Assembly (NCBI GenBank): GCA_027859175.1 | Contig: JAQIBG010000003.1 | Location: forward strand, 1-62,025 | Length of the DNA: 62,025 bases | DNA from: Planctomycetota bacterium | GTDB lineage: Bacteria > Planctomycetota > UBA11346 | Direction: 5' to 3' | Shown: piece by piece, positions 1 through 62,025 of the stretch | Layout: every line of letters starts with the position of its first letter | Position numbering within the stretch: position 1 is the stretch's first letter | The notes under the pieces: generated by a model | What the model saw: the letters and a program-made list of their open reading frames with translations, nothing else | Databases searched by the model: none | What the model was told of the DNA's origin: nothing | Translations under genes and position numbers: made by a program

Positions 1-307
1 GGGGCGAATAGGCCGGCACCCGCACCACCGCAATCCCGAGTTGGCCCGCGCGGTCGAGATCAACGTTATTGAAACCGGCACAGCGCAAGGCCACCGCCCG
101 CACACCGACCGCAGCCAACTGGTTAAGCACGGGGGCATCGCAGTGGTCATTCACAAACACGCACACGGCGTCGTGGTCACGCGCCAGGATGGCGGTCTCC
201 GGTCGCAACGCCGCCTCGGTAAAATCGAGCTGATGATCGCTGCCCGCAGCGGCGGCTTCAAGAAAACGTCTATCATAGGGCTTGGTGCTGGTAACCAGAA
301 CGCGCAT
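1..307 (-). CDS. ldhA: D-lactate / D-isomer 2-hydroxyacid dehydrogenase, N-terminal 102 codons (gene continues past the left edge)
   Basis: The reverse complement from the ATG (307..305) reads MRVLVTSTKPYDRRFLEAAAAGSDHQLDFTEAALRPETAILARDHDAVCVFVNDHCDAPVLNQLAAVGVRAVALRCAGFNNVDLDRAGQLGIAVVRVPAYSP. This is colinear with the E. coli LdhA N-terminus as I remember it (AVCIFVNDD..PVLEEL..G.K.IALRCAGFNNVDLDAA..LG..VVRVPAY.P). It is absent from the ORF track because there is no stop codon in the window. Confidence 0.8.
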   Translation of the reverse strand, partial: MRVLVTSTKPYDRRFLEAAAAGSDHQLDFTEAALRPETAILARDHDAVCVFVNDHCDAPVLNQLAAVGVRAVALRCAGFNNVDLDRAGQLGIAVVRVPAYSP

Positions 308-402
308 GGCTGACCCTCCGTCGCAGGCAATGAAGGCTAGAGCGCAGCAACTGCGTGTACACCGATGTGTGTCGCAAGTGGCCGCGGCGATGCTATCTGG
401 CC

Positions 403-1311
403 ATGCGCCAAATCTCGACGGACCAACCACTCCGCACCCAGAAGGGCGCTGCGCGACGGCAAATCCACGCGCAACTCCCACGCCTTGGACTCATCGTTTC
501 CATGAGCCTTGTTGCCTGCGCCTATGGCGCCGACATCGAGGGCGAGTCGAGCTCTCCAGCCAAACGGCTCGACCCGCTGTGGCGCCGCACCCTTCCCTAC
601 GAGCCAACCTATATCCTCCTGGAGCCAGGGTTCGGCGACCGCCCTCACAACGCGAAGTTCCAGCTAAGCGTGGCATTCCAACTGCTCGGCGATCCGCTCG
701 ATGCCTCGCCCGATCTGGCCGTACGACCCGATGGTTTGTTCGTTGCCTACAGCCAGACCTCGTTCTGGGATCTGGAAAGCGAATCTGAACCCTTTTACGA
801 CACCAGTTATCGACCACAAATATTTTGGCACCAGTCGCTACCAGGCAGCGTCTTCAATAGCTCCGATCTCGCCATCGAAGCGGGCTATGCCCACGAGTCG
901 AACGGCCAAGCGGGTGCCGACTCGCGCGCCCTTAATGCACTGTTCGCGCGTCCGCTCTTCGCCTGGGAAATCGGCACCGGCTTTCTCAGGGTGGAACCGC
1001 GCGTCGTGCTCTACCTCAACGATTTACCCGACAACCCAGACCTTCCAGACTACCGCGGCCACCTCGACCTCACCGTGCTTGGCGGCACCACCGACGGATG
1101 GCAGTTGCGCGCGCAGGCACGCATGGCCGATGTCCTCGAATACAGCAGCCTGCAACTCGATCTGTCGCACCCCATTTCCGACTGGACCGGCGGCTGGCTC
1201 CACGGTTACGCGTACCTACAAAGCTACCTGGGATACAGCGAAAGCCTGCTCGGCTACGACCAACGCAGTGCACAACCGCGCCTCCTTGCTGGCTTCGGTA
1301 TCACTCGGTAA
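403..1311 (+). CDS. pldA: Outer-membrane phospholipase A (OMPLA)
   Basis: ORF 355..1311 carries OMPLA hallmarks: YEPTYIL, KFQLS, QTSFWDL and the catalytic HESNG. The ATG at 403 gives a signal-like N-terminus (RRQIHAQLPRLGLIVSMSLVACAYG/AD). The start is uncertain: GTG 355, ATG 403 or ATG 502. Confidence 0.8.
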   Translation: MRQISTDQPLRTQKGAARRQIHAQLPRLGLIVSMSLVACAYGADIEGESSSPAKRLDPLWRRTLPYEPTYILLEPGFGDRPHNAKFQLSVAFQLLGDPLDASPDLAVRPDGLFVAYSQTSFWDLESESEPFYDTSYRPQIFWHQSLPGSVFNSSDLAIEAGYAHESNGQAGADSRALNALFARPLFAWEIGTGFLRVEPRVVLYLNDLPDNPDLPDYRGHLDLTVLGGTTDGWQLRAQARMADVLEYSSLQLDLSHPISDWTGGWLHGYAYLQSYLGYSESLLGYDQRSAQPRLLAGFGITR

Positions 1312-1597
1312 TGCGCCCGCGCCCGCGCCACGCGCCTGGGCAGAGTGACGCGAATCGGAGCTCAACCGCACAATGCAGCGGATGACACCCCAGGTGCCGG
1401 GCGTGATCACGCGCCCACCGACACCGAGAAGACAGCGGAGCAGCTGCCTCCCTAGCGCTCCAGCTCGACAATAAAGACCGGCTGACCGGCAAGGACGCGG
1501 ATCACGAGCGCATTACACGGTCGTGTAGCAGGCAGACGGAGCTGATTGAATCAGAGTATAACCGGCCAACACGCACTAGACGTACAGGGAGCCGACC

Positions 1598-3550
1598 ATG
1601 CCCGCTCAGAGCCTGACCAGTCAGCTCATCGCCGAGCATCTCGTTGCGGGCAGCCCCACCGCTGGCACCGAGATCGCCCTGCGCATCGACCAGACGCTCA
1701 CCCAAGACGCCACCGGAACCCTGGTCATGCAGCAGTTCGCGCAACTCGGCCTACCGCGAGTCCTAACCGCGGTGTCGGCGCAGTACGTCGACCACAACCT
1801 CCTGCAGGTCGACCACCGCAACGCCGACGACCATGCCTTTTTACGCAGTGCCTGCCGCCGTTTTGGGGTCTGGTTCAGCCGCCCCGGCAACGGCGTCAGC
1901 CACCCGGTCCACATGCAGCGCTTGGGCCAACCGGGAGCGACCCTTCTCGGCAGCGACAGCCACACCCCCGCCGCCGGTGCGCTGGGCATGCTCGCCATTG
2001 GCGCTGGCGGCCTCGACGTGGCCCTGGCCATGGCCGGGCGTCCGTTCCATTTGCACATGCCGCACGTGCGGCGGGTGGTGCTGACCGGCCAACTGCCGCC
2101 TTGGGTCTCAGCCAAAGACGTGGTTCTGGAGCTGTTGCGACGCCACGGCGTCCGCGACGGCGTCGGCTGGATCTTCGAGTACGCCGGCGACGGCCTGGCC
2201 CAACTCGACGCCATGGATCGTCACGTGATTGCCAACATGGGCGCGGAGATGGGGGCCACCAGCAGCGTGTTTCCGGCCGACGCCGCCGTGCGTGCATTTC
2301 TTGAGCGCCAAGGCCGCGGCGAAGCATTCACCGAACGCACGGCCGATCCCTCGGCCAGCTACGATGCGGAAGAGGTGGTGGTGCTGGACCAGTTAGAGCC
2401 GCTCATCGCCTGCCCGTCCAGCCCAGGGAACGTGGTCCCGGTGCGCACGGTTGCCGGCCGCGAGATCCACCAAGCCTACATCGGTTCGTCAGCCAACCCA
2501 GGTCTGCGCGACCTGGTGGTGCCGGCGCTGATGGTGCGTGGTCGCCACATCGACCCGGCGGTGTCGTTCGATATCAATCCCAGCACCCGGCAGATGCTCG
2601 GTGAGCTCAGCCGCGGCGGCTGGCTCGACGATCTGATCAGCGCTGGCGCGCGCATCCATCAGGCCGGATGTAACGGTTGTATCGGTATGGGCCAGGCCCC
2701 CGCCACCGGCCGCAATAGCCTGCGCACTGTACCGCGCAATTTCCCAGGACGCTCCGGCACCATCGAGGACGCCGTCTACCTGTGCAGCCCCGAGACCGCC
2801 ACCGCCTCGGCCCTGCGCGGCGTCATCACCGATCCCAGAGACCTCGGCCCAGCACCGCCGCGCTTCAAACCGCCGGCACCGCTGACGGCCGACGACGCTC
2901 TGCTGGAAGCGCCACCCGCCGACGGCACGGCGGTCATTATCGAGCGTGGTCCCAACATCGTCGACCCGCCAAGTCTCGACGTTCTCCCCGCCGTGCTGAC
3001 GGCACCGGTACTGCTGGTCGCAGGTGACGACGTTTCCACCGACGAGATCCTGCCCGCCGGGGCCGAGGTCCTGCCGCTACGCAGCAATATCCCGGCAATC
3101 AGCCGCTACGCCTTCGCCCGCGTTGATGATGGCGCCGCGGCCCGCGCCATGGCCCGCGACCGCGCCCCCAGCGTGGTGGTGGCCGGCGCCAACTACGGTC
3201 AGGGCTCCAGCCGCGAGCACGCCGCCTTGGCGCCACGCTATCTCGGGGTGCGCGCGGTGCTCGCCGTCAGCTACGCCCGCATCCACGCGCAGAACCTGAT
3301 CAACTTCGGCATCCTGCCCTTGCGCTTCGCCGATCCGAGCCAGCACCAAGCCCTGGCGGCCGACGATGAACTGGTGTTCCCAGAACTGCGGCAGCGTCTG
3401 GACGCCGGCGAAGATATCGTGGCCGAGCGCCAGAGCGATGGCCTCGTGATAGCGCTGACCCACAACTTGAGTCGCGATCAGATCCGGGCGATCCTCGCCG
3501 GCGGCATGATCAACTTGGTGCGTGACGAACTTGGCATCGGGAGTAACTGA
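1598..3550 (+). CDS. Aconitase-family hydratase (about 650 aa, catalytic domains plus C-terminal swivel domain in one chain)
   Basis: GGGAG lies 7 nt upstream of the ATG. Motifs present: IDQTLTQDATG, LGSDSHT, GCNGCIGMG, and a swivel-domain signature GANYGQGSSREHAALAPRYLG..NFGILPL. Substrate (aconitate versus homo- or methyl-aconitate) cannot be told from the sequence alone. Confidence 0.85.
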   Translation: MPAQSLTSQLIAEHLVAGSPTAGTEIALRIDQTLTQDATGTLVMQQFAQLGLPRVLTAVSAQYVDHNLLQVDHRNADDHAFLRSACRRFGVWFSRPGNGVSHPVHMQRLGQPGATLLGSDSHTPAAGALGMLAIGAGGLDVALAMAGRPFHLHMPHVRRVVLTGQLPPWVSAKDVVLELLRRHGVRDGVGWIFEYAGDGLAQLDAMDRHVIANMGAEMGATSSVFPADAAVRAFLERQGRGEAFTERTADPSASYDAEEVVVLDQLEPLIACPSSPGNVVPVRTVAGREIHQAYIGSSANPGLRDLVVPALMVRGRHIDPAVSFDINPSTRQMLGELSRGGWLDDLISAGARIHQAGCNGCIGMGQAPATGRNSLRTVPRNFPGRSGTIEDAVYLCSPETATASALRGVITDPRDLGPAPPRFKPPAPLTADDALLEAPPADGTAVIIERGPNIVDPPSLDVLPAVLTAPVLLVAGDDVSTDEILPAGAEVLPLRSNIPAISRYAFARVDDGAAARAMARDRAPSVVVAGANYGQGSSREHAALAPRYLGVRAVLAVSYARIHAQNLINFGILPLRFADPSQHQALAADDELVFPELRQRLDAGEDIVAERQSDGLVIALTHNLSRDQIRAILAGGMINLVRDELGIGSN

Positions 3551-3551
3551 C

Positions 3552-4973
3552 ATGTCCCAGACCCGAATTGAGCACGACGCCCTTGGCCCAGTGGAGCTTG
3601 CCGTTGACGCAGCCTGGGGTGCCCAGACCCAACGCGCGGTTAATAATTTCCCAATCAGCGGCTACCGCCTACCGCGCGACGCGATCCGCGCCCTCGGCGC
3701 GATCAAGGCCGCGGCAGCACGGGCCCACAGCGCACTCGGTACCCTGCCAGCCGATCGCGCCAACGCGATCATCGCCGCTACCGAACAAGTCGAATCCGGC
3801 GCCCACGACGCTGCCTTCCCGGTCGACGTGTTTCAGACCGGCTCAGGCACCTCCAGCAACATGAACGCCAACGAGGTCATCGCGCGCTTGGCCAACCAAC
3901 TCGTTCCCGAACTCGATCCGCCGATCCACCCCAACGACGACGTCAACCGTGGCCAGAGCTCCAACGATGTGATCCCCAGCGCCGCTCGCTTGGCAACGCT
4001 GTGGGGTTTGCGCGAACACCTGATCCCGGCACTGACAGAGTTAAGTGCGGCCTTCGCCACCCAGGCCGCGCGCCATCGCGACGTCGTCACTGTTGGTCGC
4101 ACCCACCTGATGGATGCGGTGCCCATGACCTATGGCCAGATCTTCGGCGGCTACGCCAGCCAGCTGGCAGATTCCGTCGCGCGGCTGGAAGCCGCCACCA
4201 CCGACCTCGCCCTGCTGCCCTTGGGTGGCACCGCCGTCGGCACCGGGCTCAACGCCCCACCCGGCTTCGGTGACGCTGCCATCGCAACCCTGGCCGCCAG
4301 CACCGGCCTGGCCCTGAAACCGTGCCACAACCGCTTCGCCGCCCAGGGCGGCATCGACGCGCTGGTCCATGCCTCCGGCTGCCTGCGCGGCGCGGCGCTC
4401 ACACTCAGCAAACCGGCCGAGGATCTGCGGTGGTTGGCATCCGGCCCGCGCTTCGGCCTCGCCGAGATCCGCCTGCCGGCCTTGCAACCGGGCTCATCGA
4501 TCATGCCCGGCAAGGTCAATCCGGTCATTGAAGAAGCCGTGCTCCAGGTCTGCTGCCACGTCATCGGCGGCGACGCCGCTATCAGCGCCGCCGGCCTGAC
4601 CGGTCATTTCGCCCTTCACACCACCCTGCCCCTGCTGCTGTGGCAGTTGCCCGAACACTGCCGCATTCTGGCCAACGCTGCCACCACCTTCGCCGCGCGC
4701 AGCGTTAGCGGCCTGACGGTGGCCAGTGGCGACATCGCCGCCCGCCTTGCCCGCCACCCAGTCCTGGCCACGGCGCTGGTCCCACGCATCGGACACGAAG
4801 CCGCAGTCGCCATCGCCCAGGCCGCCGCCAGCGACAACCGCTCAGTCATCGACGTCGCCGCCGAGCATTGCGACATTCCGCGTGCCGAGCTCGAAGATCT
4901 GCTCGATCCACTCGCACTGGCGCATCCGCCAGGCTGGCCAGGCGGTCAGCAAGATTTTGTCAACCACACATGA
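3552..4973 (+). CDS. fumC: Class II fumarate hydratase (fumarase/aspartase superfamily)
   Basis: The ATG at 3552 lies 1 nt after the aconitase stop codon (3548..3550). Fumarase-like motifs: WGAQTQR, QTGSGTSSNMNANEV and the SS-loop GSSIMPGKVNP. The residues after the loop (VIEEAV) are intermediate between FumC and AspA, so the substrate assignment is moderate. Confidence 0.8.
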   Translation: MSQTRIEHDALGPVELAVDAAWGAQTQRAVNNFPISGYRLPRDAIRALGAIKAAAARAHSALGTLPADRANAIIAATEQVESGAHDAAFPVDVFQTGSGTSSNMNANEVIARLANQLVPELDPPIHPNDDVNRGQSSNDVIPSAARLATLWGLREHLIPALTELSAAFATQAARHRDVVTVGRTHLMDAVPMTYGQIFGGYASQLADSVARLEAATTDLALLPLGGTAVGTGLNAPPGFGDAAIATLAASTGLALKPCHNRFAAQGGIDALVHASGCLRGAALTLSKPAEDLRWLASGPRFGLAEIRLPALQPGSSIMPGKVNPVIEEAVLQVCCHVIGGDAAISAAGLTGHFALHTTLPLLLWQLPEHCRILANAATTFAARSVSGLTVASGDIAARLARHPVLATALVPRIGHEAAVAIAQAAASDNRSVIDVAAEHCDIPRAELEDLLDPLALAHPPGWPGGQQDFVNHT

Positions 4974-5161
4974 GATATAACCACGCCGGGCGCGATGAAC
5001 CAGCACCACCCAGCAACAAGTCACCAACGATAACCACTCGTCCGCACCCAGTGCAATGAAGACGAACACAGCCAGGGATCCCATCCATGTCCACACAACG
5101 CCACGGTCTGTCAATCGGTATCGAGCGCAGGCAGCAGGAAGCCGCCAAGACCACGCCCCGT

Positions 5162-5839
5162 TTACCCTTCGCCAGGACCTAGGATCGTCACCTGCAGAGC
5201 ACTTGTAATCATACCGATCTCGATCGCATGCCGGGTCAGACCCGCGATATCGTGGATGTCCAACTTGGCCATGAGGTGTTCACGATGCTTTTCGACCGTC
5301 TTGATGCTGATCGCAAGGCTGACCGCGATCGCCTTGTTGCCATGGCCTTCGGCGATCATCTGCAGCACCTCCCGCTCGCGCGTAGTCAAGCTAGCCATGG
5401 GTGTTCGGCGCATGCTCTCGGTACCCGGAGCCACTCGCCGCTCCTCGGCCATCGGCCTGATCCGTGATCGGCCGGCCAACGCATGGTGAATGGCTGCGCT
5501 CAGCTCTTCAACCGACGTCTGCTTCAATAGAAATCCAACAGCACCGGCAGCAATCGCCTGCTGAACGTAAGCGTCCTCGCCGTGGGCAGACAAGATCAGA
5601 ATCCGCGCCGCAGGCATGGCGGCCACGATCTGGCGCGTCGCCTCCAAACCGTTCAGCAGCGGCATCGCGATGTCCATAAGGACGACATCTGGGCGCAGAC
5701 TGATCGCGGCGGCAACGGCCGCGCGACCATCCCCCACCTCACCGATGACCTCGAAATCGGGATCGAGCCCGAGCAGTCTGCAAATGCCTTCGCGAACCAC
5801 GGCGTGGTCTTCAACCAAGAGGATCGAAATGGGTTTCAT
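5162..5839 (-). CDS. NarL/LuxR-family response regulator (REC + HTH)
   Basis: Starting from the internal ATG the product reads MKPISILLVEDHAVVREG...VVLMDIAMP (REC domain). The C-terminal part reads LTTREREVLQMIAEGHGNKAIAVSLAISIKTVEKHREHLMAKL (LuxR HTH). The ATG (5839..5837) overlaps the kinase stop codon as ATGA. Confidence 0.9.
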   Translation of the reverse strand: MKPISILLVEDHAVVREGICRLLGLDPDFEVIGEVGDGRAAVAAAISLRPDVVLMDIAMPLLNGLEATRQIVAAMPAARILILSAHGEDAYVQQAIAAGAVGFLLKQTSVEELSAAIHHALAGRSRIRPMAEERRVAPGTESMRRTPMASLTTREREVLQMIAEGHGNKAIAVSLAISIKTVEKHREHLMAKLDIHDIAGLTRHAIEIGMITSALQVTILGPGEG

Positions 5840-6993
5840 GGCTTGGCCCTGGGTGTGCGGTGTGCGGATAGCTTCACCACTGTGCCGGTCGCGACGGTAG
5901 CCGGGATGCCTGCAGACACCGTGGTGCCAAGCCCCCGCTTGGATTCGATGCCGAAGCACCCGCCGACCATCTCCAGACGCTCACGCATGCACAACAAGCC
6001 CAAGCGCCTGCTCTCGTTGCGCAGCGCGTGCCGAACCGAGAACGCTCGTCCGTCGTCTTGGATAGTCATGCTGAACCAGTCATCAAGGTGACGGATCTTG
6101 ACCTCAACCTTGCTGGCCTTGGCGTGGCGGGTGATGTTGGTCAAAGCCTCCTGAGCAACGCGAAACAGCACCGTTCGGCGGGTCATCCCCAGCTCCTCAA
6201 CGGAGGCACACACCGCCAGTCGAATGCGCAGCCCGGTACGGACGGTAATGTCATTCATCAGGTCTTTCAGTGCCGCAATCAAACCCAAGTCGTCAAGCAT
6301 CGCCGGCCGCAGCTCGCGAGCGAAGCGCTGCACGAAGGTCACCGACTCGGCCACCAGCTTCTGAGTCAGTGCGATGCTCTGGTCAAGGCTCTTGGCACTG
6401 CGCTCAGCCGTTGCCTTGAGGCTGGCAAGTTGAAGGTTGATGCTGGTTAAAGACTGGGCCATGACGTCGTGCAGCTCACGGCTGAGTTCCTTGCGCTCGT
6501 CCTCCTGCGCCAGCAGCATTCGGCGATACACTTCGCGCTGAGCCACCCCCAAACGCTCCGATTTCTCGCGGAGCTTGCGGTAGCGCTCGCGGCATGATTT
6601 CAGCGCACGCTCCGCCGCCTTGCGCGCACCGTTGTCACGGTCTTGGGCCTGCATTGATGTGGTCACCTGTTTACTTAGCGGGTCTCCCTTGAGCACCAAC
6701 TCGGCGACACGCCGGGCATCGCCGCCCCCAGAGCCAGCGCGCCGTCGTGGCACCATGGCGGCAGCGAGAAACAACACCGCGTGCTGCTTGGCCTTAAGCC
6801 GCTCCTTGCCTGATGGCATCCGCGCCATGACCTCGGCCAGGATCTGCTCGTGCGCCTGCACCAGCTTCAAGGCTGATAGCCCGGAACCGAGGCCGATGGC
6901 CGCCGAGATATCCGCATCCGCCCCAAGCCGCAGATGCTTAAGGAGCGCGTCACGATAACGCGGCAGTCGCAGACCCGGAAGAGCCTTCACCAT
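5836..6993 (-). CDS. Cytoplasmic HisKA_3-type sensor histidine kinase (no predicted TM segment; RsbU_N-like N-terminal domain)
   Basis: H-box EDERKELSRELHDVMAQSL (His codon at 6469..6471), followed by an HATPase_c region (QEALTNITRHAKAS ... DDGRAF ... GLLCMRERLEMVGG). No hydrophobic stretches are present. Confidence 0.85.
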   Translation of the reverse strand: MVKALPGLRLPRYRDALLKHLRLGADADISAAIGLGSGLSALKLVQAHEQILAEVMARMPSGKERLKAKQHAVLFLAAAMVPRRRAGSGGGDARRVAELVLKGDPLSKQVTTSMQAQDRDNGARKAAERALKSCRERYRKLREKSERLGVAQREVYRRMLLAQEDERKELSRELHDVMAQSLTSINLQLASLKATAERSAKSLDQSIALTQKLVAESVTFVQRFARELRPAMLDDLGLIAALKDLMNDITVRTGLRIRLAVCASVEELGMTRRTVLFRVAQEALTNITRHAKASKVEVKIRHLDDWFSMTIQDDGRAFSVRHALRNESRRLGLLCMRERLEMVGGCFGIESKRGLGTTVSAGIPATVATGTVVKLSAHRTPRAKP

Positions 6994-7508
6994 TTCTTCT
7001 CTGTGTCCGCAATACGCCGGGCTGCGGTCACCGATTGCTCGGCTTGGCGCCGCGTGCTGGCAATGTCATTAATCAGTTTCTCTGTGTCCACAGTAGCCTC
7101 CTGCTGCATGGCCGCCAACCGGACCCCGATGCCGAGTAACAGTTGCGCGATGTCATCATTCAACCACTGGCTGATATCGCGACGTTCCAACTCCTGGTCT
7201 ACCAGGATGCGGTAAGCAACGAGCTTCAGCTCACCACGGATTCTGATGGCATCAGCACTCAGCGGGGCCTGATGATCGTTCCCACCGTCAGCAAGCGGTG
7301 GGTCTTCCGCGCCGCTGGGCTCGCAGCGTGGCGGCCGTGAGCCTGGAATCTCAATTGAATCTACTGGCGCGGCATCGCGATTCGAGGTCTTTCCGACTTT
7401 GTCGATATCGCGCACATGCGGGGTCGCTTTTGAAGATCGCTTCATGGTACATCGCATCCGTCGCCTGGACCACAGGCCTCCTGGCCGCTCCGAAGGGGAT
7501 GACGACAT
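6987..7508 (-). CDS. DHp-only (HisKA_3-like) protein lacking the phospho-accepting His and the ATPase domain
   Basis: The C-terminal segment ELERRDISQWLNDDIAQLLLGIGVRLAAM aligns without gaps to the kinase segment EDERKELSRELHDVMAQSLTSINLQLASL. Asn (AAT, 7158..7160) sits at the His position. Its stop codon overlaps the kinase ATG (ATGGTGA). Third-position GC looks lower than in the neighbouring genes, so coding status is not certain. Confidence 0.55.
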   Translation of the reverse strand: MSSSPSERPGGLWSRRRMRCTMKRSSKATPHVRDIDKVGKTSNRDAAPVDSIEIPGSRPPRCEPSGAEDPPLADGGNDHQAPLSADAIRIRGELKLVAYRILVDQELERRDISQWLNDDIAQLLLGIGVRLAAMQQEATVDTEKLINDIASTRRQAEQSVTAARRIADTEKKW

Positions 7509-7657
7509 CCACCATCATCGGGCGTGCTGCGCCCAGCACGCATAGGGTATAGACCCCAGCATCCGACCCTGCGCGGATCGCTAAACTTGCCACCATGACG
7601 GTTCACAGCCGCGGCCACCCCGAAAGGCCGAAGGGCTGCATAGGGCAGGAGTTAGTC

Positions 7658-7777
7658 ATGATCAGTTTCGCTTCCCAAGCTGACCAGGGATACGTGATCG
7701 AACCCGCCCACACCCTGTCTGAACAACGCTCGTGTGACATCCACAACCTCCCCACCCATCACTATGAACGGAAATAA
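7658..7777 (+). CDS. Candidate 39-codon upstream ORF (MISFASQADQGYVIEPAHTLSEQRSCDIHNLPTHHYERK)
   Basis: AGGAG lies 6 nt upstream of the ATG at 7658. The TAA stop (7775..7777) ends 1 nt before the ATG of the DUF1328 gene. No recognisable family. Confidence 0.3.
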   Translation: MISFASQADQGYVIEPAHTLSEQRSCDIHNLPTHHYERK

Positions 7778-7778
7778 T

Positions 7779-7952
7779 ATGCTCTACTGGGCCTTCATCT
7801 TCTTCATCGTCGCCATCGTCGCCGGCATCTTTGGCTTCGGCGGCCTAGCCGACGACAGCGCGTACATCGCCAAGATCCTCGCCGTGGTCGGCATCTGTCT
7901 GGCGCTCATCTCCTTTCTGTTCCACACCAGGACCAGAAGGCGACGCGCCTGA
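7779..7952 (+). CDS. DUF1328 / UPF0391 small membrane protein
   Basis: MLYWAFIFFIVAIVAGIFGFGGLADDSAYIAKILAVVGICLALISFLF matches the remembered family pattern (MLRWALIFLVIALIAGVLGFGG.A..A..IAKILFF). Start taken at the internal ATG 7779. Confidence 0.7.
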   Translation: MLYWAFIFFIVAIVAGIFGFGGLADDSAYIAKILAVVGICLALISFLFHTRTRRRRA

Positions 7953-7976
7953 ATCGCTAGCTACGGCACGACCAAG

Positions 7977-8020
7977 CCCTGGAATCGGATCAACGATCAA
8001 GCGTCCATCCGATTCCAGGG
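7977..8020. terminator. Bidirectional hairpin between the convergent DUF1328 and dps genes
   Basis: Perfect 14-nt inverted repeat, ccctggaatcggat (7977..7990) and atccgattccaggg (8007..8020), with a 16-nt loop. There is no clear U-tract. Confidence 0.5.
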
Positions 8021-8076
8021 CCTTGCGTAGGGCCTTGCACACACAATACAGGGTCAACGGACCCGCGGCCCGGTGC

Positions 8077-8601
8077 TCAGTTCGGCGTCTCGGCGTGGGC
8101 AGAGACCATCCACAGCCACTTGCTGGTGTCGCGCGAGACGCCCGTGAAGAGGTCGGCCGTGTCTGGATCATCAAGGTCAAGCGCTTCATCAACCATGGTA
8201 CGAAGCTCATCGGCAAAAACAGTTAAGGCCTTGCAAACCGCATCAACATGGCTCGCGCCGTCGCGGATCGTGATCGGGTACTCCTTGAGACCAGACCATT
8301 GGGCCGCAACCCGGATGGTGCCCTCGGCGGTTCCACCGATTTGAACGATGCGCTCGGCGATCTGATCCACCGATGCCGCCACCGAGACCGAGACCCGATC
8401 GAAGAGCTCGTGCAGGCTAATAAAGGCGGGTCCTTTCACATTCCAATGGGCCTGCTTCATCTGCAGCTGCAAATCGATTGCGGTCGATAAGCGACGATTC
8501 ATCAGTGCGATGACCTGGATGTCATGGGACAGCTTCGGCTCGCTCGGCGCGACTTGATCAACGAGTACCGGGGCGGCCTGGGGGCTGGATGCGATTTTCA
8601 T
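8077..8601 (-). CDS. dps: Dps-family DNA-protection / ferritin-like protein
   Basis: From the internal ATG (8601) the product starts MKIASS. It contains LQMKQAHWNVKGPAFISLHELFD and a C-terminal DLFTGVSRDTSKWLWM, the typical Dps ferroxidase-site and helix pattern. Confidence 0.85.
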   Translation of the reverse strand: MKIASSPQAAPVLVDQVAPSEPKLSHDIQVIALMNRRLSTAIDLQLQMKQAHWNVKGPAFISLHELFDRVSVSVAASVDQIAERIVQIGGTAEGTIRVAAQWSGLKEYPITIRDGASHVDAVCKALTVFADELRTMVDEALDLDDPDTADLFTGVSRDTSKWLWMVSAHAETPN

Positions 8602-8726
8602 CCCCGAGACATACCGGAGACAAGCGACTAGGGGTATGGGGTGATAACCCCATCGAACGCGAGCGCGTCGTCGGCTACGCTGTGCGCTGAGCCCACGATC
8701 AGCGATCAGTACGGAAGGCCACACAC

Positions 8727-9593
8727 ATGACCAGCAGGCAGCGCCGGAGAGTCGCCATCCGATTCTCGCACATCAGCGAGGAAGCCTCGATCACAGCAAT
8801 CGGCCGCCCGCAGTTCAAATTAAAGCGCTACGCCATTGGTGGCCTCGAGATGCAATCCGCGCTCAATCTGAGAAACGCGCCAAGCGATGCCAGCTGCGAT
8901 GCCACACCGCCAAACCAGGCGAATAGCCCAGCAAAAACACCCAAGGTTGCTGATGATCCGATCCACCTAGCGAGCTTCCATCATGCCGTCCATTTTGCTG
9001 ACCCCGCCATGCCTCTGAAGCCTGACCCCGCGTCGATCACGGAGGGTCCGGAAGCGACGCTGATCCGCGATGCGCTCCAGTCCCTATGCCATGAACATCG
9101 TTTGATCGAAGACCAGATCACCGCCCTGACCACGGCGCGAGCGAACCAACCCGAATCCATAGGCCACATCAGATCGACGCCGAAGCTGGCCACGATACAG
9201 CACTTGATCCAAACCATCCACCGCGAACAAGAGATCGAGATCTTCCCCCTACTGGCCGACCATCAGAGGCTCGACCTCGACCAGCTGCTCCTCATCTGGA
9301 CCCGCGTTGAGGGCACCGCCGATTTGCTGCGCATGCGTGCCTTTCCTGGCTTGCAGCCAGCCAGCACTGGCCTGAAACCAGGGCTTGACGCCACAAATGA
9401 CCCAGAGGATGACGCTGAGAGTCAGGCCCTGCAGTCTGCGCTCATGGCCCACGCCGGCAACGAACTGCAACTGATCAGAGCCATCATCGATCGCCACTGT
9501 GACGACGATGGAAGCCCAAACCCACTACTCCTGCAACTCCAACACAAACGCGGCTTCATGACACCAGGCCCAACCACTGATCACACCGCCTGA
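8727..9593 (+). CDS. Hypothetical protein with hemerythrin (HHE)-like His/Glu motifs
   Basis: GGAAGG lies 7 nt upstream of the ATG at 8727. Motifs LCHEHRLIEDQI, IHREQEIEIFPLLADH and AHAGNELQLIRAIIDRH resemble HHE cation-binding helices. No firm family call. An alternative ATG lies at 8850. Confidence 0.45.
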   Translation: MTSRQRRRVAIRFSHISEEASITAIGRPQFKLKRYAIGGLEMQSALNLRNAPSDASCDATPPNQANSPAKTPKVADDPIHLASFHHAVHFADPAMPLKPDPASITEGPEATLIRDALQSLCHEHRLIEDQITALTTARANQPESIGHIRSTPKLATIQHLIQTIHREQEIEIFPLLADHQRLDLDQLLLIWTRVEGTADLLRMRAFPGLQPASTGLKPGLDATNDPEDDAESQALQSALMAHAGNELQLIRAIIDRHCDDDGSPNPLLLQLQHKRGFMTPGPTTDHTA

Positions 9594-9654
9594 CGAGTCA
9601 CCTGCCAGGAACCACGGCGGTCAGACAAACGCTCCTGATTCGCTGGTCTCAGCT

Positions 9655-12150
9655 TCAGATCCGAGCCCGACGCAAGCGCAAGGCATTGCCGATAACCGAG
9701 ACCGAGCTAAACGACATGGCCGCCGCGGCGATCATGGGGTTGAGCAAGAGCCCGAAAACGGGGAACAGCACACCGGCAGCAATCGGAATACCCAAGGCGT
9801 TGTAGGCAAAAGCAAAAAACAGGTTCTGGCGAATATTGCGCATGGTGGCACGGCTCAGGCGGCGGGCGCGCACAATGCCGCGCAAATCGCCCTTTACCAA
9901 AGTCACCCCGGCCGACTGCATCGCCACATCGGTACCGGTGCCCATGGCGATGCCAACCTGGGCCTGAGCCAGCGCCGGAGAGTCATTGATGCCATCTCCG
10001 GCCATGGCGACCGTTCGCCCTTCCGCCTGGAGACGCTTAACCGCGTCGACCTTTTGTTCGGGTAACACATCGGCAATCACCTCATCGATGTCGAGTCGCG
10101 CAGCCACCGCTTCTGCCGTGCGGCGATTGTCACCAGTGAGCATCACCACCCGCAACCCTTCGTGGTGCAGGTCGCGCAGGGCCTCAGCACTGGTTTCCTT
10201 GATCGGATCAGACACCGCCACCACGCCGGCCGCGCGTCCGTCGGCGGCCACAAACATGGCGGTGGCCCCGTCATCACGCAGGCGGTCGGCAACCTGTTCC
10301 AGCGCCTCCACCGCAACGCCCTCTTGGTGCATCAAGGCAAGATTGCCGAAGACCACGCGAACACCGTCAACAATGCCGATGACCCCCTTGCCGGTCACCG
10401 AATCAAACTCTTCGGCATCAACCAGAGCCAATTCGCGCGCCTCGGCACCGCGCACAATCGCAGCGGCAAGTGGATGCTCGCTGGCTTTATCAAGGCTGGC
10501 TGCCAAGCGAAGCACCTCCTCCGCATCGAAACCCGAGCTCGGCTCCACCGCCGTCAACTCAGGATGGCCACGCGTAAGCGTTCCCGTTTTGTCAACCAGC
10601 AAGGTGTCAACCTGCCGCATCACCTCAATCGCCTCGGCGTTCCGGAACAAAATACCAAGCTTGGCCCCCTTGCCGGTCGCCACCATAATCGACATCGGCG
10701 TTGCCAGGCCAAGCGCACAAGGGCAGGCAATAATCAGCACGCCGATCGCATTGACGAGGGCGAAGGCCAGCGCTGGGGCAGGGCCAAACGCGGCCCATAC
10801 GCCGAAAGTGATCACTGCGCTCAACACCACCGCGGGCACAAACCACGCCGCCACACGGTCGGCTAGGCGTTGGATCGGCGCGCGACTGCGCTGAGCCTCG
10901 GCAACCATCTGTACGATCTGAGCCAATAAGGTCTCACCACCAACCTTGCGGGCTTCCATGACCAATCCGCCGGTGCCGTTGATCGTAGCCCCAACAACAT
11001 GGTCACCGGGTGCCTTATCGACCGGCATCGCCTCGCCGCTTATCATAGACTCGTCAACCGTGCTGGTCCCGGAGAGCACCTCGCCATCAACCGGAACCTT
11101 TTCACCAGGCCGCACACGCAGATGGTCGCCAACTCGCACCTGATCGAGCAGTACGTCTTCGTCTTCGCCATCGGGGGTAATCCGCCGCGCGGTTTTTGCC
11201 GCCAGTCCAAGCAAAGACCGGACAGCAGCTCCAGTCGCATTGCGGGCGCGCAACTCGAGAACCTGCCCCAATAACACCAAGCTGACGATGACCGCAGCGG
11301 CCTCAAAATACACGGCCGGTCGACCAGATTCCTGGCGAAACCCAGCCGGGAAGATCCCAGGCGCTAAAACCGCCACGAGGCTGTACAGGTAAGCGACGCC
11401 AACACCGATACCGATGAGCGTAAACATATTCAATTTCATGGTGCGCAGCGAGCGCCAACAGCGCACGAAAAACGGCCAAGCACCGTAAACCACTACGGGC
11501 GTGGCGAGCACTAATTCCAACCAAGCGGCAAGTCCGGCCCCAAGCCAATTGCGGACTGGATGCCCAATAAGCATGTCGCCCATGACGTAGATCACGATCG
11601 GTACCGTAAAGACAAGGCTTACCCAAAAACGCCGCCGCATGTTCAGATATTCTGGATCTGCCTTCTGATCGGCGTCAGGGCGGTGTGGCTGCAAGGCCAT
11701 CCCGCAGAGCGGGCAGTCACCTGGCTGTTCGCGTTCGACTTCCGGATGCATCGGACAGGTGTACGTGCTTGCTGGGCCCGCAACGGGCTCGGATGCCTCA
11801 AGGGCCATGCCGCACTCAGGACACGAACCAGGACCCGCCTCACGGACCGCCGGGTGCATCGGGCAGGTATAGACCGCGGCATCGCCACGCTGAACCGGTT
11901 CACCCCCACGCGGAGCCTGGTCATGCGAGCCGTGCTCACCATGACAACAACCACCCTCCTGGGCCTCAGGTGCCTTTGGGTCCGCTGGCGCTGCGTAGCG
12001 CTGGGGCTCTGCTTCAAAGCGCTTCTGGCACGCACTGCTGCAAAAGCGCCAGTGTCGGCCATCGTAGTCGACCTGATGCGCGTCCGCTTCTTCATCGACA
12101 ATCATGCCGCACACCGGATCACGCTGGCCTGCGTCGTTCTGCTTACCCAT
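9655..12150 (-). CDS. copA: Cu(I)/Ag(I)-translocating P1B-type ATPase with an N-terminal TRASH/YHS module and two CPMHP...CPxCGM metal-binding modules
   Basis: P-type ATPase motifs: CPC ([13 protein letters not shown]), [17 protein letters not shown] and TGES-like SGEAMPV. The N-terminus carries [60 protein letters not shown] and [18 protein letters not shown]. No classical GMTCxxC HMA domain is present. Start taken at the internal ATG 12150. Confidence 0.9.
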
Positions 12151-12325
12151 GTTCTCGACTCCTCGTCGCCATGTGTACGTCCAACCAGCCTTGGCTAGCG
12201 GTTCCGAGTTCCATGAGATGGCAACCAACTTCACACAGAACGCGATCCTATCGCAACGTCAGCGTCCGCCGGGCGGGGGCCGTAAAGAACCAAGCTCAGC
12301 ACGCAACACCAACAACCCTACTCCA

Positions 12326-13795
12326 TTACGAATGAGCTGTCGCCTCCTCAGATGCCTGATGCTCATGCTCGTGCTCATGCTCGTGCTCGTGCTCGTGCCC
12401 GTGCTCGTGCCCGTGCTCATGCCCCTCGGGTGGCGGCCCTCGCAGGCGGAAATAGACCAACTCCATCACCAACAAGCCAAGCATGATAGCCAGGGCAACC
12501 GCCAGAATTGCGGGATCCTGCTCGAACTTGACAAGCAGGAAGCCACTCAAGACCAAGGCATCAAGACCGATCGCCGTCCAGAGAATCGCCGCACGCGGCT
12601 GCAACTCCTGTCGGAGATGCCGCCACACGCCCCAGTGCAACGCAATATCCATAGTAAGATAGAAAATAATGCCAAGAGCGGCAATTCGCGACAGGTCAAA
12701 AAAGGCCGTCAAAACCAGACCAAGCACAACCGTGTAGACGAGAGTGTGCTGTTGGATGTCACCTGGCATGCGAAAGTGGCTATGTGGCACCAATCGCATC
12801 TCGGTCAACATCGCCAACATGCGAGAGACCGCAAAGATACTTGCCAGCAGTCCTCCTGCCGTGGCCGTCATCGCCAGAATGACGGTAAACCACACGCCAA
12901 CATCACCGAGCACTGGCCGGGCAGCCGCAGCGAGCGCATAGTCACGTTTGGCGACTATCTCATCCAGCGACAGATTAACCACGACGGCAGCCCCAACCAA
13001 TCCATAGATCACGATACACAAGGCAATCGCGATGATAATTGCCCGACCAACATTGCGACGCGGATCAACGATCTCTGAACCACTATTGGTAATTGTGGTA
13101 AACCCTTTGAAAGCAAGAATACCAAGTGCTGTCGCGCCCAAGAACCCAGCTATCGACATGTCGCCCTCAGGACTAACAGTCGGAATGGCGCCCGACCACG
13201 ATTCAGCGAGTGTCAGGCCGACAATGGCAAATACCGCGATACCAACAACTTTGATCACGCCTAGAGACCCAGCGACACGACCAATCCACTTGGTCCCTGC
13301 CAGATTGACTGCAAACACTAGCAATATCAGGCCAACGCCAAGGCCAGGCACCAAGTAGCCGGCTGCGTCGCCAGCTCCCGGCCACAATTGCACGGCATAG
13401 GAGCCGAAGGTTCGCGCCAGGAAGCTTTGCGCAATCACCATAGAACTGTACATGAGCAGCGCATGAAAAGCGGTCGTCACGCTTGGGCCGTAGGCCTTCT
13501 CGAGAAACATCCCGATGCCACCAGCCGACGGGAACTTATGTGACAATAAGACATAAGAATAGGCGCTGAAACCAACAACGATTGCGGCAACCAGGAAAGC
13601 CACAGGGAACAAGGCCCCGGTCATGCCGGCCATCTGCCCAGTCAGGGCAAAAATACCGGCACCAATCATCACCCCAGTCCCTAGCCATACCGAGCCTGCC
13701 AGGGACAGCGAACCTTCGGCGTAGTCAGGGCTCTTGTTTTCCGCATTAGATTTCATCTGAGCTTTCACCTTCTTGTTGTCAACTGAGCCAAGCAT
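12326..13795 (-). CDS. APC-superfamily amino-acid/polyamine permease with a C-terminal (His-Glu/His-Gly)n tail
   Basis: About 12 hydrophobic segments. The N-terminal part, LSLAGSVWLGTGVMIGAGIFALTGQMAG, is typical of APC permeases. The tail reads PEGHEHGHEHGHEHEHEHEHEHEHQASEE. Confidence 0.85.
   Translation of the reverse strand: MLGSVDNKKVKAQMKSNAENKSPDYAEGSLSLAGSVWLGTGVMIGAGIFALTGQMAGMTGALFPVAFLVAAIVVGFSAYSYVLLSHKFPSAGGIGMFLEKAYGPSVTTAFHALLMYSSMVIAQSFLARTFGSYAVQLWPGAGDAAGYLVPGLGVGLILLVFAVNLAGTKWIGRVAGSLGVIKVVGIAVFAIVGLTLAESWSGAIPTVSPEGDMSIAGFLGATALGILAFKGFTTITNSGSEIVDPRRNVGRAIIIAIALCIVIYGLVGAAVVVNLSLDEIVAKRDYALAAAARPVLGDVGVWFTVILAMTATAGGLLASIFAVSRMLAMLTEMRLVPHSHFRMPGDIQQHTLVYTVVLGLVLTAFFDLSRIAALGIIFYLTMDIALHWGVWRHLRQELQPRAAILWTAIGLDALVLSGFLLVKFEQDPAILAVALAIMLGLLVMELVYFRLRGPPPEGHEHGHEHGHEHEHEHEHEHEHQASEEATAHS
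12359..12424. repeat. Hexanucleotide microsatellite, 11 units of (a/g)tgc(t/c)c, encoding the His-Glu/His-Gly tail
   Basis: Read directly from the sequence: atgctc atgctc gtgctc atgctc gtgctc gtgctc gtgccc gtgctc gtgccc gtgctc atgccc. Confidence 0.9.
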
Positions 13796-14015
13796 GCCGA
13801 AACACTCGACACCGCAGTCGGCCTATTCATCCGGGGTACTCCCAAGGCACCCTCAAGTGCCACCCCAACTCCTGCCGGAACGGTCATATCGCTCAGCTTT
13901 AACTATGTCACCGACGCCTGGATACTTCACCATAGTGTAGCCGTGCAGATCCATATGCGGGCGCGTTTTCAACTGACTCCGACAGGTCCGGGGCAAGCAT
14001 TCAAAGTAACGCCTG

Positions 14016-14897
14016 CTAAGGCAGGAAATAGTCACCTCCATAAATCAGTGATCCCCCGAAATGCCCAGCGATGGCAACCAGCACCGCCGTTGCGGAAACA
14101 GTCCAAAGCCATCCACGTGGCCGCGCAGGGCTGATGAGGCTACGACCAACGAAAATGCTGGATGCGAGCGCTAGGACGGCAACGGACGTCCCTGCCATTT
14201 GATGAGTCAACAGGATAGTCTCATTGCCAGGGTAGCTCGCTGAGGTCCACGTGGCCCAGCCAAACAGAGTCGCGATAAGCGCACTTGCGGTACCAACGTG
14301 GGTGCATACGAGTGCTGCATTGAGCACCCCCGTCACGGCCGGACGAACGACATGGACCCAGGCTAAGCCTGCTGCAAGCATCAACAAAGCCACAGGGAAG
14401 TGCACCAAAACAATATGAAACCGACCCAAGTAGGCTATCACGGCCCACACTCCGCTCTGTCCCCGATGGGTATCATGATCGTGAGAATCCTGCTCTGTAT
14501 GGTCGTCAGATCCTTCCCCTGCTTGATCGTCAGTGTCGTCAACCGACTTCACCCCTTCAATAGCGGCCCCTGGTTTCGCCTCATGACGGTCGCTATTCGC
14601 AGCATCGTCATGCGCGTGAACCGGCTCAGATTGAGCAGCCACTTGCTGGAGCTGCCAAGCACGCACATAGCGCGACGGGGCCTTCCTGAAGTCTCTTACG
14701 CAACCCCGACAGCAAACGCCATAAACAACACCGTCGTGCGTGACACTCAGCCCCGGAACAACCATTTCGTCAGTCGTCACAATACACATCTCATTTCCAG
14801 CTGACTCAACGACCGAGGCCGGAGCACTTGGAGCGAGCAGCACGACAAGAAGCAGTAACAAGAACTTCACGGATCCCCCCCTGCCAGTACGGCGCAT
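14016..14897 (-). CDS. Membrane protein: signal/anchor + TRASH/YHS-like module + His/Asp-rich linker + DUF2231-like 4-TM domain
   Basis: TRASH-like segment CIVTTDEMVVPGLSVTHDGVVYGVCCRGCVRDFRKAPSRY. Linker HAHDDAANSDRHE...GSDDHTEQDSHDHDTH. Membrane part FHIVLVHFPVALLMLA, followed by three more TM segments. Start taken at ATG 14897 (MRRTGRGGSVKFLLLLLVV). Confidence 0.65.
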   Translation of the reverse strand: MRRTGRGGSVKFLLLLLVVLLAPSAPASVVESAGNEMCIVTTDEMVVPGLSVTHDGVVYGVCCRGCVRDFRKAPSRYVRAWQLQQVAAQSEPVHAHDDAANSDRHEAKPGAAIEGVKSVDDTDDQAGEGSDDHTEQDSHDHDTHRGQSGVWAVIAYLGRFHIVLVHFPVALLMLAAGLAWVHVVRPAVTGVLNAALVCTHVGTASALIATLFGWATWTSASYPGNETILLTHQMAGTSVAVLALASSIFVGRSLISPARPRGWLWTVSATAVLVAIAGHFGGSLIYGGDYFLP

Positions 14898-14985
14898 GGA
14901 ACTCGGACATCCCCATGCCACAGCAATCCCCTACATGGCGAAAGCTGCAAGCAGACATACGTTTCGACAATCATCGCAAAGCGCC

Positions 14986-17900
14986 TCACGTGATAACCTT
15001 CCGTTCGTCCCCCGGGACTTCACCGATGCGTTCAACATCATTCTCGTCTGCTGCGCCCGGGTAGGTTCTCGCATGAATGAGGTACCAAATCACTGGGTAA
15101 AGGACCAACTCCGCGATAAAGCTGGTCGCTAGGCCGCCGATCATCGGAGCGGCCAAACGGCGCATGGTATCGGCACCAGCCCCCGCGCCCCACATCAAGG
15201 GCAGCAAGCCAATCATTGTGGTACAGACGGTCATCGTCTTCGGCCGTATACGCTGTACGGCGCCGTCGTGGATTGCCCACCACAGATCATCACGCGTGAC
15301 AAGACGCCCAGCTTTAGCAAACTTCTTGCAGCTATCCTCTAGGTAATGGAGCATTACCAATCCGGTCTCAGCATCGAGGCCAGCCAGGGCGATAATGCCA
15401 ACAGCAACTGCAACTGAGAAATTGTAGTCGAGCAAGTACAGCAGCCATACGGCGCCAATGGCACTGAACGGAACGGCAAGTAACACTATGCCCGTTTGGA
15501 TCCAGCTCCTCGTGGCCATGTAAAGCAGTAGCACAATTACCATAAACGCCAATGGAACGGCTACCATCAGCTTTGCATTGGCCTCTTCCATATATTCAAA
15601 CTGCCCTGACCAAATGATGCTATATCCTGGCGGTAGGGCGACCTTGCGGGCAATAACATCCTTGGCCTGAGAAACGTAGCCACCCATGTCGCTGATGTGA
15701 GGAGTCACATAGAGCCAGGACGTCGGCCGCGCATTTTCACTCTTGATCATGGGCGGACCCTTGCGCTCTGTAATCACCGCCAACTGACCGAGAGGGACCT
15801 GGGTTCCACCCGGCGTGCGAACAAGCACCTCTTTCAGCTGCTCAAGGTCCTCACGCAGTTCACGTGGATAGCGCAAGTTGACCGGGTAACGCTCTAATCC
15901 CTCAACAGTCCAGGTAACGGTCATCCCACCCAATGCAGTCATGATATGCGCCTGAACGTCGGCAACATCCAAGCCATATCGCTGAATCGCTAACCGGTCG
16001 ATGGCGATGTTGGTGTAATTTCCACCCGTAGCACGATCGGCGGCCACCGATGCTGTAATTGGAGCGATACCAGGATCCGTCCGTAGGACATTTTCGATCT
16101 CTTTGGTTACACTGCTGAGGACCTCCAAATCTGGACCCATAATCTTGACGCCAACGGGCGTCTTGATCCCGGTCGCAAGCATGTCAATCCGAGTTCGAAT
16201 CGGCATGGCACCGCGCGTCAAGGCGCCTGTTAGGCCAGGAATGCGCAGTACTTCATTCACGCCAGGAACCCAGGTACCGTTTGGCAATGCGTACCCATCC
16301 GTCAATTCATCGATAGTAATTGGACGATTATATCTAATTAGCCCCCACAACCACGTATCCTCACGTTGACGCCACTTCGACTTGTCCCGTTCCAGCGCAA
16401 TCGTTGTTTCTATCATCGTAAGGGGTGCAGGATCAGTCGCACTATCGGCACGACCCGCCTTGCCCATAACGCTGGCGACCTCGGGAAACTGAACCAGCAG
16501 CTTATCTGTCTGCTGAAGCAACTCCTTAGCCTTGGTGACCGACAAGCCGGGGTCGGTGTTCGGCATGTACAGGAAGTCACCTTCCTCAAGTGGCGGCATG
16601 AACTCAGAGCCAATTCGCGATGCCGGATACCATGTAACTGCAAACAAGACGACAGAAATGAGAATGACCGCATAACGAAAGCGCATTGCCAGGGCAAAGA
16701 CTGGGTTGTAAAGGACCTGAAGCAATCGCGACGTTGGATTCCGATCTTCTGGCAGCAGCCGCTGCGGCACGATGAGAACCAACGACAGAACTACCCAACT
16801 GATCGCCAATACCCCACGGTAAGAAGCCAAGCCAGCCATAGGAACAGAAAGAATCACCAGCGCTGGTAAAATGCTGATGGCGCCGGTGATGGCCCACGCC
16901 TTTCCGCGAGACCACGCCAGGGGGAGACTTCGCTCTGTTATAAACAAGCTCATTGCCACCGGGATCAGCGTAATTGAAAGAACCGCCGCAACACCCATCG
17001 CGAAGGTCTTCGTATAAGCCAATGGCGCGAACATGCGCCCGCTCTGTCCAGTCAAAACAAAGACCGGTATAAAACTAACCGTAATAATCAGCAAACTGAA
17101 GAACAGCGTCGGTCCAACTTCAGCAGCAGCATCAGCGATGACCGCCGAATTTGAGCGTTGAGGCGCACCCGCCGCGACGGCCTGCTTCTCTCGCTCCAGC
17201 GCATTATGGGCGTTCTCTACCATGATGATTGCAGAGTCCACCATAACACCGATGGCGATCGCTATGCCCCCTAGGCTCATAATATTGGCATTGATGCCCA
17301 GGACATGCATAAGGATCAAAGATCCGAGTACCCCCGTTGGCAACACCAATGCGGCAACAAGCGCGGACCGAGCATGAAGCAAAAACACAAGGACAATCAA
17401 CGAAACAACGAGAATCTCCTCAATCAACGTTCCCGTGAGCGTATGCACGGCACGGTTTATGAGGCCTGATCGGTCATAGGCCGTTACAACATCCACACCC
17501 GGTGGGAGCCCACCTTTGAGTTCGCCAAGGCGGGTCTTTACGCGCTCGATTGTTCGAAGCGCATTCTCGCCAAAACGCATCACAACAATCCCGCCAACGG
17601 TTTCGCCCTCGCCGTTCAACTCGGCAACACCACGGCGAATTTCGGGGCCGAGATTAACTGAGGCTACATCCCCAAGCGTGACGGGTTCTCCAGCAGATGT
17701 CACCTTGAGCGCGATCTTTTCCAGGTCAGAGATAACTCGCCGCCGGGACTCAGCAACAGCATCGATGCCGTCGCGGGCCGCCTCTTCAATCATCGCGTCG
17801 GTCAGTGTGCCCAAATAGCCTTGCCCAACGATCATGAACTCGGTCTCTGCTTGCTCAAGCAAGCGCCCGCCCACGTCTTGATTGCTTCTCTTGATAGCAT

Positions 17901-18807
17901 CCCTGATCTTGCCGAGGCTCAGGTCGTGCGCTTGCAACCGCACTGGGTCCACGGTCACCTGGTACTGCCTGATCATGCCGCCAACCGCAGCGATCTCACT
18001 GACGCCCTCGACGGTCGTGAGTTCATAACGCAGATACCAGTCCTGAATGCTCCGCAAATCTGCCAACGAAAGGTCTGGTCGCACCAAAGGCTGGCCACTC
18101 AACGGACACCGCGTTAGCGGCTTCCCGCCACTTTTCAGGTGCTCCCTCAATTGAAGATGTGCACGACGTACCTCAGGAGCCAAAGCCGGGTCCGGGTAGC
18201 TCTCGCCCGACTCGGGATCCAGCCATCGACGATAGGGCTCGGGGAATACTCGATGGTGCACCAAACGCCCCAACTGATCAGCGTCGACCGCCTCATCTGG
18301 AGATGCATACCAGGCATTCGTAGCCGGATCATGCCACAACCCTTCTGGGTGATCAGGGCAATAGGCACCCGTCGTCAGCATGTATTGGTAAACCCATCCG
18401 ACACCGGTCGCATCTGGCCCAAGCTGTGGCGACACGCCAGACGGCAAGCGTCCCGCAACAGTGCTTAACTGCTCCAGTACACGTGACCGCGCCCAATACA
18501 TATCAGTGCCGTCTTCAAAGATAATGTAGACGAAGCTCGACCCAAACATGCTGAAACCACGCACATTCTTGGTTTTGGGCACAGCTAGCATGGCGGTGGT
18601 GAGCGGATAGGTAACCTGATCCTCAATAATGCGTGGTGCCTGACCTGGGAACTCAGTGCGAATGATGACCTGCACATCCGACAAATCAGGAATCGCATCT
18701 ACTGTGATGGCCCGGGTGGTCCACAAGCCCCCGGCCACCAAAACCAGGGTCAGGAGAAGGACCATGAATCTATTGTTGATGCAGCCTCGAATGATCGCCG
18801 TAATCAT
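14986..18807 (-). CDS. cusA: CusA-type (monovalent Cu/Ag) HME-RND inner-membrane pump, unusually long (1273 aa)
   Basis: Colinear with E. coli CusA. The TM4 signature [24 protein letters not shown] (17212..17277) is the Cu/Ag type (E. coli: [24 protein letters not shown]). Extra segments are described in the findings. Confidence 0.9.
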   Translation of the reverse strand: [1273 protein letters not shown]

Positions 18808-18811
18808 GATT

Positions 18812-21157
18812 CTACTTGACCTCTACTTCAATGAGACCCTCTGCGGTAGCCTTCCAAGATTCCATCGCGCAACCTGCCATCCCATGGCCGGCGCCAAAAT
18901 AGGGGTTCCTTATCGGCCCTGCCTCGCCCTGAAGCCAAACCCCCTTTTCAGGGACATCCCGAGCCATACCGCATCGATAGAAATTCACTCCATCAAAGGC
19001 GCCAGAACCAGCAGCAGCCGCATCGCGAACGGCAACCAAAACATGGCCAAATGCCACCCGTGCAGACTGCAGGTCAGAAGCCAAACTGATAGCATGGGCC
19101 TGATGCATGGCTGCCACCCAATTCACCCCAAGATCCTCCAGTGCCGTTTTCAGTTCTTTCCCAGCGGTTCTTGACTGCTCAAGATCATTCGCATACAGGG
19201 CCCGCTGCAGTGCCAGAACCATCTCGACGTGTTCAGGCTCAATTGAAATCAGCGCGCCAGTGCTCTGTTTTGCTGTGCCATCATCGGCCTCGTCCGAAGG
19301 CGCTTGTCTCTCACGCTCAGTGTCCGCCTGACCTGCCTTTGGAAGTGCCCATACCTCGGCCGCACAACTACGCATCTCTGACGAAGCGCCGTAATAGGGA
19401 TTACGCACATCATCCCCACGCTGCAGCCAGACGCCGCCCCTGGGAACACCCTCCGCCATACCACATCGCATTCCAACCACCGCACTCGCAAGCCCACTTG
19501 GCTGCCCAAACACTTTGAGCAAGCCGTTCATTGTGATGCTCAGATCTCCAAACCCAACACGCAGCGCCGGCATTGCATGGATGTTCAGCGCAACAGCCTG
19601 AGACTGTAAGGACGCGACATCTGGATATTTGTGGTGAAAGTGCTGATCTGCCTGTGTGCCAATGTCAACGAACTCTGCAACCGAGGCATGAAGGCTTGCA
19701 ACAGCCTCGCCAGTCATGCTGCCATCACCGTCATACAAGACCTCTTGAAGCGCCAGGTAACTGCGCACCACTTTCGCCCATGCCTCTTGTGCACCCCCGG
19801 GCAATTCAATTAGCGATCCCGCCTGCGGGGCCGGAGCCGGGGCCTGCTCTGTCGCCAGATCGCCCTTCATGATTTTCGCCAGAGCCTCACGCATCTTGCT
19901 CTCGCTATCGAGCAAGAACTGTCCGGAAGTAACGACCTGTTCGCCGGCCGTAATACCGTCCTGAATTGCAATGCGGCCATCTGATCCCTTCGGACCAAGC
20001 GTGACATCGCGAGGCTCAAATTTACCTCGCCCCAAACTTACGAAGACCACATTGCGAGAGCCTGTTCCGATAACAGACTCAGCAGGCACGGTGACTGCCT
20101 GGGCTGCTCGCAGTGATGGCATGAAGACCGTAGCAAACATACCTGGCTTAAGCACTGGGCCTTGCGGGCCATCCGCGTTCTCGAATACAAAGCGCACGCG
20201 CACCTCGCGAGTCTGCTGGTCAACTGCAGGGTATATACGCTCGATGCGCCCACTAAATTCGCGGCGTGCTCCGTAATCCATGCGCACCTGGGCTGTCTGC
20301 CCCAACGAGATGAAGGGTAACTGCTGTTCGTAAATGGTCGCCTCAACCCATACGCTGCCGAGGGCAACCAGTCTATAGGCTACGGTATTGGGCATTATCT
20401 GACTGCCCTGGTTAATATTCTTAGTCCAAACAACGCCGCTTACGGGTGATCGTATGGTCACGGTATCAGTGGCCGTTCCATCGCTCTGTAAACGAGACAG
20501 TTCCTCTGGAGGAAGTGCCATCAGCTTGAGTCGCTGCTCTGCCGCATCGAGCAGTTGTTCTTTGTGGGCGCTTTCGATGGCCTGGCTCGCAATGAGCCAC
20601 TCGCGTTCCGCTGTCAGCACCTGAGGCGCGTAAATACGAAAGAGCGGATCTCCTGCAGCAACGCGTGTCCATTTGGCATCTACATACATCTCCTCTATCC
20701 ACCCACCAAAGCGCTGGACGATGTCCGTAACCTGAGACTCATCGATTGTCACGGTGCCAACGGTTCGAACATCCCGAATGATGTCGCCGATCCGTGCCTC
20801 TGCGATACGCACGCCCATGTTCTGAACGATCACCGGGTCAATACTGATCTCCCCGGCAAAACGGTCGGGGTCAACCGGAGTCAGATCCATCCCGCAAATG
20901 GGACACTGACCCGGTTCAGGCTGAATGATCCAGGGGTGCATCTGGCTTATATACCACGTTCCAGACGCAGCCTTTTCTTCAACAGCAGCAGCCCGGTGCG
21001 AGTCGGCCCACGATTTGACCACAGGGCCGATCGCCACTCCTACGGTCATGGCTATTAGCGCAATGACCGCACAGATGACGATGATACGAAGTGATGGGCC
21101 ACGCGGCGGCTTACCACTATGGGTAGTCGGCGCAGAGGATGGGTTTCTTTCGGACAT
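18812..21157 (-). CDS. cusB: CusB-type periplasmic adaptor with an N-terminal metal-binding module and a 348-aa C-terminal extension (two DUF3347-like modules)
   Basis: N-terminal module WYISQMHPWIIQPEPGQCPICGMDLTPV (20873..20956). The barrel-sandwich/beta-barrel core extends to ...SGQFLLDSESKMREA. The extension spans 18815..19858. Start taken at ATG 21157 (MSERNP.. then a TM anchor), 13 nt after the cusC stop codon. Confidence 0.85.
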   Translation of the reverse strand: MSERNPSSAPTTHSGKPPRGPSLRIIVICAVIALIAMTVGVAIGPVVKSWADSHRAAAVEEKAASGTWYISQMHPWIIQPEPGQCPICGMDLTPVDPDRFAGEISIDPVIVQNMGVRIAEARIGDIIRDVRTVGTVTIDESQVTDIVQRFGGWIEEMYVDAKWTRVAAGDPLFRIYAPQVLTAEREWLIASQAIESAHKEQLLDAAEQRLKLMALPPEELSRLQSDGTATDTVTIRSPVSGVVWTKNINQGSQIMPNTVAYRLVALGSVWVEATIYEQQLPFISLGQTAQVRMDYGARREFSGRIERIYPAVDQQTREVRVRFVFENADGPQGPVLKPGMFATVFMPSLRAAQAVTVPAESVIGTGSRNVVFVSLGRGKFEPRDVTLGPKGSDGRIAIQDGITAGEQVVTSGQFLLDSESKMREALAKIMKGDLATEQAPAPAPQAGSLIELPGGAQEAWAKVVRSYLALQEVLYDGDGSMTGEAVASLHASVAEFVDIGTQADQHFHHKYPDVASLQSQAVALNIHAMPALRVGFGDLSITMNGLLKVFGQPSGLASAVVGMRCGMAEGVPRGGVWLQRGDDVRNPYYGASSEMRSCAAEVWALPKAGQADTERERQAPSDEADDGTAKQSTGALISIEPEHVEMVLALQRALYANDLEQSRTAGKELKTALEDLGVNWVAAMHQAHAISLASDLQSARVAFGHVLVAVRDAAAAGSGAFDGVNFYRCGMARDVPEKGVWLQGEAGPIRNPYFGAGHGMAGCAMESWKATAEGLIEVEVK

Positions 21158-21170
21158 ATTTGGCCCGTTC

Positions 21171-22577
21171 CTATTCAAGTTCACGGAGTTGCTGAATTGC
21201 ACTGCTGATAACGCCTGCTGACTGTAGGATGCGGGCTTCCGCGACACCGGCATCACGAGTAAGTCGGACAATACTCATCTCTAGCATCAGGAGCTGCTGT
21301 GCCGATTGAATGATGTCGGCGAAGCTACTTGTCCCCGCCATATAGTTGCTCGTTTCCGCTTGGTAGGCCTGCTTGGCCTGCTCAATCATCCCGCCGCGAA
21401 ACAATGCGAGTTGTTCATGGGCGCTTTCCCACCCGCTCAACGCGGTGCGCACATCACGCTTAAGGGTGTCTGAAATCGCCAGCCTCTCACTGGCCACCTC
21501 ATCACGAGCAGCTTCAGCCTCCCTGTCGCTGGCGCCATATGAGTCGAACCAAATTGGCAGACTCATGGAAGCCCCCACCCACCATTGATCCTGACCAGAG
21601 GTAGGCCCCATGAGGTTGCGGTCATCAACCATATTATAGTTGAAACTCAGGCCGAATTCTGGCCTGTGACGAGCTACTGCCATATTGCGGAGCGCGTCGG
21701 CTCGCTGCCGATTGGCAAGATTACCGAGAACGTCCGCGCGATACTGGCGGGCCAAAGGCAGCAATTGATCTTCTCTATATCGATTTTGAGATGGCAGCTT
21801 GTTGTGAATGTCTGGCAAAGGCTCTTCTTGTGGTAATGAGAGAGCTTGGCGCAGATTGGCCATGCTCGTTTGCGCTCGCTCATTCCAGGCCATCTGCATC
21901 GTTCGAAGTCGATCAATCTCAACGCCAATGCGCAAAACATCGCTTTGCTTTCCGCCCCCTACTTCAAGCCGTTGGAGAACCTGCTGTTGGAGTTGTGACA
22001 AAAGACTGATTTGCTCATCAACAATACTGTGACTGCGCGTAGCCGCCCTCCAACTCCACCATGCCTTACGAATTTCCGCAGCGATCTTGACTTGCTCAGC
22101 ATGCCAGGCTGCTTCCGCAGTACGGACATCGGCACGCGCCCGAGCCACTTGAGCACTCAAAAGACCTGGCGCCGGAAACTGCTGACTTACTCCCGCCATC
22201 AGCGCAACTTCACCGGCAGCCGTTTGTGCCATGTCACCGAATGGAGCCACCTGAATCTTCGGAGCGGGAAGACTGCCGGTGGCATCCACACGATGCGTCA
22301 TGCGATCGACGGCAATCGACTTGGCCTGCACCGCCGGATTGCGATCCAGCCCAAACAGAACCAACCCATCCAGATCAGTTGGTGCACGGTCCTGTTGGTG
22401 ATCATCATTCACCAGAGCGCTCGATGTCGGCGGGCCCTGCATGCGAGCGGTGCCCTCGGTCACCAAAGCCCGTTGCGAGTTTTCACTCTGAATCCTTCTC
22501 GCGCTCACCTCCCAAACCGGCGTACAAGCCGAAAAGAAGACTGCCAGGATGGCCGTGACCGTGACAGTAAAGCGCAT
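21171..22577 (-). CDS. cusC: TolC/CusC-family outer-membrane efflux protein
   Basis: 468 aa with a signal/lipoprotein-like N-terminus MRFTVTVTAILAVFFSAC. It has the two-repeat coiled-coil/beta-barrel OEP pattern and sits first of a cusCBA order. Confidence 0.8.
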   Translation of the reverse strand: MRFTVTVTAILAVFFSACTPVWEVSARRIQSENSQRALVTEGTARMQGPPTSSALVNDDHQQDRAPTDLDGLVLFGLDRNPAVQAKSIAVDRMTHRVDATGSLPAPKIQVAPFGDMAQTAAGEVALMAGVSQQFPAPGLLSAQVARARADVRTAEAAWHAEQVKIAAEIRKAWWSWRAATRSHSIVDEQISLLSQLQQQVLQRLEVGGGKQSDVLRIGVEIDRLRTMQMAWNERAQTSMANLRQALSLPQEEPLPDIHNKLPSQNRYREDQLLPLARQYRADVLGNLANRQRADALRNMAVARHRPEFGLSFNYNMVDDRNLMGPTSGQDQWWVGASMSLPIWFDSYGASDREAEAARDEVASERLAISDTLKRDVRTALSGWESAHEQLALFRGGMIEQAKQAYQAETSNYMAGTSSFADIIQSAQQLLMLEMSIVRLTRDAGVAEARILQSAGVISSAIQQLRELE

Positions 22578-22768
22578 GTTCCTGTTCCTTAAAAAAAGGC
22601 CCGATGAGGACCACCGCGAGCGCCAATGCCGGTTCCGCCAATCTCTGACGTATCGCCTACTGTGCGCTGCAAAGCGGGGCCCTCATGAGCCATCAACGGT
22701 CGAAAAACCGTTTTGTGCTGGACCATAAGCCCCGGTAGCGCCTTTAGTCGCAGCACCTCACAAAGAAG

Positions 22769-23158
22769 TCAGTCTTTATGTTTGTGCTCATCGTGCTGCA
22801 TCCCACCCGCGCCCTTTTCATGTGGCATGGTCGCCTTCTCGTGGGGCATGGGGCCCGATTCACCATGGGCCGCACCTTCCAGTCGCTTCATTTTCTTAAG
22901 ATAGAGGTCTGGTTGAGCTGCAAACTTTTTGATGCATCCATTACAGCAAACAGTCACCTCCTGACCTGCGTACACGAAGGAGCGTTCCATGCCCTTCATG
23001 CTTCCGATCGCTTCATCACTCACCAAGCAGGTGGCGATTGGATATGGGCGGAAGGTGACGATGGTACTTGGGTCAAGTGGGTCGCCCTCAACTGCACTGA
23101 GAGATGAAGTGGCAACGATAGCGAGTATCAGCGAAACCGCGACGTTAGTTGTGCGCAT
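22769..23158 (-). CDS. Small exported TRASH/YHS-like protein with a Met/His-rich tail
   Basis: GGAG lies 8 nt upstream of ATG 23158. Signal peptide MRTTNVAVSLILAIVATSSLSA. TRASH-like segment CLVSDEAIGSMKGMERSFVYAGQEVTVCCNGCIKKFAAQPDLY. Tail HGESGPMPHEKATMPHEKGAGGMQHDEHKHKD. Confidence 0.65.
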   Translation of the reverse strand: MRTTNVAVSLILAIVATSSLSAVEGDPLDPSTIVTFRPYPIATCLVSDEAIGSMKGMERSFVYAGQEVTVCCNGCIKKFAAQPDLYLKKMKRLEGAAHGESGPMPHEKATMPHEKGAGGMQHDEHKHKD

Positions 23159-23206
23159 GGAAGGACTCCTCATGGTGGTTCTGGTTACGCCATGAAAGGT
23201 CACCTA

Positions 23207-23222
23207 TGCACCGGCTGTTCCA
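23207..23222 (-). promoter_or_regulatory. Weak sigma-54-like -24/-12 element (TGGAAC-N5-GTGCA) upstream of the small TRASH gene
   Basis: On the minus strand TGGAACAGCCGGTGCA has the GG-N10-GC spacing of the TGGCACG-N4-TTGC consensus. It ends 48 nt before the ATG. This is a single motif match, and no activator gene is seen in the window. Confidence 0.2.
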
Positions 23223-23354
23223 TCGTTTGTCTGCCTATCACACTAGTCGCTAATCGAGTGGAATCTTATGCCATTGTCATTACATGGGTTACATACCATG
23301 ATCAGTAACGGTCTCCACGTACCCGCAAAGCCCTAGCAACCAAACTGGACCACG

Positions 23355-24041
23355 ATGGCGAGCTCACTCTTCCCCCCAACACGCTGGAGTCTCATTGATC
23401 ACATCGATGACCAACACTCGATGACCTTACTTCTCGAGCATTACGCTGATGCCCTGACTCGCTATCTGGGCAGCAAGTTCCCCGAAATGCGACGACGCGG
23501 TGACATCGACGATTTGGTTCAGGAAGTCTTATTGGCACTCATGAGGCAAGGCCATGTCTTGCAACGAGCGGATCCGGCTCATGGCGGCCGATTCCGCCAC
23601 TTCCTCATGCGCGTTGCCTACAATGCAGCGCGCAATGCGCGAAGGCGGCTCGATCGTCATCACTGGAGCCTACTGGCAGACGAGGCAGTGGCCGAGTGCG
23701 TTAACGATGATACTGAGGTCTTACACGAGACAGAAATGGACCGCGCTTGGGCAGAGAGCATCTTGCATCAAGCCTGGACCGAATTGCGTGCCTGGGCAGC
23801 GCAAGGACATATTGAAGCCGACGGCGTTGAACTCCTAGAGCGTAATCTTCTGAATAATCAGGCATTACGTAATGCAGCAGGCGAGATGGGGCTGAGTCTC
23901 GGCACAGCGCATCGTCGCATTGCCAAAGCACGCACCCTTCTGCGTCAGGCCGTCATTGAACACCTGCGCTTCACCGGCGAACTTATTGAAGGCAACGAAG
24001 ATGAAGCTTTTGATCTTTTGATGAAAGCACTCCAGATCTAA
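23355..24041 (+). CDS. ECF-type sigma-70 factor (ECF43-like, kinase-associated)
   Basis: N-terminal PPTRWSLI motif. Region 2 reads DDLVQEVLLALM ... FRHFLMRVAYNAARNARRR. Region 4 HTH reads AAGEMGLSLGTAHRRIAKARTLLRQAV. It is followed 44 nt later by a Ser/Thr kinase gene. Confidence 0.8.
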   Translation: MASSLFPPTRWSLIDHIDDQHSMTLLLEHYADALTRYLGSKFPEMRRRGDIDDLVQEVLLALMRQGHVLQRADPAHGGRFRHFLMRVAYNAARNARRRLDRHHWSLLADEAVAECVNDDTEVLHETEMDRAWAESILHQAWTELRAWAAQGHIEADGVELLERNLLNNQALRNAAGEMGLSLGTAHRRIAKARTLLRQAVIEHLRFTGELIEGNEDEAFDLLMKALQI

Positions 24042-24085
24042 TCGGGTATGGAACACTTTCCATAACAGGAACCTTTCTCCATACC

Positions 24086-26404
24086 ATGTCCACACCAATG
24101 AATGCCTGGAAACCGTCGGACGAAGACCTTGCGTCATACGTCCGCGGCGCTCTGCCCACCGTACGCTTTACTCAAGTAGATAATTGGCTGGCACAACAAG
24201 ATGAGGACATGGTCGCGGCACTCCTGGAACTGGCGAACGGAAGACAGGCGCCGTCATATGCCAGCACTAGTGACTCAGATTCGGGTACGTACAAGTCCAG
24301 CGGCCGGCATCGATTTACCATTGCCGAGAACATTGCCTCTGGTGGCATGGGGTCGATCGACTCCGTTTACGACGGAATCTTAGACCGGGATGTGGTCCTT
24401 AAGAGGTGCCACCCTCGCGCGCCAGACGAACCGGTCGAAACCCACCTTGAACGGCAACACCTATTCAGACTCGAGGCCCTTCTCACGGCGAGGCTCGAGC
24501 ATCCATCCATCATTCCAGTCCATGACTTTGGCCAGGATGAGTTCGGCGAACCAAGCATGGTCCTTAAAAAGCTCAATGGCCAGGATCTCATGCTTTACGC
24601 CAAAGAGCATCGCAAGAATGCCAACTGGTCCATTACTGAAGGGGTTGACATTGCCATTAGGGTCTGCGAGGCGATGGCTTACGCGCATGCGGCAGGCGTT
24701 GTTCACCGTGACCTAAAACCTGACAACCTCATTATTGGCGAGTATGGTGCGGTTACCGTCATTGATTGGGGACTTGCAGCCGCGATCAAGCCTGCGCCAG
24801 AATTATCAACAGACCAAGGCGACCATCCAACCGCAGCGCCAGTGGCCCCTGTTACCCACTTCTACGGAACCCCGGCGTGGATGGCGCCGGAACAGGCACG
24901 CGGAACGCCCGCTGATCCCCGCATGGACGTATGGGCTCTTGGAGGCATTCTCGCCTTCATGTTCACGGGGAAAGATCCGAGGAAGTTGCCGAAGCAATGT
25001 TCCCGCACAACTCTGGTTGAGACGATTCGCAATACCCCACCCAATGATCGGCGCTATTTCGAGGCGATGCCACCATCCCTGAGAGCCGTTGCGCAACGCT
25101 GCCTGGATCGCAACCCAGAGCACCGTTACCCACATGCGGGGGCCGTCTTGGCTGAACTTCGGCGATGGCTCAGCGACGGCATTACCGAGGCACAAAACCC
25201 TGGTCCAGTCCGGCGAGGAATGGCTCTGATCCGCCGCTACCGTGGACCAGTCATCGTTGCGCTCACTTCTATTCTGTTGATTGGCGCGTTCGCGCTTAGC
25301 CAGGTTTTGCACCACAGATACCACACTGCTTTTGCCGAAGAAACCGCCGCTCGACTACTTTCACAGACCCCCGTGCTTGATCTCGATGCGGTGGAAACAG
25401 CGCTCGTTCAGCTTGATGCAATGCGAGAACAATACGGCGACTTACCCGCAATTACCGCGGCGCATGGCCATTTCACCTCGGTTGCCAATGACCTACGCGA
25501 ACAGATTGCACTCGAAGACCTTGAAGCAAGGTTGACTGCAATTGAGACGGACACACGAATCCGAGGCCCCCAGGCCAGTCAAATCGCAACGCGAATGGCC
25601 TTACTCAACGATGCGGGCATTGACTGGGAAAATCCGTCCGCTCACACAAACCTGTCAGAGCACCCGCTAAGCGATGAACTTCTGGCCAACCTGGCAGCGC
25701 TAGAAGGCCTCCTTCTTCTGCACGATCGCAACCATGATGAACACCGCCACCAGCAGCATGAGCAGATACGTGATCTGTTCAGGTCAGCTTCGTCGTCTCC
25801 ACCCTGGACAAGTTTGGCCAGCATTTTGGAGGCTGCTCACGTACAACCTCACGACCTACACTTGCCCAATACCATCGATGATGACCTGTCGGCAGCACTG
25901 GCCCACCCCGTGGTCGCCGATGTGCTCTTACCAATAACAGCACCCGATGCCCGATTATTGGTCTATGCAACCAAGCGCCTGAACGACAATATTGGCGCCA
26001 ATATTGGCGCCTTCTGGCCACACATGCTGTTAGCACGCAGCTATTTGGTAGACGGACGCCTCAGCCAGGCAGAGAGGCATGCGCTCATCGCGCTCGGCAC
26101 TGAGCCCGACAGCTCGCTGCCAAAGCTCCTGCTCGCTTACGTAGCACTTGAACGATCTGATACCGTTGGATTTCAACAGTATTTCGAGTCCCTGAAAAAC
26201 GAAACGAATGAGAGTGTTGAGATACTTATCCTCAACGCTGCCTTTCTCGCAAAAAACGGGAAGACTGTTGCGGCGCAAGACGCAATTGACGCCGGCAATC
26301 CATGGGACCACCTGCGCTTGCATAGCCACGTTCACGCTCCACATCCAATGGACCGAAGCATTGCCGTTTTGAAGGCAGCAGGTGTAAGGTTGACTCCACC
26401 GTAG
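24086..26404 (+). CDS. Hanks-type Ser/Thr protein kinase with one TM segment and a TPR-like C-terminal domain
   Basis: Catalytic motifs: G-loop ASGGMGSIDSV, VVLK, HRDLKPDNLI, DWG (DFG variant) and GTPAWMAPEQ. TM segment VIVALTSILLIGAFALSQV. The C-terminal part consists of helical repeats. Confidence 0.9.
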   Translation: MSTPMNAWKPSDEDLASYVRGALPTVRFTQVDNWLAQQDEDMVAALLELANGRQAPSYASTSDSDSGTYKSSGRHRFTIAENIASGGMGSIDSVYDGILDRDVVLKRCHPRAPDEPVETHLERQHLFRLEALLTARLEHPSIIPVHDFGQDEFGEPSMVLKKLNGQDLMLYAKEHRKNANWSITEGVDIAIRVCEAMAYAHAAGVVHRDLKPDNLIIGEYGAVTVIDWGLAAAIKPAPELSTDQGDHPTAAPVAPVTHFYGTPAWMAPEQARGTPADPRMDVWALGGILAFMFTGKDPRKLPKQCSRTTLVETIRNTPPNDRRYFEAMPPSLRAVAQRCLDRNPEHRYPHAGAVLAELRRWLSDGITEAQNPGPVRRGMALIRRYRGPVIVALTSILLIGAFALSQVLHHRYHTAFAEETAARLLSQTPVLDLDAVETALVQLDAMREQYGDLPAITAAHGHFTSVANDLREQIALEDLEARLTAIETDTRIRGPQASQIATRMALLNDAGIDWENPSAHTNLSEHPLSDELLANLAALEGLLLLHDRNHDEHRHQQHEQIRDLFRSASSSPPWTSLASILEAAHVQPHDLHLPNTIDDDLSAALAHPVVADVLLPITAPDARLLVYATKRLNDNIGANIGAFWPHMLLARSYLVDGRLSQAERHALIALGTEPDSSLPKLLLAYVALERSDTVGFQQYFESLKNETNESVEILILNAAFLAKNGKTVAAQDAIDAGNPWDHLRLHSHVHAPHPMDRSIAVLKAAGVRLTPP

Positions 26405-26629
26405 CTAATAAAGATGCGCTGGAACACGACTGCCGCGTGAAATCTTCACCTATGCCGCAGGGCCTCTGGTACACCGTGAAGCAACCCAACAAATCCAGGA
26501 GTCGCCTGCGCTATAACGCAAGCCATTGGCCACAACCCCTCCTCCCAGCACCGCTGCCTGTCAGCACCACTAAGAGCTTCATAAGCTTACATTGGGTGCC
26601 CGCGACAAGGCCAGCGAGAGGTCCCAAAC

Positions 26630-26836
26630 ATGGCCGACTTAGAACGAACATTATCTCCTGATGGAATAACCCACGATCCCGTATGTGGTCGTCCTGTCGA
26701 CATGCAGACAGCGCCCATGGCGGCCTTTGATGGATGCTACTATTTCTGCGGCATGAAGTGCCGCGAAAAGTTTGTGCGCAATCCACACAAATATCTAATA
26801 CCGCCCTGCAGATCTTGCGCAAAACCAGCAGAGTAA
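26630..26836 (+). CDS. Small YHS/TRASH-domain protein
   Basis: HDPVCGRPVDMQTAPMAAFDGCYYFCGMKCREKFVRNPHKY matches the YHS pattern (DPVCGM.V......... G..Y.FCS..C...F...P..Y). Confidence 0.75.
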   Translation: MADLERTLSPDGITHDPVCGRPVDMQTAPMAAFDGCYYFCGMKCREKFVRNPHKYLIPPCRSCAKPAE

Positions 26837-26973
26837 TCTCTCCCCGCGTGGTCGGCGCAAAACGTAATCTGATAGCGCAACCTGCCCACCTCACATGCGC
26901 GCAGCACAGCCCAACAAGAGCCGACCCAGCAAGGCATGGGTCGGCATCTTTCGCCCCAAAAGGGCATTCTCGA

Positions 26974-27005
26974 CCACCTCCCCAGTTTAATTGCCAGGGA
27001 GGTGG
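26974..27005. terminator. Hairpin between the convergent YHS gene and the small secreted-protein gene
   Basis: 9-bp stem, ccacctccc (26974..26982) and gggaggtgg (26997..27005), with a 14-nt A/T-rich loop. Confidence 0.45.
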
Positions 27006-27014
27006 CGGATGACG

Positions 27015-27281
27015 CTAGCCTCGGTCATAAATAAAGTCGAAACCCTCCCAGAGCTCATCAGACTGCTTCTGTTTTGTGTCTTTGATCTGTTCCAGGGCCT
27101 GCCTGACCGCTTCAACCGTCGCGGCGTCGGCCGGGCGGGCAGACTCTTCCTTCGAGGCAGTGCATGCAGCACATGCAGCACATGCCATCTGTTTGCCCGT
27201 ATTGGCGGGAGCGGGGGCCTCGGCGGCGTTAATCGCCGTGCTCGCCAGGATTGCGGCGACAGTGATAATGATGGTGCGCAT
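27015..27281 (-). CDS. Small secreted protein with a C-A-A-C-A-A-C motif
   Basis: AAGGAG lies 6 nt upstream of ATG 27281. Signal peptide MRTIIITVAAILASTAINA/AE. The mature part contains GKQMACAACAACTASKEE, encoded by a 9-nt tandem repeat (gcagcacat x2 on the plus strand, about 27166..27186). No known family. Confidence 0.5.
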   Translation of the reverse strand: MRTIIITVAAILASTAINAAEAPAPANTGKQMACAACAACTASKEESARPADAATVEAVRQALEQIKDTKQKQSDELWEGFDFIYDRG

Positions 27282-27639
27282 GGTATGCTCCTTGCCGGTG
27301 GCCGGCGGTTATTCTTGCTTCACCTAGTACTGTTGTTCATCGCACACCTGTTCCAACTTTCTTTGAGACAGTTTCGACGGCTGGTCTCTTTTCGCCATGC
27401 CGTGGATGCGATAAATGGGACCACACCCGATTTGGGACTGCCACACCACCGCATCCAGAACACTCGGCACAAGTCTACCTCGCGATCCGTCACAACCTTC
27501 TTATTGCCTGCCAGGATGCCACTTGCGACTGATGTGACGATGCCGACCGAGGCGACGAGGGGAAATCTCCGTAACGCCCGGTTGCGGCCGGGAACTGAAC
27601 CGGTGACGGGGCCGTTCAGCGCCTCGCATCGGAGACACC

Positions 27640-28020
27640 ATGCATCGATTGGCCCCCCATGCTCGAACCCGACTGCTGCTGTGCCTGTGTTGGGGCTTGG
27701 CGATGAGCGCCTCACTCGGCGCGGCGGAAACTCTCCGCTACACCGGCGACCCAGCGGTGATCAACGACCAACTCCACGACGGTGGTCGGCACCACGCGGT
27801 TGGCGTCCATGAGCACGCGCTATTCCGGCCAACGCGCAATACCAGCACCGCCGCGGGGCCGATGCCGGGCAAGGGTGTAATCGCGCAGACCTTCCATCAC
27901 CACCAGTTCATGACCTACTGGAACGGTCGGTTCTACGTGTACTGGATCGGCTATAAGCTGGATGACGCCAGCAAGCGTGGCTACTTGGCCACCTCCACTG
28001 ACGGTCGTACCTGGAACCAA
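27640..28020 (+). pseudogene. 5' fragment of a secreted BNR/sialidase-like beta-propeller gene
   Basis: It has a signal peptide (RTRLLLCLCWGLAMSASLGA), then HHHQFMTYWNGRFYVYW and an Asp-box-like YLATSTDGRTWNQ. Protein-like character is lost after about codon 126, and the frame is overrun by the DUF1569 gene starting at 28079. Confidence 0.4.
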
Positions 28021-28078
28021 GCCGACCAGCACAACCGTCGTCGATTACGCTCCACCACGGCACCGATCGGAGTTCAGC

Positions 28079-28519
28079 ATGCCCACCCTGTTCGACGCGC
28101 ACACCCGCGCCGCGCTCATCACCCGTCTCAGCACACTGGACCCCGAGGCCAAGCCGCGCTGGGGCCAGATGCCAGCACGCCAACTGCCGCCGCACTTGAT
28201 CGATGCCCTTGAGATGTGCTTCGGCGAGGTGCAGTACCCGGTGCGTGGCGGTTTTATGGCCAGTGGGTTCGGTCGGTGGCTGGTCCTCAAGCTGCCGATC
28301 CCGCGCGGCCGGATCACCGCCCCGCCCGAATTCCACCGCACCCAAGCCGGCGACTTCGCCGCCGATGTGACGCGCGCCAGTGACTTGCTTGAGCGCTTCT
28401 CTGCCGGCCCGGATCAAGCTTGGGGCTGTTCGCCGATCTTCGGAGCCCGCAGCCCGCAGCAGTGGACGCGGCTCCAGTGGGCCCACACCAACCACCATCT
28501 GAAGCAGTTTGGCTGCTAG
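28079..28519 (+). CDS. DUF1569 (DinB-like) protein
   Basis: From the internal ATG the product starts MPTLFDAHTRAALITRLSTLDPEAKPRWGQM and ends ...SPIFGARSPQQWTRLQWAHTNHHLKQFGC. The ending fits the remembered DUF1569 C-terminus (HP.FG.L....W..L...H..HHL.QFG). Confidence 0.65.
   Translation: MPTLFDAHTRAALITRLSTLDPEAKPRWGQMPARQLPPHLIDALEMCFGEVQYPVRGGFMASGFGRWLVLKLPIPRGRITAPPEFHRTQAGDFAADVTRASDLLERFSAGPDQAWGCSPIFGARSPQQWTRLQWAHTNHHLKQFGC
28424..28519 (+). repeat. Direct repeat copy A (3' end of the DUF1569 gene)
   Basis: Copy A starts ggctgttcgccgatcttcggagcc and ends aagcagtttggctgctag. See copy B at 29799..29880. Confidence 0.7.
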
Positions 28520-28540
28520 CGCATGCTGACGCCAGCACTT

Positions 28541-28572
28541 GGAAGCGATCCATTTCAGCACCAGTCGCTTCC
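28541..28572 (+). terminator. Hairpin downstream of the DUF1569 gene
   Basis: 8-bp stem, ggaagcga (28541..28548) and tcgcttcc (28565..28572), with a 16-nt loop. No strong U-tract. Confidence 0.35.
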
Positions 28573-28834
28573 CCTTCAAAACGCCTTCAGGATCGGCTGA
28601 TCGATACCAGCGCGCAGCGTCGGCGACCTGGGTCTTGGGCCCGATTATGAGGTCGAGGCATAGGACAAAACGAACGCGCACTCGATTTCCCCAAACCGCT
28701 TGGTTATTGCAAGTCATCGTCATAACTGCAGTTCCACTGCCAGCCAGACGGGCTAAAAGCGCTGTGTCCGGTTTAGACCAAGTTGAGCATCTAACCGTTA
28801 TGATATCTGTACGCTTAGATAAGGTGCGCTGGCT

Positions 28835-29797
28835 ATGACTCCTCCGATGCGCCCGGGCGGCTTTACCCTGATCGAACTCTTGGTGGTGGTCACTATCATC
28901 GCGATCCTGGCGGGGCTGCTGCTCCCGGTGATCGCCATGGTGCGCGGCACCGCCAACACCGCCAACTGCATGAGCAACATGCGCCAGATCGGCCTGTTCA
29001 CCGAAAACTACGCGTCCGACCACTCTGGCTACTACCCACCAGCAACGCTGGAGGCAAATCGGATCTATCCGTGGCTGCCACAGCCAGCCAACGCAATCCA
29101 TGGCTGGACCGCCCACAACGAGTGGTGGCACAGTTGGATCTACTATCTTGAGCCCTACCTGACCAATGAACAAAAAAACCCCTGGGGCGCCAGCGTGATC
29201 GGCGGCAAAGGCGGCGTCATGATATGCCCGGGGCATTGGTTCCGGCCGACGATCACAACCAAAACCGCGGCCGAGAACAATGATTGGGCGATTCTCACCA
29301 GCTATGGCATGAACGTCGCTTGCCTTGAGGCCAATACCGGCGGTGGCATCCGCAACTTGGAACCTGGGCATCCTGGGTGGGGCGTCGGTGTCGACGGAAT
29401 GATGGACACCCGGCGGCATCAGGATCTGTTCCCCCACCCCAGTTCCACCATCCACATCGCCGAGCATGCTGGCACCATGCCAGACGGCACTCTCAAATAC
29501 AAAGATGGCATAACATCTATCAATGAGTGGACCAACCCACCCAACGTGAGCTGGCCGATGTCCGGACCCAACGAGTACGTCGCGATCCCGTCGGGGAGCG
29601 CGTCCGCCAATCCGATCGGCCTCGGCACATGGCGCCACAACGGCCAGACGCTACGCGTCTCCCACCGGGGGCGCTCCAACTACCTGTTCTACGATGGCCA
29701 CATCGAAAGCATCAAGCCCTTCGATACCTGCGGACCCGCGCTAGACGACACCGACGCCAACGCGATGTGGAACGGTCGCCACCCCTCCGCTCGCTGA
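28835..29797 (+). CDS. Prepilin-type N-terminal methylation domain protein of the DUF1559 / H-X9-DG class (pseudopilin-like)
   Basis: N-terminus RPGGFTLIELLVVVTIIAILAGLLLP. C-terminal HRGRSNYLFYDG is an exact H-X9-DG motif. This class is typical of Planctomycetota and other PVC genomes. Confidence 0.85.
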   Translation: MTPPMRPGGFTLIELLVVVTIIAILAGLLLPVIAMVRGTANTANCMSNMRQIGLFTENYASDHSGYYPPATLEANRIYPWLPQPANAIHGWTAHNEWWHSWIYYLEPYLTNEQKNPWGASVIGGKGGVMICPGHWFRPTITTKTAAENNDWAILTSYGMNVACLEANTGGGIRNLEPGHPGWGVGVDGMMDTRRHQDLFPHPSSTIHIAEHAGTMPDGTLKYKDGITSINEWTNPPNVSWPMSGPNEYVAIPSGSASANPIGLGTWRHNGQTLRVSHRGRSNYLFYDGHIESIKPFDTCGPALDDTDANAMWNGRHPSAR

Positions 29798-29798
29798 G

Positions 29799-29880
29799 GG
29801 CTGCTCGCCGATCTTCGGAGCCAGCAGCAAAGGGCGCGACCTCAAGCCAACCTTTTTGTCTAAAACAGCTCGGCTGCTGA
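29799..29880 (+). repeat. Direct repeat copy B (degenerate copy of the DUF1569 3' end)
   Basis: Copy B starts ggctgctcgccgatcttcggagcc (23/24 identical to copy A) and ends aaacagctcggctgctga. It begins 2 nt after the DUF1559 stop codon and translates GCSPIFGA.., the same 8 residues as copy A. Confidence 0.7.
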
Positions 29881-29921
29881 CGCGCATCACCGATTCAAAG
29901 CGTAAGTCAAGGCGCCCGGGC

Positions 29922-31496
29922 TCAGCCCGACGACAACAGGGCCGCCGCCAGCTCTTGCACCTGGCCGATCTGGAAGTCGAGATCGGCGATGCCGGTGATG
30001 GGATCAATGCCCCGAACCCGGGCGTACACGAAGAACAGCACGCGATGGCCGTCGATCACGGCGAGCGTGGATTCGCCCATGGCCACTACTTTGCCGATAT
30101 CGGCCGCATCCAGTGGGCCAGTGCCGGTATCCTTCTGCAGGATCACTACCGGCGCGGTCCAATTGCCGGGGGTGGCGTAACCCGCAGCGTCGTGATCGCC
30201 GGCGTAGGCCGCGAAGGCCACACTGGTGTCTTGGGTGAAGAACAGGCCGTCACCTTCCAAGCAGGGCTGAATCGCTTCGGTATCCGGAACGTTAACCACA
30301 TTGGGCAGCACCAGACTGGTGTAGTCGTTAGTGCCGGGGAAGCTGCCAGAATTAATCACGTGAACGCTGAGTTTATGGGTGTCGGGGTCGTTGTCGTACT
30401 CATCGTCGGTCCAAATAGCGCGAACCGCGCCACCGGAATCTAGCTCCAAAAAATTATTCCCTTGGGTTCCGCTGTTATCGCCGAGGTCAACTAGGCTCGA
30501 AGCAAAGGGCGCGCCCCGTGCCGGTGGACTATTCGGCGTGGTGGTCACGTAGGTGCCGAGATTGGTATTGGCACCGGCAGAAATATCACAGTGATAGAGA
30601 TCAAACCCGAGGTCGGTGGTGAAACTGTCTTTGAGCGCAAATACCGTACGATAGTCATCGCCGCCCAGGGGCTGGAAGCCAAGACCGAAGGGGTTAATGA
30701 TGCCGTCATTGAGATCATCGAAAGCCACGGTGAACGGCGCACCAAAACTGCCATCAGCTTGCCGCTCGAAACCATAGAAGATTGTCGACCAAGCCAAGAT
30801 CGGCGATCCGCCGATGCCAACTCCCCACGACGCGGCGTTGTGCAGGTTGGTCGTGCCGTCTATGCGCCCCATGGGGAAGTACGGCCGCTGCGGGGCTGCG
30901 GTCGGCCCCAAGGTCTCGTCAACCCATGGATGCGAGAAAACTGTAGGCGACAGCCGGTTGCCACCAGCGCCGTCGTTCGCCCGCTCAGTGTTGAACACCA
31001 CCAAGCCAGACGCGCCGTAGGGCCCGTACTGCACAAACAAATAGCGCCCGTCTGGGCTGATGGTGGAGCCGTCTTCATAGCCCGAGCTATTCACCAATCC
31101 GGCCACCGCTTCGGGCTGGCCCCAGCCGGCGGCCACATCCTGCAACACCAAGGCGGTACGACTGGCCGACCCAGCACCCAGGCTGGCACTGACCACATAC
31201 TCACCAGTGGTGTCCGGCGTGAGCGTGGCCAGCCAACTGGCACCATCTGCCACCGGATCCGATAGGCTCCCATGATCAACCGCCAGACTCGGCACCGCGC
31301 TAGACCCGTCGACCGTGACCCGCACCGTCACCTGATCGAGCCCAGCCACCGCGATGCGCTCGAAGCTCATGTCCACGGTCGGCACGGCGTCGCTATCACC
31401 GCCAGCGCCATCATCTCCGCCGTCACCACTGCTCGAGCAAGACAGTCCGCAAAACGCTAACAGAAACGGGAAAAGGGCCTGAACGAATGCACGCAT
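29922..31496 (-). CDS. Exported/lipoprotein-like protein, possibly a beta-propeller (PD40/TolB-like motif)
   Basis: From the internal ATG 31496 the product starts MRAFVQALFPFLLAFCGLSCSSSGDGGDD. It contains STISPDGRYLFVQY. No confident family assignment. Confidence 0.5.
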   Translation of the reverse strand: MRAFVQALFPFLLAFCGLSCSSSGDGGDDGAGGDSDAVPTVDMSFERIAVAGLDQVTVRVTVDGSSAVPSLAVDHGSLSDPVADGASWLATLTPDTTGEYVVSASLGAGSASRTALVLQDVAAGWGQPEAVAGLVNSSGYEDGSTISPDGRYLFVQYGPYGASGLVVFNTERANDGAGGNRLSPTVFSHPWVDETLGPTAAPQRPYFPMGRIDGTTNLHNAASWGVGIGGSPILAWSTIFYGFERQADGSFGAPFTVAFDDLNDGIINPFGLGFQPLGGDDYRTVFALKDSFTTDLGFDLYHCDISAGANTNLGTYVTTTPNSPPARGAPFASSLVDLGDNSGTQGNNFLELDSGGAVRAIWTDDEYDNDPDTHKLSVHVINSGSFPGTNDYTSLVLPNVVNVPDTEAIQPCLEGDGLFFTQDTSVAFAAYAGDHDAAGYATPGNWTAPVVILQKDTGTGPLDAADIGKVVAMGESTLAVIDGHRVLFFVYARVRGIDPITGIADLDFQIGQVQELAAALLSSG

Positions 31497-31856
31497 ACTG
31501 ACACCAACTTGGGAACGAGAAAGGCACGGCGACAGAACGGTCAGCCTACCGGCAAGCGAAACAGCGCCAAGCAGGGACAAGCGCCACGCCAAGAGCTGTG
31601 TCGGCTCCCTCACAGCAATGATTCCAGCAGCAGAAAGGCCAACAATTCATGAGCAAAACTAAGCACCCCTCATCATGTTTATAATAGCTTAAAATAATCT
31701 ACTCGGACGCCAACATGAGGGGAGGCCCCATCCCGCTAGGACGTGCAATTCTACGCGCCCCCGCCCTGAATCGACTACAGCGGAATTGCCGGCGACTTCA
31801 TGCACCACAACAGCCTTGGGCAGATGGCGGATCCGGGGCATGACGGAGAAATATCC

Positions 31857-32354
31857 TCACTCCGGCCGCACAAGATGCGTGGCCCCGGCGTGGCGATACG
31901 CGCGCGGTGAACGCCCCTGAACGGTGCGGAAGGCCTTGTTGAAGGCTTGCGGATCTGGCATGCCCACGCTGGCGCCGATCTCGGCGATCGGTTTGGTGGT
32001 ATGGCGCAGCAAATGGCAGGCGCGTTCAACGCGCAGCGCGCGGATATACCCGACCACCGTGGCGGCCGCCTGCTGGCGGAAGATGCGGGTCAGTTGATTA
32101 TGTGACAACCCGACCTCAGCCGCGATCGTGGGCACGCTCAACTCCTCGCTGAGATGAAGGTCGATATAGGCGCTGGCGCGCTCGTAGCGCGGGTCCACCG
32201 CATCGCCCTCGGCGACGGCGACGGCGCCGGGCGCCACCAGCTGCCACAGCACCGACCACAACAGGGCTTGGGCCCGCACCCGATTGCGACGAAAGGCGGT
32301 GAGGCAGAGTTCCAACTGGCGCTCCAAAACCGCGTAGTCAGGACGGTTCGCCAA
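31857..32354 (-). CDS. AraC/XylS-family transcriptional regulator (short, mainly the HTH domain)
   Basis: VPTIAAEVGLSHNQLTRIFRQ ... IAEIGASVGMPDPQAFNKAFRTVQGRSPRAYR shows the two-HTH AraC pattern. Confidence 0.8.
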   Translation of the reverse strand: MANRPDYAVLERQLELCLTAFRRNRVRAQALLWSVLWQLVAPGAVAVAEGDAVDPRYERASAYIDLHLSEELSVPTIAAEVGLSHNQLTRIFRQQAAATVVGYIRALRVERACHLLRHTTKPIAEIGASVGMPDPQAFNKAFRTVQGRSPRAYRHAGATHLVRPE

Positions 32355-34380
32355 GCAGAATCTGCGCTCGGCGCAAGATCGGTGGCTGGGCGGTGACGCG
32401 CGCGACGGTCTGGGTCACATGCCGCGGTTCGATACGCGGGTAGGCCACCGCAATCGAAACCCCCTCCACTTGATGCGCCAAACGGGTTGCCATCCGATTC
32501 CAGGTGCCATCCCACGAGATGGTTCCCGCGCGGCAGCCAAACAGCACCAGCAGAGCGTGGGGCCCAGCCAGGGCTGCAAGCTGCTCGGCCACGCCTTGTT
32601 CCGCGCCTACAAAAGTAAGGGCACACTTGCTGCCCGCCGCAGCGATCCGCTCGCGTAACCCCTCGTCCAAGGGGTGCGCGGTGACCACTGTCATGGTCGC
32701 GCCAAGACGCTTGGCGACGCGCTTCCAGTCAGCAATCAATTCGCCGAAGCCCGGTTCGGCGTGGGCCAACAAGGGCAAGGCCACCACCACCCGCTCGACC
32801 ACCGCGATCGGTTCGGTCAGGCGCACCACCAGCAACTGGTCACCGGTGGCCTCAACCACATCGTCGATGATGCCGCGATTGAGGTGGAAGTTGCGCTGCC
32901 ACCGCGACTCCGGCCCAGTCCAACCGAGAATCATGCAGGTGCTGCGCGATTCGGCCTTGGCCCGCAGAATGCCAACCACCGGGCTGGGGTCGACGCGGAT
33001 CACCGGCTTGACCGGCACCTCGGCCGCCGCCAGGTGCAGCACACTGGCGCCGAGCAAGCGCTCGCTGGCTGCCACCGCCCCCTCGTGACTGGCCACCGAC
33101 AAGGGCAGCAGGGCCTCATCGTTAAGCGGCCGCCGCAGCATGATGGCGAGGTCAAGCAGAGCATCCGATGATTGCGGGTTCGACAGCGGGATCAGGATCC
33201 GCTGGAAATCCTCGGCCGTTTGCTCGTCGTCTTGATCGCTTGCCGCTGCCACCCGGCGCCCAGCAACCTGCACCAGCAGCGGCCCAAGCACGCAGGTCAC
33301 CAACACCATCACGATGGTGGCATTGAGAATCGCGTCATCGAATAGCTCCAATTTATGCCCAACCAATACCACCGCCAAGGTTGTGGCCGCCTGCGGCAGA
33401 CTGAGCCCCCACGCGATCACCGCGTCGCCGCGCGAGTAGCCGAAGATCTTTCGCATCAGCCACGCGGCGCCGCCCTTACATACAATCACAGTGGTGGTCA
33501 TAAACAGCGCCATCTCAATCGTACGCACATCGCCAATCACCATCCGCAGGTCGATCAGCATCCCAACCGAGAGCAGGAAGAAGGGCACAAAGATGGTGTT
33601 GCCGATGAAAAACGCACGGTTGGCCAAAACGCCATCATGCGGCACCAAACGATTCATCGCCAGGCCGGCCAGGAAGGCGCCAATAATCGGCTCCAGGCCC
33701 ACCAGGTGGGCAATGTAGCCACAACCCGAGAGCGCGGTCATCATGAACGCGAAATGTGCACCGCCATCGCTCACTCGGCGGAAGAACCAGCGCCCAAGCA
33801 CCGGCAGTCCAAACACCACCACCGCAGCGAAAGCGCCAGCCTGCAGCAGGAGCTTGCCAAGAAACAGCGGTCCAAAATCACCCGCGGTACTCTGGGCGAC
33901 GCCCGCCAAAACCAGCAGCGCCAGGGTATCGGTGATCACCGTGCCGCCGATAACCGCCACACACATCTCACGCTCGGTCAGGCCCAAGCGTTTCGCAATC
34001 AGTAAGGCCAAGAAGGAGTGGCTACTAAATACGCTGCCAAGCAGAATCGCCGTCGGCATCGAGAAATCGAACAGCAGCCAAGCAAGAACGGTGCCGACCA
34101 CCTGAGGCACCAAGAAAGTGATCACGCCGAAGGTTACCGCGCGCGCGCGCTTGCGGCTCAAGTCTGCAAGGTCGACTTCGAGACCAGCCAGGAACACGAG
34201 ATAGAGCAGGCCTATCGTACCCAGCAATTGAATTGTCTCATCGCGCTCAAGCAGGCCAATGCCATGGGGGCCAACCAAGATGCCAGCCACCAGAATTCCG
34301 ATGATATCCGGAAGCCGCAAACGGTTGGTGATCAACGGCAGCAGCAAGAACGCCGCCATCGCGATGGCAACGATCAGCAC
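32338..34380 (-). CDS. CPA2-family cation:proton antiporter fused to C-terminal USP-like domains
   Basis: N-terminus LPDIIGILVAGILVGPHGIGLL...TIGLLYLVFLAGLEVDL, followed by about 12 TM segments. The C-terminal part, about 270 aa, is soluble. The start is GTG 34380 or ATG 34359. Confidence 0.85.
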   Translation of the reverse strand: MLIVAIAMAAFLLLPLITNRLRLPDIIGILVAGILVGPHGIGLLERDETIQLLGTIGLLYLVFLAGLEVDLADLSRKRARAVTFGVITFLVPQVVGTVLAWLLFDFSMPTAILLGSVFSSHSFLALLIAKRLGLTEREMCVAVIGGTVITDTLALLVLAGVAQSTAGDFGPLFLGKLLLQAGAFAAVVVFGLPVLGRWFFRRVSDGGAHFAFMMTALSGCGYIAHLVGLEPIIGAFLAGLAMNRLVPHDGVLANRAFFIGNTIFVPFFLLSVGMLIDLRMVIGDVRTIEMALFMTTTVIVCKGGAAWLMRKIFGYSRGDAVIAWGLSLPQAATTLAVVLVGHKLELFDDAILNATIVMVLVTCVLGPLLVQVAGRRVAAASDQDDEQTAEDFQRILIPLSNPQSSDALLDLAIMLRRPLNDEALLPLSVASHEGAVAASERLLGASVLHLAAAEVPVKPVIRVDPSPVVGILRAKAESRSTCMILGWTGPESRWQRNFHLNRGIIDDVVEATGDQLLVVRLTEPIAVVERVVVALPLLAHAEPGFGELIADWKRVAKRLGATMTVVTAHPLDEGLRERIAAAGSKCALTFVGAEQGVAEQLAALAGPHALLVLFGCRAGTISWDGTWNRMATRLAHQVEGVSIAVAYPRIEPRHVTQTVARVTAQPPILRRAQILLGEPS

Positions 34381-34967
34381 CGGGTCATGAACGGGGAGGG
34401 TCAGTCCCGAGGCTGCAATCGGGGTGGCGATGGGATGCTCCTTTGAGTCGCTGATGAGTAGCGAGTAGCGATGATCCGCGAGCGCCTAACAAGCTGATTG
34501 GGCTCAAGCTGCTAGACCTCGACAAAAACCGAAACGGCCTTGCCGCCAAATTGGTATAGCCTCATCGTGACGCATCAGCTATTCGATATTAACAAATCCA
34601 CAAGTGGAGAAAACGAAACCGAACACAACGCCGATCGCGGCAGGCTCACGCCACCCAGCAGGGCTCCCTACGACACTCAAGAGCGCGACAACCACCTCAA
34701 GCATACGTTGACCATCGATCCACGGCCCTTACTTTCCCAATTCGTGAATTGTTCCATCGACATCGCGGCAACAGCAAGGGGCTCCGCCGAACCGAGCGCG
34801 GGTGCGCCTGCTCGTGTGGTGCTTACGATTGCGTCCCAACGCACGGTGGCCCTGCGCCGTACCAGGGCCGTGGACGAACAACAAGCCGACATACTGATCT
34901 GCGAGCGTCTGACGGATGGTCGCTGGAACCAGCAGCGCACCCGCATGACCAAATGGGGTATTGCGGC

Positions 34968-35324
34968 ATGAGATCCGTGACCGGCCTGCTCGGGTGGGTG
35001 CTGATCGTGCTCACAACGCTGGCGCCGATAACGGCGTGGTGTAGCACCGGCACCTGCGATCGCCCCGCGATCGACACCGGTTGCTGCAACCAAACTGATG
35101 CCACCACTGAGCAGGATGAGAACTGCGACGACTGCTTCGACCTCAGTGATAACGCCGTCCCCGATCGCATCGCTGCCACTGCGGTCGCAATCCTTCCCGC
35201 AGCCCCACTAGCGAGCCCGCAGCATGCACGCGGCCGGTCGCACTCGGTGCAGCCCTTGCCAACCGGCCCGCCAAGGCCGTCTGGCACCCTACGCGATCTT
35301 CGCACCGTCCGCCTGTTAATCTGA
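34968..35324 (+). CDS. Small Cys-rich exported protein upstream of czcC (CzcI-like by position)
   Basis: MRSVTGLLGWVLIVLTTLAPITAWC then STGTCDRPAIDTGCCNQ..DENCDDCFDL. The C-terminal part is Pro-rich (PLPTGPPRPSG). The ATG overlaps the stop codon of an upstream open frame (ATGA). Confidence 0.45.
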   Translation: MRSVTGLLGWVLIVLTTLAPITAWCSTGTCDRPAIDTGCCNQTDATTEQDENCDDCFDLSDNAVPDRIAATAVAILPAAPLASPQHARGRSHSVQPLPTGPPRPSGTLRDLRTVRLLI

Positions 35325-35406
35325 CCCCCTGCGTTACCCCGCCGTTCACTAACGGCGCAGGTCGTGACCACACTGGTCACGACCAGACCACGCAGGAGGT
35401 ACTCCC

Positions 35407-36675
35407 ATGCTCATCCAGGCCATGGCCAACGCAGCCGTCGCCATCCTGATCGCTGCCACCACAGCCACGGCTGCCGACGCGGTGCAATTAAGCCGCAGCG
35501 CCGTACTTGAGCAGGCACGGCACCGTGCGCCGGAGCTCTTGGCCGAGCTTGAGCGCGCCGGGCTTGCCGCCGGGGCCCTGCACCAAGCCGGGCTGTGGCC
35601 CTATAACCCCGAGTTGGGGCTGATGGGCGGGCCGCGTATCGGCGATGACGACACCAGTTGGGACTACGGAATCGCACTCAGCCAACGCCTACCCTTGAGT
35701 GGACGACGCTCAGCCGCAATAGCACTTGCCCGCGCCAATCTCGATACCACTCGGGCTAGCATTGCGGAACGCAGCCGAGCCGTGCTCCTGGAAGCAGCGC
35801 TGCGTCACTTGGATGCGGTGCGCGCGCAAGAGCACGTTGTACTCAGCCAAGCGGCCGTCGACCTGGCAGATCGTATCGGCACCGTGATTGAACGACGGCG
35901 TGCCGCCGGTGACGCAGACGACCTCGATGCCAACGTCGCCACCATTGCCCTGGCCCGTAGCCGCGCCGCGCTCCGCCGGGCCGCTGCGGAAGCCGCCGCC
36001 AGCAGGGCTCAACTGGCGGCTCTGCTCGGGATTCCGCCCAAGACGCCGGTCACGATCCTCGGGAGCCTGCAGTGGGAGAGTCCTGGTAAGTCGCAGGCCC
36101 AAGACGCGGTCGCCCGACGCCCCGAGTTGGCACGCCTGCTGGCTGAGCGCCGGTCCGCAGAGGCTGCGGAGCAGGTCGCCGCAGTACGGGCCGGAATTGA
36201 TCCCACGCTGTCATTGAGCTACGAGCGCGAAGAAGATCAAGACATCGTCCACTTCGGACTCGGCCTAGAATTGCCGCTGGCCAACCGTGGCCAGGGCGAC
36301 CGCGCAGCAGCACGGGCGTCGGCACGGCTTGCCAGCCGCCGCCACGAGGCCGAACGCCAACGCATCGTCGGCGAAATTGCCGCAGCGATCGAACGCGCCC
36401 AAGCCCTCAACGCTGCGGCCGCTGACTTCCGCGAAGCAATCCTACCGCGACTGAAAACCAACGAGCGCCTGACCGACCTCGCCTTTCGCAGCGGCAGCCT
36501 GAGTTTTAGCGAAGTGCTCAGTCAGCAACGCGAGGTGCTCGCGGCGCGCGCGGAACTCTTAGCTCTCGACTACCAAGCAGCCACGGCGGCGGCAGAAGCC
36601 ACCGCGGCGGCAGCACTCCCCCCCTTCACAACGGATCTCGAATCCGCCACGCCCCAACCCAAGGATCACCCATGA
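35407..36675 (+). CDS. czcC: TolC/CzcC-family outer-membrane efflux protein
   Basis: GGAGG lies 7 nt upstream of the ATG. The 422-aa product has the OEP two-repeat pattern, and its stop codon overlaps the next ATG (ATGA). Confidence 0.8.
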   Translation: MLIQAMANAAVAILIAATTATAADAVQLSRSAVLEQARHRAPELLAELERAGLAAGALHQAGLWPYNPELGLMGGPRIGDDDTSWDYGIALSQRLPLSGRRSAAIALARANLDTTRASIAERSRAVLLEAALRHLDAVRAQEHVVLSQAAVDLADRIGTVIERRRAAGDADDLDANVATIALARSRAALRRAAAEAAASRAQLAALLGIPPKTPVTILGSLQWESPGKSQAQDAVARRPELARLLAERRSAEAAEQVAAVRAGIDPTLSLSYEREEDQDIVHFGLGLELPLANRGQGDRAAARASARLASRRHEAERQRIVGEIAAAIERAQALNAAAADFREAILPRLKTNERLTDLAFRSGSLSFSEVLSQQREVLAARAELLALDYQAATAAAEATAAAALPPFTTDLESATPQPKDHP

Positions 36676-37040
36676 ACCAAAACACTCTTGTTGCCATCGT
36701 CTGCTTGCTGCTGGGCGTCGGCGGCGCCACCGCTTACTTCACGCTCACCGCGCCAGCACCCGCACCGGAGCACGGCGCCAACGCCGGCGCCTACTGCAAC
36801 GAACACAAGATTGATGAGGCAGACTGCCCATTTTGCAATCCCGCCATAATCGAACAGCGCGGACACTGCGACGCGCACCAGGTGGCCGAAGCCCTGTGCT
36901 ACCAATGTAACCCAAAGCTGATGGCCGCATTCAAGGCCGAGGGCGACTGGTGCGGCGGTCACAATGTCCCCGAGTCGCAATGCGAGCAGTGCGAATTCGG
37001 TGCCGTCCACCAGGGCCCCGACGCCAAACCCAAACTTTGA
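36672..37040 (+). CDS. Membrane-anchored protein with three C-x2-H-x6-C-x2-C repeats
   Basis: Anchor LVAIVCLLLGVGGATAYF. Repeats YCNEHKIDEADCPFCNP, HCDAHQVAEALCYQCNP and WCGGHNVPESQCEQCEF. Confidence 0.6.
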   Translation: MNQNTLVAIVCLLLGVGGATAYFTLTAPAPAPEHGANAGAYCNEHKIDEADCPFCNPAIIEQRGHCDAHQVAEALCYQCNPKLMAAFKAEGDWCGGHNVPESQCEQCEFGAVHQGPDAKPKL

Positions 37041-37249
37041 TCATACCCGCTTGGCAGCCAGCGAGCAGCCAAGCTACCCGAAACCAATAGGCTGTTGCAC
37101 GACACCTGCCTGCTAGCCTCAAGCATACCTTGGGCTCCCTGCAGTCGCCAATTTTCACGACCTTCTTGAGGCGACTCTTTTCCAGGGGCCTACGCCCCTT
37201 CACCCCCCGCAGGCTGACTGTCATGAGCCTGCCGAGAGGACGACCCGCC

Positions 37250-38572
37250 ATGAAAACCTGGTTGATCGGATTCGCCGTACTCACCTGTGCCCTTGGATCG
37301 GTCATCACAGCCGATCAGATGGGTCTGCTGCGCGCGACACCAAACACCTCGGCTCCACCAAGCACGGTGAGCAACCAAGCCCGCGCGGTCGCTACCAGTT
37401 CGGCCTCAGGCGAAGCCACGGCGCCCGCTGAACCAGCACCAGAAGATCTTGGCGAGCGCTTGCTACGACCACCATCGCCCACCTGTTCCAAAGCCGAGAC
37501 GCCAATCATTTTTGGCCATGGCGACGTAGCGAGCCAGGCCGGTATCAGCATCGTTACCGTGCGGCCCCACACCGGTGGGGCCACGGTCTCTGCCACGGGA
37601 CGCATCGCTTTCCCCACCAATCGCCATGCCACGCTGGCCAGTCGCGCCGACGGCATTGTTGCTGAAGTCGCGGTTGATCTTGGGCAGGCAGTCGAAGCCG
37701 GCACCGTGCTGCTACGCATCGATAGTAGTGCACTCGGACGGGCGCTAGCCCAACTCCATCAAGCTCAGTCGCAGCTGGGACTGTGGCAACAAACCGCTCA
37801 GCGCCATCGCCAACTCAGCGCAGAAGGTATCGGCCGCGCAGCCGAACTCACCACCGCCGAAAGCCGGCTGCGTGAGGCCGAAGCCGAACTCGACGCCGCA
37901 CGCCAAACCTTGCACACCCTCGGCCTCAGCACCGCAGAACTTACCGCCGCGCTGGCCGGTGAAACGATAGACCAGCACCTCCTTATGCGCGCACCATTTG
38001 CCGGCAGCGTGATTGCCGTTGAAGCCGCACCCGGTGAGCATTGCGCCCGCGGCGAGGTACTCGTCACCGTTGCCGACACCGCCCAGGTCTGGGCCCTACT
38101 CGACGTTCCCGAGCGCGATCTGAACCACGTCCGTCTCGGTCAACAAATTGCTGTGCGGTCCGACGCAGGCGGCGGCGACCCAGTCGTCGGCCAGGTTACC
38201 TGGATTGCACCCACCGTTGACGCGCGCACCCGCACGGTCCCGGTCCGCGTCGAACTGAATAACGCAGACGCGGCCTTCCGTAGCGGGCAGTTTGTGGTTG
38301 CGGCGATCCCACAGGCCGGAGACGCAGCGCTGAGCGTGATCTCGCGCGACGCGGTCCAATGGGATGGCTGCTGCAACGTGGTCTTTGTGCCCGGCGCGAG
38401 CGACCACGAGTTCAGAGTCCGCAAGATCCAGGTTGACCACCGCGCCGGCACCGAAGTCGCCATCGCCGAGGGCCTGAAACCCGGCGAACAGGTGGTCACC
38501 ACCGGCAGCTGGCTGTTAAAAACCGAGATCCTGAAGGGCTCGATTGGCGCCGGTTGCTGTGAAGTCCACTGA
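37250..38572 (+). CDS. czcB: HME-RND periplasmic adaptor (CzcB/HlyD family)
   Basis: Own signal/anchor MKTWLIGFAVLTCALGSV. Lipoyl/barrel motifs: ADGIVAEVAVDLGQAVEAGTVLLRIDS, RAPFAGSVIAV and GEQVVTTGSWLLKTE. Confidence 0.85.
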   Translation: MKTWLIGFAVLTCALGSVITADQMGLLRATPNTSAPPSTVSNQARAVATSSASGEATAPAEPAPEDLGERLLRPPSPTCSKAETPIIFGHGDVASQAGISIVTVRPHTGGATVSATGRIAFPTNRHATLASRADGIVAEVAVDLGQAVEAGTVLLRIDSSALGRALAQLHQAQSQLGLWQQTAQRHRQLSAEGIGRAAELTTAESRLREAEAELDAARQTLHTLGLSTAELTAALAGETIDQHLLMRAPFAGSVIAVEAAPGEHCARGEVLVTVADTAQVWALLDVPERDLNHVRLGQQIAVRSDAGGGDPVVGQVTWIAPTVDARTRTVPVRVELNNADAAFRSGQFVVAAIPQAGDAALSVISRDAVQWDGCCNVVFVPGASDHEFRVRKIQVDHRAGTEVAIAEGLKPGEQVVTTGSWLLKTEILKGSIGAGCCEVH

Positions 38573-38665
38573 GTCTTGAAAAGGCCGCATCAACCACTCG
38601 CGAATCCATCGTGCCCGGCCCTTGCGCCGCCCGCAGGCATTTCACCCGCCTGCTAGGAGACCTTC

Positions 38666-41600
38666 ATGCTCGCCCACGTCATCACCTGGTCGCTGCGCAA
38701 CCGCTGGCTGGTGCTGCTCCTCACTGCTGTTCTGGTTGGCTTTGGTGTTCGTGCGGTTTGGCGAATGCCGATCGACGCCTTCCCCGACACCACCCCGGTG
38801 ATGGTGCAAATAAATGCGACCGCCCCCGCCTACGCGCCAGAGGCGGTTGAGCAGCAAATCACCATCCCGATTGAACAGGTGGTCAGCGGCCTACCCGGCT
38901 TGGCCGAGGTGCGCAGTATCTCTAAGTTTGGCCTGTCCCAGGTGGTTGCGGTGTTCGACGACAAGGTCGACGTTTGGTTCGCACGCCAGGTAGTGGGCGA
39001 GCGTCTCAGCGAAGTCGACTTACCCACTGGCGTCAACCGGCCTAGTCTCGGCCCGGTGGCAACAGGTCTGGGCGAAGTCTACCATTACATGCTGGTGGGC
39101 GCGGGGCACAGCCTGGAAGAGTTGACGACCATTCACGACTGGGAAATCCGCCCGCGCTTGCTGTCGGTACCCGGCGTGGCCGAGGTCAACACCTGGGGCG
39201 GCGAACAACGCGAATACCAAGTCGTGATCGAACCCGACGCCTTGGTTGGCTACGACCTAACCATTGATGTCGTCGAAGACGCACTGCGACGCAACAATCT
39301 CACCGTTGGCGGCGGTCTCGTGTCGAGTGCTGGCGAGGCGCACTTGGTGCAGGGGCAAGCCCTGACCGTAACGCCCGAGGAGATCGGTGCGATCGTGGTC
39401 ACCGCGCATCAGGGCACACCGGTTCGTATCCGCGACCTCGGCCAAGCCCGGATTGGCCACACCATTCGCCGTGGCGCCGCCACTGCCGACGGTCACGGCG
39501 AGATCGTGCTCGGCTTGGCCTTCATGCTGATGGGCGAAAACCCACAAGCCGTCACCGCAGCGATCCACGAGCGGGTCAAACTGATCCAACAGACTCTGCC
39601 CCCAGGCGTCCGCATCGAACCCCTTTACCGCCGCACCGAACTCGTCGACGAAGTCATCACAACGGTGCGTAAGAACCTGCTTGAAGGTGCCATCCTGGTG
39701 ATCGCGGTACTGTTCGCGTTTCTCGGCAGCGTACGCGCAGGCCTGATCGTGGCCTCGGCGATCCCGTTTTCGATGCTAGTCGCAGCTGAGGGCATGCTGC
39801 ACTATGGCATCGCGGCGAGCCTGCTGTCTCTCGGCGCAATTGACTTCGGCCTCATCGTCGACTCCAGCGTGATTATGGTCGAAAATGCCGCCAGCCGCCT
39901 CGCCGGCCCATGGAAGGGTCGCACGCGCCTTGAGGTTATCCGCGATGCCGCGCTCGAAGTACGTGGTCCAACCATGTTTGGTGAGTTAATCATCCTCGTG
40001 GTATTCCTCCCCATCCTCACCCTCGAGGGAGTCGAAGGTAAATTATTTCGACCAATGGCGCTCACCATGGTGTTCGCTCTGTTCGGCAGCATGGTTCTGT
40101 CGCTGACCTTGATGCCGGTGCTCGCCAGCTTCCTGCTCCCCAATAAGGAAACCCACGGCGCCAAATGGCTCGTACGCGGCGTTCAGGCGCTCTACCGTCC
40201 AGCACTCGCCGCAGCACTCAATCTGCGCTGGCTGGTGGTGGCTGTAGCCATCACCCTGCTTGCAGCCGGGGCCTGGATGGCCACGCGGCTCGGTTCAGAG
40301 TTCATCCCCAAGCTGTCTGAAGGAGCGATCACGATCAACACCGTGCGGCTAGCCGGCGTCTCGCTCGAAGAGTCGGTACGCTACGGCGATCGCCTCGAGC
40401 ACACCATTCGCGAACTCTACCCCAACGAAGTCAACCACGTCTGGACTCGCACCGGCACGGCTGCCGTCGCCACCGACCCAATGGGCCTCGAAGTGTCAGA
40501 TGTTTTCATCACGCTGCATCCACGCGCACATTGGCGCCGCGCCGAAACCCAATCTGAGCTGGTTGAACTGATGCAGATCGAACTCGGCCAATTGCCGGGC
40601 ATGCGCATGATCTACTCCCAGCCCATTGAGATGCGGATCAACGAGATGACGGCCGGCATCCGCTCAGACCTGGGGGTCAAGATCTTCGGCCCCGATCTCG
40701 ACGCCCTATCGCAACGCGCGCAACAAGCACAGGCCATCCTCGAGACCATCCCCGGAGCCGGCGACGTCAGCGTTGAACAGCTCACCGGCCAGCCGATCCT
40801 CGCAGTCGAAGTCAAACAAGAGGCCATCGCCCGCTATGGCGTACCCGCGCGTCACGTGCTGCAATTCGTTGAAGCCATCGGTGGCACGCCCGTTGGCGAG
40901 GTCCGAATCGGTGACCGCCGCTTCCCCCTCACGATCCGCCTGCCCGACCGCTTCCGCGCTGACACACGCGCGCTAGACGAGGTCCTCGTCACCACAGAGA
41001 CCGGTGAGCGCATCCCGCTAGCGCAGCTCGCAAACATCCGTGAGATCGACGGACCGGCCACCGTCACCCGCGAATGGCAGAAGCGCCGTGTCGTGGTATC
41101 AGTCAACATTCGTGGTCGAGATCTGGGTAGTTTTGTCGCCGAAGCCGAACAGCGACTCGCAGCCGAACTGCCGCTGCAAGCCAATGAATACTTCGCCTTC
41201 GGTGGGCAGTACGAACACCTTCAGCGCAGTCAGACTCGGCTACTGGTGGTGATCCCCTTGGCGCTCGGATTGATCCTGATCCTGCTGTTCGCTTCAACCC
41301 GCAGCCTGCGCGACAGTCTAATCATTTTCACCGGCGCGCCGCTGGCGACCGTCGGCGGTCTAGCCGCGCTCCATCTGCGGGATATGCCGTTCACGATCTC
41401 AGCCGCAGTCGGATTCGTTGCCGTGTCAGGCGTCGCCATGCTCAACGGTCTGGTATTAACCGCCACCATCCGCCGCAGACTCGACGACGGCGAGCCAGCA
41501 TTCGAGGCGATCCACGCCGCGTGCCTGCAACGCCTGCGTCCGATCTTGATGACCGCACTGGTAGCCGCACTCGGCTTCGTGCCGATGGCCCTCAACACCG

Positions 41601-41752
41601 GCGTTGGGGCCGAAGTCCAGCGCCCCTTGGCCACCGTCGTGATCGGCGGCGTGATCTCCGATAATATCCTGACCCTACTGGTGCTGCCAGCACTCTACGC
41701 CATCTTCACCCAGGCCCGCGACAAGCCAAAAACCGAGCGATCAGGCGGTTGA
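38666..41752 (+). CDS. czcA: CzcA-type (divalent-cation class) HME-RND pump
   Basis: AGGAG lies 6 nt upstream of the ATG. 1028 aa. The TM4 signature SLGAIDFGLIVDSSVIMVEN (39827..39886) is a variant of the DFG-DGA-VEN signature of divalent-metal HME-RND pumps. Confidence 0.9.
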   Translation: MLAHVITWSLRNRWLVLLLTAVLVGFGVRAVWRMPIDAFPDTTPVMVQINATAPAYAPEAVEQQITIPIEQVVSGLPGLAEVRSISKFGLSQVVAVFDDKVDVWFARQVVGERLSEVDLPTGVNRPSLGPVATGLGEVYHYMLVGAGHSLEELTTIHDWEIRPRLLSVPGVAEVNTWGGEQREYQVVIEPDALVGYDLTIDVVEDALRRNNLTVGGGLVSSAGEAHLVQGQALTVTPEEIGAIVVTAHQGTPVRIRDLGQARIGHTIRRGAATADGHGEIVLGLAFMLMGENPQAVTAAIHERVKLIQQTLPPGVRIEPLYRRTELVDEVITTVRKNLLEGAILVIAVLFAFLGSVRAGLIVASAIPFSMLVAAEGMLHYGIAASLLSLGAIDFGLIVDSSVIMVENAASRLAGPWKGRTRLEVIRDAALEVRGPTMFGELIILVVFLPILTLEGVEGKLFRPMALTMVFALFGSMVLSLTLMPVLASFLLPNKETHGAKWLVRGVQALYRPALAAALNLRWLVVAVAITLLAAGAWMATRLGSEFIPKLSEGAITINTVRLAGVSLEESVRYGDRLEHTIRELYPNEVNHVWTRTGTAAVATDPMGLEVSDVFITLHPRAHWRRAETQSELVELMQIELGQLPGMRMIYSQPIEMRINEMTAGIRSDLGVKIFGPDLDALSQRAQQAQAILETIPGAGDVSVEQLTGQPILAVEVKQEAIARYGVPARHVLQFVEAIGGTPVGEVRIGDRRFPLTIRLPDRFRADTRALDEVLVTTETGERIPLAQLANIREIDGPATVTREWQKRRVVVSVNIRGRDLGSFVAEAEQRLAAELPLQANEYFAFGGQYEHLQRSQTRLLVVIPLALGLILILLFASTRSLRDSLIIFTGAPLATVGGLAALHLRDMPFTISAAVGFVAVSGVAMLNGLVLTATIRRRLDDGEPAFEAIHAACLQRLRPILMTALVAALGFVPMALNTGVGAEVQRPLATVVIGGVISDNILTLLVLPALYAIFTQARDKPKTERSGG

Positions 41753-41817
41753 GTGCGCCTCGGTCATGTAACGCCTGCCGAGAAACGCAGCCACGCGCCA
41801 AGAGAGTTCACATTGAC

Positions 41818-41851
41818 GCATGAAGGCCGCCCATCTGGGCAGCCTTCATGC
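41818..41851. terminator. Strong hairpin between czcA and the convergent gene
   Basis: gcatgaaggc c gccca tc tgggc a gccttcatgc forms 10 + 5 bp of stem. There is no U-tract on either strand. Confidence 0.5.
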
Positions 41852-41916
41852 ACGACAATCCCTGCCGTAATAAGCGCATCTACTTTTCTAGCGCCATTTT
41901 CCCTGGCCTGCGAGGG

Positions 41917-42399
41917 CTACTCCTGAGGGATAACTAAAAGAGGCAACTGACCAAAGCTGAGGTAGTTCTTCGTCGTCACATCAAACGCATCCCTTTGTGA
42001 GGGGTCAGTAAACCAAACGTCGTTCCCTTCAGCCCAAGCCACCAGGTCGGTCATCGCACCGACCTCCGCCTGTCCCACAAGCATTTGGGTACGGTCCGCG
42101 TACAGGGCCGCAACTATTTTACGATCAAGATCGATCAACTTCCCTAACTCAAGTCCGCCATGCAGAAATCCGATCTGCACCATGCGCCCGGCCAGTTCAT
42201 CAAAGACTTCGGCGTCCTTCATCCGGGCATATTCATTGAGCTGCAGTCGCACCTCTTGCTCCACCTCAAGTATCTGTCCGACCAAAATTGCGGACTGGAC
42301 CAAGCCCGACACATAAGCCGGACTTCGCTCACCCTCTTGAGCCCCGCAGATGAATATCGTCATGAACGACAAGATCAGAACCGTACACACGCGAATCAT
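41917..42399 (-). CDS. Hypothetical exported protein in a low-GC islet
   Basis: GGGGAG lies 7 nt upstream of ATG 42399. Signal peptide MIRVCTVLILSFMTIFICGA/QE. No recognisable family. The local sequence is clearly richer in A+T than the flanks. Confidence 0.5.
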   Translation of the reverse strand: MIRVCTVLILSFMTIFICGAQEGERSPAYVSGLVQSAILVGQILEVEQEVRLQLNEYARMKDAEVFDELAGRMVQIGFLHGGLELGKLIDLDRKIVAALYADRTQMLVGQAEVGAMTDLVAWAEGNDVWFTDPSQRDAFDVTTKNYLSFGQLPLLVIPQE

Positions 42400-42558
42400 T
42401 ATACCGCTCCCCACAACAGGCCCACTCGATCGCATTGAGAACACAATCTTTTCACACCTTCAACGCTACCCAATTCACCCAACCGTTCCACCAGTGCCTG
42501 GGTCGCACCCTTGCTTTAACGCGGTAACCGATCCAGCCACATTCGTTTGCGCATGCGG

Positions 42559-43458
42559 CTAGCCGTCACCCTCAGGCGAGGTAGTCATGGCGGGGGTATA
42601 AGCGTCTCCATCTAGTGGGACTGCGAAGCGCAGGCCGGTGCGGCCGTCGCGGTCAAGGGGCACCGCTGTCGAGTGTGGCTGCCAAAGGTGCTCGGCGTCG
42701 ATCGCGTCGAAGGTCACGATACGCGTGGCGCTGGCGGCGGCATCTCGCCGGCCCCCGGTAATCATGCCCGCGAAGTTGCCGGGCATCCCGGTGGTGTGCC
42801 AATCGAAGTTATCGGAGTAGGTCCACACGTAGCGATCGGTGGTCAAGAAAGCCTGGGTAACGCAGTACTTCGCCCAGGCGTCCTGCTCAGCATCACTCAG
42901 ACTGTTTGCGCCGCTCCACGATGGCATGTAGGCCCCGTAGGGGAAATCAGGGTACAGCGCGTTGGCCAGCTGCATGTGACTGCGGTACTTGGCCTGGGCC
43001 TCAGTGGAGAAATAGACCCCGGCCGCGTCGTCCTTGTGGTATTGACGGTACGGTCCGAAGTCGCCGCCGGTCGGAAAATAATATGAGAACTCGTTACCGT
43101 CGATGATGGTGGTCCCGTCACTGGCACCTAGCAGCATGCCTTCCACGAACGCGGGATAGAGCGAGTAATCAGCAGCTTGACCGCTGGTGGCCGGTTCAAG
43201 TTCCGCCAGTACCTCGCTCGGGATTTTGCTATGATCGATGGTCAAGAACTCGGTGCCCGAGAGAAACAACAACAAGACTTGGACCTTGGGGACCTCCTCC
43301 TGAAGCACCCCAATCCACTCGCGACCGCGCTGCCGGACCTTGGCCCAATGCTCAGCATAGCTCTTGCTGTCAGCGTGAGCGCTACTGCGCCAACGCCACG
43401 GCTTGGCACCGTAGCTTTCCGGATCTAGGCAAATCCCGGCGGCGCGACCGATGATCAC
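42559..43458 (-). CDS. Hypothetical protein, possibly 5'-truncated
   Basis: 299-aa ORF with a GTG start and no signal peptide or RBS. The frame stays open 21 codons upstream to a TAG (43522..43524) with no better start codon. No family recognised. Confidence 0.35.
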   Translation of the reverse strand: MIIGRAAGICLDPESYGAKPWRWRSSAHADSKSYAEHWAKVRQRGREWIGVLQEEVPKVQVLLLFLSGTEFLTIDHSKIPSEVLAELEPATSGQAADYSLYPAFVEGMLLGASDGTTIIDGNEFSYYFPTGGDFGPYRQYHKDDAAGVYFSTEAQAKYRSHMQLANALYPDFPYGAYMPSWSGANSLSDAEQDAWAKYCVTQAFLTTDRYVWTYSDNFDWHTTGMPGNFAGMITGGRRDAAASATRIVTFDAIDAEHLWQPHSTAVPLDRDGRTGLRFAVPLDGDAYTPAMTTSPEGDG

Positions 43459-43977
43459 CGCGCGGGCATAGCTGCGGGTATTGGCCAGGGCGCCGGCCCG
43501 CTGCCCACGCTGCGCGCCGCGCTACCGGTTATCTGCGTGGTGCCGATGCTGTGGCGTGCTCTGCCCTCGATTCCGCTGATCATTGTTGCCGAGATCGCCA
43601 GCGGCCTCGCTTGGTGCACCGCTGAATGCGCAATCGCAATCCTTCTGTTCGGCTGCCATCACAACCCCAACACTCGGGCCCGCCTCATCGCCCTGCATCA
43701 AAGCATCTCCAGCCTGATCGTTATGGCCTGCAGCATGCTTGGCGCAGCAATCCTGGTGTTGATGCCCGCCTGGACCGGCAGCACCTATCGCGACTTGTTC
43801 CAACTCTCCGGCCTGCTGCGCATCCCCGGCGTGATTCTGGCGCTGATGATGCTGCCCTCGCTGAAGCTCCTGACCAAACCCGGCCGAACCCGACTCCGTC
43901 AGGCGCTGGCTCAAGTCCCACCGCCCACCATCCTCGGCCGCGGCTTGCTGCGCTTTATGCGTCGACCCGAAGGCTGA
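43456..43977 (+). pseudogene. 3' fragment of an MFS-type transporter gene (last about 4 TM segments)
   Basis: The frame is open from 43456: ..LPVICVVPMLWRALPSIPLIIVAEIASGLAWCTAECAIAILLFG..LIVMACSMLGAAILVLMP..LLRIPGVILALMMLP. There is no N-terminal half, and it abuts/overlaps the start of the opposite-strand ORF. Confidence 0.35.
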
Positions 43978-44216
43978 GTCGCTGCTAGACTCGTTGTGGC
44001 AAGCATGGGCGATGAGCGATCGGCACAGGGAAGCATCGGTGCCAGCGCTCGCCCAAACGCATGGAAGCTCACAACAGTGACTCTCCCCATGATCCAAGCC
44101 GAACTAGACACCAGCCTACGACCAAGGGCCCCTGCCCACACATAAACCCGGCTGTCCCCAAAACCAAGGACCCACAGCGCCCACAAGGGCGCGCCCCAGG
44201 ACCACCCCCAGCAATC

Positions 44217-46238
44217 TCAAATCGCCGCCGGCGCCCCATCCATAAGCATCGAGGCAAAAGCGATGCCCCAATTGTAATCGGGCTGGTGATGCGCTTCATA
44301 TTTATTTGGATCGGTGCGCATGTTCTCTGGGAAGGACGGATCGCGCAGCCAAGCCGCGAGCAGGCGCTTGCGCGCTTCGGCCGCGGCCTCGTGGTAGCCT
44401 TCGCGCTCCAGCATTTCGAGCAGCCACCACGAAATCTGAGGCCAGGCCTTGCCGCGCCAATATTGATTCTCGTCGTAGCTTTTCTCGTCGTAGGCCACGG
44501 AGGGAAAAGGAATCGGGCCGAAGAACTGGGCTGGATCGAGCAACACCTCCTCGATCAAGGCGCGTTTGGTTGCGGCCGGCATCTCCATACCAGCCCAGAT
44601 CGGCCAGCACATGTAGAAGGTTTTGGCCTTCACATGGCGGCCGGTCATGTGGCAGAAATCCCAGAAGCGATGTTCTTCTGGCACATAGCAGACGCGCATG
44701 AAAGCCTCATGACGTTTGGCCGCCTCGTCGCGCAACCAGCGAGCCTCATCCTGTTTACCGAGACGCTCAGCGAAAGCCGCTAGGCTATGCGCATCGCGGT
44801 GCAGAAAGGCATTGAGCGAGACTGAGGCCTGCGGGCCGAGCCAACTGGTGGTGCCGCCGGTAAATAAATCATACAGCGGCGAATCGTCTGCGGTTTGCCC
44901 GCCCCACTGCCATTCCATGAGCCCATCGCCATCGCGATCAGCGCAGCGCAGCCAATGCCGATGGTTGCACATCATGGTCGGATAGAAGTCGGCGAGAAAG
45001 GCCTCGTCGTCAGGATTAACAGCCAGGTAGCGCTCCATCGCCCAGCTGGCCACCGGGGCCTGAGCCTGGCCGAGAACACTGCGCCCGGGCACCTGATAAT
45101 TCCACACGTGCTCAGGATTCCACCCCGCCGCATCCTGGCGACAGAACACGGTTTTCATCGCACCGCGTGCGAAGGTCGGGTTCCAGGGCGCCAATGCGGC
45201 GCTGGTGAACAGCCCGTCCCAAAAGAAATTACGGGTGAAGCCGCCATTATTGGCCACGCAGGTGCAGGCGATGTCATGGCCAAATTCGCCGCCGTTGCCA
45301 TCGGCCTGATAGCCGCAGCGCAGCAGGGCCCAGCGCGCGCGCCAAGCCTTGCGTTGCAAATGGGGCGGGCATGCCGGCGGCGTGTCGAGAGCGACATTAC
45401 GCTCAAAGGCACACCGCGCCTCAGTGATAGCGGCATCGATGTCGAGACTGGCGGGATCGATCGCCTGCCGCAAAGGCTCGGCGCAGGCTTGCGTGGCAAC
45501 GGTGGCCTCGCAGGTGAAATGATGGTCAACCGGGCTGCCGGGGGCCACGCTGAGCACCCCACTGAATTGATAGTGGAGGCCGCAAGCCTGATCGGTGCTG
45601 ACCTCGCGCTCAGTACCCAGACCCATCCACAGTGGCTGATCACTGCACCCACTCGCCAAGCCACCGGCACTACGAACCTGAAAGCCGGGCGCGGGCAGTT
45701 GCCCGCATTCGTCATGCAGGCCACCCTCGATCATGCTGCCCTGACAACGAAGCCAATTGCGCCGCAGCGGGTGATCGGCTTCCAGGCCGTGATCAACCAA
45801 TTGCTGCGCCGAACGGTTGTGCCGGTCGCCCGTGGTCAAACCGCTATAGAGCACCGTGCAGCGCAGGCTCGAAGCGCCACTGGCGCTGAAACGGAAGCGA
45901 CTGGCCAACACGCGGGGGCTGAGGTAGCAGTGCTCGGCCACCACCGCAATGCAGCCATCAGCCAGATCGATTTGGCCGCGCTCGCGCACCAACCACGGCA
46001 GATGGCTCAGTTCCTGACGCACCACCGGAGCCAACTGGCCATCAATGTCGACCCAGAGGTTGAGCAAGCAGTCAACGGCTTGCGCCGTGAGATTGGTCGA
46101 ACGCAGCGCCATCATGCACGGGCCCATACCACGGCCCTGCTCAAAAACGGTGCCGAACTGCGCGAACCGGTCAATGAAGGGGAAGGCGTAGCGATCGCAG
46201 GGTATGAGATTTGCGAAGAGTTCAGCGCTATCAGGCAT
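44217..46238 (-). CDS. GH63/trehalase-like (alpha/alpha)6-barrel glycoside hydrolase
   Basis: AGGAG lies 7 nt upstream of ATG 46238. The C-terminal region (NFFWDGLF, DGDGLMEW, YWRGKAWPQISWWLLEML) resembles GH63/GH37-type catalytic domains. Confidence 0.7.
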   Translation of the reverse strand: MPDSAELFANLIPCDRYAFPFIDRFAQFGTVFEQGRGMGPCMMALRSTNLTAQAVDCLLNLWVDIDGQLAPVVRQELSHLPWLVRERGQIDLADGCIAVVAEHCYLSPRVLASRFRFSASGASSLRCTVLYSGLTTGDRHNRSAQQLVDHGLEADHPLRRNWLRCQGSMIEGGLHDECGQLPAPGFQVRSAGGLASGCSDQPLWMGLGTEREVSTDQACGLHYQFSGVLSVAPGSPVDHHFTCEATVATQACAEPLRQAIDPASLDIDAAITEARCAFERNVALDTPPACPPHLQRKAWRARWALLRCGYQADGNGGEFGHDIACTCVANNGGFTRNFFWDGLFTSAALAPWNPTFARGAMKTVFCRQDAAGWNPEHVWNYQVPGRSVLGQAQAPVASWAMERYLAVNPDDEAFLADFYPTMMCNHRHWLRCADRDGDGLMEWQWGGQTADDSPLYDLFTGGTTSWLGPQASVSLNAFLHRDAHSLAAFAERLGKQDEARWLRDEAAKRHEAFMRVCYVPEEHRFWDFCHMTGRHVKAKTFYMCWPIWAGMEMPAATKRALIEEVLLDPAQFFGPIPFPSVAYDEKSYDENQYWRGKAWPQISWWLLEMLEREGYHEAAAEARKRLLAAWLRDPSFPENMRTDPNKYEAHHQPDYNWGIAFASMLMDGAPAAI

Positions 46239-46321
46239 GGGGGTTCTCCTGTCCGTTATGACAGCATACCAGAGTGTCATTGCGCGTGCAAACCGCCGAT
46301 ATGACATAAAACTTGACTGAA

Positions 46322-47137
46322 ATGACAGAAGGCCGCATTCCCATCACCGAACAGATCAGTGCCCTCGGCATTCAAGCCCTAGGCCTGTGCTGGGCCAGCC
46401 ACCCGCGGCGGCCCGGGCACAGCAATCACCCCTACACCCTCGACTGCTTCGGCTTGCTGTGGACGGCCTCTGGCGGCGTGTTTGAGAATCGCGAGCTACC
46501 GCGCCAGCATCTGCAGTCAGGCCATCTGTGCCTGCTCGTGCCGGGCGTGGAGCATTGTTACGGCCCACATGCTGGTGAACCCTGGCGTGAATGGCTGCTG
46601 TTCTGCGATGGTTGGTTGCCACGGCGACTGCTGAAGGAAGGGCACCTCTCAGCAAGCCGGCCGCTGTGCGTGGTCGGCGATTGGCAAACGCGCTGGGAGC
46701 ATTTGCGCAAGCAGGTTGAGGCTGGCCACGTCGAAGCGTGTTCGTTGCTCGCGGCCGAGGGTTTTCATGCCCTCGGCGCAGCCCTACGGCGACCGCAACG
46801 CCGGCAGGAAGACCATCCGGCCTGGGCCCTGGCTGATGCCATGCATCGCGAGCCTGCTCGCCATTGGGACTTCCCCACTTGGGCCCAGAGCTCCGAGATC
46901 AGCTACACCGCCCTACGCCAAACCTTCACCCGCCTGATTGGCCGTTCGCCGCATCAGCAGCTGATTCACGAGCGCCTGCAACTGGCAGCGCGGCTGCTCA
47001 CCGAACCCTTGCCGGTGCAAGAGGTGTGCCGCCTGATCGGCTACGCAGACCCCGCCCATTTCAGCCGCCTGTTCCAACGCCACCTCGGTCAGAGCCCACG
47101 CGCCTTCCAGCGCAGCCATGCCGTGATGCGCGGCTGA
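46322..47137 (+). CDS. AraC-family transcriptional regulator
   Basis: C-terminal HTH pair: WAQSSEISYTALRQTFTRLIGRSPHQ ... VCRLIGYADPAHFSRLFQRHLGQSPRAF. The gene is divergent from the GH63-like gene. Confidence 0.8.
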   Translation: MTEGRIPITEQISALGIQALGLCWASHPRRPGHSNHPYTLDCFGLLWTASGGVFENRELPRQHLQSGHLCLLVPGVEHCYGPHAGEPWREWLLFCDGWLPRRLLKEGHLSASRPLCVVGDWQTRWEHLRKQVEAGHVEACSLLAAEGFHALGAALRRPQRRQEDHPAWALADAMHREPARHWDFPTWAQSSEISYTALRQTFTRLIGRSPHQQLIHERLQLAARLLTEPLPVQEVCRLIGYADPAHFSRLFQRHLGQSPRAFQRSHAVMRG

Positions 47138-47170
47138 AGCGCAGGGCTGCCAGAATTCACCAAGCACGGC

Positions 47171-48202
47171 TCAGGCAATTGGCAGGCAGACGTTCCAGGT
47201 ATCGGTAAAATGCCACGGCCGCGGGCCCTGGGCGTGGGCAGCAAACAGGTGGCTGGGTTTCCCGTCTTGAAACAGCAGGAAGGGGCGCTCGAGATTGGCG
47301 GGCACGGTGGTGGTGCCGTCGTCCCAGGTAATAGACCGCGGATAGGCCTTGCCGTGGATCTCCCAGTTGAGGGCGTCTTCGCTGCTGGCGTGAACGCCGG
47401 CGCCCCACTCGCCGGTGATCCCGCCGCCAGGCGCGAACGCGGGTTCGCCCTTGTAATCGTCTTTCATAACAACGTGGAAACGGCCGTCGGTGGGATCGTG
47501 CCAGAAGAAGGGATCCTCGACGTGCCAGTTGGGATCGGAAAAGTTGAACAAGGGTTCATCGCTGAGTCGTTCGAAGGGACCATCCGGCCGTGCGGCACGA
47601 GTCATGCCGAGGCGCAGGGTCGCATTCGCTGCCGACCGACTCTTGTAGATCATGTAAGTAGTGCCGTCGGGCAGGATGGCTGCCGACGGGTTGGTGGTTG
47701 CGGTGCAGTCCCAGTGGCCGGGGCGCGGCAGTAGCAGCGGCTCGTCACGCCGCGTCCACGGGCCGAACACACTGGTGCTGCTCGCCAAACCGATGCGCTT
47801 GCGGTTCCAGGTCGCGAGCACGCGCTCGTCAGGAACCTGCTCGCCTGGCTGAGGCGGCTGCTCGTCGTAACTGGTGCCCATGTAGTACAGGTAGTAGGTG
47901 CCGTCCCAGAACCGGATGCTGGGATTATGCGTGTTCATGCCGTCGAAATACTGCGGCCCGCGCCGCTCCAGCACCACCTCTTCGAAAAGGTAAGGCCCCT
48001 CCGGCCGATCGCTGACGGCGCGCACCACCTCGCTGTGGAAGAGCCAGTGTGGGCTCATGCTGAAGGTCTTGGGCCAACGGCTGGCGAACATGTGATAGCG
48101 ACCATCCTCGCCGCGCACCACGCTGCCACACCAGACCCAATGCGTGTCCATGTGAAAACCGCTGTCGCGCGCCACGGGATGGAAGGTAAATAAATTACTC
48201 AT
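47171..48202 (-). CDS. GH43-superfamily-like five-bladed beta-propeller glycosidase
   Basis: GAGGG lies 7 nt upstream of ATG 48202. Motifs: WVWCGSVVRGEDGRYHMFASRW, GPYLFEEVV, NPSIRFWDGTYYLYYMG and LERPFLLFQDGKPSHLF. Confidence 0.55.
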   Translation of the reverse strand: MSNLFTFHPVARDSGFHMDTHWVWCGSVVRGEDGRYHMFASRWPKTFSMSPHWLFHSEVVRAVSDRPEGPYLFEEVVLERRGPQYFDGMNTHNPSIRFWDGTYYLYYMGTSYDEQPPQPGEQVPDERVLATWNRKRIGLASSTSVFGPWTRRDEPLLLPRPGHWDCTATTNPSAAILPDGTTYMIYKSRSAANATLRLGMTRAARPDGPFERLSDEPLFNFSDPNWHVEDPFFWHDPTDGRFHVVMKDDYKGEPAFAPGGGITGEWGAGVHASSEDALNWEIHGKAYPRSITWDDGTTTVPANLERPFLLFQDGKPSHLFAAHAQGPRPWHFTDTWNVCLPIA

Positions 48203-48242
48203 GCTCGAACCCTCATTCAGTGCGTACCACGATAGCCCGGAA

Positions 48243-50309
48243 TCACCGCGCTCCGTGCTCTGCCTCCGGTCTGACCGCAGCAGGCGCTGAATCAGAACAG
48301 GGATGCTCGCGGACCAGACGCAGACGTAGCACACCATCGTCTTCATACCAGAGTGGGAAATTGGTACCCCAGGTAGTATTCAGGAGATTGAGGTCGATAC
48401 CGTCGCGAGGATCGGGCAGATCCTGACGGAACTGCACCAGGGCGCCGCCGCCCGGCGCAACCAGGCCACAGTCGGGCAAGTCCAATCGCCACTGCGGCCC
48501 TGGCCCGTGCCAGCGGAGGTGCTCGCAGTGGTGCAGAGCCCGGTTGCCGTCAGCTACCACCTGGCGGGGATCGATGTCGCGGCCGAGCTTGCGTAGACGC
48601 AGACCGTCGGCGCAGGCCAAGGGAAAATGCATCCGTAGCCACAGGGCCTCGGGAACGCGAGTGGCCGGCTTGTCGCGCCAGCGCACGTCCCAAGTGATGG
48701 CGTCGGCCTGGGTGCTGATCACCACCCGCCAGCGCCGCGGACAGCCAAACGCAGTGCTAGCCTCCTCGGGGAATTCCAGATCTAGACGCAGAGCGCTGCC
48801 ATCGCGGCGGCGCCACAGCTGGCGCAGACGCGGCACGAAGCTGCGACCACGCTGCAGCACGGCCTCCAGACCGGGTTTGCCAAAATCGGGCTCAGCCCAG
48901 GAGCCGGTTTGGGCAAGTCGCGGATTGTAGGCCGCGAGAAAGGCCGCGTATTCGTCGGCGCCATACACATCGTAACGCAGCTCGCCCAGGCGGTGTTCGG
49001 CATCGGCGAAAACGGCACCGTCGGAGTCGGCCCGTAGATCGCATAGTGCGCCCTGGGCATCGAGCGTCAGCTGCCAGCCACCCAGCGCGTGCGTCATCGG
49101 TTGCGTCATCGGTTGCGTTAGCGCCAGTGCCTCCCACGGCCCGGCGGGTTCTGGCGGCCAGGCGCAAGCGTCCTGGGCGGCCTGCTGCAGCGGGCTGCCT
49201 GCGAGGCTGGCAAGGGCTTGGTCGAGATAGGCCCGCTGTTCTTGCCAGGAGCGCTCGAGACGATCATGCACGCCGTCGGCCCGGTCGCGTTGAAAGCCCT
49301 GCTGGTCCCAGGCGCCGTCCAGCCGACCCGCACCAGCGGGGGTGAAATGCTTGGCGTCGCGGCCCCAGGTGTGTTCGCCAACCAGCATGAGCTGGGTGCT
49401 GAAACGGCGCAGCTCGCGCCGAGTGGCCTGCTCGGGTGCAGCTTCAAGCAGCGCAGCCCGCCAACGTGCCAGGGCCCGAAAGCGCCGCGTCTTTTCCGGG
49501 TCGCTGCCCGTGCCGTGGATCCAGCTGTCACCGATCTCCACGTCCACCGACGGCAATTCGGCTCGATGATGGGCAAGCTCGGTTGCGAAGGTATCGAGAC
49601 TAGAGGCCGCAACCGGGCAGCCGGGAAAGCGCTCACGCAACTGGTGGTAGACCTGACGGACCTGGCCAACCGTCGGCGGGCCGTGGTTGTCGCCGGTGAA
49701 ACCGAAAGCGAGACAGGGCCCGCCTGGCAGGGGCTGGCTGAGATCACCGTAGTCGCTCTCGTAGCCGAGCAAAACCTCGTCATCACCGCAGCGCCAGCGG
49801 CACCAGTCGGGCACCTGGGGGCGGGTGCTGGCCGGATTGACGCCAAGGTGCAGCAGTTCGACGCCGGCCTCGGCCAAGAGTGGCACCAAGGCTTGGCTGT
49901 GCCCGGGCACGTCCGTCATTTTCGCGCCGATGGTGCGCCGGCCGAAGCGGCGATCTAGACTCTGCGACAGGGACAACCCGTGGCGGATCAAGCCCGCGTC
50001 GAGGTACTCGCTGTGCATCGTAAACGGCAAGGCGTGCCAGCGGATGTCGCCCTCGGCCAGGGCCAGCTCAAGGTCGGCACGGGCCTGGCCGCCGAGTCGA
50101 TCCAGCGCCTCGGAGATCAGCCACGACCCGACAGTCCAAACGAAACGGTCATCCGGTGCTTCAACCCTAAGCCGACGAGCAAGCGCAAGTGCGCGCGGCA
50201 AGTAGTTGTCGAGGTAGCTGCAGAGCACGGCATGGGCATCGTCGGTAAACCCGATATCGAGGTGGGTTTTGAACAGGACATGGATGCGGGAGGGATCGAT
50301 CGGCGTCAT
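48243..50309 (-). CDS. GH38-like N-terminal domain protein (DUF5054-type)
   Basis: The N-terminus IHVLFKTHLDIGFTDDAHAV..YLDNYLPRALALA matches the remembered DUF5054/GH38-like start. 688 aa. Confidence 0.55.
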   Translation of the reverse strand: MTPIDPSRIHVLFKTHLDIGFTDDAHAVLCSYLDNYLPRALALARRLRVEAPDDRFVWTVGSWLISEALDRLGGQARADLELALAEGDIRWHALPFTMHSEYLDAGLIRHGLSLSQSLDRRFGRRTIGAKMTDVPGHSQALVPLLAEAGVELLHLGVNPASTRPQVPDWCRWRCGDDEVLLGYESDYGDLSQPLPGGPCLAFGFTGDNHGPPTVGQVRQVYHQLRERFPGCPVAASSLDTFATELAHHRAELPSVDVEIGDSWIHGTGSDPEKTRRFRALARWRAALLEAAPEQATRRELRRFSTQLMLVGEHTWGRDAKHFTPAGAGRLDGAWDQQGFQRDRADGVHDRLERSWQEQRAYLDQALASLAGSPLQQAAQDACAWPPEPAGPWEALALTQPMTQPMTHALGGWQLTLDAQGALCDLRADSDGAVFADAEHRLGELRYDVYGADEYAAFLAAYNPRLAQTGSWAEPDFGKPGLEAVLQRGRSFVPRLRQLWRRRDGSALRLDLEFPEEASTAFGCPRRWRVVISTQADAITWDVRWRDKPATRVPEALWLRMHFPLACADGLRLRKLGRDIDPRQVVADGNRALHHCEHLRWHGPGPQWRLDLPDCGLVAPGGGALVQFRQDLPDPRDGIDLNLLNTTWGTNFPLWYEDDGVLRLRLVREHPCSDSAPAAVRPEAEHGAR

Positions 50310-50366
50310 GCCCTAGTCTCGGCTGAAGGTATCCCACGACCATGTCTGGATTCGAGCGCGACCTGT

Positions 50367-51284
50367 CTAATCCCGAAGATCGTCGGCAAGGCGCGACGGC
50401 GGATAGCCGAAGTGGCGCTTGAACGCGGTGCTGAAATGAAAGGGATTGGCGAATCCCAACTGGTCGGCAACCGTCTGCACCTGATGGCCCCCGAGCAATA
50501 GCTCGCGTGCCAGAGCGAGGCGGTGGCGACGTTGCAGCTGTGCCGGCGTTGCGCCCAACAGTTGGCGGCAGCGCTGCTGGAGCACACGTTCGCTCAAGCC
50601 CATTTCGTGCGCCAGAGCGGGTATCGACAGGCCGCCCGGATCCCGCTCGAAACAGGCCGCGAGACCATGGCCGAGTTCGGCCGCGGCCACGCGTTCGCCA
50701 GCCTCGACAGCAATCGCAGTTGGCGGCAGCGCGTGTAACAAGCGCACCACCAGTTCGTGGCAGATCGCGTCTTGTAGGTGCGTGGTCCAATTGCCACCGT
50801 TCAGCGTAGCCGCCTCCAAACGCTCACCGGCTTGGTGCAATGCAGTGGCTTCAGGAAGCGCGCGATCGGCCAGCGCGGCATCAGGCGCCAGCGGCGACGC
50901 CGACCATCCCGGGCGCGGGCCGGGGAGTAGCTCAAGCATAATCCCAATCAGACCCACCGGCCGCAGACAGCGATCTTCGTGCCGGTCGCCCGGCGCAACC
51001 AGAAGGGCGCCGCCGCTCGGCACTGCCAGGTCGCACCCATCGATGCGTCCTTCCCAACGCCCGCTGCGAATCAGCAGCAGCTCCAGCTCAAGGTGGCGAT
51101 GCGCCAGCACGCGATGCGGCTCGGGCTCAGTCCGCAGGTAAATCCGCCGGAAGCGCACGGCCCACGGCAGCGGGAGCGGCACGCCGGGGTTGCGCGCCCA
51201 CCAGCGACCGAAGCGGCCGTCGGGGAGCGGTCCGTGACTTGGGGGCGCACCGGGCATGGCCGCAGCATACCGATGATGGGGCAT
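50367..51284 (-). CDS. AraC-family transcriptional regulator (cupin-like N-domain + HTH)
   Basis: C-terminus ALAHEMGLSERVLQQRCRQLLGATPAQ ... VADQLGFANPFHFSTAFKRHFGYPPS. Confidence 0.8.
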   Translation of the reverse strand: MPHHRYAAAMPGAPPSHGPLPDGRFGRWWARNPGVPLPLPWAVRFRRIYLRTEPEPHRVLAHRHLELELLLIRSGRWEGRIDGCDLAVPSGGALLVAPGDRHEDRCLRPVGLIGIMLELLPGPRPGWSASPLAPDAALADRALPEATALHQAGERLEAATLNGGNWTTHLQDAICHELVVRLLHALPPTAIAVEAGERVAAAELGHGLAACFERDPGGLSIPALAHEMGLSERVLQQRCRQLLGATPAQLQRRHRLALARELLLGGHQVQTVADQLGFANPFHFSTAFKRHFGYPPSRLADDLRD

Positions 51285-51432
51285 CGGGTACAGCGCCCGC
51301 CAACTCAGGACACACGGTAGCGATCACTGGCCTGCAGCCCTACACCACCTGGGTTGAAGCCAGCATCTCGAACACGCGGCGGAAGCGGTAGCCGGCAGTT
51401 TTCTCGGCCGCTAGAGGTGCCGACAAGTGTGC

Positions 51433-51715
51433 GGCGAACTGGCTCCGGCCGACGCCGGATCGACCTGGGCATGGCATCTGCAACCGGGCGACGAGGTCAC
51501 CGCCTACGACCCCTTCGGCGACTTCCATATCAAGCCGAGCGATGTAAAGATGGTGTACATCGGCGGCGGCGCGGGCATGGCTCCGCTGCGCGCCCACCTT
51601 CCCCATCTGCTCGAGGGCCAAGCCAGCGATCGCCGCATCCGCCTCTGGTACGGTGCGTGCACTGCTCAAGCACTACGGCGTGATTGAAGACCATATCGCC
51701 TGCGACGAGTTCTGA
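51433..51715 (+). pseudogene. Remnant of an NqrF / FNR-family oxidoreductase gene (internal deletion + frameshift)
   Basis: One frame reads [43 protein letters not shown]...RIRLWYGA (compare NqrF: [39 protein letters not shown]...WYGA). It then jumps in another frame to VRALLKHYGVIEDHIACDEF*, which matches the NqrF C-terminus (MLK.LGVE.ENILLDDF). The FAD/2Fe-2S half and about 100 internal codons are missing. Confidence 0.55.
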
Positions 51716-51736
51716 GGCGCGCCAAGGATTGGCCCA

Positions 51737-51778
51737 CCAAACAAAAACGCAGCCGAGGCCCACGGCCCCGGCTGCGTT
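51737..51778 (-). terminator. Rho-independent terminator of the sulfatase gene
   Basis: On the minus strand, aacgcagccg gggccgtgggcct cggctgcgtt forms a 10-bp stem plus inner GGCC pairs. It is followed by TTTTGTTTG. Confidence 0.65.
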
Positions 51779-51801
51779 AACTTTACATACTGCGCTGAGC
51801 G

Positions 51802-54198
<2,397 letters not shown>

Positions 54199-54469
54199 TC
54201 ACAGGAGCGGGTGCAGAGGCTTAGCTGCGCAAGGCATGCACACAATGCGTAAATTCACATGCCGCTAATAGCCATTTCGCTTAGTAAAGAAAATGCAAAG
54301 GCAAGTTCCTTCGCAGTCGCCACTTGAGACAAAGCCTGATGACAGAGCATTGCGGCGATACACTTGGCGCCGGTTAAAATCGATTGCACCACCAGCGGCC
54401 TGTCCAGAGAGACGCAGCGGATTCAGGGCGTCCACCAGGCGGCCAGACCCGCCCTGCCACCAAATGTAT

Positions 54470-54922
54470 TCACTCGCTACCGAGTGCCGCCTGAACCACC
54501 ACTTCAAGCCGTTGCAAAAACCACCGTCGATCGCGCTCATCAATCGGCTTCTGACCACGGCCGCCATCGCCCGACTCACGGGCATACTGTAATAGTTCGC
54601 GCATCGACAGCGCTTCGCCGATATTGTTTTCATCTCGCTCGTCACCGCGATTCGTGATCACCTTGGCCCCAGCCGTGATGCAGCGTGCCGCCAAGGGAAT
54701 ATCGTCGCTGACCACCACATCGCCCGCGCCAACACGTTCGGCGATCCAGTTGTCCGCGGCGTCGAAGCCGTGGTCCACCACCTCCAAACGAATCATGGGA
54801 TCGTTGGGCATGTCCATCCACTGATTCGCCACCACCCAGGTCATAAGGCCATGGCGCTTGGCCACACGGTACACCTCGGCACGAACGGGGCAGGCATCAG
54901 CATCAATATAGATCGCAGGCAT
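54470..54922 (-). CDS. yaiI: YaiI/YqxD-family (UPF0178, DUF188) protein
   Basis: MPAIYIDADACPVRAEVYRVAKRHG ... VVSDDIPLAARCITAGAKVITNRG matches the family pattern (I.VDADACPV ... VT.DI.LA......GA....P.G). Confidence 0.75.
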   Translation of the reverse strand: MPAIYIDADACPVRAEVYRVAKRHGLMTWVVANQWMDMPNDPMIRLEVVDHGFDAADNWIAERVGAGDVVVSDDIPLAARCITAGAKVITNRGDERDENNIGEALSMRELLQYARESGDGGRGQKPIDERDRRWFLQRLEVVVQAALGSE

Positions 54923-55192
54923 GCACCCAGCCTCACGCCACCGCGCGCCACGGCAATGGGTCATGTGCGATGGAAGCCGACCCACAGCCCAGCCCACACT
55001 AGGCTACACCTCGCCGCCTAACAGACGCCAACTGCCGGGCACAAACCTCCGCCAGGGACAACGGCGCATGGAAAGGCGGAGCCAAGGCCATCCTTTGAAA
55101 CGCCAACGACCAACCCTGTACCATGATCGGCGTCGAGCGCTTTGCTCAGGTGGTTTTGCGCGGCGTTCCGCCGCTTGCTAAACAGCAAGCGC

Positions 55193-56539
55193 TCAGGGCT
55201 TGAAGGGGTCGCGCGCAGCCGTCTCAGTTGGCATCACCATTGGCAGCGTAACAACTTCACTCCGATCGAGATCCAAGGCGTGAAGACGGACCGGCGAGAA
55301 CGTATCGCTCACGGCCGAGCCCCAGAAGGCTGCGAAGTCAGGGCGCGCGTGCAGGGGCCGCCGAACGTAGCTGTGATGGGCCGTGGGGTCGGTGGTGAGC
55401 CGCTCAACCCGAGTCCATCGCCCGCGCTGGCCGCGAAACATCTCCAGGTCGCCACCTGTCCTATTCGGCTGTGGCCCGGGCAGACTGGGCCCAACAACCC
55501 AGGCCGTGTCGCCATCCAGCCACAAGCAACCGGTATCGTAGCTGTGATCGCTGGTGGTGACTTGGCTCCAGTCCCAGGCGCGGCCATTGAATCTGGCGAC
55601 CAGCCACCGACGTGGTCCAGCACCGGCGGGCGCCGCCACCACTAAAATCGCAGGTCGTCCGCGATCATCGAGCGCGATGTCTTTGAGGTAGATCCGCAGG
55701 CCCTCGGCCGCGAAATCGCGAACCAGCGCTGGGTTGTCGGGGTGCTTAAGCGGAAGTTCCAAGGCGCCGCCGTCCAAACTCATCCAACGCCGGCCCGCAT
55801 CCGACGAGGCCATGACATAGAGATTGGTTCGAGCGTCGACATTGCCCTTCGGATGCCAGTTGAACGCAGTAACAACCAGATCACCGCGAGCAGCGCTCAC
55901 TTGGTAATGCCCGCCGAAACCCACCAGTTTAAGCGGGTCGGTCCAGTCCTCGGCGGCGGCATTGGCCGTTGCGACGTAGATCTCGCGGCCTCCGGTGTAA
56001 CGCGTGAAGCAGTGAACCAAACGGCCATCGTCCAAAACCCAGGGCTGCGGGTAGGTGAACGACGGCCCCGGAACGCGCTCGAATGCAGTTGGATCGTAGG
56101 GCCGTAGACTGCGGAAGTAGACCCCCTTGCGGCGGGTGTTGCGTCCGCTGACGGCAACCAGCAGGCGGCCGTCTGCAAGGATCGCCAAGCTGGGATTATC
56201 GTGACCATCGTCAACACCGGGCTTGCGCATGACCTCTCGTGGCTGGGCAAACGAGCGCGTGGCGTGATCGTAGACCCCGATCATCGCCACCAATTCCCGC
56301 TCGTCGACTGCGGTCGTGCCGCCGTAGACAAAGAAAGTTCGATCAACCGCCTCGGCGTAAACCGCCAGGGGCCGATGCTTGGCGGTATAGGTTGCCATCG
56401 CACCCGAGTACTTATTGCGCAACTGGTACCACAGGCCGCGATAGCCGTCATGGACAGGCGCCACTTCGGATGCGCCGAGTTGGCCCCAAGGCGAGCCCAG
56501 CAGAATAATCGGAAGAATGATCAGCAGCAGTCGCATCAC
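55193..56539 (-). CDS. BNR-4-repeat-like secreted beta-propeller protein
   Basis: GGAGG lies upstream of GTG/ATG 56539/56536. Signal peptide MMRLLLIILPIILLGSPWG. Other motifs: RTFFVYGGT, SSDAGRRW (Asp-box-like) and DHSYDTGCLWLDGD. Confidence 0.55.
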   Translation of the reverse strand: MMRLLLIILPIILLGSPWGQLGASEVAPVHDGYRGLWYQLRNKYSGAMATYTAKHRPLAVYAEAVDRTFFVYGGTTAVDERELVAMIGVYDHATRSFAQPREVMRKPGVDDGHDNPSLAILADGRLLVAVSGRNTRRKGVYFRSLRPYDPTAFERVPGPSFTYPQPWVLDDGRLVHCFTRYTGGREIYVATANAAAEDWTDPLKLVGFGGHYQVSAARGDLVVTAFNWHPKGNVDARTNLYVMASSDAGRRWMSLDGGALELPLKHPDNPALVRDFAAEGLRIYLKDIALDDRGRPAILVVAAPAGAGPRRWLVARFNGRAWDWSQVTTSDHSYDTGCLWLDGDTAWVVGPSLPGPQPNRTGGDLEMFRGQRGRWTRVERLTTDPTAHHSYVRRPLHARPDFAAFWGSAVSDTFSPVRLHALDLDRSEVVTLPMVMPTETAARDPFKP

Positions 56540-56688
56540 GGAAATCGCCTCCTCGACTCAGCGTGGACCGCCGATTGAAGCTGCAATGCGCAAGACGCAG
56601 GCGCAAGACACAAACGTGGAGAGAAAGCGCAGCGTAAACCGGTCGCTCATCTATCACCCACATGTTTGGGCCGGCATGTTTGCCCTCG

Positions 56689-56919
56689 TCAGCAGTCGGC
56701 GCTGAGCAACCAATCAACGTCGCCGCTGGGCGGCGTCAGTTCGACAACGCCCGGCGCAACGGTGCCGGCATCGAAACGCCGCCCGTTGCGCGGATCAACC
56801 CAGCGCAAGCACGCGCAACTGCGCAAGCAACTGAGGTCAACCGACACCGGCCCGCCGCATGGCAAGTACACCAAGGCGAACGACCCGGCCGCACAGCGCG
56901 TCGCCGCAATCCAGGCCAT
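56689..56919 (-). pseudogene. 3' remnant resembling the C-terminal domain of DUF4038/GH140-type glycosidases
   Basis: FALVYLPCGGPVSVDLSCL...LRWVDPRNGRRFDAGTVAPGVVELTPPSGDVDWLLS fits the remembered C-terminal pattern (YLP.GG.V.VDLS.L....A.WFDPRTG......F.PP....DWVL). No upstream catalytic domain is present. Confidence 0.35.
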
Positions 56920-56977
56920 AATCTCAAGGGGCGTTGCGCTCAGCCCACTACAGAGTCAAGGGCACCAACACCAAGGC

Positions 56978-59161
56978 TCAATCAACCCGACTAGGTTTGG
57001 CCGCCAACATACGCTCCAGAGGTAAGGCCTGAAAGCCGAGCGCCAAGGCCGGCGCGTTGTCTCGCAACCTGAAATCGCCAGCTTCAGCGTCAATAAATCC
57101 GGGGTCGTCACAGGAACTCTGCAAGTCGACCCCGAAGCTCTGAAGCTCGTCAAGCCAACGCTGTCCAACTGCCAGGTCCGCGCTGCAGTAGAAGACATTC
57201 GCATCGGAGTCGGTATCGCGCAAACGAGCCTTGCGGCCTTCGCCGTGGATACGGATCTCGCCCACAAAGGTCTGGTCGGCAGCCGAGGTATAGATGATGT
57301 TGTGCTTGATCACCGAGCCGTTGAGCGGGCCGGTTTCCAGCGACAACATGCCGCGATCGGGCCGCTTCAAGGGCAGAGCGAGGATGTTGTTGGTCACCCG
57401 ATTAACGCCCTTGAGCGTGATCCCAGTGGCGTGGCCATGCTGGCCAAAAATCAGGTTGCCGTGGAGAATGGTATGGTGCTGGTCGTCATCGCAGCGAATA
57501 CCCTCAGCCATGGTCGGCGAAGGACACGGGCCCACCGCATTAAAGCGCACGACGTTTCCGCCGCCGCCACCGGAAATATAAATACCGTTACCGTCTCCCA
57601 TAACCTGCATCACGTCGTGAATGCGGTTATACTCGATCAGATTGTCGCGCGCGTGCATCAGGGGCTCGCGCATCCACCAACTGGGTAGACCACCGTAGTG
57701 CCACACAGTGTGGGCGTAACCCGCGCCGCACTGTTCTTCTACCGCGTCCCAATCGATCAGGGCGCTGCACTCCGCGACCCCCTCACGATCGTAAAGCGAG
57801 CGGCCCGAACACACGATACCCGTATAGGGCAAGTCGTGGAGATGGTTGTCGGCAATGTGGTTGTCGCCGCTCTGCCAGATGAAGATACCCGGGCAATGCC
57901 AGTAGTGCTGCCCAAGGTTATGCAGGTGGCACGCCACCACCGCGTTGTCACGGTTGGCATACTGCCGACCCAAGCCATAGCCGCAGAGAACCACCCCGCA
58001 GCCGCCCAAGTTTTTAAATTCGCACCGCTCAATGCGGTTGCCACGGCACGCGAGATCCATCCGCGCGCCGCCAGAGCCGCCATCCGCAAAGGTACAGTCG
58101 GCAACCACACAGCCGCGCGCGTGGCGCAGTCGCAGCATGCATGACGCCGCGTCGTGCATCTCCCAGTCGTGCTGGATGCCGCGGCCGGTCAGACCATGGA
58201 AGGCGAAGCGGTTGCTGCGGGTGAAGGTCAGGTTCCGGATGTGAAGCCCGGTCACCGCCGCTTGCTCGCCGCCTCCTTCAAGGCGAATAAATTCGGTCAA
58301 GCAGGCTGCCTCAAGCCCAGCCTCAGGCTCAGGCTCAGCCCCCTCAGGACAGTAAAACAGCCGCGCGCTCGAAGCATGGTAGACCCAGGTGCCGGGTGTC
58401 ATCACGCTGAAACTGTTTTCGAGCCAGATCGACCCCTCAGGCGCGCAGGGCGGGTTGCCAATCGGATAGGTGCAGGACTCCGCCAAGCGGGCAACGCCAG
58501 CGTCGAAATCGACGCTCTTCACCGGCAGGACATTCATCGTCCATTGCATCTGCGGGATGACCAGAAACTCGGCTTCCGCGAGATCCGCCGCCGGGGCGAT
58601 TGCTCCAGCAGGAAACCCGAAGCGATCGTGATGCCAGCACGCGCCCGTCTTCGTCACCCAATGTCGATGCCGGATGTGACCGTCAGGGCCATAGAGCACC
58701 GGCAACGAACCATCGTCGCTGGCCACCTTGTGCGGCTTGATTGCCTCGCCCCGCGCGCGCGGCACCGCCCCCTGCGGACCATAGAGGGTCCTAACGACCG
58801 TGCCCGCCGGCAACTCTGCCACCCAAACCCGACCGCGCAGGGCCGCCGGCAGGTCGGGCAACTCATCGCTGCAAGGCTGCCACGCGCTTAAGGGGTAGCC
58901 CGACGAGACAATCGAGCCACCACCCTCGGCGCCACACCAGGTCACGGTTTTCGTATCGACGCCGCCATCCTCAGGCTCCAGCACCAAGGTTTGATTGAGA
59001 CGATGAACGCCAGCCGCGAGGTGCACGGTGACATCATCATCCACCTGATCACGCCGCAGGCCGCGCACATGGTCGCGCGCGGCGAGCGGAGTCCGCAACG
59101 GCGCCGCAGCGGTGCCTGGGTTAGCATCGTCACCCTTGGGCGACACATAGACATTGATCAT
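56978..59161 (-). CDS. Right-handed parallel beta-helix repeat protein (pectate-lyase fold; putative polysaccharide lyase/hydrolase)
   Basis: The start MINVYVSPKGDDANPGTAAAPLRT is typical. The product contains many repeated turns of the NxxIxxN / GIxxxG type. Confidence 0.7.
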   Translation of the reverse strand: MINVYVSPKGDDANPGTAAAPLRTPLAARDHVRGLRRDQVDDDVTVHLAAGVHRLNQTLVLEPEDGGVDTKTVTWCGAEGGGSIVSSGYPLSAWQPCSDELPDLPAALRGRVWVAELPAGTVVRTLYGPQGAVPRARGEAIKPHKVASDDGSLPVLYGPDGHIRHRHWVTKTGACWHHDRFGFPAGAIAPAADLAEAEFLVIPQMQWTMNVLPVKSVDFDAGVARLAESCTYPIGNPPCAPEGSIWLENSFSVMTPGTWVYHASSARLFYCPEGAEPEPEAGLEAACLTEFIRLEGGGEQAAVTGLHIRNLTFTRSNRFAFHGLTGRGIQHDWEMHDAASCMLRLRHARGCVVADCTFADGGSGGARMDLACRGNRIERCEFKNLGGCGVVLCGYGLGRQYANRDNAVVACHLHNLGQHYWHCPGIFIWQSGDNHIADNHLHDLPYTGIVCSGRSLYDREGVAECSALIDWDAVEEQCGAGYAHTVWHYGGLPSWWMREPLMHARDNLIEYNRIHDVMQVMGDGNGIYISGGGGGNVVRFNAVGPCPSPTMAEGIRCDDDQHHTILHGNLIFGQHGHATGITLKGVNRVTNNILALPLKRPDRGMLSLETGPLNGSVIKHNIIYTSAADQTFVGEIRIHGEGRKARLRDTDSDANVFYCSADLAVGQRWLDELQSFGVDLQSSCDDPGFIDAEAGDFRLRDNAPALALGFQALPLERMLAAKPSRVD

Positions 59162-59531
59162 AGTTTACCTATTCGTTTCTAACTGCGCTGCTGGCCGCGG
59201 TTGCTAATCTGGTGCAAGCCAAGGGAAGTGAACCCGTATCGAACAATTTCTTAACTGAACCACAATACGGCGACTTCACGTCGAAAAATGGACCTCTGAG
59301 AAAATCTAGACCGGACACGCGCACAAGGTCCCACCACGCCACCCACGGGCAAGCAACAACAACAATGAGCTCGGCACACCACACCGACGTCAATAGCCCT
59401 CCATTGCGGCAAGACCGACCTTGGTGCTCGCACCGAAACACACTCGCGGGGGCCGCTTGCGCCACCAAGCCGAACAAGCATTCTAAACGCTCTGATAGCC
59501 TGCCACCCATCCAGGCCATAAGGACCGCCCC

Positions 59532-60479
59532 ATGCTCCATCGACTGACCGCCCTCCTGTTCTTTTGCGTACTTGCCGGCTTCGGCACCCAACCCGGCCAT
59601 GCCGGCGAAGCGACGGCAACGCTGCCGGCCGCCACCGAAGCGGCACCCGAGGCTAGCGACGAAACCGCCGATACGGCAGCGGCAGAGACTGAGCAAGCCG
59701 ACGACACCAGCGCAGCGGAAACCGACACCGGTGACGCACCAGCCGAGGAAGCCACCGGCCTGGGCGCGTTGATGAAGCTGATCGCCTCGGGCGAAGAAGT
59801 TGGCCTCGTCATCATCGCGCTGAGCGTGTTCGCCGCCGCGTGCACACTCGAGCGCTTGATCAACCTCCGGCGCGAGCGCCTGTGCCCGAGCGGCCTACCC
59901 GACGAGGTCCAGAAGCACCTGCTCGCCGGCGACATCGAGCGCGCTACTGCGGCGGCCGCCCGCCACGACGAGACCATCGCCGGCAAGGTGCTCGGTAGTA
60001 TCGTCACCCACCGCTCCTTCGCCTTCGAAGCGCTGTCGACCATCGCCGGTGATCTCACCGCGCGCGAGCTGCGCCTGCAGATGAACCGCGCCTACCCGAT
60101 CCTGGTGGTCGCGACCATCGCCCCCCTGCTTGGCCTGCTCGGTACCGTGATTGGTATGATCGGCTCGTTCAAGGCGGTGGCGATGGCCGGCAGCATGGGT
60201 GACCCCTCAATCATGGCTGGCGATATCAGCTTCGCATTGGTCACCACCGCGATGGGCCTGGTTGTGGCAGTGCCGTGTCTTGCCGCCTACCACTTCTTCC
60301 GCAGCCGTACCCAGTTTTTCTCGGCGATGCTCGATGAAGAAATCGGTGACGTCATCAACATGTGGAACCTGCACCTGATGCAGCAAAACAGCAACGTGGC
60401 TGCACAAACGGCCGCGCCCGCCGCCGACGCCACCAACAACGAAGCGACCAGCGAAGCCAAGGAGTCTGGCGATGCGTAG
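59532..60479 (+). CDS. exbB: MotA/TolQ/ExbB-family proton-channel protein with an acidic N-terminal extension
   Basis: It has a signal peptide, then an Ala/Glu/Asp/Thr-rich stretch. The family core follows: IAPLLGLLGTVIGMIGSF...ALVTTAMGLVVAVPCLAAYHFF. Confidence 0.85.
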   Translation: MLHRLTALLFFCVLAGFGTQPGHAGEATATLPAATEAAPEASDETADTAAAETEQADDTSAAETDTGDAPAEEATGLGALMKLIASGEEVGLVIIALSVFAAACTLERLINLRRERLCPSGLPDEVQKHLLAGDIERATAAAARHDETIAGKVLGSIVTHRSFAFEALSTIAGDLTARELRLQMNRAYPILVVATIAPLLGLLGTVIGMIGSFKAVAMAGSMGDPSIMAGDISFALVTTAMGLVVAVPCLAAYHFFRSRTQFFSAMLDEEIGDVINMWNLHLMQQNSNVAAQTAAPAADATNNEATSEAKESGDA

Positions 60480-60900
60480 CGACTTCGACGACGGCGAGCA
60501 GGTCGGCGTCGACATGGCGCCACTGATCGACTGCGTATTCCTGCTGCTGATCTTCTTCCTTGTCGCCACCACAATGAAGCGCATCGACGAGGAACTGCCG
60601 CTCGATCTGCCCGAGGCCGCCGCCGCGATCGAGGTGACCAAGGCTACCGACATGCTGGTGTTCTCGATCGATGCCACCGGTCTGATCCACCGCAACGCCG
60701 ACCCGATCGGCGCCACCGAGCTGATCGAGATCGTCAAGCAACAGGCTGCCGATGATCCCGACATGCGGATCCGCATCGACGCCGATCGGCAGACCCCCTA
60801 CGAGGCGGTGCTGCGAGTGATCGACACCTGCATGTTCTACGGGCTGAAAAACATCGGCCTCCACACGCGGCGCGACACCACGCGCCACGCGAAACGCTGA
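60472..60900 (+). CDS. exbD: ExbD/TolR-family biopolymer transport protein
   Basis: VDMAPLIDCVFLLLIFFLV, followed by a periplasmic domain. The gene overlaps the exbB stop codon by 8 nt. Confidence 0.85.
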   Translation: MRSDFDDGEQVGVDMAPLIDCVFLLLIFFLVATTMKRIDEELPLDLPEAAAAIEVTKATDMLVFSIDATGLIHRNADPIGATELIEIVKQQAADDPDMRIRIDADRQTPYEAVLRVIDTCMFYGLKNIGLHTRRDTTRHAKR

Positions 60901-60909
60901 GGGCACACC

Positions 60910-62025
60910 ATGGCCACCCGCATCGCCGATCGCCGCAACCGTCAGACCGGATGGATCATTGGTTCCATCGCCTTGCACCTCGTCTTGCTGCTGGCCTGGT
61001 GGGTAATGCCCAAGCCAAGCGCTGCCGAGCGCGAGCTCGACCGCCCCCAGGCCCACGAGACCCTGTCGCAAGAAAAGCTCCAGGAAGCCGCCGATAAGCT
61101 GCGCGAAATCAACCGCGACGACCTGGAGCAACGCGTCGAAGAGTTGCTCACGATTGAGGAAGAGCTGATTGAGCTCCACAACGAGCGCGTTGACGCAGTT
61201 AACGAACACATCGCCGATAAGCCCGAGCAAGCCCTCACTGCGGTGCTCGCGATCCTGCCTACAATTATCGAACAGCAAGCCGGCCACGAAACCGTGATGG
61301 CTGGGCTGGTGGCCGCCATGGACGCCACCGTCGCCGAGCACGAAGCCGACAGCGCCCTCGACGATCAGGCCAAGATCGACATTGCGCGCAACAAGATGTA
61401 CGCCGCGCGCGACCGCGCCTTTGCCCACGCCGAGACTTGGCAGCAGCAGCACGGGCCGATGGGTGCAACCCGCACCCTGCAGGCCGAGGCGATGAACCTG
61501 ATCGAATGGATTGGCGTCGACACCATTACCGACCTGCACCGCGACAGTCAGATCGCCCAGCGCGCCACCATTGATCAGCACGGCGGCTACAACTGGAACC
61601 TCGGAGATTTTCGCCGATGGACCGGGGCGATGCACAACCGGCTCAAGGATGCCGAACGCTGGCGCAACGAGACCAAACACAAAGACCGCATGAAGCGCCG
61701 CGACGAGGGCCTGCAACATTACTACGATGGTTTCGTTAAGGCCTACGCCCCGCACCGCAACCGCGTCGCCGCCGCCGCCGAGCAGCAAGCCCTGGCGCAC
61801 CAGCGTGAGCGCGAGGTCCTTGAACTGCTGCTCGCCCTCGCGGAGTCGAAAGAAGTCCCCGAGCAAAGCGCTCAGGAGCAGGACGTGCCCGAAAAGCCCG
61901 ACCTCGAAGCGATGAGCATCGAACAGCTCTACGCCGAGGCGGTTGCAGTCGAGACGCGGATCACCGAGACCTATGCCGAGACCCGCGCCGCCGAGCTGGC
62001 GGTTCAGGCCGACCTGCCGATCGCG
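60910..62025 (+). CDS. Membrane-anchored coiled-coil protein (partial, runs off the right edge)
   Basis: The ATG at 60910 lies 9 nt after the exbD stop codon. TM segment GWIIGSIALHLVLLLAWWV. After it come more than 340 aa rich in Glu/Ala/Arg/Gln heptad-like sequence, with no stop codon in the window. No Pro-rich TonB spacer is seen. Confidence 0.5.
   Translation, partial: MATRIADRRNRQTGWIIGSIALHLVLLLAWWVMPKPSAAERELDRPQAHETLSQEKLQEAADKLREINRDDLEQRVEELLTIEEELIELHNERVDAVNEHIADKPEQALTAVLAILPTIIEQQAGHETVMAGLVAAMDATVAEHEADSALDDQAKIDIARNKMYAARDRAFAHAETWQQQHGPMGATRTLQAEAMNLIEWIGVDTITDLHRDSQIAQRATIDQHGGYNWNLGDFRRWTGAMHNRLKDAERWRNETKHKDRMKRRDEGLQHYYDGFVKAYAPHRNRVAAAAEQQALAHQREREVLELLLALAESKEVPEQSAQEQDVPEKPDLEAMSIEQLYAEAVAVETRITETYAETRAAELAVQADLPIA

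Follow-up and report, generated by a model that had tools for sequence, protein, structure and literature searches.

A small gene lies directly upstream of a histidine kinase gene in the window, i.e., the whole 62,025-nucleotide stretch of Planctomycetota DNA that was analyzed. It is well supported as a shortened member of a widespread and old family of HisKA_3 paralogues that lack the CA domain and in most cases also the phospho-accepting His. The most likely role of its product is that of a kinase-dead DHp subunit, which would pair with the co-translated kinase or with the NarL-type regulator of the same operon and shift the balance between kinase and phosphatase activity. The relevant features of the window are as follows.

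5162..5839, reverse strand: NarL/GerE-type response regulator with Response_reg and GerE domains, whose ATG overlaps the kinase stop codon (ATGA) (Pfam and sequence).
5836..6993, reverse strand: partner sensor histidine kinase with an RsbU_N-like N-domain, a coiled coil, HisKA_3 with its His, and HATPase_c (Pfam and N-domain HMM).
6987..7445, reverse strand: His-less, CA-less HisKA_3 pseudo-kinase gene of 152 aa, the first gene of the operon, stop codon included (ORF, conserved start and dN/dS).
6990..7268, reverse strand: predicted stalk and DHp helical hairpin of the small protein, residues 60-152 (Pfam HisKA_3 and AlphaFold2).
7143..7160, reverse strand: H-box core N-D-D-I-A-Q with an intact DxxxQ; Asn at 7158..7160, Asp+1 at 7155..7157 and Gln+5 at 7143..7145 (sequence).
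7269..7445, reverse strand: predicted disordered tail at the N-terminus (residues 1-59), opening with the basic patch MKRSSK (no secondary structure in the AlphaFold2 model; dN/dS 0.49).
7544..7557, reverse strand: palindrome GGGGTCTATACCCT of the divergent promoter region, a candidate operator (conserved in the related loci L016, L017 and L026).

The preliminary description placed a 173-aa ORF at 6987..7508 on the reverse strand and had it overlap the kinase start by 7 nt, in one operon with the kinase and the NarL-type regulator. This ORF is present, and the 7-nt overlap between the stop codon of the small gene and the kinase ATG, aaATGGTGAagg, is as described; the genes share an operon and are translationally coupled. 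The gene caller prefers a GTG at 6990 to the ATG at 6993 as the kinase start (product of 384 aa), which gives a 4-nt GTGA overlap that resembles the ATGA and TTGA overlaps in relatives. A start of the small gene at ATG 7508 is ruled out by a 2-nt indel relative to L016 and L017, where the frame is lost just upstream of MKRS. The conserved start is instead ATG 7445 (MKRS...), which is also found in L016 and L017 and yields 152 aa, the same length as the gene-caller product (P0001).

Relative to the orthologous operon L016, dN/dS is 0.22 across the small gene and 0.125 within its DHp part, as compared to 0.23 for both kinase and regulator, with synonymous change being saturated in this comparison. 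An indel of 39 nt relative to L016 in the tail of the small gene is in-frame. It had been remarked that third-position GC is lower in this ORF than in its neighbors; this is the case, with values of 0.63 in the small gene (0.55 in its disordered part), 0.75 in the kinase and 0.71-0.75 in the neighbors. Despite this low value, the dN/dS indicates that the gene is coding, and together with the in-frame indel it rules out a pseudogene or non-coding stretch. As judged by sequence comparison, it is thus confirmed that the small gene is a real coding gene under purifying selection. The operon of small gene, kinase and regulator occurs in three independent lineages, represented by the window, L016/L017 and L026/L027 (H-site Asn, Asn and Lys, respectively), and both the start and the stop/start overlap are kept across all three.

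Residues 108-168 of the product (173-aa form) match positions 1-61 of the 68 in the Pfam HisKA_3 model (PF07730) and score 26.1 bits, which exceeds the gathering cut-off (24); the HMM check that the preliminary description had proposed therefore supports its assignment. The ungapped alignment to the H-box helix of the kinase was also recovered, on the same helix as quoted there (BLASTP, 26/71 identical residues, 37%, E 1e-9). The kinase His (CAC, 6469..6471) corresponds to Asn in the small gene (AAT, 7158..7160), as read from the sequence, and the helical part contains no conserved His anywhere, with Asn at the H-site in the window and in L016/L017 and Lys in L026. In the 152-aa numbering, this Asn is residue 96 and Gln+5 is residue 101; DxxxQ, a putative phosphatase site, directly follows the H-site. 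HATPase_c gave no match at E<=10 in the Pfam scan, in line with the claimed lack of an ATP-binding domain, and the chain ends 56 residues past the H-site, the modal value in the CA-less family. With no phospho-accepting His and no HATPase_c, the small protein evidently cannot be a kinase. For the protein in the window, the claim of a DHp-only product whose canonical phosphorylation site is gone is thus borne out.

Structure prediction agrees with this picture. The AlphaFold2 model has helices at 60-117 and 121-151 joined by a turn (pLDDT ~90), and the previously suspected disorder of the N-terminal part is reflected in a pLDDT of 51-67 over residues 1-59 of the 152-aa form. L016 and L026, which are short forms as well, likewise have basic N-termini. 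Among PDB folds, the model comes closest to the DesK DHp (3gie, 5iuj), with E ~2, which is not significant alone, and a PDB sequence search with the small protein gave no match at E<=1.

Relatives were found by exhaustive HMMER search; a word-indexed protein search gave only the small protein itself. At least 368 metagenome loci of the family, whose members occur mostly in Verrucomicrobiota, were confirmed, and the plasmid collection gave no match. Among the best 150 representatives, 115 end at most 95 aa past the H-site and are thus CA-less. The H-site in these 115 is Gln in 65, His in 26, Arg in 15, Asn in 6 and another residue in 3, as against His in 22/24 of the full-length kinases. The His is therefore lost in ~80% of CA-less members, in favor of Gln, then Arg, then Asn and Lys, and about 20 CA-less members retain it. 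Gln+5 is kept in 114/115, a figure slightly inflated because members were selected by similarity to a query that bears DxxxQ; position +1 is Asp in 93/115 and Asn in a further 17. The remainder of the H-box face, apart from the His, shows the same degree of conservation as that of real kinases (E-11, R-8, S-4, L-1, D+1, Q+5, L+7 and G+9).

The genomic setting is similarly uniform. The gene is CA-less at 78/80 metagenome loci, and a His-bearing HisKA_3 kinase follows on the same strand at 62/64 loci with at least 700 nt downstream, overlapping by 4 nt in 40 of those 62. The same pair was found at loci reached via the kinase alone (L001-L003, L026, L028, L029), and Gln+5 is kept in all six. Family members typically end their DHp ~51-68 aa past the H-site without a CA domain. 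The window conforms both to this pattern, at 56 aa, and to the family layout, with its gene directly upstream of a His-bearing kinase and an overlap of 4 or 7 nt.

A survey for DHp-only ORFs upstream of such kinases had been suggested. CA-less genes in front of kinases indeed proved widespread, but the typical member is not DHp-only: it consists of a sensor-like RsbU_N-type domain, a coiled coil and the DHp. The RsbU_N-like N-terminal domain is present in 56/58 full-length non-His members, and the N-terminal domain and stalk are common to the kinase and most paralogues. In L021-L023, the sensor-like domain is found on the pseudo-kinase alone, and the kinase is a bare DHp plus CA. When the six-frame translated window was searched with the N-domain HMM, the only match was in the kinase (E 3e-10), with none detectable in the small gene, which marks the gene as a short-form variant. 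The comparison indicates that the RsbU_N-like domain is replaced by a disordered basic tail in the lineage of the window. An apparent upstream remnant of the domain at ~7959-8033, ALRKALESDGRLIVDPIPGLGRAVA, was rejected (tblastn E 0.027, but only E 3.9 with the domain profile). Genuine short forms, in our assessment, are limited to the window, L016/L017 and L026/L027; the DHp-only entry P0018 is artefactual, as it derives from a long-read contig riddled with frameshifts (L024), and P0022 was left out as its contig of 588 nt is uninformative.

The preliminary description regarded the small gene as a paralogue of the adjacent kinase. The two DHp regions are homologous, with the E-value of 1e-9 given above, but the small gene was not simply copied from its neighbor. 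Of two profiles, one built from CA-less paralogues of other organisms and one from full kinases, its DHp matches the former better by 10.3 bits, whereas the neighboring kinase favors full kinases by 19.7 bits; a few of these bits come from the H-site residue itself. These scores rule out a recent local duplication of the neighboring DHp, and indicate that the duplication is old and that the gene is part of a large family.

The partner kinase, a cytoplasmic protein, has >4180 homologues, many with a precomputed PF08673 assignment, and its nearest relatives in the genome collection are kinases of Verrucomicrobiota with 39-51% identity. The palindrome GGGGTCTATACCCT has a single exact match within the window; the regulator's own promoter, where this palindrome lies, and the Dps promoter are its candidate targets. 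Rfam gave no match on the whole window, and a promoter and terminator scan found nothing informative. The window, whose source is a saline-spring metagenome, also contains sulfatase and Ser/Thr-kinase genes.

We put at nearly even the chance that the small protein's hairpin pairs with the kinase DHp in a kinase-silent heterodimer that lowers or gates phosphorylation of the regulator. The hairpin would join the DHp of the co-translated kinase to form a four-helix bundle with one His and one catalytic domain. Under trans autophosphorylation, the catalytic domain of the kinase would face Asn, and the kinase's His would have no partner catalytic domain. The silence of the heterodimer is expected because HisKA_3 kinases such as NarX autophosphorylate in trans, as seen in trans-phosphorylation between H399Q and N509A subunits of NarX (PMC12931925). 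The silent heterodimer would keep two DxxxQ sites, and thus a regulator-binding, phosphatase-competent surface, so that the net result would be lowered or gated regulator phosphorylation and a set kinase/phosphatase balance. Through the RsbU_N-like domain that the two proteins share in the long forms, their pairing would depend on a signal. This input would be lost in the short form of the window, with the level set by dosage, which translational coupling fixes.

Subunits that are made together typically have stop/start overlaps, and those seen here favor a physical complex with the kinase. The conservation of the whole H-box face points in the same direction; the H-box residues N-terminal to the His probably face the catalytic domain in kinases. 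Such a complex is also favored by the N-terminal domain and stalk common to most paralogues and the kinase, by the confinement of the sensor-like domain to the pseudo-kinase in L021-L023, and by the CA-less members that keep their His, which make sense only if they are phosphorylated by another protein's catalytic domain. Kinase heterodimers formed through the DHp, or pseudo-kinase partners, are known from RetS-GacS (PMC8498467), HrrS-ChrS (PMC9491836) and RocA-CovS (PMC7028121). However, kinase paralogues usually evolve away from heterodimerising, and for a pure poison subunit, one-to-one coupling would seem a waste. If autophosphorylation occurred in cis, the heterodimer would be half-active rather than silent. 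Paralogues and kinases also differ systematically at +8 (Leu vs Thr/Ala), +15 (Leu vs Ala) and +47 (Arg vs His), which counts against a heterodimer and could reflect a separate homodimer with its own partner, and the short form of the window lacks the N-terminal dimerising domain common to the long forms and the kinase.

Such a homodimer is the basis of a possible but less likely alternative, in which the small protein would form a DHp homodimer of its own that binds the NarL-type regulator in its phosphorylated state and removes the phosphoryl group via DxxxQ, or merely sequesters the regulator; without a His, it could neither phosphorylate the regulator nor take the phosphoryl group back. 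The retention of DxxxQ almost without exception (Gln+5 in 114/115 and Asp/Asn+1 in 110/115, and Gln+5 also in the six pairs reached via the kinase alone) while the His was lost means that a role in dephosphorylating or binding the regulator is no less plausible than that of a pure antikinase, even if the choice of a DxxxQ-bearing query slightly inflates the figure. The phosphatase activity of NarX requires DxxxQ, according to a statement in PMC3510030 that cites Huynh 2010. In DesK, Gln193 positions the catalytic water and Asp189 pairs with Arg84 of the regulator, while His188 is buried and uninvolved in the phosphatase state (PMC5231405). An HK853 construct without its CA domain is mentioned in PMC7005713 as having phosphatase activity in vitro. 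On the other hand, a pseudokinase formed by a frameshift in the CA domain of the HisKA_3 kinase ChrS shows phosphatase-deficient behavior in vivo (PMC9491836). In addition, a second phosphatase looks redundant, given that the partner kinase already has DxxxQ, and regulator binding leaves the conserved H-box residues N-terminal to the His unexplained.

We consider it unlikely that the pseudo-kinase instead stimulates the kinase or recruits the regulator, as in DivL-CckA, RocA-CovS or lab-evolved ChrS, or that the two proteins form an obligate asymmetric heterodimer that autophosphorylates in cis. The near-universal pairing and coupling of the genes would be expected of an obligate partner more than of an inhibitor, the pseudo-kinases known so far increase output instead of reducing it (PMC7028121, PMC9491836), and in L021-L023 only the pseudo-kinase carries the sensor-like domain. 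However, autophosphorylation in trans, as in NarX (PMC12931925), would leave the heterodimer silent, and in the short form of the window there is no sensor domain that the pseudo-kinase could bring in. Also doubtful is a built-in histidine kinase in which one catalytic subunit and one pseudo-subunit form an obligate asymmetric pair; sensory input would be carried or tuned by the pseudo-subunit, which would also provide the phosphatase face, and a single His/CA pair would do the chemistry. Finally, a functionless relic of a duplicated kinase gene, decaying or untranslated, is already largely refuted and highly improbable: third-position GC is below that of the neighbors, the N-terminal third is weakly conserved and no strong Shine-Dalgarno sequence precedes ATG 7445, but against this stand the dN/dS of the DHp part (at saturated synonymous change), the in-frame indel, the start and stop/start overlap kept in three lineages, and a family of hundreds of members with a fixed C-terminal end.

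The preliminary description compared the small protein to Sda and KipI, which are not kinase fragments and have no phosphatase motif. The Pfam scan at E<=10 gave only HisKA_3 and hence no sequence relationship to either, so the analogy is functional only; the small protein could likewise lower kinase autophosphorylation by binding the DHp region. Mycobacterium tuberculosis HK1/HK2 and Spo0B/ChpT are split kinases or phosphotransfer proteins with a DHp-like bundle. Like these and Hik36-Hik43 (PMC7656254), the family has separate genes for the catalytic domain and for a DHp or phosphotransfer module, but those systems need the His for phosphate relay, and the helical part in the window has none. 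By analogy, the roughly 18% of the family that keep the His may work like split kinases or phosphotransfer proteins.

HisKA_3 sensor kinases of the NarX, NarQ, DesK, LiaS, UhpB and DegS class have a homologous DHp hairpin and an ExxR...S..L-x-D-x-x-x-Q H-box, and the small gene is likewise in an operon with a NarL/GerE regulator; it differs from them in having Asn for the phospho-His, no HATPase_c and no sensor domain. DivL (acting on CckA), RocA (CovS), RetS (GacS) and the lab ChrS variant (HrrS/ChrA) are similar in that they are kinase-derived, act via protein contacts and do not need, or lack, autophosphorylation. RetS acts through the DHp interface (PMC8498467), and RocA stays active if its His is missing and, on overexpression, even if its CA domain is (PMC7028121). 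Unlike the small protein, however, natural DivL, RocA and RetS still have a CA-like domain, and they are of the HisKA family or other sub-types; each is a single case rather than part of a gene family, with no translational coupling to its target. The ChrS variant is a CA-less HisKA_3 protein, but it arose in the lab and retains its His (PMC9491836).

The preliminary description knew of no such family, and we likewise found none in NCBIfam or in literature searches; a large family of pseudo-kinase genes in front of working kinases is apparently undescribed. Source annotations name the relatives "histidine kinase", "signal transduction histidine kinase" or "DegS", which is misleading.

Histidine kinases are generally regarded as symmetric homodimers, and pseudo-histidine kinases are known from a few isolated examples. 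Here, in a natural family whose partner kinases number thousands, the CA domain and phospho-His have been removed repeatedly, while the dimerisation helices, the phosphatase motif and the link to a working kinase gene are retained. The family is a natural experiment on the role of the DHp without kinase chemistry, on cis versus trans autophosphorylation and on the genetic setting of the kinase/phosphatase balance, and the 152-aa version in the window is its smallest form and the easiest to study in vitro. If the asymmetric pair is real, bacteria would have an equivalent of the kinase/pseudokinase heterodimers of eukaryotes, and the family would represent a widespread, so far unrecognised two-component wiring in Verrucomicrobiota, of which the DHp-only form in the window would be the minimal version.

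The operon lies in the following part of the window; L-numbers denote loci or metagenome contigs compared with it, and P-numbers proteins found in searches.

5162..5839, minus strand: response-regulator gene (Pfam Response_reg and GerE)
5836..6993, minus strand: partner kinase gene, 385 aa (Pfam HisKA_3 and HATPase_c)
6987..7508, minus strand: small-protein ORF, 173 aa as first read
7656-7777, plus strand: 39-aa ORF (MISFASQADQ...), its start matching that of a DUF883/ElaB-like gene (MINPVSDTEH...) in L016, L017 and L026
7779..7952, plus strand: DUF1328 (PRK13682) gene, encoding a small membrane protein, flanking the operon, 1 nt past the 39-aa ORF stop
8077..8601, minus strand: Dps gene, flanking the operon

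The end of the small ORF and the start of the kinase gene share bases, in aaATGGTGAagg, while ATGA joins the kinase stop to the response-regulator ATG. Because stop and start overlap at both junctions, all three genes are translationally coupled. The preliminary description had presented the small ORF as overlapping the kinase start and encoding a kinase-like H-box with Asn for His, a disordered N-terminal part and no ATP-binding domain, and these features are all present. HisKA_3 is the sole Pfam domain (26.1 bits; gathering score 24). BLASTP against the kinase gives a single ungapped alignment of 71 residues with the H-box at its centre (37% identity, E 1e-9), and where the kinase has a His codon (CAC, 6469..6471), direct reading of the small gene shows AAT, for Asn (7158..7160). 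In an AlphaFold2 model built on a 55-sequence alignment, residues 1-59 of the 152-aa form (start at 7445, see below) have no structure (pLDDT 51-67), and the rest forms two helices of 58 and 31 residues joined by a 3-residue turn (pLDDT about 90). The top PDB fold matches are to the DHp of DesK (3gie, 5iuj; 27% identity over 86 columns), with an E-value of about 2 that is not significant alone; a PDB sequence search with the small protein found no match.

The start at 7508 has to be abandoned. A 68%-identical fragment from the exhaustive HMMER search (P0003) is encoded on two metagenome contigs that are independent of each other (L016 and L017), and on both it belongs to the same kind of small gene-kinase-regulator operon. 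In the nucleotide alignment with these contigs ATG 7445 (MKRS...) is kept, and a 2-nt indel directly 5' of it makes the upstream frames differ between the two lineages; the product is therefore 152 aa, the length that the gene caller likewise gives. Relative to L016, the helical part has a dN/dS of 0.125 and the N-terminal part one of 0.49, against 0.23 each for kinase and regulator, and the sole large indel of the small gene is 39 nt long and so in-frame. The lower GC3 remarked on earlier is real (0.63 vs 0.75) but does not mark the gene as non-coding. A third lineage, L026/L027, whose kinase is 55% identical to the window's, encodes a 137-aa small protein that is built the same way and has Lys as its H-site residue.

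We examined the wider family using 150 representatives, the best of the exhaustive HMMER search after clustering at 50% identity. In 115 of these the tail after the H-site is at most 95 residues (modal tails 56 and 59), and the H-site is Gln in 65, His in 26, Arg in 15, Asn in 6, and Ser, Cys and Lys in 1 each; among full-length kinases in the same set it is His in 22 of 24. About 5 of the short His-bearing entries are truncated real kinases and about 20 are true CA-less proteins, L020 (P0012) being a complete example. His stands at the H-site of ~20 of ~110 true CA-less representatives (P0012/L020, P0005, P0026 and others). The partner kinase could phosphorylate such members in trans, and they may represent a stage of evolution at which CA had been lost but His had not. 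An N-terminal domain with a weak Pfam match to RsbU_N (E 6e-5 to 0.04) occurs in 56 of 58 full-length non-His members, and the partner kinases have it too, as precomputed PF08673 matches show.

A metagenome scan with the family alignment gave at least 600 pattern matches, at least 368 of them confirmed; among the confirmed matches listed, 78 of the 80 best loci encode CA-less proteins. Where at least 700 nt of downstream sequence was available, a His-bearing HisKA_3 kinase follows on the same strand in 62 of 64 of these best loci, with a 4-nt gene overlap in 40 of the 62. Partner kinases fall into two size classes (373-394 and 550-569 aa). The same pair was found via the kinase alone at L001-L003, L028 and L029, and no pseudo-kinase partner was found beside more distant Opitutae/Bryobacterales kinases (L004, L005, L007, L008, L010, L013, L014). 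Named kinase relatives are Verrucomicrobiota; the pseudo-kinases carry source names such as 'signal transduction histidine kinase' or 'DegS'.

Some loci depart from this arrangement. In some Verrucomicrobiota operons (L001 2371-2910, L028 7164-7685) an extra gene, absent from the window, lies between kinase and regulator; its 173-179-aa product has a signal-peptide-like N-terminus and no Pfam match. At L018 the gene next to an Asn-type pseudo-kinase (223 aa) is not its kinase: a CheB-CheR-PAS fusion gene (899 aa) comes directly after it, and a PAS-HisKA_3 kinase and regulator follow. On contigs L021-L023 a 204-aa Gln-type pseudo-kinase with the RsbU_N-like domain overlaps a kinase of merely 254 aa, consisting of DHp and CA without a sensor, whose H-box (ELH-LIAQ) is two residues short of the consensus ELHDVIAQ. 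On the long-read contig L024, frameshift errors have apparently broken each of the two genes into several short ORFs, so 'DHp-only' entries of small size in protein databases (e.g., P0018, 84 aa) can arise as artefacts of assembly.

Apart from the His itself, the H-box of the non-His members is conserved like that of true kinases; the DxxxQ count is slightly biased by a query that itself bears this motif, and Gln+5 is also kept in 6 of 6 pairs found via the kinase alone.

Conservation around the H-site in 69 non-His CA-less representatives (position, residue, fraction)
-11, Glu, 0.97
-8, Arg, 0.99
-4, Ser, 0.91
-1, Leu, 0.99
+1, Asp, 0.83; Asn, 0.14
+5, Gln, 0.99
+7, Leu, 1.00
+9, Gly, 0.88

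The window's sequence, Q-E-L-E-R-R-D-I-S-Q-W-L-N-D-D-I-A-Q, fits this pattern. Its DHp scores 82.9 bits on the CA-less profile and 72.6 on the full-kinase profile, the neighbouring kinase scoring the reverse (71.0 and 90.7). The small protein also has paralogue-specific residues (acidic +2, Leu +8, 'IAST' in helix 2) and ends exactly 56 residues past the H-site. On these sequence criteria we therefore assign it to the CA-less family as an orthologue rather than a recent duplicate of the neighbouring kinase gene. The small protein does not have the RsbU_N-like domain: a six-frame profile search of the window for it matches the kinase only (E 3e-10), and a tempting tblastn match at 7959-8033 was rejected as a remnant of this domain (profile E 3.9). 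The window, L016/L017 and L026/L027 all have this short form, whose N-terminus is basic and disordered.

Our leading, though still tentative, reading is that the small protein forms a heterodimer with the co-translated kinase. We favour it because of the stop/start coupling, because the whole H-box face is conserved, even where regulators make no contact with it, because most members also have the kinase's N-terminal domain and stalk, because the sensor-like domain in L021-L023 is on the pseudo-kinase only, and because some CA-less members retain the His. The HisKA_3 kinase NarX is phosphorylated in trans (PMC12931925). If this family works likewise, a heterodimer whose only His and only CA belong to a single chain would be kinase-silent, and would still display two DxxxQ faces.

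Second in our order, and less likely, is a separate small-protein homodimer that serves the regulator as its own phosphatase or as a sink. The DxxxQ conservation speaks for it: this motif is required for NarX phosphatase activity, as PMC3510030 relates from Huynh et al. 2010, and in the DesK:DesR phosphatase complex Gln193 places the water, Asp189 pairs with regulator Arg84 and His188 is buried (PMC5231405). CA-less HK853 has reported phosphatase activity (PMC7005713); however, CA-frameshift ChrS, likewise HisKA_3, behaves as phosphatase-defective (PMC9491836). Heterodimer and homodimer both predict lower regulator phosphorylation and are mutually compatible. We give less credence still to an activating or obligate partner, like DivL, RocA or the ChrS pseudokinase, and hardly any to a functionless remnant.

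The small protein shares the HisKA_3 domain with histidine kinases but lacks both of their defining features, His and CA. Known pseudo-histidine kinases are alike in concept; however, this family lacks CA in nature, is of the HisKA_3 class, is large, and has its gene welded to the partner's. By sequence the small protein is unrelated to Sda and KipI. No NCBIfam model covers the family, and a full-text literature search found no description, although one in uncovered journals is possible. While the domain and the pseudo-kinase concept are already known, a CA-less, HisKA_3, partner-coupled family is apparently undescribed.

A palindrome, GGGGTCTATACCCT (7544-7557, minus strand), lies in the region that separates the small gene from the divergent gene, ~100 nt upstream of ATG 7445. 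L016, L017 and L026 keep it as (A/T)GGGTTTACACCCCAT, and in L026 a longer perfect hairpin encloses it. We regard it as a candidate operator of the GerE-type regulator; over the entire 200 nt between the genes, conservation is about as high as in coding DNA. A similar palindrome with two mismatches, GGGGTTATCACCCC (8638-8651, minus strand), precedes the Dps start (8601) by ~40 nt. Its position in the Dps promoter beside the operon is suggestive; motif matches in the window number 3 vs 1.85 expected by chance, which is not significant. A metal-resistance cluster adjoins the locus (9655-21271, minus strand), with a copper-type P-type ATPase (859 aa) that has many Cys-x-x-Cys motifs in its N-terminal region, an 819-aa CusB-like membrane-fusion protein that includes a heavy-metal-binding domain, and an unusually long (1273 aa) AcrB/CusA-family pump.

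RsbT activates RsbU via the RsbU_N domain. Signalling proteins that act downstream of stressosome modules are reported to carry RsbU_N-like domains (PMC9237108), which suggests that the long forms may receive a partner-switching input. Both genes flanking the operon, DUF1328 and Dps, are stress-protein genes. Where the window has its divergent genes, L016, L017 and L026 have a DUF883/ElaB-like gene, with DUF2934 also in L016 and L017; between the DUF883/ElaB-like gene and the 39-aa ORF, conservation is limited to the start and upstream DNA, so the DUF883 gene appears lost or replaced in the window. L028 and L029 carry BON/OsmY, DUF883, Transgly_assoc, DUF5670 and DUF3309. We infer that the kinase-regulator system probably controls a stress regulon.

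Follow-up and report, generated by a model that had tools for sequence, protein, structure and literature searches.

The window, by which we mean the whole 62,025-nucleotide stretch of planctomycetal DNA that was analysed, contains a run of metal-related genes with the following features:

9655–12234, minus strand: CopA (P1B ATPase of the Cu(I) type), carrying a YHS module at its N-terminus and two HMBD repeats
12326–13795, minus strand: APC-superfamily permease (AA_permease_2, 122 bits) with a C-terminal (His-Glu)n tail
14016–14897, minus strand: TRASH-DUF2231 protein with an exported CC-type module (14688–14786), an acidic/His-rich linker and a four-helix DUF2231 membrane domain
14986–18807, minus strand: CusA-type heavy-metal RND pump, 1273 aa, with lineage-specific insertions
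18812–21157, minus strand: CusB-type adaptor with a membrane anchor, HMBD, HlyD_D23 core and C-terminal extension of ~350 aa
21171–22577, minus strand: CusC-like outer-membrane factor (OEP, 96.6 bits over two stretches)
22769–23158, minus strand: small exported YHS/TRASH protein (P0015), 129 aa, with a signal peptide, CC-type module (22922–23029) and Met/His tail
23196–23221, minus strand: putative promoter of ECF type (GGAACA-N13-TGACCTT), placed 38 nt ahead of the small YHS gene
23355–24041, plus strand: ECF sigma factor (Sigma70_r2, 35.3 bits), divergent from the small YHS gene
24086–26404, plus strand: Hanks-type Ser/Thr kinase (Pkinase, 115 bits) that has a single TM helix and whose C-terminal domain is extracytoplasmic
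26630–26836, plus strand: stand-alone YHS protein, 68 aa, DPVCGR…FCGMKC (YHS 25.7 bits, E = 1.1e-5, sub-cutoff)
27640 to ~28030: truncated gene, a BT_1020-like beta-propeller N-terminus

Seven of these genes, from CopA to the small exported protein, are co-oriented on the minus strand and span 9655–23158. An earlier, sequence-only reading of this DNA had described short gaps throughout; this is true of cusC/cusB (13 nt, counted with the cusB ATG at 21157) and cusB/cusA (4 nt), but the remaining gaps measure 191, 88, 220 and at least 91 nt, and the true start of CopA is likely the ATG at 12150. All genes named in that reading are present, yet its list left out the plus-strand ECF sigma factor and Ser/Thr kinase (23355–26404). 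Its stand-alone module lies not in the ORF with which its block ended (27015–27281, minus strand), which encodes a separate 88-aa exported protein, but in the plus-strand ORF at 26630–26836. The absences it had reported hold: no GMxCxxC HMA motif occurs in any frame, and no CusF, MerR/CueR or OmpR-type CusRS protein was found among the ORFs scanned.

The absence of CusRS and CueR is accounted for by the co-located sigma factor and kinase, and it seems to be this pair, not the usual copper regulators, that switches the cassette on. The sigma factor falls just under the cutoff of TIGR02937 (41.5 versus 42.9 bits) and has orthologues of 39–57% identity at the same position in three related loci (L085, L087 and L088). 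The kinase ends in the C-terminal motif H-x3-H-x6-H-P-M-(D/E), in which H742, H746, H753, P754 and M755 are invariant among orthologues. As for the promoter, the motif G[AG][AG]ACA-N12-13-[CT]GACCTT has a single match in the 62-kb window, where 0.005 are expected. It can be derived with the window excluded, from L087, L088, L090 and L092 alone; in these loci it is found 22–63 nt upstream of the orthologous small YHS gene. It is degenerate in L085 and absent from the kinase-less loci L094 and L095. No copy was found upstream of the sigma factor, cusC, DUF2231, APC or copA genes.

Control of ECF sigma factors by kinases is established (PMC8999054, PMC7826278). Such pairs include EcfP/PknT of Vibrio and EcfK/PknS of Xanthomonas, both of group ECF43, as well as the planctomycetal groups ECF59-62 and ECF217 (PMC8999054, PMC7826278, PMC13147305). 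As in the window, EcfP/PknT, EcfK/PknS and the planctomycetal groups have an ECF gene beside a transmembrane Hanks-type kinase and no recognisable anti-sigma factor adjoining. Two differences stand out. The known kinase–ECF systems govern polymyxin resistance or T6SS, whereas the predicted target here is a metal efflux operon. In addition, region sigma-2.2 of the window sigma factor is acidic (D-I-D-D-L-V-Q), so that the ECF43 mechanism, in which phosphorylation supplies the charge, is not directly transferable (PMC8999054) and is not implied. A copper-sensing ECF sigma factor that controls copper-resistance genes is known from Myxococcus (CorE; PMC8999054); CorE senses the metal through its own Cys-rich C-terminal extension, whereas the window sigma factor lacks this extension and has a kinase as its partner.

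The gene downstream of the putative promoter encodes P0015, a member of a family with at least 1651 cluster representatives (E<=1e-3), with Y39, C44, M54, C71, C72 and C75 as invariant positions. Many of its members, though not all, have His-rich tails. Among the relatives, 39/48 match Pfam YHS at E<=0.01. The module is modelled by AF2 with a pLDDT of 80–93, and the best fold matches of the model are YHS-bearing phenol/toluene monooxygenase subunits, ribosomal L24e and the TRASH domain of ZMYM5. In a small sample of nine single-module lineages, picked by similarity and contig size, the small YHS gene lies directly 5′ of the pump genes (OEP-CusB-long CusA) in seven (the window, L085, L087, L088, L094, L095, L098) and adjoins a full-length kinase orthologue in six (the window, L085, L087, L088, L090, L092). 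Multi-module relatives are found beside a multicopper oxidase and CopB, or beside YHS-CopA and TRASH-DUF2231. The best reading of the small protein is that of a periplasmic chaperone and/or co-sensor. A less probable, though serious, possibility is that it acts mainly as the sensing partner of the kinase, be it as a periplasmic ligand-binding co-sensor or as a feedback inhibitor, rather than as a CusF-like chaperone. Kinase adjacency is about as frequent as pump adjacency, and two loci, L090/L091 and L092, have no pump gene within 8 kb: here the small gene again has the promoter motif in front of it, and the orthologous kinase gene comes immediately after. Yet in L094, L095 and L098 it heads the pump operon without such a kinase, as expected of a pump accessory. 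One role does not preclude the other.

How this cassette came to lie in the window is suggested by its base composition. Between ~12.0–12.5 kb and ~27.0 kb, GC drops from 0.61 to 0.54–0.57, and the nine genes within the segment (~12.3–26.9 kb) have a GC3 of 0.567±0.037 (maximum 0.616), compared with 0.732±0.044 (minimum 0.663) for the 27 genes outside, without overlap (Mann-Whitney p=5e-6). The APC permease is the first gene inside the segment and the stand-alone YHS gene (GC3 0.478) the last. The step in composition anticipated from hand counts is thus confirmed by the computed profile (GC3 0.73 to 0.57, ~12.3 to 26.9 kb), and the tetranucleotide distance shifts across the same span. Most of the block lies in the low-GC segment, as had been stated, but CopA (GC3 0.673) lies outside. 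The interval ~12.3–27.6 kb had also been suggested to be compositionally foreign; composition is the one line of evidence for a horizontal origin. The truncated gene at 27640, earlier placed at the right border, has host-like GC and is truncated at its distal (3′) end, away from the compositional junction, and is no border scar.

The lower GC3 suggests that the cassette at 12.3–26.9 kb was acquired horizontally from a lower-GC relative, against which it counts that the closest cassette found, L087, sits on a contig of 71% GC. There is a real, if lesser, chance that the segment has long been resident and owes its deviating composition to something else, or that it is part of a larger, older acquisition that includes CopA. 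Around the segment, no integrase was found, as already noted in the earlier reading, nor any other mobility gene, tRNA, flanking repeat or plasmid match. Moreover, GC3 in the host set is lowest (0.66–0.69) in the genes that adjoin the segment (Dps, hyp288, CopA and exp88), the APC–CopA pair that spans the proposed border recurs at other loci, and cassette-bearing contigs range from 51 to 71% GC, as if the cassette tracked its host. What speaks for acquisition is the complete separation in GC3 from the 27 other genes, together with the sharpness of the steps, which are ~0.5 kb wide at either end.

The earlier reading had further recognised one module, C…(F/V)C-x3-C-x3-F-x3-P-x2-Y, in four contexts. 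All four copies exist, and G, C, C, F, P and Y are invariant in their alignment. With Pfam YHS, the CopA copy (~11989–12120) scores 52.4 bits, above the cutoff of 30.3, but the stand-alone protein (25.7), the small exported protein (17.9) and the DUF2231 fusion (16.4) remain below it, with E = 1e-5 to 9e-3. The four are genuine YHS/TRASH relatives and fall into two kinds: cytoplasmic ‘DPVCG’ modules, at the N-terminus of CopA and in the 68-aa stand-alone protein, which has no signal peptide, and extracytoplasmic ‘C…CC-x2-C’ modules behind signal peptides, in the small protein and the DUF2231 fusion.

Under the oxidising conditions of the periplasm, the exported modules might have their four Cys paired as disulfides instead of bound to metal. 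We consider it unlikely, however, that these CC-type modules are structural, i.e. disulfide-stabilised or Zn knuckles for protein–protein contacts, leaving any metal to the His/Met tails. Such a role would suit an extracytoplasmic domain with four Cys, the common though not general presence of His-rich tails in the family and the behaviour of TRASH-fold relatives (L24e, MYM zinc fingers), which bind Zn or nothing. Against it stand the invariance of Met54 beside three canonical YHS cysteines and the consistent presence of the family in copper loci. Copper sensing has also been ascribed to a YHS domain, that of the Mycobacterium phlei adenylyl cyclase, which is proposed to detect copper by conserved Cys and to control a signalling enzyme (PMC4626032); that module is part of the enzyme itself and cytoplasmic, whereas the candidate sensor module of the window is a separate exported protein.

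Archaeal cop clusters, such as that of Sulfolobus, comprise a TRASH-bearing regulator (CopT/CopR), the TRASH metallochaperone CopM and CopA (PMC3595675). Like the window, they have TRASH/YHS domains near CopA, both stand-alone and attached to copper-homeostasis proteins, and the 68-aa protein is similar to CopM in its length and its ‘DPVCG’ motif. The window differs in being bacterial, in exporting two of its modules, in including an RND pump and in lacking a TRASH-bearing DNA-binding regulator. Its CopA matches Pfam YHS, HMBD (twice), E1-E2_ATPase and Hydrolase as well as NCBIfam TIGR01511 (586 bits), and contains CPC, DKTGT and MxxSS motifs. Orthologues of the APC permease (51–56% identity) lie close to YHS-CopA in L015, L064 and L082. 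The DUF2231 assignment is upheld by a match just above the cutoff (26.9 versus 26.4 bits) and by an AF2 four-helix bundle (pLDDT 85–95); the architecture is shared with P0002 (41% identity), the only other close TRASH-DUF2231 protein, whose gene is followed by a multicopper oxidase, and with a protein encoded at 15061–16032 of L045.

The description of the locus as a Cu/Ag homeostasis block is borne out by the Cu P1B-ATPase subfamily model matched by CopA and by the pump itself. CusA scores 993 bits against E. coli CusA and 1025 bits against TIGR00914, and the E. coli triad M573/M623/M672 is kept as M748/M798/M876. Its TM4 motif reads AIGVMVDSAIIMVEN. That the pump exports divalent cations (Zn/Cd/Co) is very improbable: HME-RND pumps of either kind share the operon layout and the window has a second, Czc-like RND operon, but the Met triad and the AIG…DSA…VEN form of TM4 agree with CusA, the DFG…D…VEN form belongs to the pump of that second operon, and ZneA scores only 370 bits, compared with 993 for CusA. 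With E. coli CusCFBA the locus shares the tripartite OMF–adaptor–RND pump and an operon-encoded small periplasmic protein. It differs in that the accessory slot is occupied not by a CusF-family protein but by the exported His/Met-tailed YHS/TRASH protein, whose gene comes first, and in that CusA is ~220 aa longer and CusRS is replaced by the predicted sigma factor/kinase pair. Instead of the N-terminal Met site of E. coli CusB, the window CusB (HlyD_D23, 215.6 bits) has an HMBD (36.4 bits) and, in its extension, two C-G-M…NPY(F/Y)G…M-x2-C repeats (19364–19465 and 18869–18973). These are DUF3347-like, although the DUF3347 match stays sub-threshold (20.7 versus 25.5 bits); CusB homologues in L085, L094 and L095 have DUF3347 matches.

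Taken together, we find it moderately probable that the segment is a self-contained, kinase/ECF-controlled Cu(I)/Ag(I) efflux cassette of a kind found repeatedly in PVC bacteria, that it lies beside a YHS-CopA and that it begins with a putative periplasmic YHS chaperone/co-sensor. The transmembrane kinase would detect periplasmic metal through its extracytoplasmic domain, with the conserved His/Met motif as candidate site, and, by analogy with kinase-regulated ECFs, turn on the adjacent sigma factor. The latter would transcribe the small YHS gene and then cusCBA from the conserved bipartite promoter. Motif and gene order are observed, while co-transcription of the small gene as the first of the pump operon is inferred, since a gap of 191 nt with a weak hairpin lies between. 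The small protein may bind Cu(I)/Ag(I) by a Cys3(+Cys)/Met site and its tail, and could fill the role of CusF in feeding the pump and/or signal metal load to the kinase. CusA, in which the Met triad is conserved, would export the metal, with CusB supplying extra periplasmic sites through its HMBD and two Cys/Met repeats. CopA, aided by its YHS module, would clear the cytoplasm, perhaps with the 68-aa protein as a CopZ/CopM-like chaperone, and the TRASH-DUF2231 protein and the His-tailed APC permease would be accessory components.

The core order of the cassette, i.e. sigma factor/kinase and, divergently, exported His-tailed YHS protein, CusC, CusB and long CusA, is found again in Planctomycetota, Verrucomicrobiota and Kiritimatiellae. 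The multi-YHS arrangement is likewise not peculiar to the window but recurs in PVC bacteria. At this locus, small Cys-rich YHS/TRASH modules take slots that are filled otherwise in textbook Cu/Ag systems.

The pump genes of the 9.6-27.3 kb stretch are preceded by a small gene for an exported YHS/TRASH protein, and divergent from it lie genes for an ECF sigma factor and a Hanks-type kinase, both on the plus strand and both missing from the gene list of the earlier sequence-only reading.

Genes of the 9.6-27.3 kb stretch (forward-strand coordinates)
9655-12234, minus: CopA, a P1B-type ATPase
12326-13795, minus: APC-family permease with a (His-Glu)n tail
14016-14897, minus: exported YHS-like module fused to a DUF2231 membrane domain
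14986-18807, minus: CusA, 1273 aa
18812-21157, minus: CusB, long
21171-22577, minus: CusC-type outer-membrane factor
22769-23158, minus: small exported protein, 129 aa, YHS-like module and Met/His tail
23355-24041, plus: ECF sigma factor, divergent from the small gene
24086-26404, plus: Hanks-type Ser/Thr kinase, 772 aa, divergent from the small gene
26630-26836, plus: stand-alone YHS protein, 68 aa
27015-27281, minus: exported 88-aa protein, unrelated to the stand-alone YHS module

The short intergenic gaps described earlier are correct at 13 nt (cusC-cusB) and 4 nt (cusB-cusA), but the remaining gaps measure 88-220 nt. The stand-alone module of the earlier reading, whose range closed at 27281, is encoded at 26630-26836 on the plus strand, and 27015-27281 (minus) codes for the unrelated 88-aa protein. 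The latter contains the sequence MACAACAACTA (M-x-C-x2-C-x2-C), matches no Pfam family and, with a GC3 of 0.663, lies just outside the low-GC segment. The gene calls of a public contig include a 62-aa ORF corresponding to 13853-14041, which was dismissed as featureless, and Rfam detected no RNA families in the window. Beyond CopA lie a Dps/ferritin gene, close by at 8077-8724, and two-component genes of NarL/LuxR type, with the response regulator at 5162-5959 and its HisKA_3 kinase partner at 5836-6993.

The assignment of the block to Cu/Ag homeostasis is borne out by both transporters. CusA is homologous over its full length to E. coli CusA (3K07/3T51; 993 bits), keeps the Met triad M573/M623/M672 as M748/M798/M876, carries the TM4 motif AIGVMVDSAIIMVEN and scores 1025 bits against TIGR00914 (cutoff 701). 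CopA fits the Cu P1B subfamily model TIGR01511 (586 bits, cutoff 397), and its translation contains the CPC, DKTGT, YN and MxxSS motifs, taken as marks of Cu(I) specificity in P1B-ATPases. The adaptor and outer-membrane genes adjoin the RND gene and match HlyD_D23 (215.6 bits) and OEP (96.6 bits). CusB reaches 154.6 bits against the NCBIfam CusB subfamily model (cutoff 390) and is thus not an equivalog; its DUF3347 score of 20.7 bits for the whole protein lies below the 25.5 cutoff and its C-terminal extension scanned alone gives no DUF3347 match, while homologous CusB proteins at other loci carry precomputed DUF3347 matches. The CusB extension has no sequence match in the PDB, and neither it nor the CusA insertion, each scanned alone, matches Pfam. 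As the earlier reading had it, the HMA motif was not found, nor, among the ORFs scanned, were CusF, a MerR-type regulator (CueR) and an OmpR-type CusRS pair; for CusF, ORFs below 60 aa were covered in part. The pump and the ATPase are ordinary members of known families.

CusA is approximately 220 aa longer than its E. coli counterpart. A periplasmic insertion of approximately 100 aa (18070-18372, minus) starts with YCPDHPEG, ends with RCPLSGQPL and resembles a split HMBD motif, and a 58-aa insertion after TM6 (16762-16935, minus) adds two hydrophobic segments. The public contigs L087, L094 and L098 likewise encode long CusA proteins (at least 1195 to 1314 aa). A second RND operon on the plus strand (35407-41752) has a host-like GC3 of 0.69-0.74 and comprises an OEP gene (35407-36675), an adaptor gene resembling cusB/czcB (37130-38572) and the gene for an RND pump of 1028 aa (38666-41752). 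The TM4 motif of this pump, AIDFGLIVDSSVIMVEN, has the DFG…D…VEN form that is presumably typical of divalent-cation pumps among the HME-RND classes, and it looks Czc-like.

Comparison of public contigs encoding relatives of the small protein, which together with the window represent nine single-module lineages, revealed a conserved gene order across Planctomycetota, Verrucomicrobiota and Kiritimatiellae (PVC bacteria).

Loci encoding single-module relatives of the small protein
L085/L086: kinase, sigma factor, divergent small protein and OEP; HMBD/DUF3347 CusB farther on, past an inserted Czc-like operon
L087: kinase, sigma factor divergent from small protein, OEP, CusB, CusA (62% identity to that of the window)
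L088: CopA with N-terminal YHS module (YHS-CopA) | sigma factor, kinase | small protein, OEP, adaptor, RND
L094, L095: lipoprotein-type small protein, OEP, CusB (HMBD x2, DUF3347), CusA (of 1314 aa in L094 and truncated in L095, where the contig stops); kinase absent
L098 (Kiritimatiellae): conventional ECF sigma factor, Metal_resist/LTXXQ protein, small protein, OEP, CusB, CusA (1263 aa)
L090/L091, L092: small protein then kinase, among housekeeping genes; pump absent

A pump adjoins the small gene in seven of the nine lineages and a kinase in six. In the pumpless L090/L091 and L092, the kinase is orthologous to that of the window over its full length (36% identity over 751 aa) and retains the C-terminal H…H…HPM(D/E) motif. 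Multi-module relatives adjoin a multicopper oxidase and CopB in L101 and L102. In the Phycisphaerae MAG L045, one adjoins a second fusion of a YHS/TRASH module to DUF2231 (TRASH-DUF2231), together with YHS-CopA and an exported protein that has an HMBD. This recurrence makes the use of many YHS modules a lineage habit of PVC copper loci and no peculiarity of the window. In L101 (4063-13357) and L102 (3470-11893), an exported protein with four modules is encoded 5′ of the multicopper oxidase and CopB, and nearby are genes for a STAS protein, a response regulator and a HAMP-SpoIIE phosphatase, joined in L101 by a DUF2231 protein; the module family has a different regulatory setting here.

Sigma and kinase genes lie side by side in the window, L085, L087 and L088. 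The sigma factors of these four loci are orthologous (39-57% identity), have an N-terminal FPxTRWSL motif in common, in which T9 and S12 are invariant, and keep the acidic residues of sigma-2.2, with D52 and D53 invariant in D-(I/L/V)-D-D-L-x-Q. Membership in ECF43, a group defined by Ser/Thr in place of a lost acidic DAED motif in sigma-2.2 (PMC8999054), was rejected because these residues are retained. Kinase-linked ECF groups that keep the acidic motifs are known in Planctomycetes, their mechanism being uncharacterised (PMC8999054, PMC7826278). No anti-sigma Pfam domain was found among the neighbouring genes; together with the conserved adjacency of a Hanks-type kinase, this marks the sigma factor, as judged from sequence, as a kinase-associated ECF. 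The kinases are built with one TM helix and an extracytoplasmic domain, for which no PDB sequence match was obtained. Within this domain H742, H746 and H753-P754-M755 are invariant, making H-x3-H-x6-HPM(D/E) a candidate metal site.

A motif, G[AG][AG]ACA-N12-13-[CT]GACCTT, is common to L087, L088, L090 and L092, where it lies 22-63 nt before the start codon of the small gene. It can be derived without the window, in which it has a single match, at 23196-23221 (minus), 38 nt 5′ of the small gene, compared with 0.005 matches expected in 62 kb from shuffled sequence. The motif is degenerate in L085 and missing upstream in L094 and L095, the loci without a kinase. Its layout, with an AAC-containing upstream element approximately 16 nt from a GAC-containing downstream element, appears to resemble that of ECF promoters. 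Nearer the sigma gene in the divergent region, at 23280-23309 (plus) and 45-75 nt 5′ of that gene, two repeats overlap, one direct (TTACAT-N3-TTACAT) and one inverted (GTTAC-N12-GTAAC), and a sigma-70-like match (TTGTCA-17-CATGAT) spans 23274-23302; together these elements could serve the sigma and kinase genes as operator or promoter.

Four separate YHS/TRASH modules had been reported for this stretch. All four quoted peptides are present, with G, C, C, F, P and Y invariant in their alignment, and the pattern C-x(19-27)-C-x3-C followed by F-x3-P-x2-Y is found in 4/4. Against the curated Pfam YHS cutoff (PF04945, 30.3 bits), only the CopA module passes, with 52.4 bits, whereas the stand-alone protein (25.7 bits), the small protein (17.9-18.1 bits) and the DUF2231 fusion (16.4 bits) remain sub-threshold, with E-values from 1e-5 to 9e-3. 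The modules are of two kinds: a cytoplasmic one, DPVCG(M/R)…FC-x3-C, in CopA and the 68-aa protein, and one behind signal peptides, C…CC-x2-C, in which a fourth Cys is added, in the small protein and the DUF2231 fusion. Alongside this extra Cys, a Met is invariant in the small-protein family.

With the small protein as query, an exhaustive HMMER search returned 1651 cluster representatives at E<=1e-3, a family with members annotated at source as 'YHS domain-containing protein'. Many of these relatives contain 2-6 tandem copies of a module of approximately 55 aa, and 39 of 48 single-module relatives match YHS at E<=0.01. A word-index homology search with the small protein gave no match beyond itself, its exact sequence is not on record, and a metagenome scan with the family alignment produced one weak locus. 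For the 68-aa protein (TRASH68), no homologue was found 3′ of the kinase in L085. Of the four modules, that of the small protein was modelled with AF2, at a pLDDT of 80-93. Its best Foldseek matches in the PDB are YHS-bearing alpha subunits of phenol/toluene monooxygenases (probability 0.97-0.99, with a weak E-value of ~0.08), and further matches, likewise with weak E-values, are L24e and the TRASH domain of ZMYM5 (2das). The module is thus predicted to adopt a TRASH-type fold. No role has been assigned in the literature searched to this exported family of at least 1651 clusters, for which the locus provides a first functional context.

The DUF2231 domain passes its profile marginally (26.9 bits, cutoff 26.4). 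H161, H166 and H232 are invariant in its membrane helices, and AF2 confidently predicts a four-helix bundle. For its function, a PDB profile search and Foldseek with the four-helix model returned generic helical bundles only, and the one paper found to mention the domain offers no function for it. Most DUF2231 homologues (P0004, P0007 and P0009-P0014) have PF07635, the planctomycete cytochrome c domain with CxxCH, as a rule at the position that the YHS-like module occupies in the window protein. These fusions and the invariant histidines hint at a role in electron transfer; that the domain is a haem-binding electron carrier is a guess from the same two observations. Only one further close TRASH-DUF2231 emerged, P0002, and a multicopper oxidase follows it. 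Orthologues of the APC permease (51-56% identity) lie within a few kb of YHS-CopA in one Phycisphaerales and two sphingomonad MAGs (L015 7242-8582, L064 13230-14540 and L082 18-497), suggesting that this permease subfamily has an unrecognised link to copper export; the (HE)n tail is missing from the L015 permease. A 3.2-kb contig (L004, Logan SRR22875242) that covers the 3′ end of cusA, TRASH-DUF2231 and the 5′ end of the APC gene is 100% identical at the protein level, indicating that the organism of the window was also sampled in that run.

A compositional step had been suspected from single-line counts, and it is real: GC falls from ~0.61 to 0.54-0.57 between ~12.0-12.5 kb and ~27.0 kb. GC3 is 0.567±0.037 across nine genes, beginning with the APC permease and ending with the 68-aa YHS protein, and 0.732±0.044 in 27 others, with no overlap (p=5e-6), and a shift in tetranucleotide distance spans the same ~12.3-26.9 kb. 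Most of the Cu/Ag block thus lies in the low-GC segment as proposed, but CopA, with a GC3 of 0.673, falls outside. The lowest GC3 values of the 'host' set are those of the flanking CopA, Dps, 288-aa and 88-aa ORFs. Annotated genes include no integrase or transposase, in agreement with the earlier reading; the window contains no tRNAs, repeats are at chance level only, none of them flanking the segment, and plasmid similarity is confined to a 212-nt RND stretch. A CopA search of genome contigs yielded 80 loci in many phyla (the best at 54-63% identity for whole or near-whole proteins, <=67% for partial ones) and no close relative. As there are neither mobility signatures nor a close relative, it is composition that makes horizontal acquisition of the segment plausible. 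The truncated gene that the earlier reading placed at the right border does not mark the junction, since it has host-like GC and its cut end faces away from the segment. This BT_1020-like beta-propeller gene (27640-~28030, plus) retains roughly its N-terminal third, followed by nonsense sequence, and is overlapped by a DUF1569/DinB-like gene (27962-28519); this has the look of a deletion or rearrangement in its own right that has no connection with the GC border.

How might these parts work together? The kinase would sense periplasmic Cu/Ag and activate the sigma factor, which would drive the small gene and, across 191 nt of intergenic sequence interrupted by no more than a weak 5-bp hairpin, cusCBA. 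The small protein would bind Cu(I)/Ag(I) and serve the pump like CusF, inform the kinase, or both. The 68-aa cytoplasmic protein may be a CopA chaperone, like archaeal CopM (PMC3595675), and TRASH-DUF2231 may serve in redox reactions or hand-over close to periplasmic copper. The hairpin between the small gene and cusC, just 5′ of the cusC start (22598-22616, minus; 5-6 bp stem, then T7), is weakly terminator-like and could set a high chaperone-to-pump ratio, or be meaningless. That the exported YHS protein and the Hanks-type kinase form an undescribed extracytoplasmic Cu/Ag sensor that activates an ECF sigma factor for a Cus-type pump throughout the PVC bacteria, the small protein doubling as pump chaperone, is a tentative proposal to which we give rather less than even credence. 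In full-text searches of incomplete coverage, neither a periplasmic YHS protein nor a kinase/ECF pair was connected with CusCBA in any paper, which is absence of evidence only.

Cu/Ag efflux is well understood in Proteobacteria and little studied in PVC bacteria. The locus differs from described systems in its accessory set (exported YHS protein, CusB with HMBD and DUF3347-like repeats, TRASH-DUF2231), in its apparent ECF/kinase control and in the recurrence of the combination across PVC bacteria. The CusF and HMA modules of known systems are replaced in the cassette of sigma/kinase, small protein, CusC, CusB and long CusA by YHS/TRASH, HMBD and DUF3347-like modules, giving a consistent alternative parts list for Cu/Ag efflux whose recognition would improve metal-resistance annotation of environmental metagenomes. 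Kinase/ECF pairs are numerous in Planctomycetes, their signals and targets largely unknown; this pair, for which Cu or Ag is a plausible signal, the target gene is defined and there is a promoter candidate, becomes directly testable. If true, the proposed sensor would constitute a PVC-wide alternative to the CusRS/CopRS two-component systems and to CueR/CsoR-type regulators.

Follow-up and report, generated by a model that had tools for sequence, protein, structure and literature searches.

How is a copper/silver efflux (cus) operon controlled when none of its usual regulators is encoded nearby? We addressed this question in a 62,025-nucleotide stretch of DNA from a Planctomycetota bacterium, referred to here as the window. 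Genes for zf-HC2, RskA or FecR anti-sigma factors, and for OmpR-type CusRS or MerR/CueR regulators, did not turn up in the set of ORFs that we scanned along the window (small ORFs non-exhaustively), in line with the initial annotation, which had reported no anti-sigma, CusRS or CueR gene. What it had placed beside the operon were a gene for an ECF sigma factor and, 44 nt past the sigma stop, one for a Hanks-type kinase, and this arrangement held at 23355-24041 and 24086-26404: the pair is divergent to a TRASH-cusC-cusB-cusA array, with 196 nt between the TRASH ATG (23158) and the sigma ATG. Apart from these two genes, the regulators encoded in the window were limited to AraC-type ones (31857, 46313, 50367) and a two-component pair of the NarL type (5162-6993). 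Because the pair and the operon have a promoter motif in common, we propose that the pair is the regulator of the adjacent copper/silver efflux operon and its sensor, probably a sensor of metal. The sigma factor and the kinase would then act together as a trans-envelope switch for the activation of copper/silver export, a reading to which we assign a probability of about 70%. We found no description in the literature of such a sigma/kinase logic for cus genes, and neither the promoter motif of this clade nor its metal-gene neighborhood was found described.

The sigma factor gene

The product of 23355..24041 (+ strand; 228 aa) is an ECF (group 4) sigma-70 factor. It matched Pfam Sigma70_r2 (35.3 bits) and TIGR02937 sigma70-ECF (41.5 bits; cut-off 42.9), and its family profile aligned with PDB profiles of the ECF sigmas SigL, RpoE and SigH over residues 11-209, from sigma-2 to sigma-4. 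The protein is a member of a small Planctomycetota clade inside a wider kinase-linked family; this clade was tight, with 19 representatives at E<=1e-30 in a search among 1.84 billion proteins. Its genome relatives were all Planctomycetota MAGs, and the only sequencing runs that contained this sequence were DNA runs from a saline-spring metagenome.

An N-terminal FPxTRWSL motif, which reads PPTRWSLI here (23373..23396, +), was present in every sigma orthologue, which supports a start at 23355 rather than that of a shorter, 206-aa gene call. The conserved Ser/Thr residues of this motif, T9 and S12, can be put forward as candidate phospho-acceptors. The sigma-2.2 motif, DIDDLVQE (23502..23525, +), kept the acidic DxxDxxQE pattern in the alignment of the clade, with D52 and D53 invariant. 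The protein has one Cys and no C-terminal extension.

The kinase, its anti-sigma-like domain and its candidate sensor

The second gene of the pair (24086..26404, +) encodes a membrane Hanks-type Ser/Thr kinase of 772 aa, identified by Pfam Pkinase and orthologue alignment, in which an anti-sigma-like domain, the kinase domain, a transmembrane segment and a helical outer domain follow one another from N to C terminus. The catalytic domain (aa 80-348; 24323..25129, +; Pfam Pkinase, 115 bits) contains a GGMGS Gly-rich loop together with VVLK (K106), HRDLKPDN (207-214; N214), DWG (227-229) and APE (267-269), these last four being invariant across orthologues, and the single transmembrane segment, GPVIVALTSILLIGAFALSQVL (aa 387-408; 25244..25309, +), is a hydrophobic stretch that aligned in all orthologues. 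The intact catalytic motifs and single membrane span first described for this protein were thus confirmed.

The N-terminal region had been likened to an anti-sigma helix without its Zn ligands, and our comparison agreed. The stretch DEDLASYVRGALPTVRFTQVDNWLAQ (24119..24196, +) gave no direct Pfam or PDB match; hhalign (A3 vs A6) related it to the zf-HC2-type N-termini of other planctomycete sigma-linked kinases with 91% probability (E 1e-6), and four of the seven N-termini of these comparison kinases matched PF13490 (zf-HC2; E 6e-8 to 5e-4), with two of the matches exceeding the gathering score. At the Zn-ligand positions, the relatives have H-x3-C-x2-C and this kinase has W34, Q38 and D41 (W-x3-Q-x2-D). 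The comparison supports homology of the kinase N-terminus to ZAS/zf-HC2 anti-sigma domains with loss of the H/C/C ligands.

We propose that this cytoplasmic, degenerate anti-sigma domain binds the partner sigma factor, and that activation of the Hanks domain would lead to phosphorylation of either the sigma factor, at a site other than sigma-2.2, or the anti-sigma segment or linker, by which the sigma factor would be freed or activated. The phosphorylated residue, and sequestration of the sigma factor by the N-terminal domain as opposed to mere docking, are matters of inference. It is rather unlikely that the same regulon is coupled to the kinase in another way, with the N-terminal domain serving for docking only and the sigma factor being activated, without sequestration, by phosphorylation in TRWS or in the sigma-2/sigma-4 linker. 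The location of T9 and S12 inside an invariant motif would fit such a coupling, as would the lost Zn ligands and the linker phosphosite, T106, of EcfK (PMC13147305); however, the sigma factor has kept its core-binding acidic motif and should therefore be active unless held, and in homologous kinases the zf-HC2 domains, which are known to bind and inhibit sigma factors, are intact.

The outer domain had been described as TPR-like. It was all-helical, as that description implied, but the TPR assignment itself was weak (TPR_14, E 0.13) and the AF2 model had low confidence (pLDDT 50). No recognised metal-binding family was found in this domain by Pfam search. Two stretches of it are rich in His: a patch, HDRNHDEHRHQQHE (25721..25762, +), whose richness in His is confined to close orthologues (L001, L005), and a C-terminal cluster, HLRLHSHVHAPHPMDRS (26309..26359, +), which is the candidate metal-binding site. 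The pattern of the latter, H-x3-H-x-H…HPM (HLxLHxH…HPM), ends the outer domain and was kept in 5/5 full-length orthologues and in P0009. This cluster may bind metal. The kinase would then be a membrane receptor whose outer domain and C-terminal His cluster sense periplasmic metal, possibly with the secreted TRASH protein, and metal would be the signal of the circuit.

The metal-efflux genes around the pair

The array begins with a gene for a secreted, TRASH/YHS-like Cys protein of 129 aa with a His-rich tail (22769..23158, -), which lies first behind the predicted promoter. Its match to YHS was weak (E 0.003; 17.9 bits, below the cut-off of 30.3). Its C…CCxGC pattern was conserved in homologues from two related loci, L002 (41-49% identity over different aligned stretches) and L051 (42%), whose genes are equivalently placed. 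The ATG has an AGGAG Shine-Dalgarno sequence upstream, and the product begins with a signal peptide. Between this gene and cusC is a terminator-like hairpin followed by T7 (22598..22616, -), a possible attenuator, where L002 has only a 15-nt gap.

The next three genes encode a CusC-like outer-membrane factor (21171..22577, -; Pfam OEP), a CusB-like adaptor with an HMBD and a long DUF3347-like C-terminal extension (18812..21271, -; HlyD_D23, HMBD, and NF007303 CusB at 154 bits), and a CusA-type RND pump of 1273 aa (14986..18807, -). The pump scored 993 bits against E. coli CusA vs 370 against ZneA, and its three-Met site was kept, with LYMP, TMIE and IDML aligning with E. coli M573, M623 and M672. 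With the adaptor and outer-membrane factor in the operon of the pump, the genes make up a CusCBA set, and the linked RND exporter is, judged by these residues and similarities, of the Cu/Ag (CusA) type. No CusF-like gene was found at the cus locus, where the TRASH-like protein takes the leading position.

Beyond cusA are genes for a DUF2231 membrane protein whose N terminus bears a TRASH/YHS-like motif (14016..14921, -; Pfam and similarity to TRASH proteins), an APC-family permease (12326..13795, -; Pfam AA_permease_2) that is a possible member of the same transcription unit, and a CopA-like P1B ATPase with a YHS and two HMBD domains (9655..12234, -; Pfam). On the other side of the pair, a 68-aa cytoplasmic YHS-domain protein (26630..26836, +; Pfam YHS E 1e-5, below cut-off) is followed by an 88-aa secreted protein with the motif CAACAAC (27015..27281, -; an ORF with a signal peptide), which has weak similarity to the product of a 78-aa gene divergent from the sigma gene in L054. 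A second RND operon of the metal type is located 9 kb away.

A shared promoter motif

A bipartite ECF-type motif, TGGAAC-N15/16-GACCTT, was found before the TRASH gene and in the sigma-kinase spacer. The predicted promoter P(TRASH-cus), TGGAAC-N15-GACCTT (23196..23222, -), is an exact match located 37 nt before the TRASH ATG, and P(kinase) in the spacer, TGGAAC-N15-AACCTT (24049..24075, +), has one mismatch. A candidate third promoter, TGGAAC-N15-AATCTT (26420..26446, +), has two mismatches and is weaker than the other two; it lies 16 nt past the kinase stop, with 183 nt between it and the small YHS gene, and is one of only three matches to a relaxed pattern in the 62 kb, all of which flank the module. 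The exact motif was observed once in the window vs 0.00 expected, and with at most one mismatch three times vs 0.34 expected; in 431 kb of loci it was observed seven times vs about 0.1 expected, always in the close clade and beside the module. A shared motif had been proposed upstream of 23158, 23355 and 27281, and only the first of these places bore it out: none was found before the sigma gene (23355), which is unusual for an ECF, the motif being located before the kinase gene instead, and upstream of 27281 there was only the -35 half.

The -10 element, GACCTT, is without the CGT/GTC core that is common in ECF promoters. GGAAC-type ECF promoters are well established, as is the regulation of neighboring genes by ECFs (PMC7826278). 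We infer that this sigma factor reads TGGAAC-N15/16-GACCTT. The holoenzyme with RNA polymerase would start transcription before TRASH-cusC-cusB-cusA, probably reading on into the DUF2231, permease and copA genes; before the kinase gene, with positive feedback on the sensor; and possibly, from the third promoter, before the small YHS gene.

Targets predicted from the motif in one relative (L005) include a membrane methyltransferase. Such a target would suit a circuit wired as proposed that responds not to copper/silver as such but to Zn, Ni, Co, or general envelope or redox damage, as would the many metals that His clusters bind, the outer domain without a recognised metal-binding family, and the second RND operon nearby. 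We consider this a doubtful alternative, against which stands the Cu/Ag type of the exporters (the CusA Met triad, the HMBD/YHS-containing copA and the TRASH protein), and we retain copper/silver as the more probable signal.

Conservation of the module and its motif

The initial annotation had linked the pair to the metal genes by adjacency alone; conserved synteny and a shared, phylogenetically footprinted promoter motif now join them as well. An identical TGGAAC-N15-GACCTT is located upstream of the TRASH gene in L002, whose intergenic region aligns with that of the window nowhere else. The sigma-kinase spacer had the exact motif in L001, L005 and L006, and GAAAC-N15-GACCTT in L008. In L005, the gene that comes next after the kinase has two more exact copies in front of it, and behind these copies, downstream of the module, is a fragment of the permease with 81% identity. 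The variant TGAAAC-N15-GACCTT precedes, in L051, a TRASH gene and directly behind it the gene for a distant relative of the kinase, and, in L011, the operon holding the sigma gene.

Sigma genes were followed by full-length orthologous kinase genes in L001, L002, L005, L006, L008, L053 and L054, and the two genes were convergent or nearby in L003, L010, L030 and L031. The expected pairing with cus or TRASH genes in other genomes was found in the close clade, where cus or copA genes were present in four of six contexts: cus with TRASH at the module in the window and in syntenic L002, and copA in the window and, as homologues of that gene beside the module, in L006 (85% identity over 55 aa) and L008/L009 (53%). 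A His/Met-rich lipoprotein is also encoded near the module in L006. The 7-kb contig of L001 (67% identity) showed no metal gene. The pairing did not extend to distant orthologues (40-50% identity; L003, L010, L012, L013, L027-L031, L053, L054), whose available DNA showed no metal genes and no copy of the motif, and the metal link is therefore a property of the subclade only.

These unrelated neighbors of distant orthologues, the sigma gene without an upstream motif, the NarL-type system and AraC-type genes in the window, and the dozens of ECFs per planctomycete (PMC7826278) could mean that the neighborhood is coincidental, or that the motif belongs to another regulator, with cus under an unlinked regulator such as a two-component system elsewhere. 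This is very unlikely, as the motif accompanied the module in no fewer than six independent loci, was missing from about 390 kb of others, was footprinted before TRASH in two genomes, and TRASH-kinase linkage recurred in L051.

Comparison with known systems

Sigma/Hanks-kinase signaling has been proven for EcfP/PknT of Vibrio parahaemolyticus and EcfK/PknS of Xanthomonas citri (PMC13147305), ECF43 pairs that resemble ours in having an ECF gene beside a transmembrane Hanks kinase with a helical extension at the N terminus and a sensor outside the cytoplasm, and in having no separate anti-sigma gene, the kinase relaying the signal to the sigma factor (PMC13147305, PMC8999054). The adjacent Hanks-type kinase gene, one of the characters of ECF43, was kept in the orthologues. 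The defining feature of ECF43 is, however, a sigma-2.2 region in which the acidic DAED motif has given way to uncharged residues (consensus QTTA) that include a conserved Thr as phospho-acceptor (PMC13147305, PMC8999054); the acidic motif is kept here, which excludes restoration of charge at this site as the switch. Our pair also differs in its phylum, in a kinase N-terminus that is recognisably a zf-HC2 anti-sigma homologue, and in a predicted regulon of metal export, where theirs is polymyxin resistance or T6SS. It is thus scarcely credible that the sigma factor is inactive for want of negative charge in sigma-2.2 until the kinase phosphorylates a Thr there as in EcfP/PknT, as the first label of "ECF43-like" had implied. 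Gene order and kinase architecture, which are those of EcfP/PknT and EcfK/PknS (PMC13147305), and the lack of a separate anti-sigma gene speak for such a mechanism; against it, the phospho-Thr position is the invariant D52, followed by the invariant D53, all ECF43 members are without the acidic motif (PMC8999054), and the relatives of this sigma factor are all Planctomycetota. Given DIDDLVQE, the ECF43 label was not supported (PMC13147305, PMC8999054). The TRWSLI-type N-terminus is not specific to that group; related T-x-x-SL-x-RL N-termini are found in numerous kinase-linked ECFs of planctomycetes in which the acidic motif is retained, and the relatives L014-L042 combine such an N-terminus with DADDVVQEVLL.

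The planctomycete kinase-linked groups ECF59-62 and ECF217, which were predicted from synteny only, share with our pair its phylum and a kinase gene at +1. Kinase-linked groups other than ECF43, ECF59 and ECF60 are reported to retain the acidic motif (PMC8999054, PMC8103513), and the characters of an ECF61/ECF62/ECF217 type (an origin in Planctomycetota, the kinase at this position, lack of a separate anti-sigma gene and a conserved acidic sigma-2.2) were all found here. Compared without group HMMs, our clade differs in its small size, its own motif and its metal neighborhood.

An ECF gene also lies beside an RND metal-efflux operon in Cupriavidus metallidurans, where CnrH (ECF291) switches on the neighboring cnrCBA after a periplasmic metal signal crosses the membrane (PMC7826278). 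In that system the signal passes through the periplasmic sensor CnrX and the small anti-sigma CnrY, whereas here sensor, Hanks and anti-sigma-like domains are in a single kinase polypeptide.

CusRS of E. coli senses periplasmic Cu/Ag and is encoded divergently from cusCFBA. The proposed function and the divergent position are the same here; the regulators there are a His kinase and an OmpR-type regulator, in contrast to a Ser/Thr kinase and a sigma factor, and in place of CusF a TRASH protein leads the operon. CorE and CorE2 of Myxococcus xanthus are ECFs that have no anti-sigma factor and induce genes for the export of copper or cadmium (PMC4937300, PMC8999054), but CorE senses metal itself via a Cys-rich C-terminal extension, which our sigma factor lacks. 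Finally, in Mycobacterium tuberculosis the Hanks kinase PknB phosphorylates the ZAS-type anti-sigmas RshA and RseA, releasing the ECF sigmas SigH and SigE, respectively (PMC8999054, PMC13147305); kinase and anti-sigma are separate proteins in mycobacteria, whereas here the kinase is fused to an anti-sigma-like domain whose Zn ligands are lost.

Organization of the metal block and adjacent regulators

The sigma factor gene lies at 23355-24041 (+) and the kinase gene 44 nt past it at 24086-26404 (+), divergent from a TRASH-like secreted gene (22769-23158, -) whose ATG is 196 nt from that of the sigma gene, and these coordinates of the initial annotation proved right. The cus genes that it had recognized were also borne out, as an outer-membrane factor (21171-22577, -) lies downstream of the TRASH gene and is accompanied by a CusB-like adaptor with an HMBD domain (18812-21271, -) and CusA (14986-18807, -). 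The metal block is larger than had been described: a DUF2231 membrane protein whose N-terminus is TRASH-like (14016-14921, -), an APC-family permease (12326-13795, -) and a CopA-like P1B ATPase that carries two HMBD domains and a YHS domain (9655-12234, -) follow on the same strand. The CusA of the window scored 993 bits against E. coli CusA versus 370 against ZneA, and kept the three binding methionines; judged by its sequence, it is of the Cu/Ag type.

As the initial annotation had noted, no CusRS, CueR/MerR or classical anti-sigma factor was found among the ORFs scanned over the entire window. The regulators otherwise present were three AraC-type genes and, beyond copA, a two-component pair of a NarL/LuxR-type response regulator and a HisKA_3 histidine kinase (5162-6993, -), which is accompanied by a ferritin/Dps-like gene (8077-8724, -). 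In keeping with the origin of the window in a Planctomycetota genome, a DUF1559/N-methyl protein is encoded at 28835-29797. Because G+C content is lower at ~12000-28000 (55-57% at ~12-28 kb of the window, versus 60-66% on either flank), the entire metal block with its regulators may be an acquired island.

A bipartite putative promoter motif precedes the TRASH and kinase genes

The sequence TGGAAC-N15-GACCTT occurs on the minus strand at 23222-23196, 37 nt 5' of the TRASH ATG, and the window contains no second exact match (0.00 matches expected). The identical motif stands at the equivalent position before the TRASH gene of L002, a JGI contig with a sigma 57-58% identical to that of the window. 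Because the TRASH-side intergenic regions of these two loci cannot be aligned apart from the motif, it constitutes a classical footprint. The spacer between the sigma and kinase genes contained TGGAAC-N15-AACCTT in the window (24049-24075), the exact motif in the related locus L001, and the exact motif with N16 in L005 and L006, while in L008 GAAAC-N15-GACCTT overlapped the sigma stop codon. Two tandem exact copies were observed in L005 (4704-5863) before the first gene past the kinase, which encodes an ICMT/PEMT-like membrane methyltransferase and is followed by a tiny ORF and then by the gene for a permease that shares 81% identity with the window permease (12326-13795). Variants of the form TGAAAC-N15-GACCTT were found 5' of the sigma-containing operon of L011, and in L051/L052 5' of a TRASH gene (42% identical to that of the window) that has directly behind it the gene for a kinase, P0009, sharing the outer domain of the window kinase. 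In 431 kb of fetched loci there were 7 exact matches versus ~0.1 expected, all of them in close-clade loci, intergenic and directed at a gene.

A relaxed pattern gave three matches in the 62-kb window, each beside the module, the third (26420-26446) lying 16 nt past the kinase stop and upstream of a small YHS gene. The gaps between the genes in 9655-14921 held no recognisable copy. A motif shared among the starts at 23158, 27281 and 23355 had been envisaged; it is present at 23158, only its -35 element occurs at 27281, and 23355 lacks it. No copy precedes the sigma gene, and any feedback would therefore act on the kinase. At 27281, the start of the small secreted gene orf88, the TGGAAC element is combined with a -10 region that has three mismatches, and we did not accept this as a confident site. 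One-mismatch matches inside cusB (20454) and inside a second adaptor gene (38084, 38250) were taken as chance, and a sigma-70-like TTGTCA-17-CATGAT before the sigma gene scored no higher than shuffle expectation.

ECF promoters typically have a GGAAC -35 box and fixed spacing with a variable spacer sequence, as do the copies described here. We infer that the adjacent sigma reads TGGAAC-N15/16-GACCTT, and we estimate a probability of about 0.7-0.75 that the sigma-kinase pair controls the TRASH and cus genes through this motif.

At 7190-7230 of L002, a 33-nt near-perfect inverted repeat (GGCAGGTGTTCCAGGATTTCTGGGACACCTGCC), absent from the window, encloses the -35 box of the TRASH promoter and may be bound by an additional regulator. 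The 88-aa secreted CAACAAC protein of orf88 (27015-27281, -) is weakly like a 78-aa secreted protein of L054 (9623-9859, -; 30% identity, pairwise E 3e-7), the gene for which is divergent from the orthologous sigma gene.

Metal genes lie near the module in most close-relative contexts

In four of six independent close-relative contexts, metal genes lay at most three genes from the module. These were the window itself (cus, TRASH and copA), L002 (cusA-cusB-cusC-TRASH divergent from sigma-kinase, as in the window), L006/L007 (the final part of a copA gene with 85% identity to the window copA, together with genes for a His/Met-rich lipoprotein and for an M50 peptidase whose N-terminus is His-rich) and L008/L009 (copA directly upstream). 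L005 had the permease in common with the window, and no metal genes were visible on the 7-kb contig L001. Orthologues at 40-50% identity (L003, L010-L013, L027-L031, L053 and L054) had different neighbours and no motif, save for the TGAAAC form at L011, and the metal link is therefore confined to a subclade. The TRASH-kinase pair of L051 forms an outlying echo of the subclade's metal link.

The region upstream of sigma in L006 (194-2318) encodes the His/Met-rich lipoprotein HRHGHMHGDGDGKMMDRDEMMRMCPM, the M50 peptidase, which is of the site-2-protease family, and a 276-aa protein without a family match. In L012 (9096-9380), the kinase gene beside a 50%-identical sigma loses similarity after ~20 residues, and may be either truncated or mis-assembled in this MAG.

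The sigma factor is kinase-linked but not ECF43-like

The sigma is of the two-domain ECF type. A word-indexed search of 5.8 billion proteins returned seven homologues, and scanning 1.84 billion cluster representatives in full with HMMER returned 19 relatives at E<=1e-30 and 387 at E<=1e-10, with E-values falling from 1e-46 to 1e-25 between a small clade and the wider family. The gene that follows P0029, one sampled sigma of the wider family, encodes a kinase, and all genome relatives were Planctomycetota MAGs. The public call for the window sigma (P0001, 206 aa) begins at the internal Met23 (23421 versus 23355) and omits the conserved FPxTRWSL N-terminus.

ECF43 sigmas have by definition lost the acidic DAED/DxxD of sigma-2.2; their consensus at this place is QTTA, and phosphorylation of the Thr restores the charge needed for beta-prime binding (PMC13147305, PMC8999054, PMC8103513). 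The window sigma, which the initial annotation had called ECF43-like, reads DIDDLVQE in sigma-2.2. Because Asp occupies the position of the phospho-Thr and neither D52 nor D53 varies within the clade, the EcfP mechanism cannot apply at sigma-2.2. Nor does the TRWSLI N-terminus mark ECF43: related T-x-x-SL-x-RL starts occur among the fetched loci in other planctomycete kinase-linked ECFs that keep DADDVVQEVLL; the next-tier relatives of the sigma read TCWTLI and xDDAVQEV. On these residues, the sigma is a kinase-linked ECF that is expected to fall outside ECF43, and it fits the uncharacterised planctomycete kinase-linked groups.

The kinase has an anti-sigma-like N-terminus and a conserved histidine cluster

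The N-terminal 45 residues of the kinase were conserved throughout (consensus P..ELAAYL.GTLP..RFAAVDAWLA). A Pfam search (E<=10) with the N-terminal 77 residues found neither zf-HC2 nor any other anti-sigma family, a PDB search with the N-terminal profile gave only chance matches (e.g. to dipeptidyl peptidase), and a large-database search with this profile gave nothing at E<=0.01. Homology to zf-HC2, the anti-sigma zinc-finger domain, surfaced solely through comparison with paralogous kinases. Other planctomycete sigma-linked kinases from the fetched loci have an intact H-x3-C-x2-C at the aligned N-terminal position (e.g. PEELSAYSLGQLPQERAVAIDSHISECQPC in L026 and QQLAAFVEGKLNEAEREVVEAHVADCAEC in L042), and four of seven of their N-termini matched Pfam zf-HC2 (E 6e-8 to 5e-4). 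Profile-profile comparison of the two sets of N-termini gave a probability of 91% (E 1e-6, 44 columns). Because of this homology and the H-x3-C-x2-C of the aligned kinases, the earlier remark that the N-terminus resembles an anti-sigma N-terminal helix devoid of its Zn ligands was right: by alignment, it is an anti-sigma-type domain in which the ligands have turned into W, Q and D. Kinase-linked ECF groups are said to be without anti-sigma factors (PMC7826278), and the N-terminal helices of PknS were described and left uninterpreted (PMC13147305). We found no description of an anti-sigma-kinase fusion in the literature searched, the coverage of which was incomplete.

The catalytic motifs of the kinase were intact and invariant, and a single TM segment spans aa 387-408. 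The outer domain (~360 aa) had no family match and was predicted to be all-helical, its AlphaFold2 model being too poor to use (mean pLDDT 50, pTM 0.29, from a two-sequence alignment). When used alone as a query, it matched a single protein, P0009. At its end, the cluster H742-x3-H746-x-H748-x4-H753-P-M was kept in P0009 as well as in each of the five full-length orthologues, and a second His-rich patch (aa 546-559) was present in close relatives only. The His cluster suggests metal binding without proving it, and we consider the odds roughly even that metal is sensed through it.

Proposed mechanism and comparison with known systems

In the mechanism that we propose, periplasmic metal would act on the His-cluster domain, perhaps via the TRASH protein, to activate the Hanks domain. 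The sigma, having kept its core-binding acidic motif, should be competent alone and would be held or docked by the anti-sigma-like N-terminal domain of the kinase. The sigma would then be released or activated when either the anti-sigma segment or a site in the sigma other than sigma-2.2 is phosphorylated, for which phosphorylation of RshA by PknB, which frees SigH, offers a precedent (PMC8999054). The resulting holoenzyme would fire the TGGAAC-N15/16-GACCTT promoters of TRASH-cusCBA, with possible read-through to copA and possible modulation by a terminator-like hairpin past TRASH in the window, of the kinase gene and, perhaps, of the YHS gene.

Known control of copper/silver efflux involves two-component systems (CusRS, CopRS), MerR/CsoR/CopY-type sensors and a few ECFs, the latter with an anti-sigma factor or a metal-binding extension. 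Kinase-linked ECFs are abundant in Planctomycetes; to our knowledge, only two ECF43 pairs have been studied, both in Proteobacteria. The window pair resembles EcfP/PknT and EcfK/PknS in outline, and the system resembles CnrH/CnrYX and CusRS in purpose, whereas its sigma differs from ECF43 in the defining sigma-2.2 region. What appears new is the predicted copper/silver input, regulon and promoter motif, together with the anti-sigma-like kinase N-terminus, all functional roles here being predictions from sequence comparison. No paper connecting copper efflux to an ECF together with a Ser/Thr kinase was found in the incompletely covered literature that we searched.

A Hanks kinase paired with an ECF sigma would add another coupling of periplasmic metal to transcription. 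How non-ECF43 kinase-linked sigmas are controlled is an open question (PMC8999054). The locus offers experiments a promoter motif that is defined and has several targets, along with a predicted signal; its sigma is unable to use the ECF43 charge switch, and the N-terminus of its kinase can be recognised as an anti-sigma homologue. It therefore makes this question directly testable.

We also put forward, tentatively and with some doubt, a broader reading in which Planctomycetota possess a family of receptors in which one polypeptide joins a Hanks kinase to both an anti-sigma domain and an extracytoplasmic sensor, so that the anti-sigma function reportedly missing in kinase-linked ECF groups would sit inside the kinase. 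The window clade would have lost the Zn/Cys ligands and become a copper/silver sensor by means of a periplasmic His-cluster domain, perhaps TRASH-loaded, driving a regulon of RND and P-type ATPase export from TGGAAC-N15/16-GACCTT promoters. If this reading is true, the searchable literature holds no earlier Ser/Thr-kinase-based metal sensor over cus genes, and the receptor would represent a second kinase-to-sigma route, mechanistically distinct from the ECF43 charge switch.

Additional features of the window

An Rfam scan of the window gave no family match, and the public runs carrying its sequence were three DNA runs from a saline-spring metagenome, with no RNA run found. A hairpin with a seven-T run (22598-22616, -) lies inside the 191-nt TRASH-cusC gap, which in L002 is 15 nt, and may be an attenuator yielding more TRASH transcript than pump transcript. 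CusB (18812-21271, -) has a C-terminal extension of ~350 aa (aa ~470-819) that has a weak DUF3347 match and in which a motif resembling CGMA..VP..GVWLQ…NPY(F/Y)G occurs twice. CusA is 1273 aa long here versus 1047 in E. coli, and its insertions of ~100 aa (aa 146-246) and ~58 aa (aa 625-682) were unaligned to solved CusA. A second three-part RND system (35407-41752, +), 9 kb from the cus block, consists of an OEP, a CusB/HlyD_D23-type adaptor and a 1028-aa RND pump; its upstream region is without a motif copy, and a Cys-rich 122-aa ORF (36672-37040) lies between its first and second genes.
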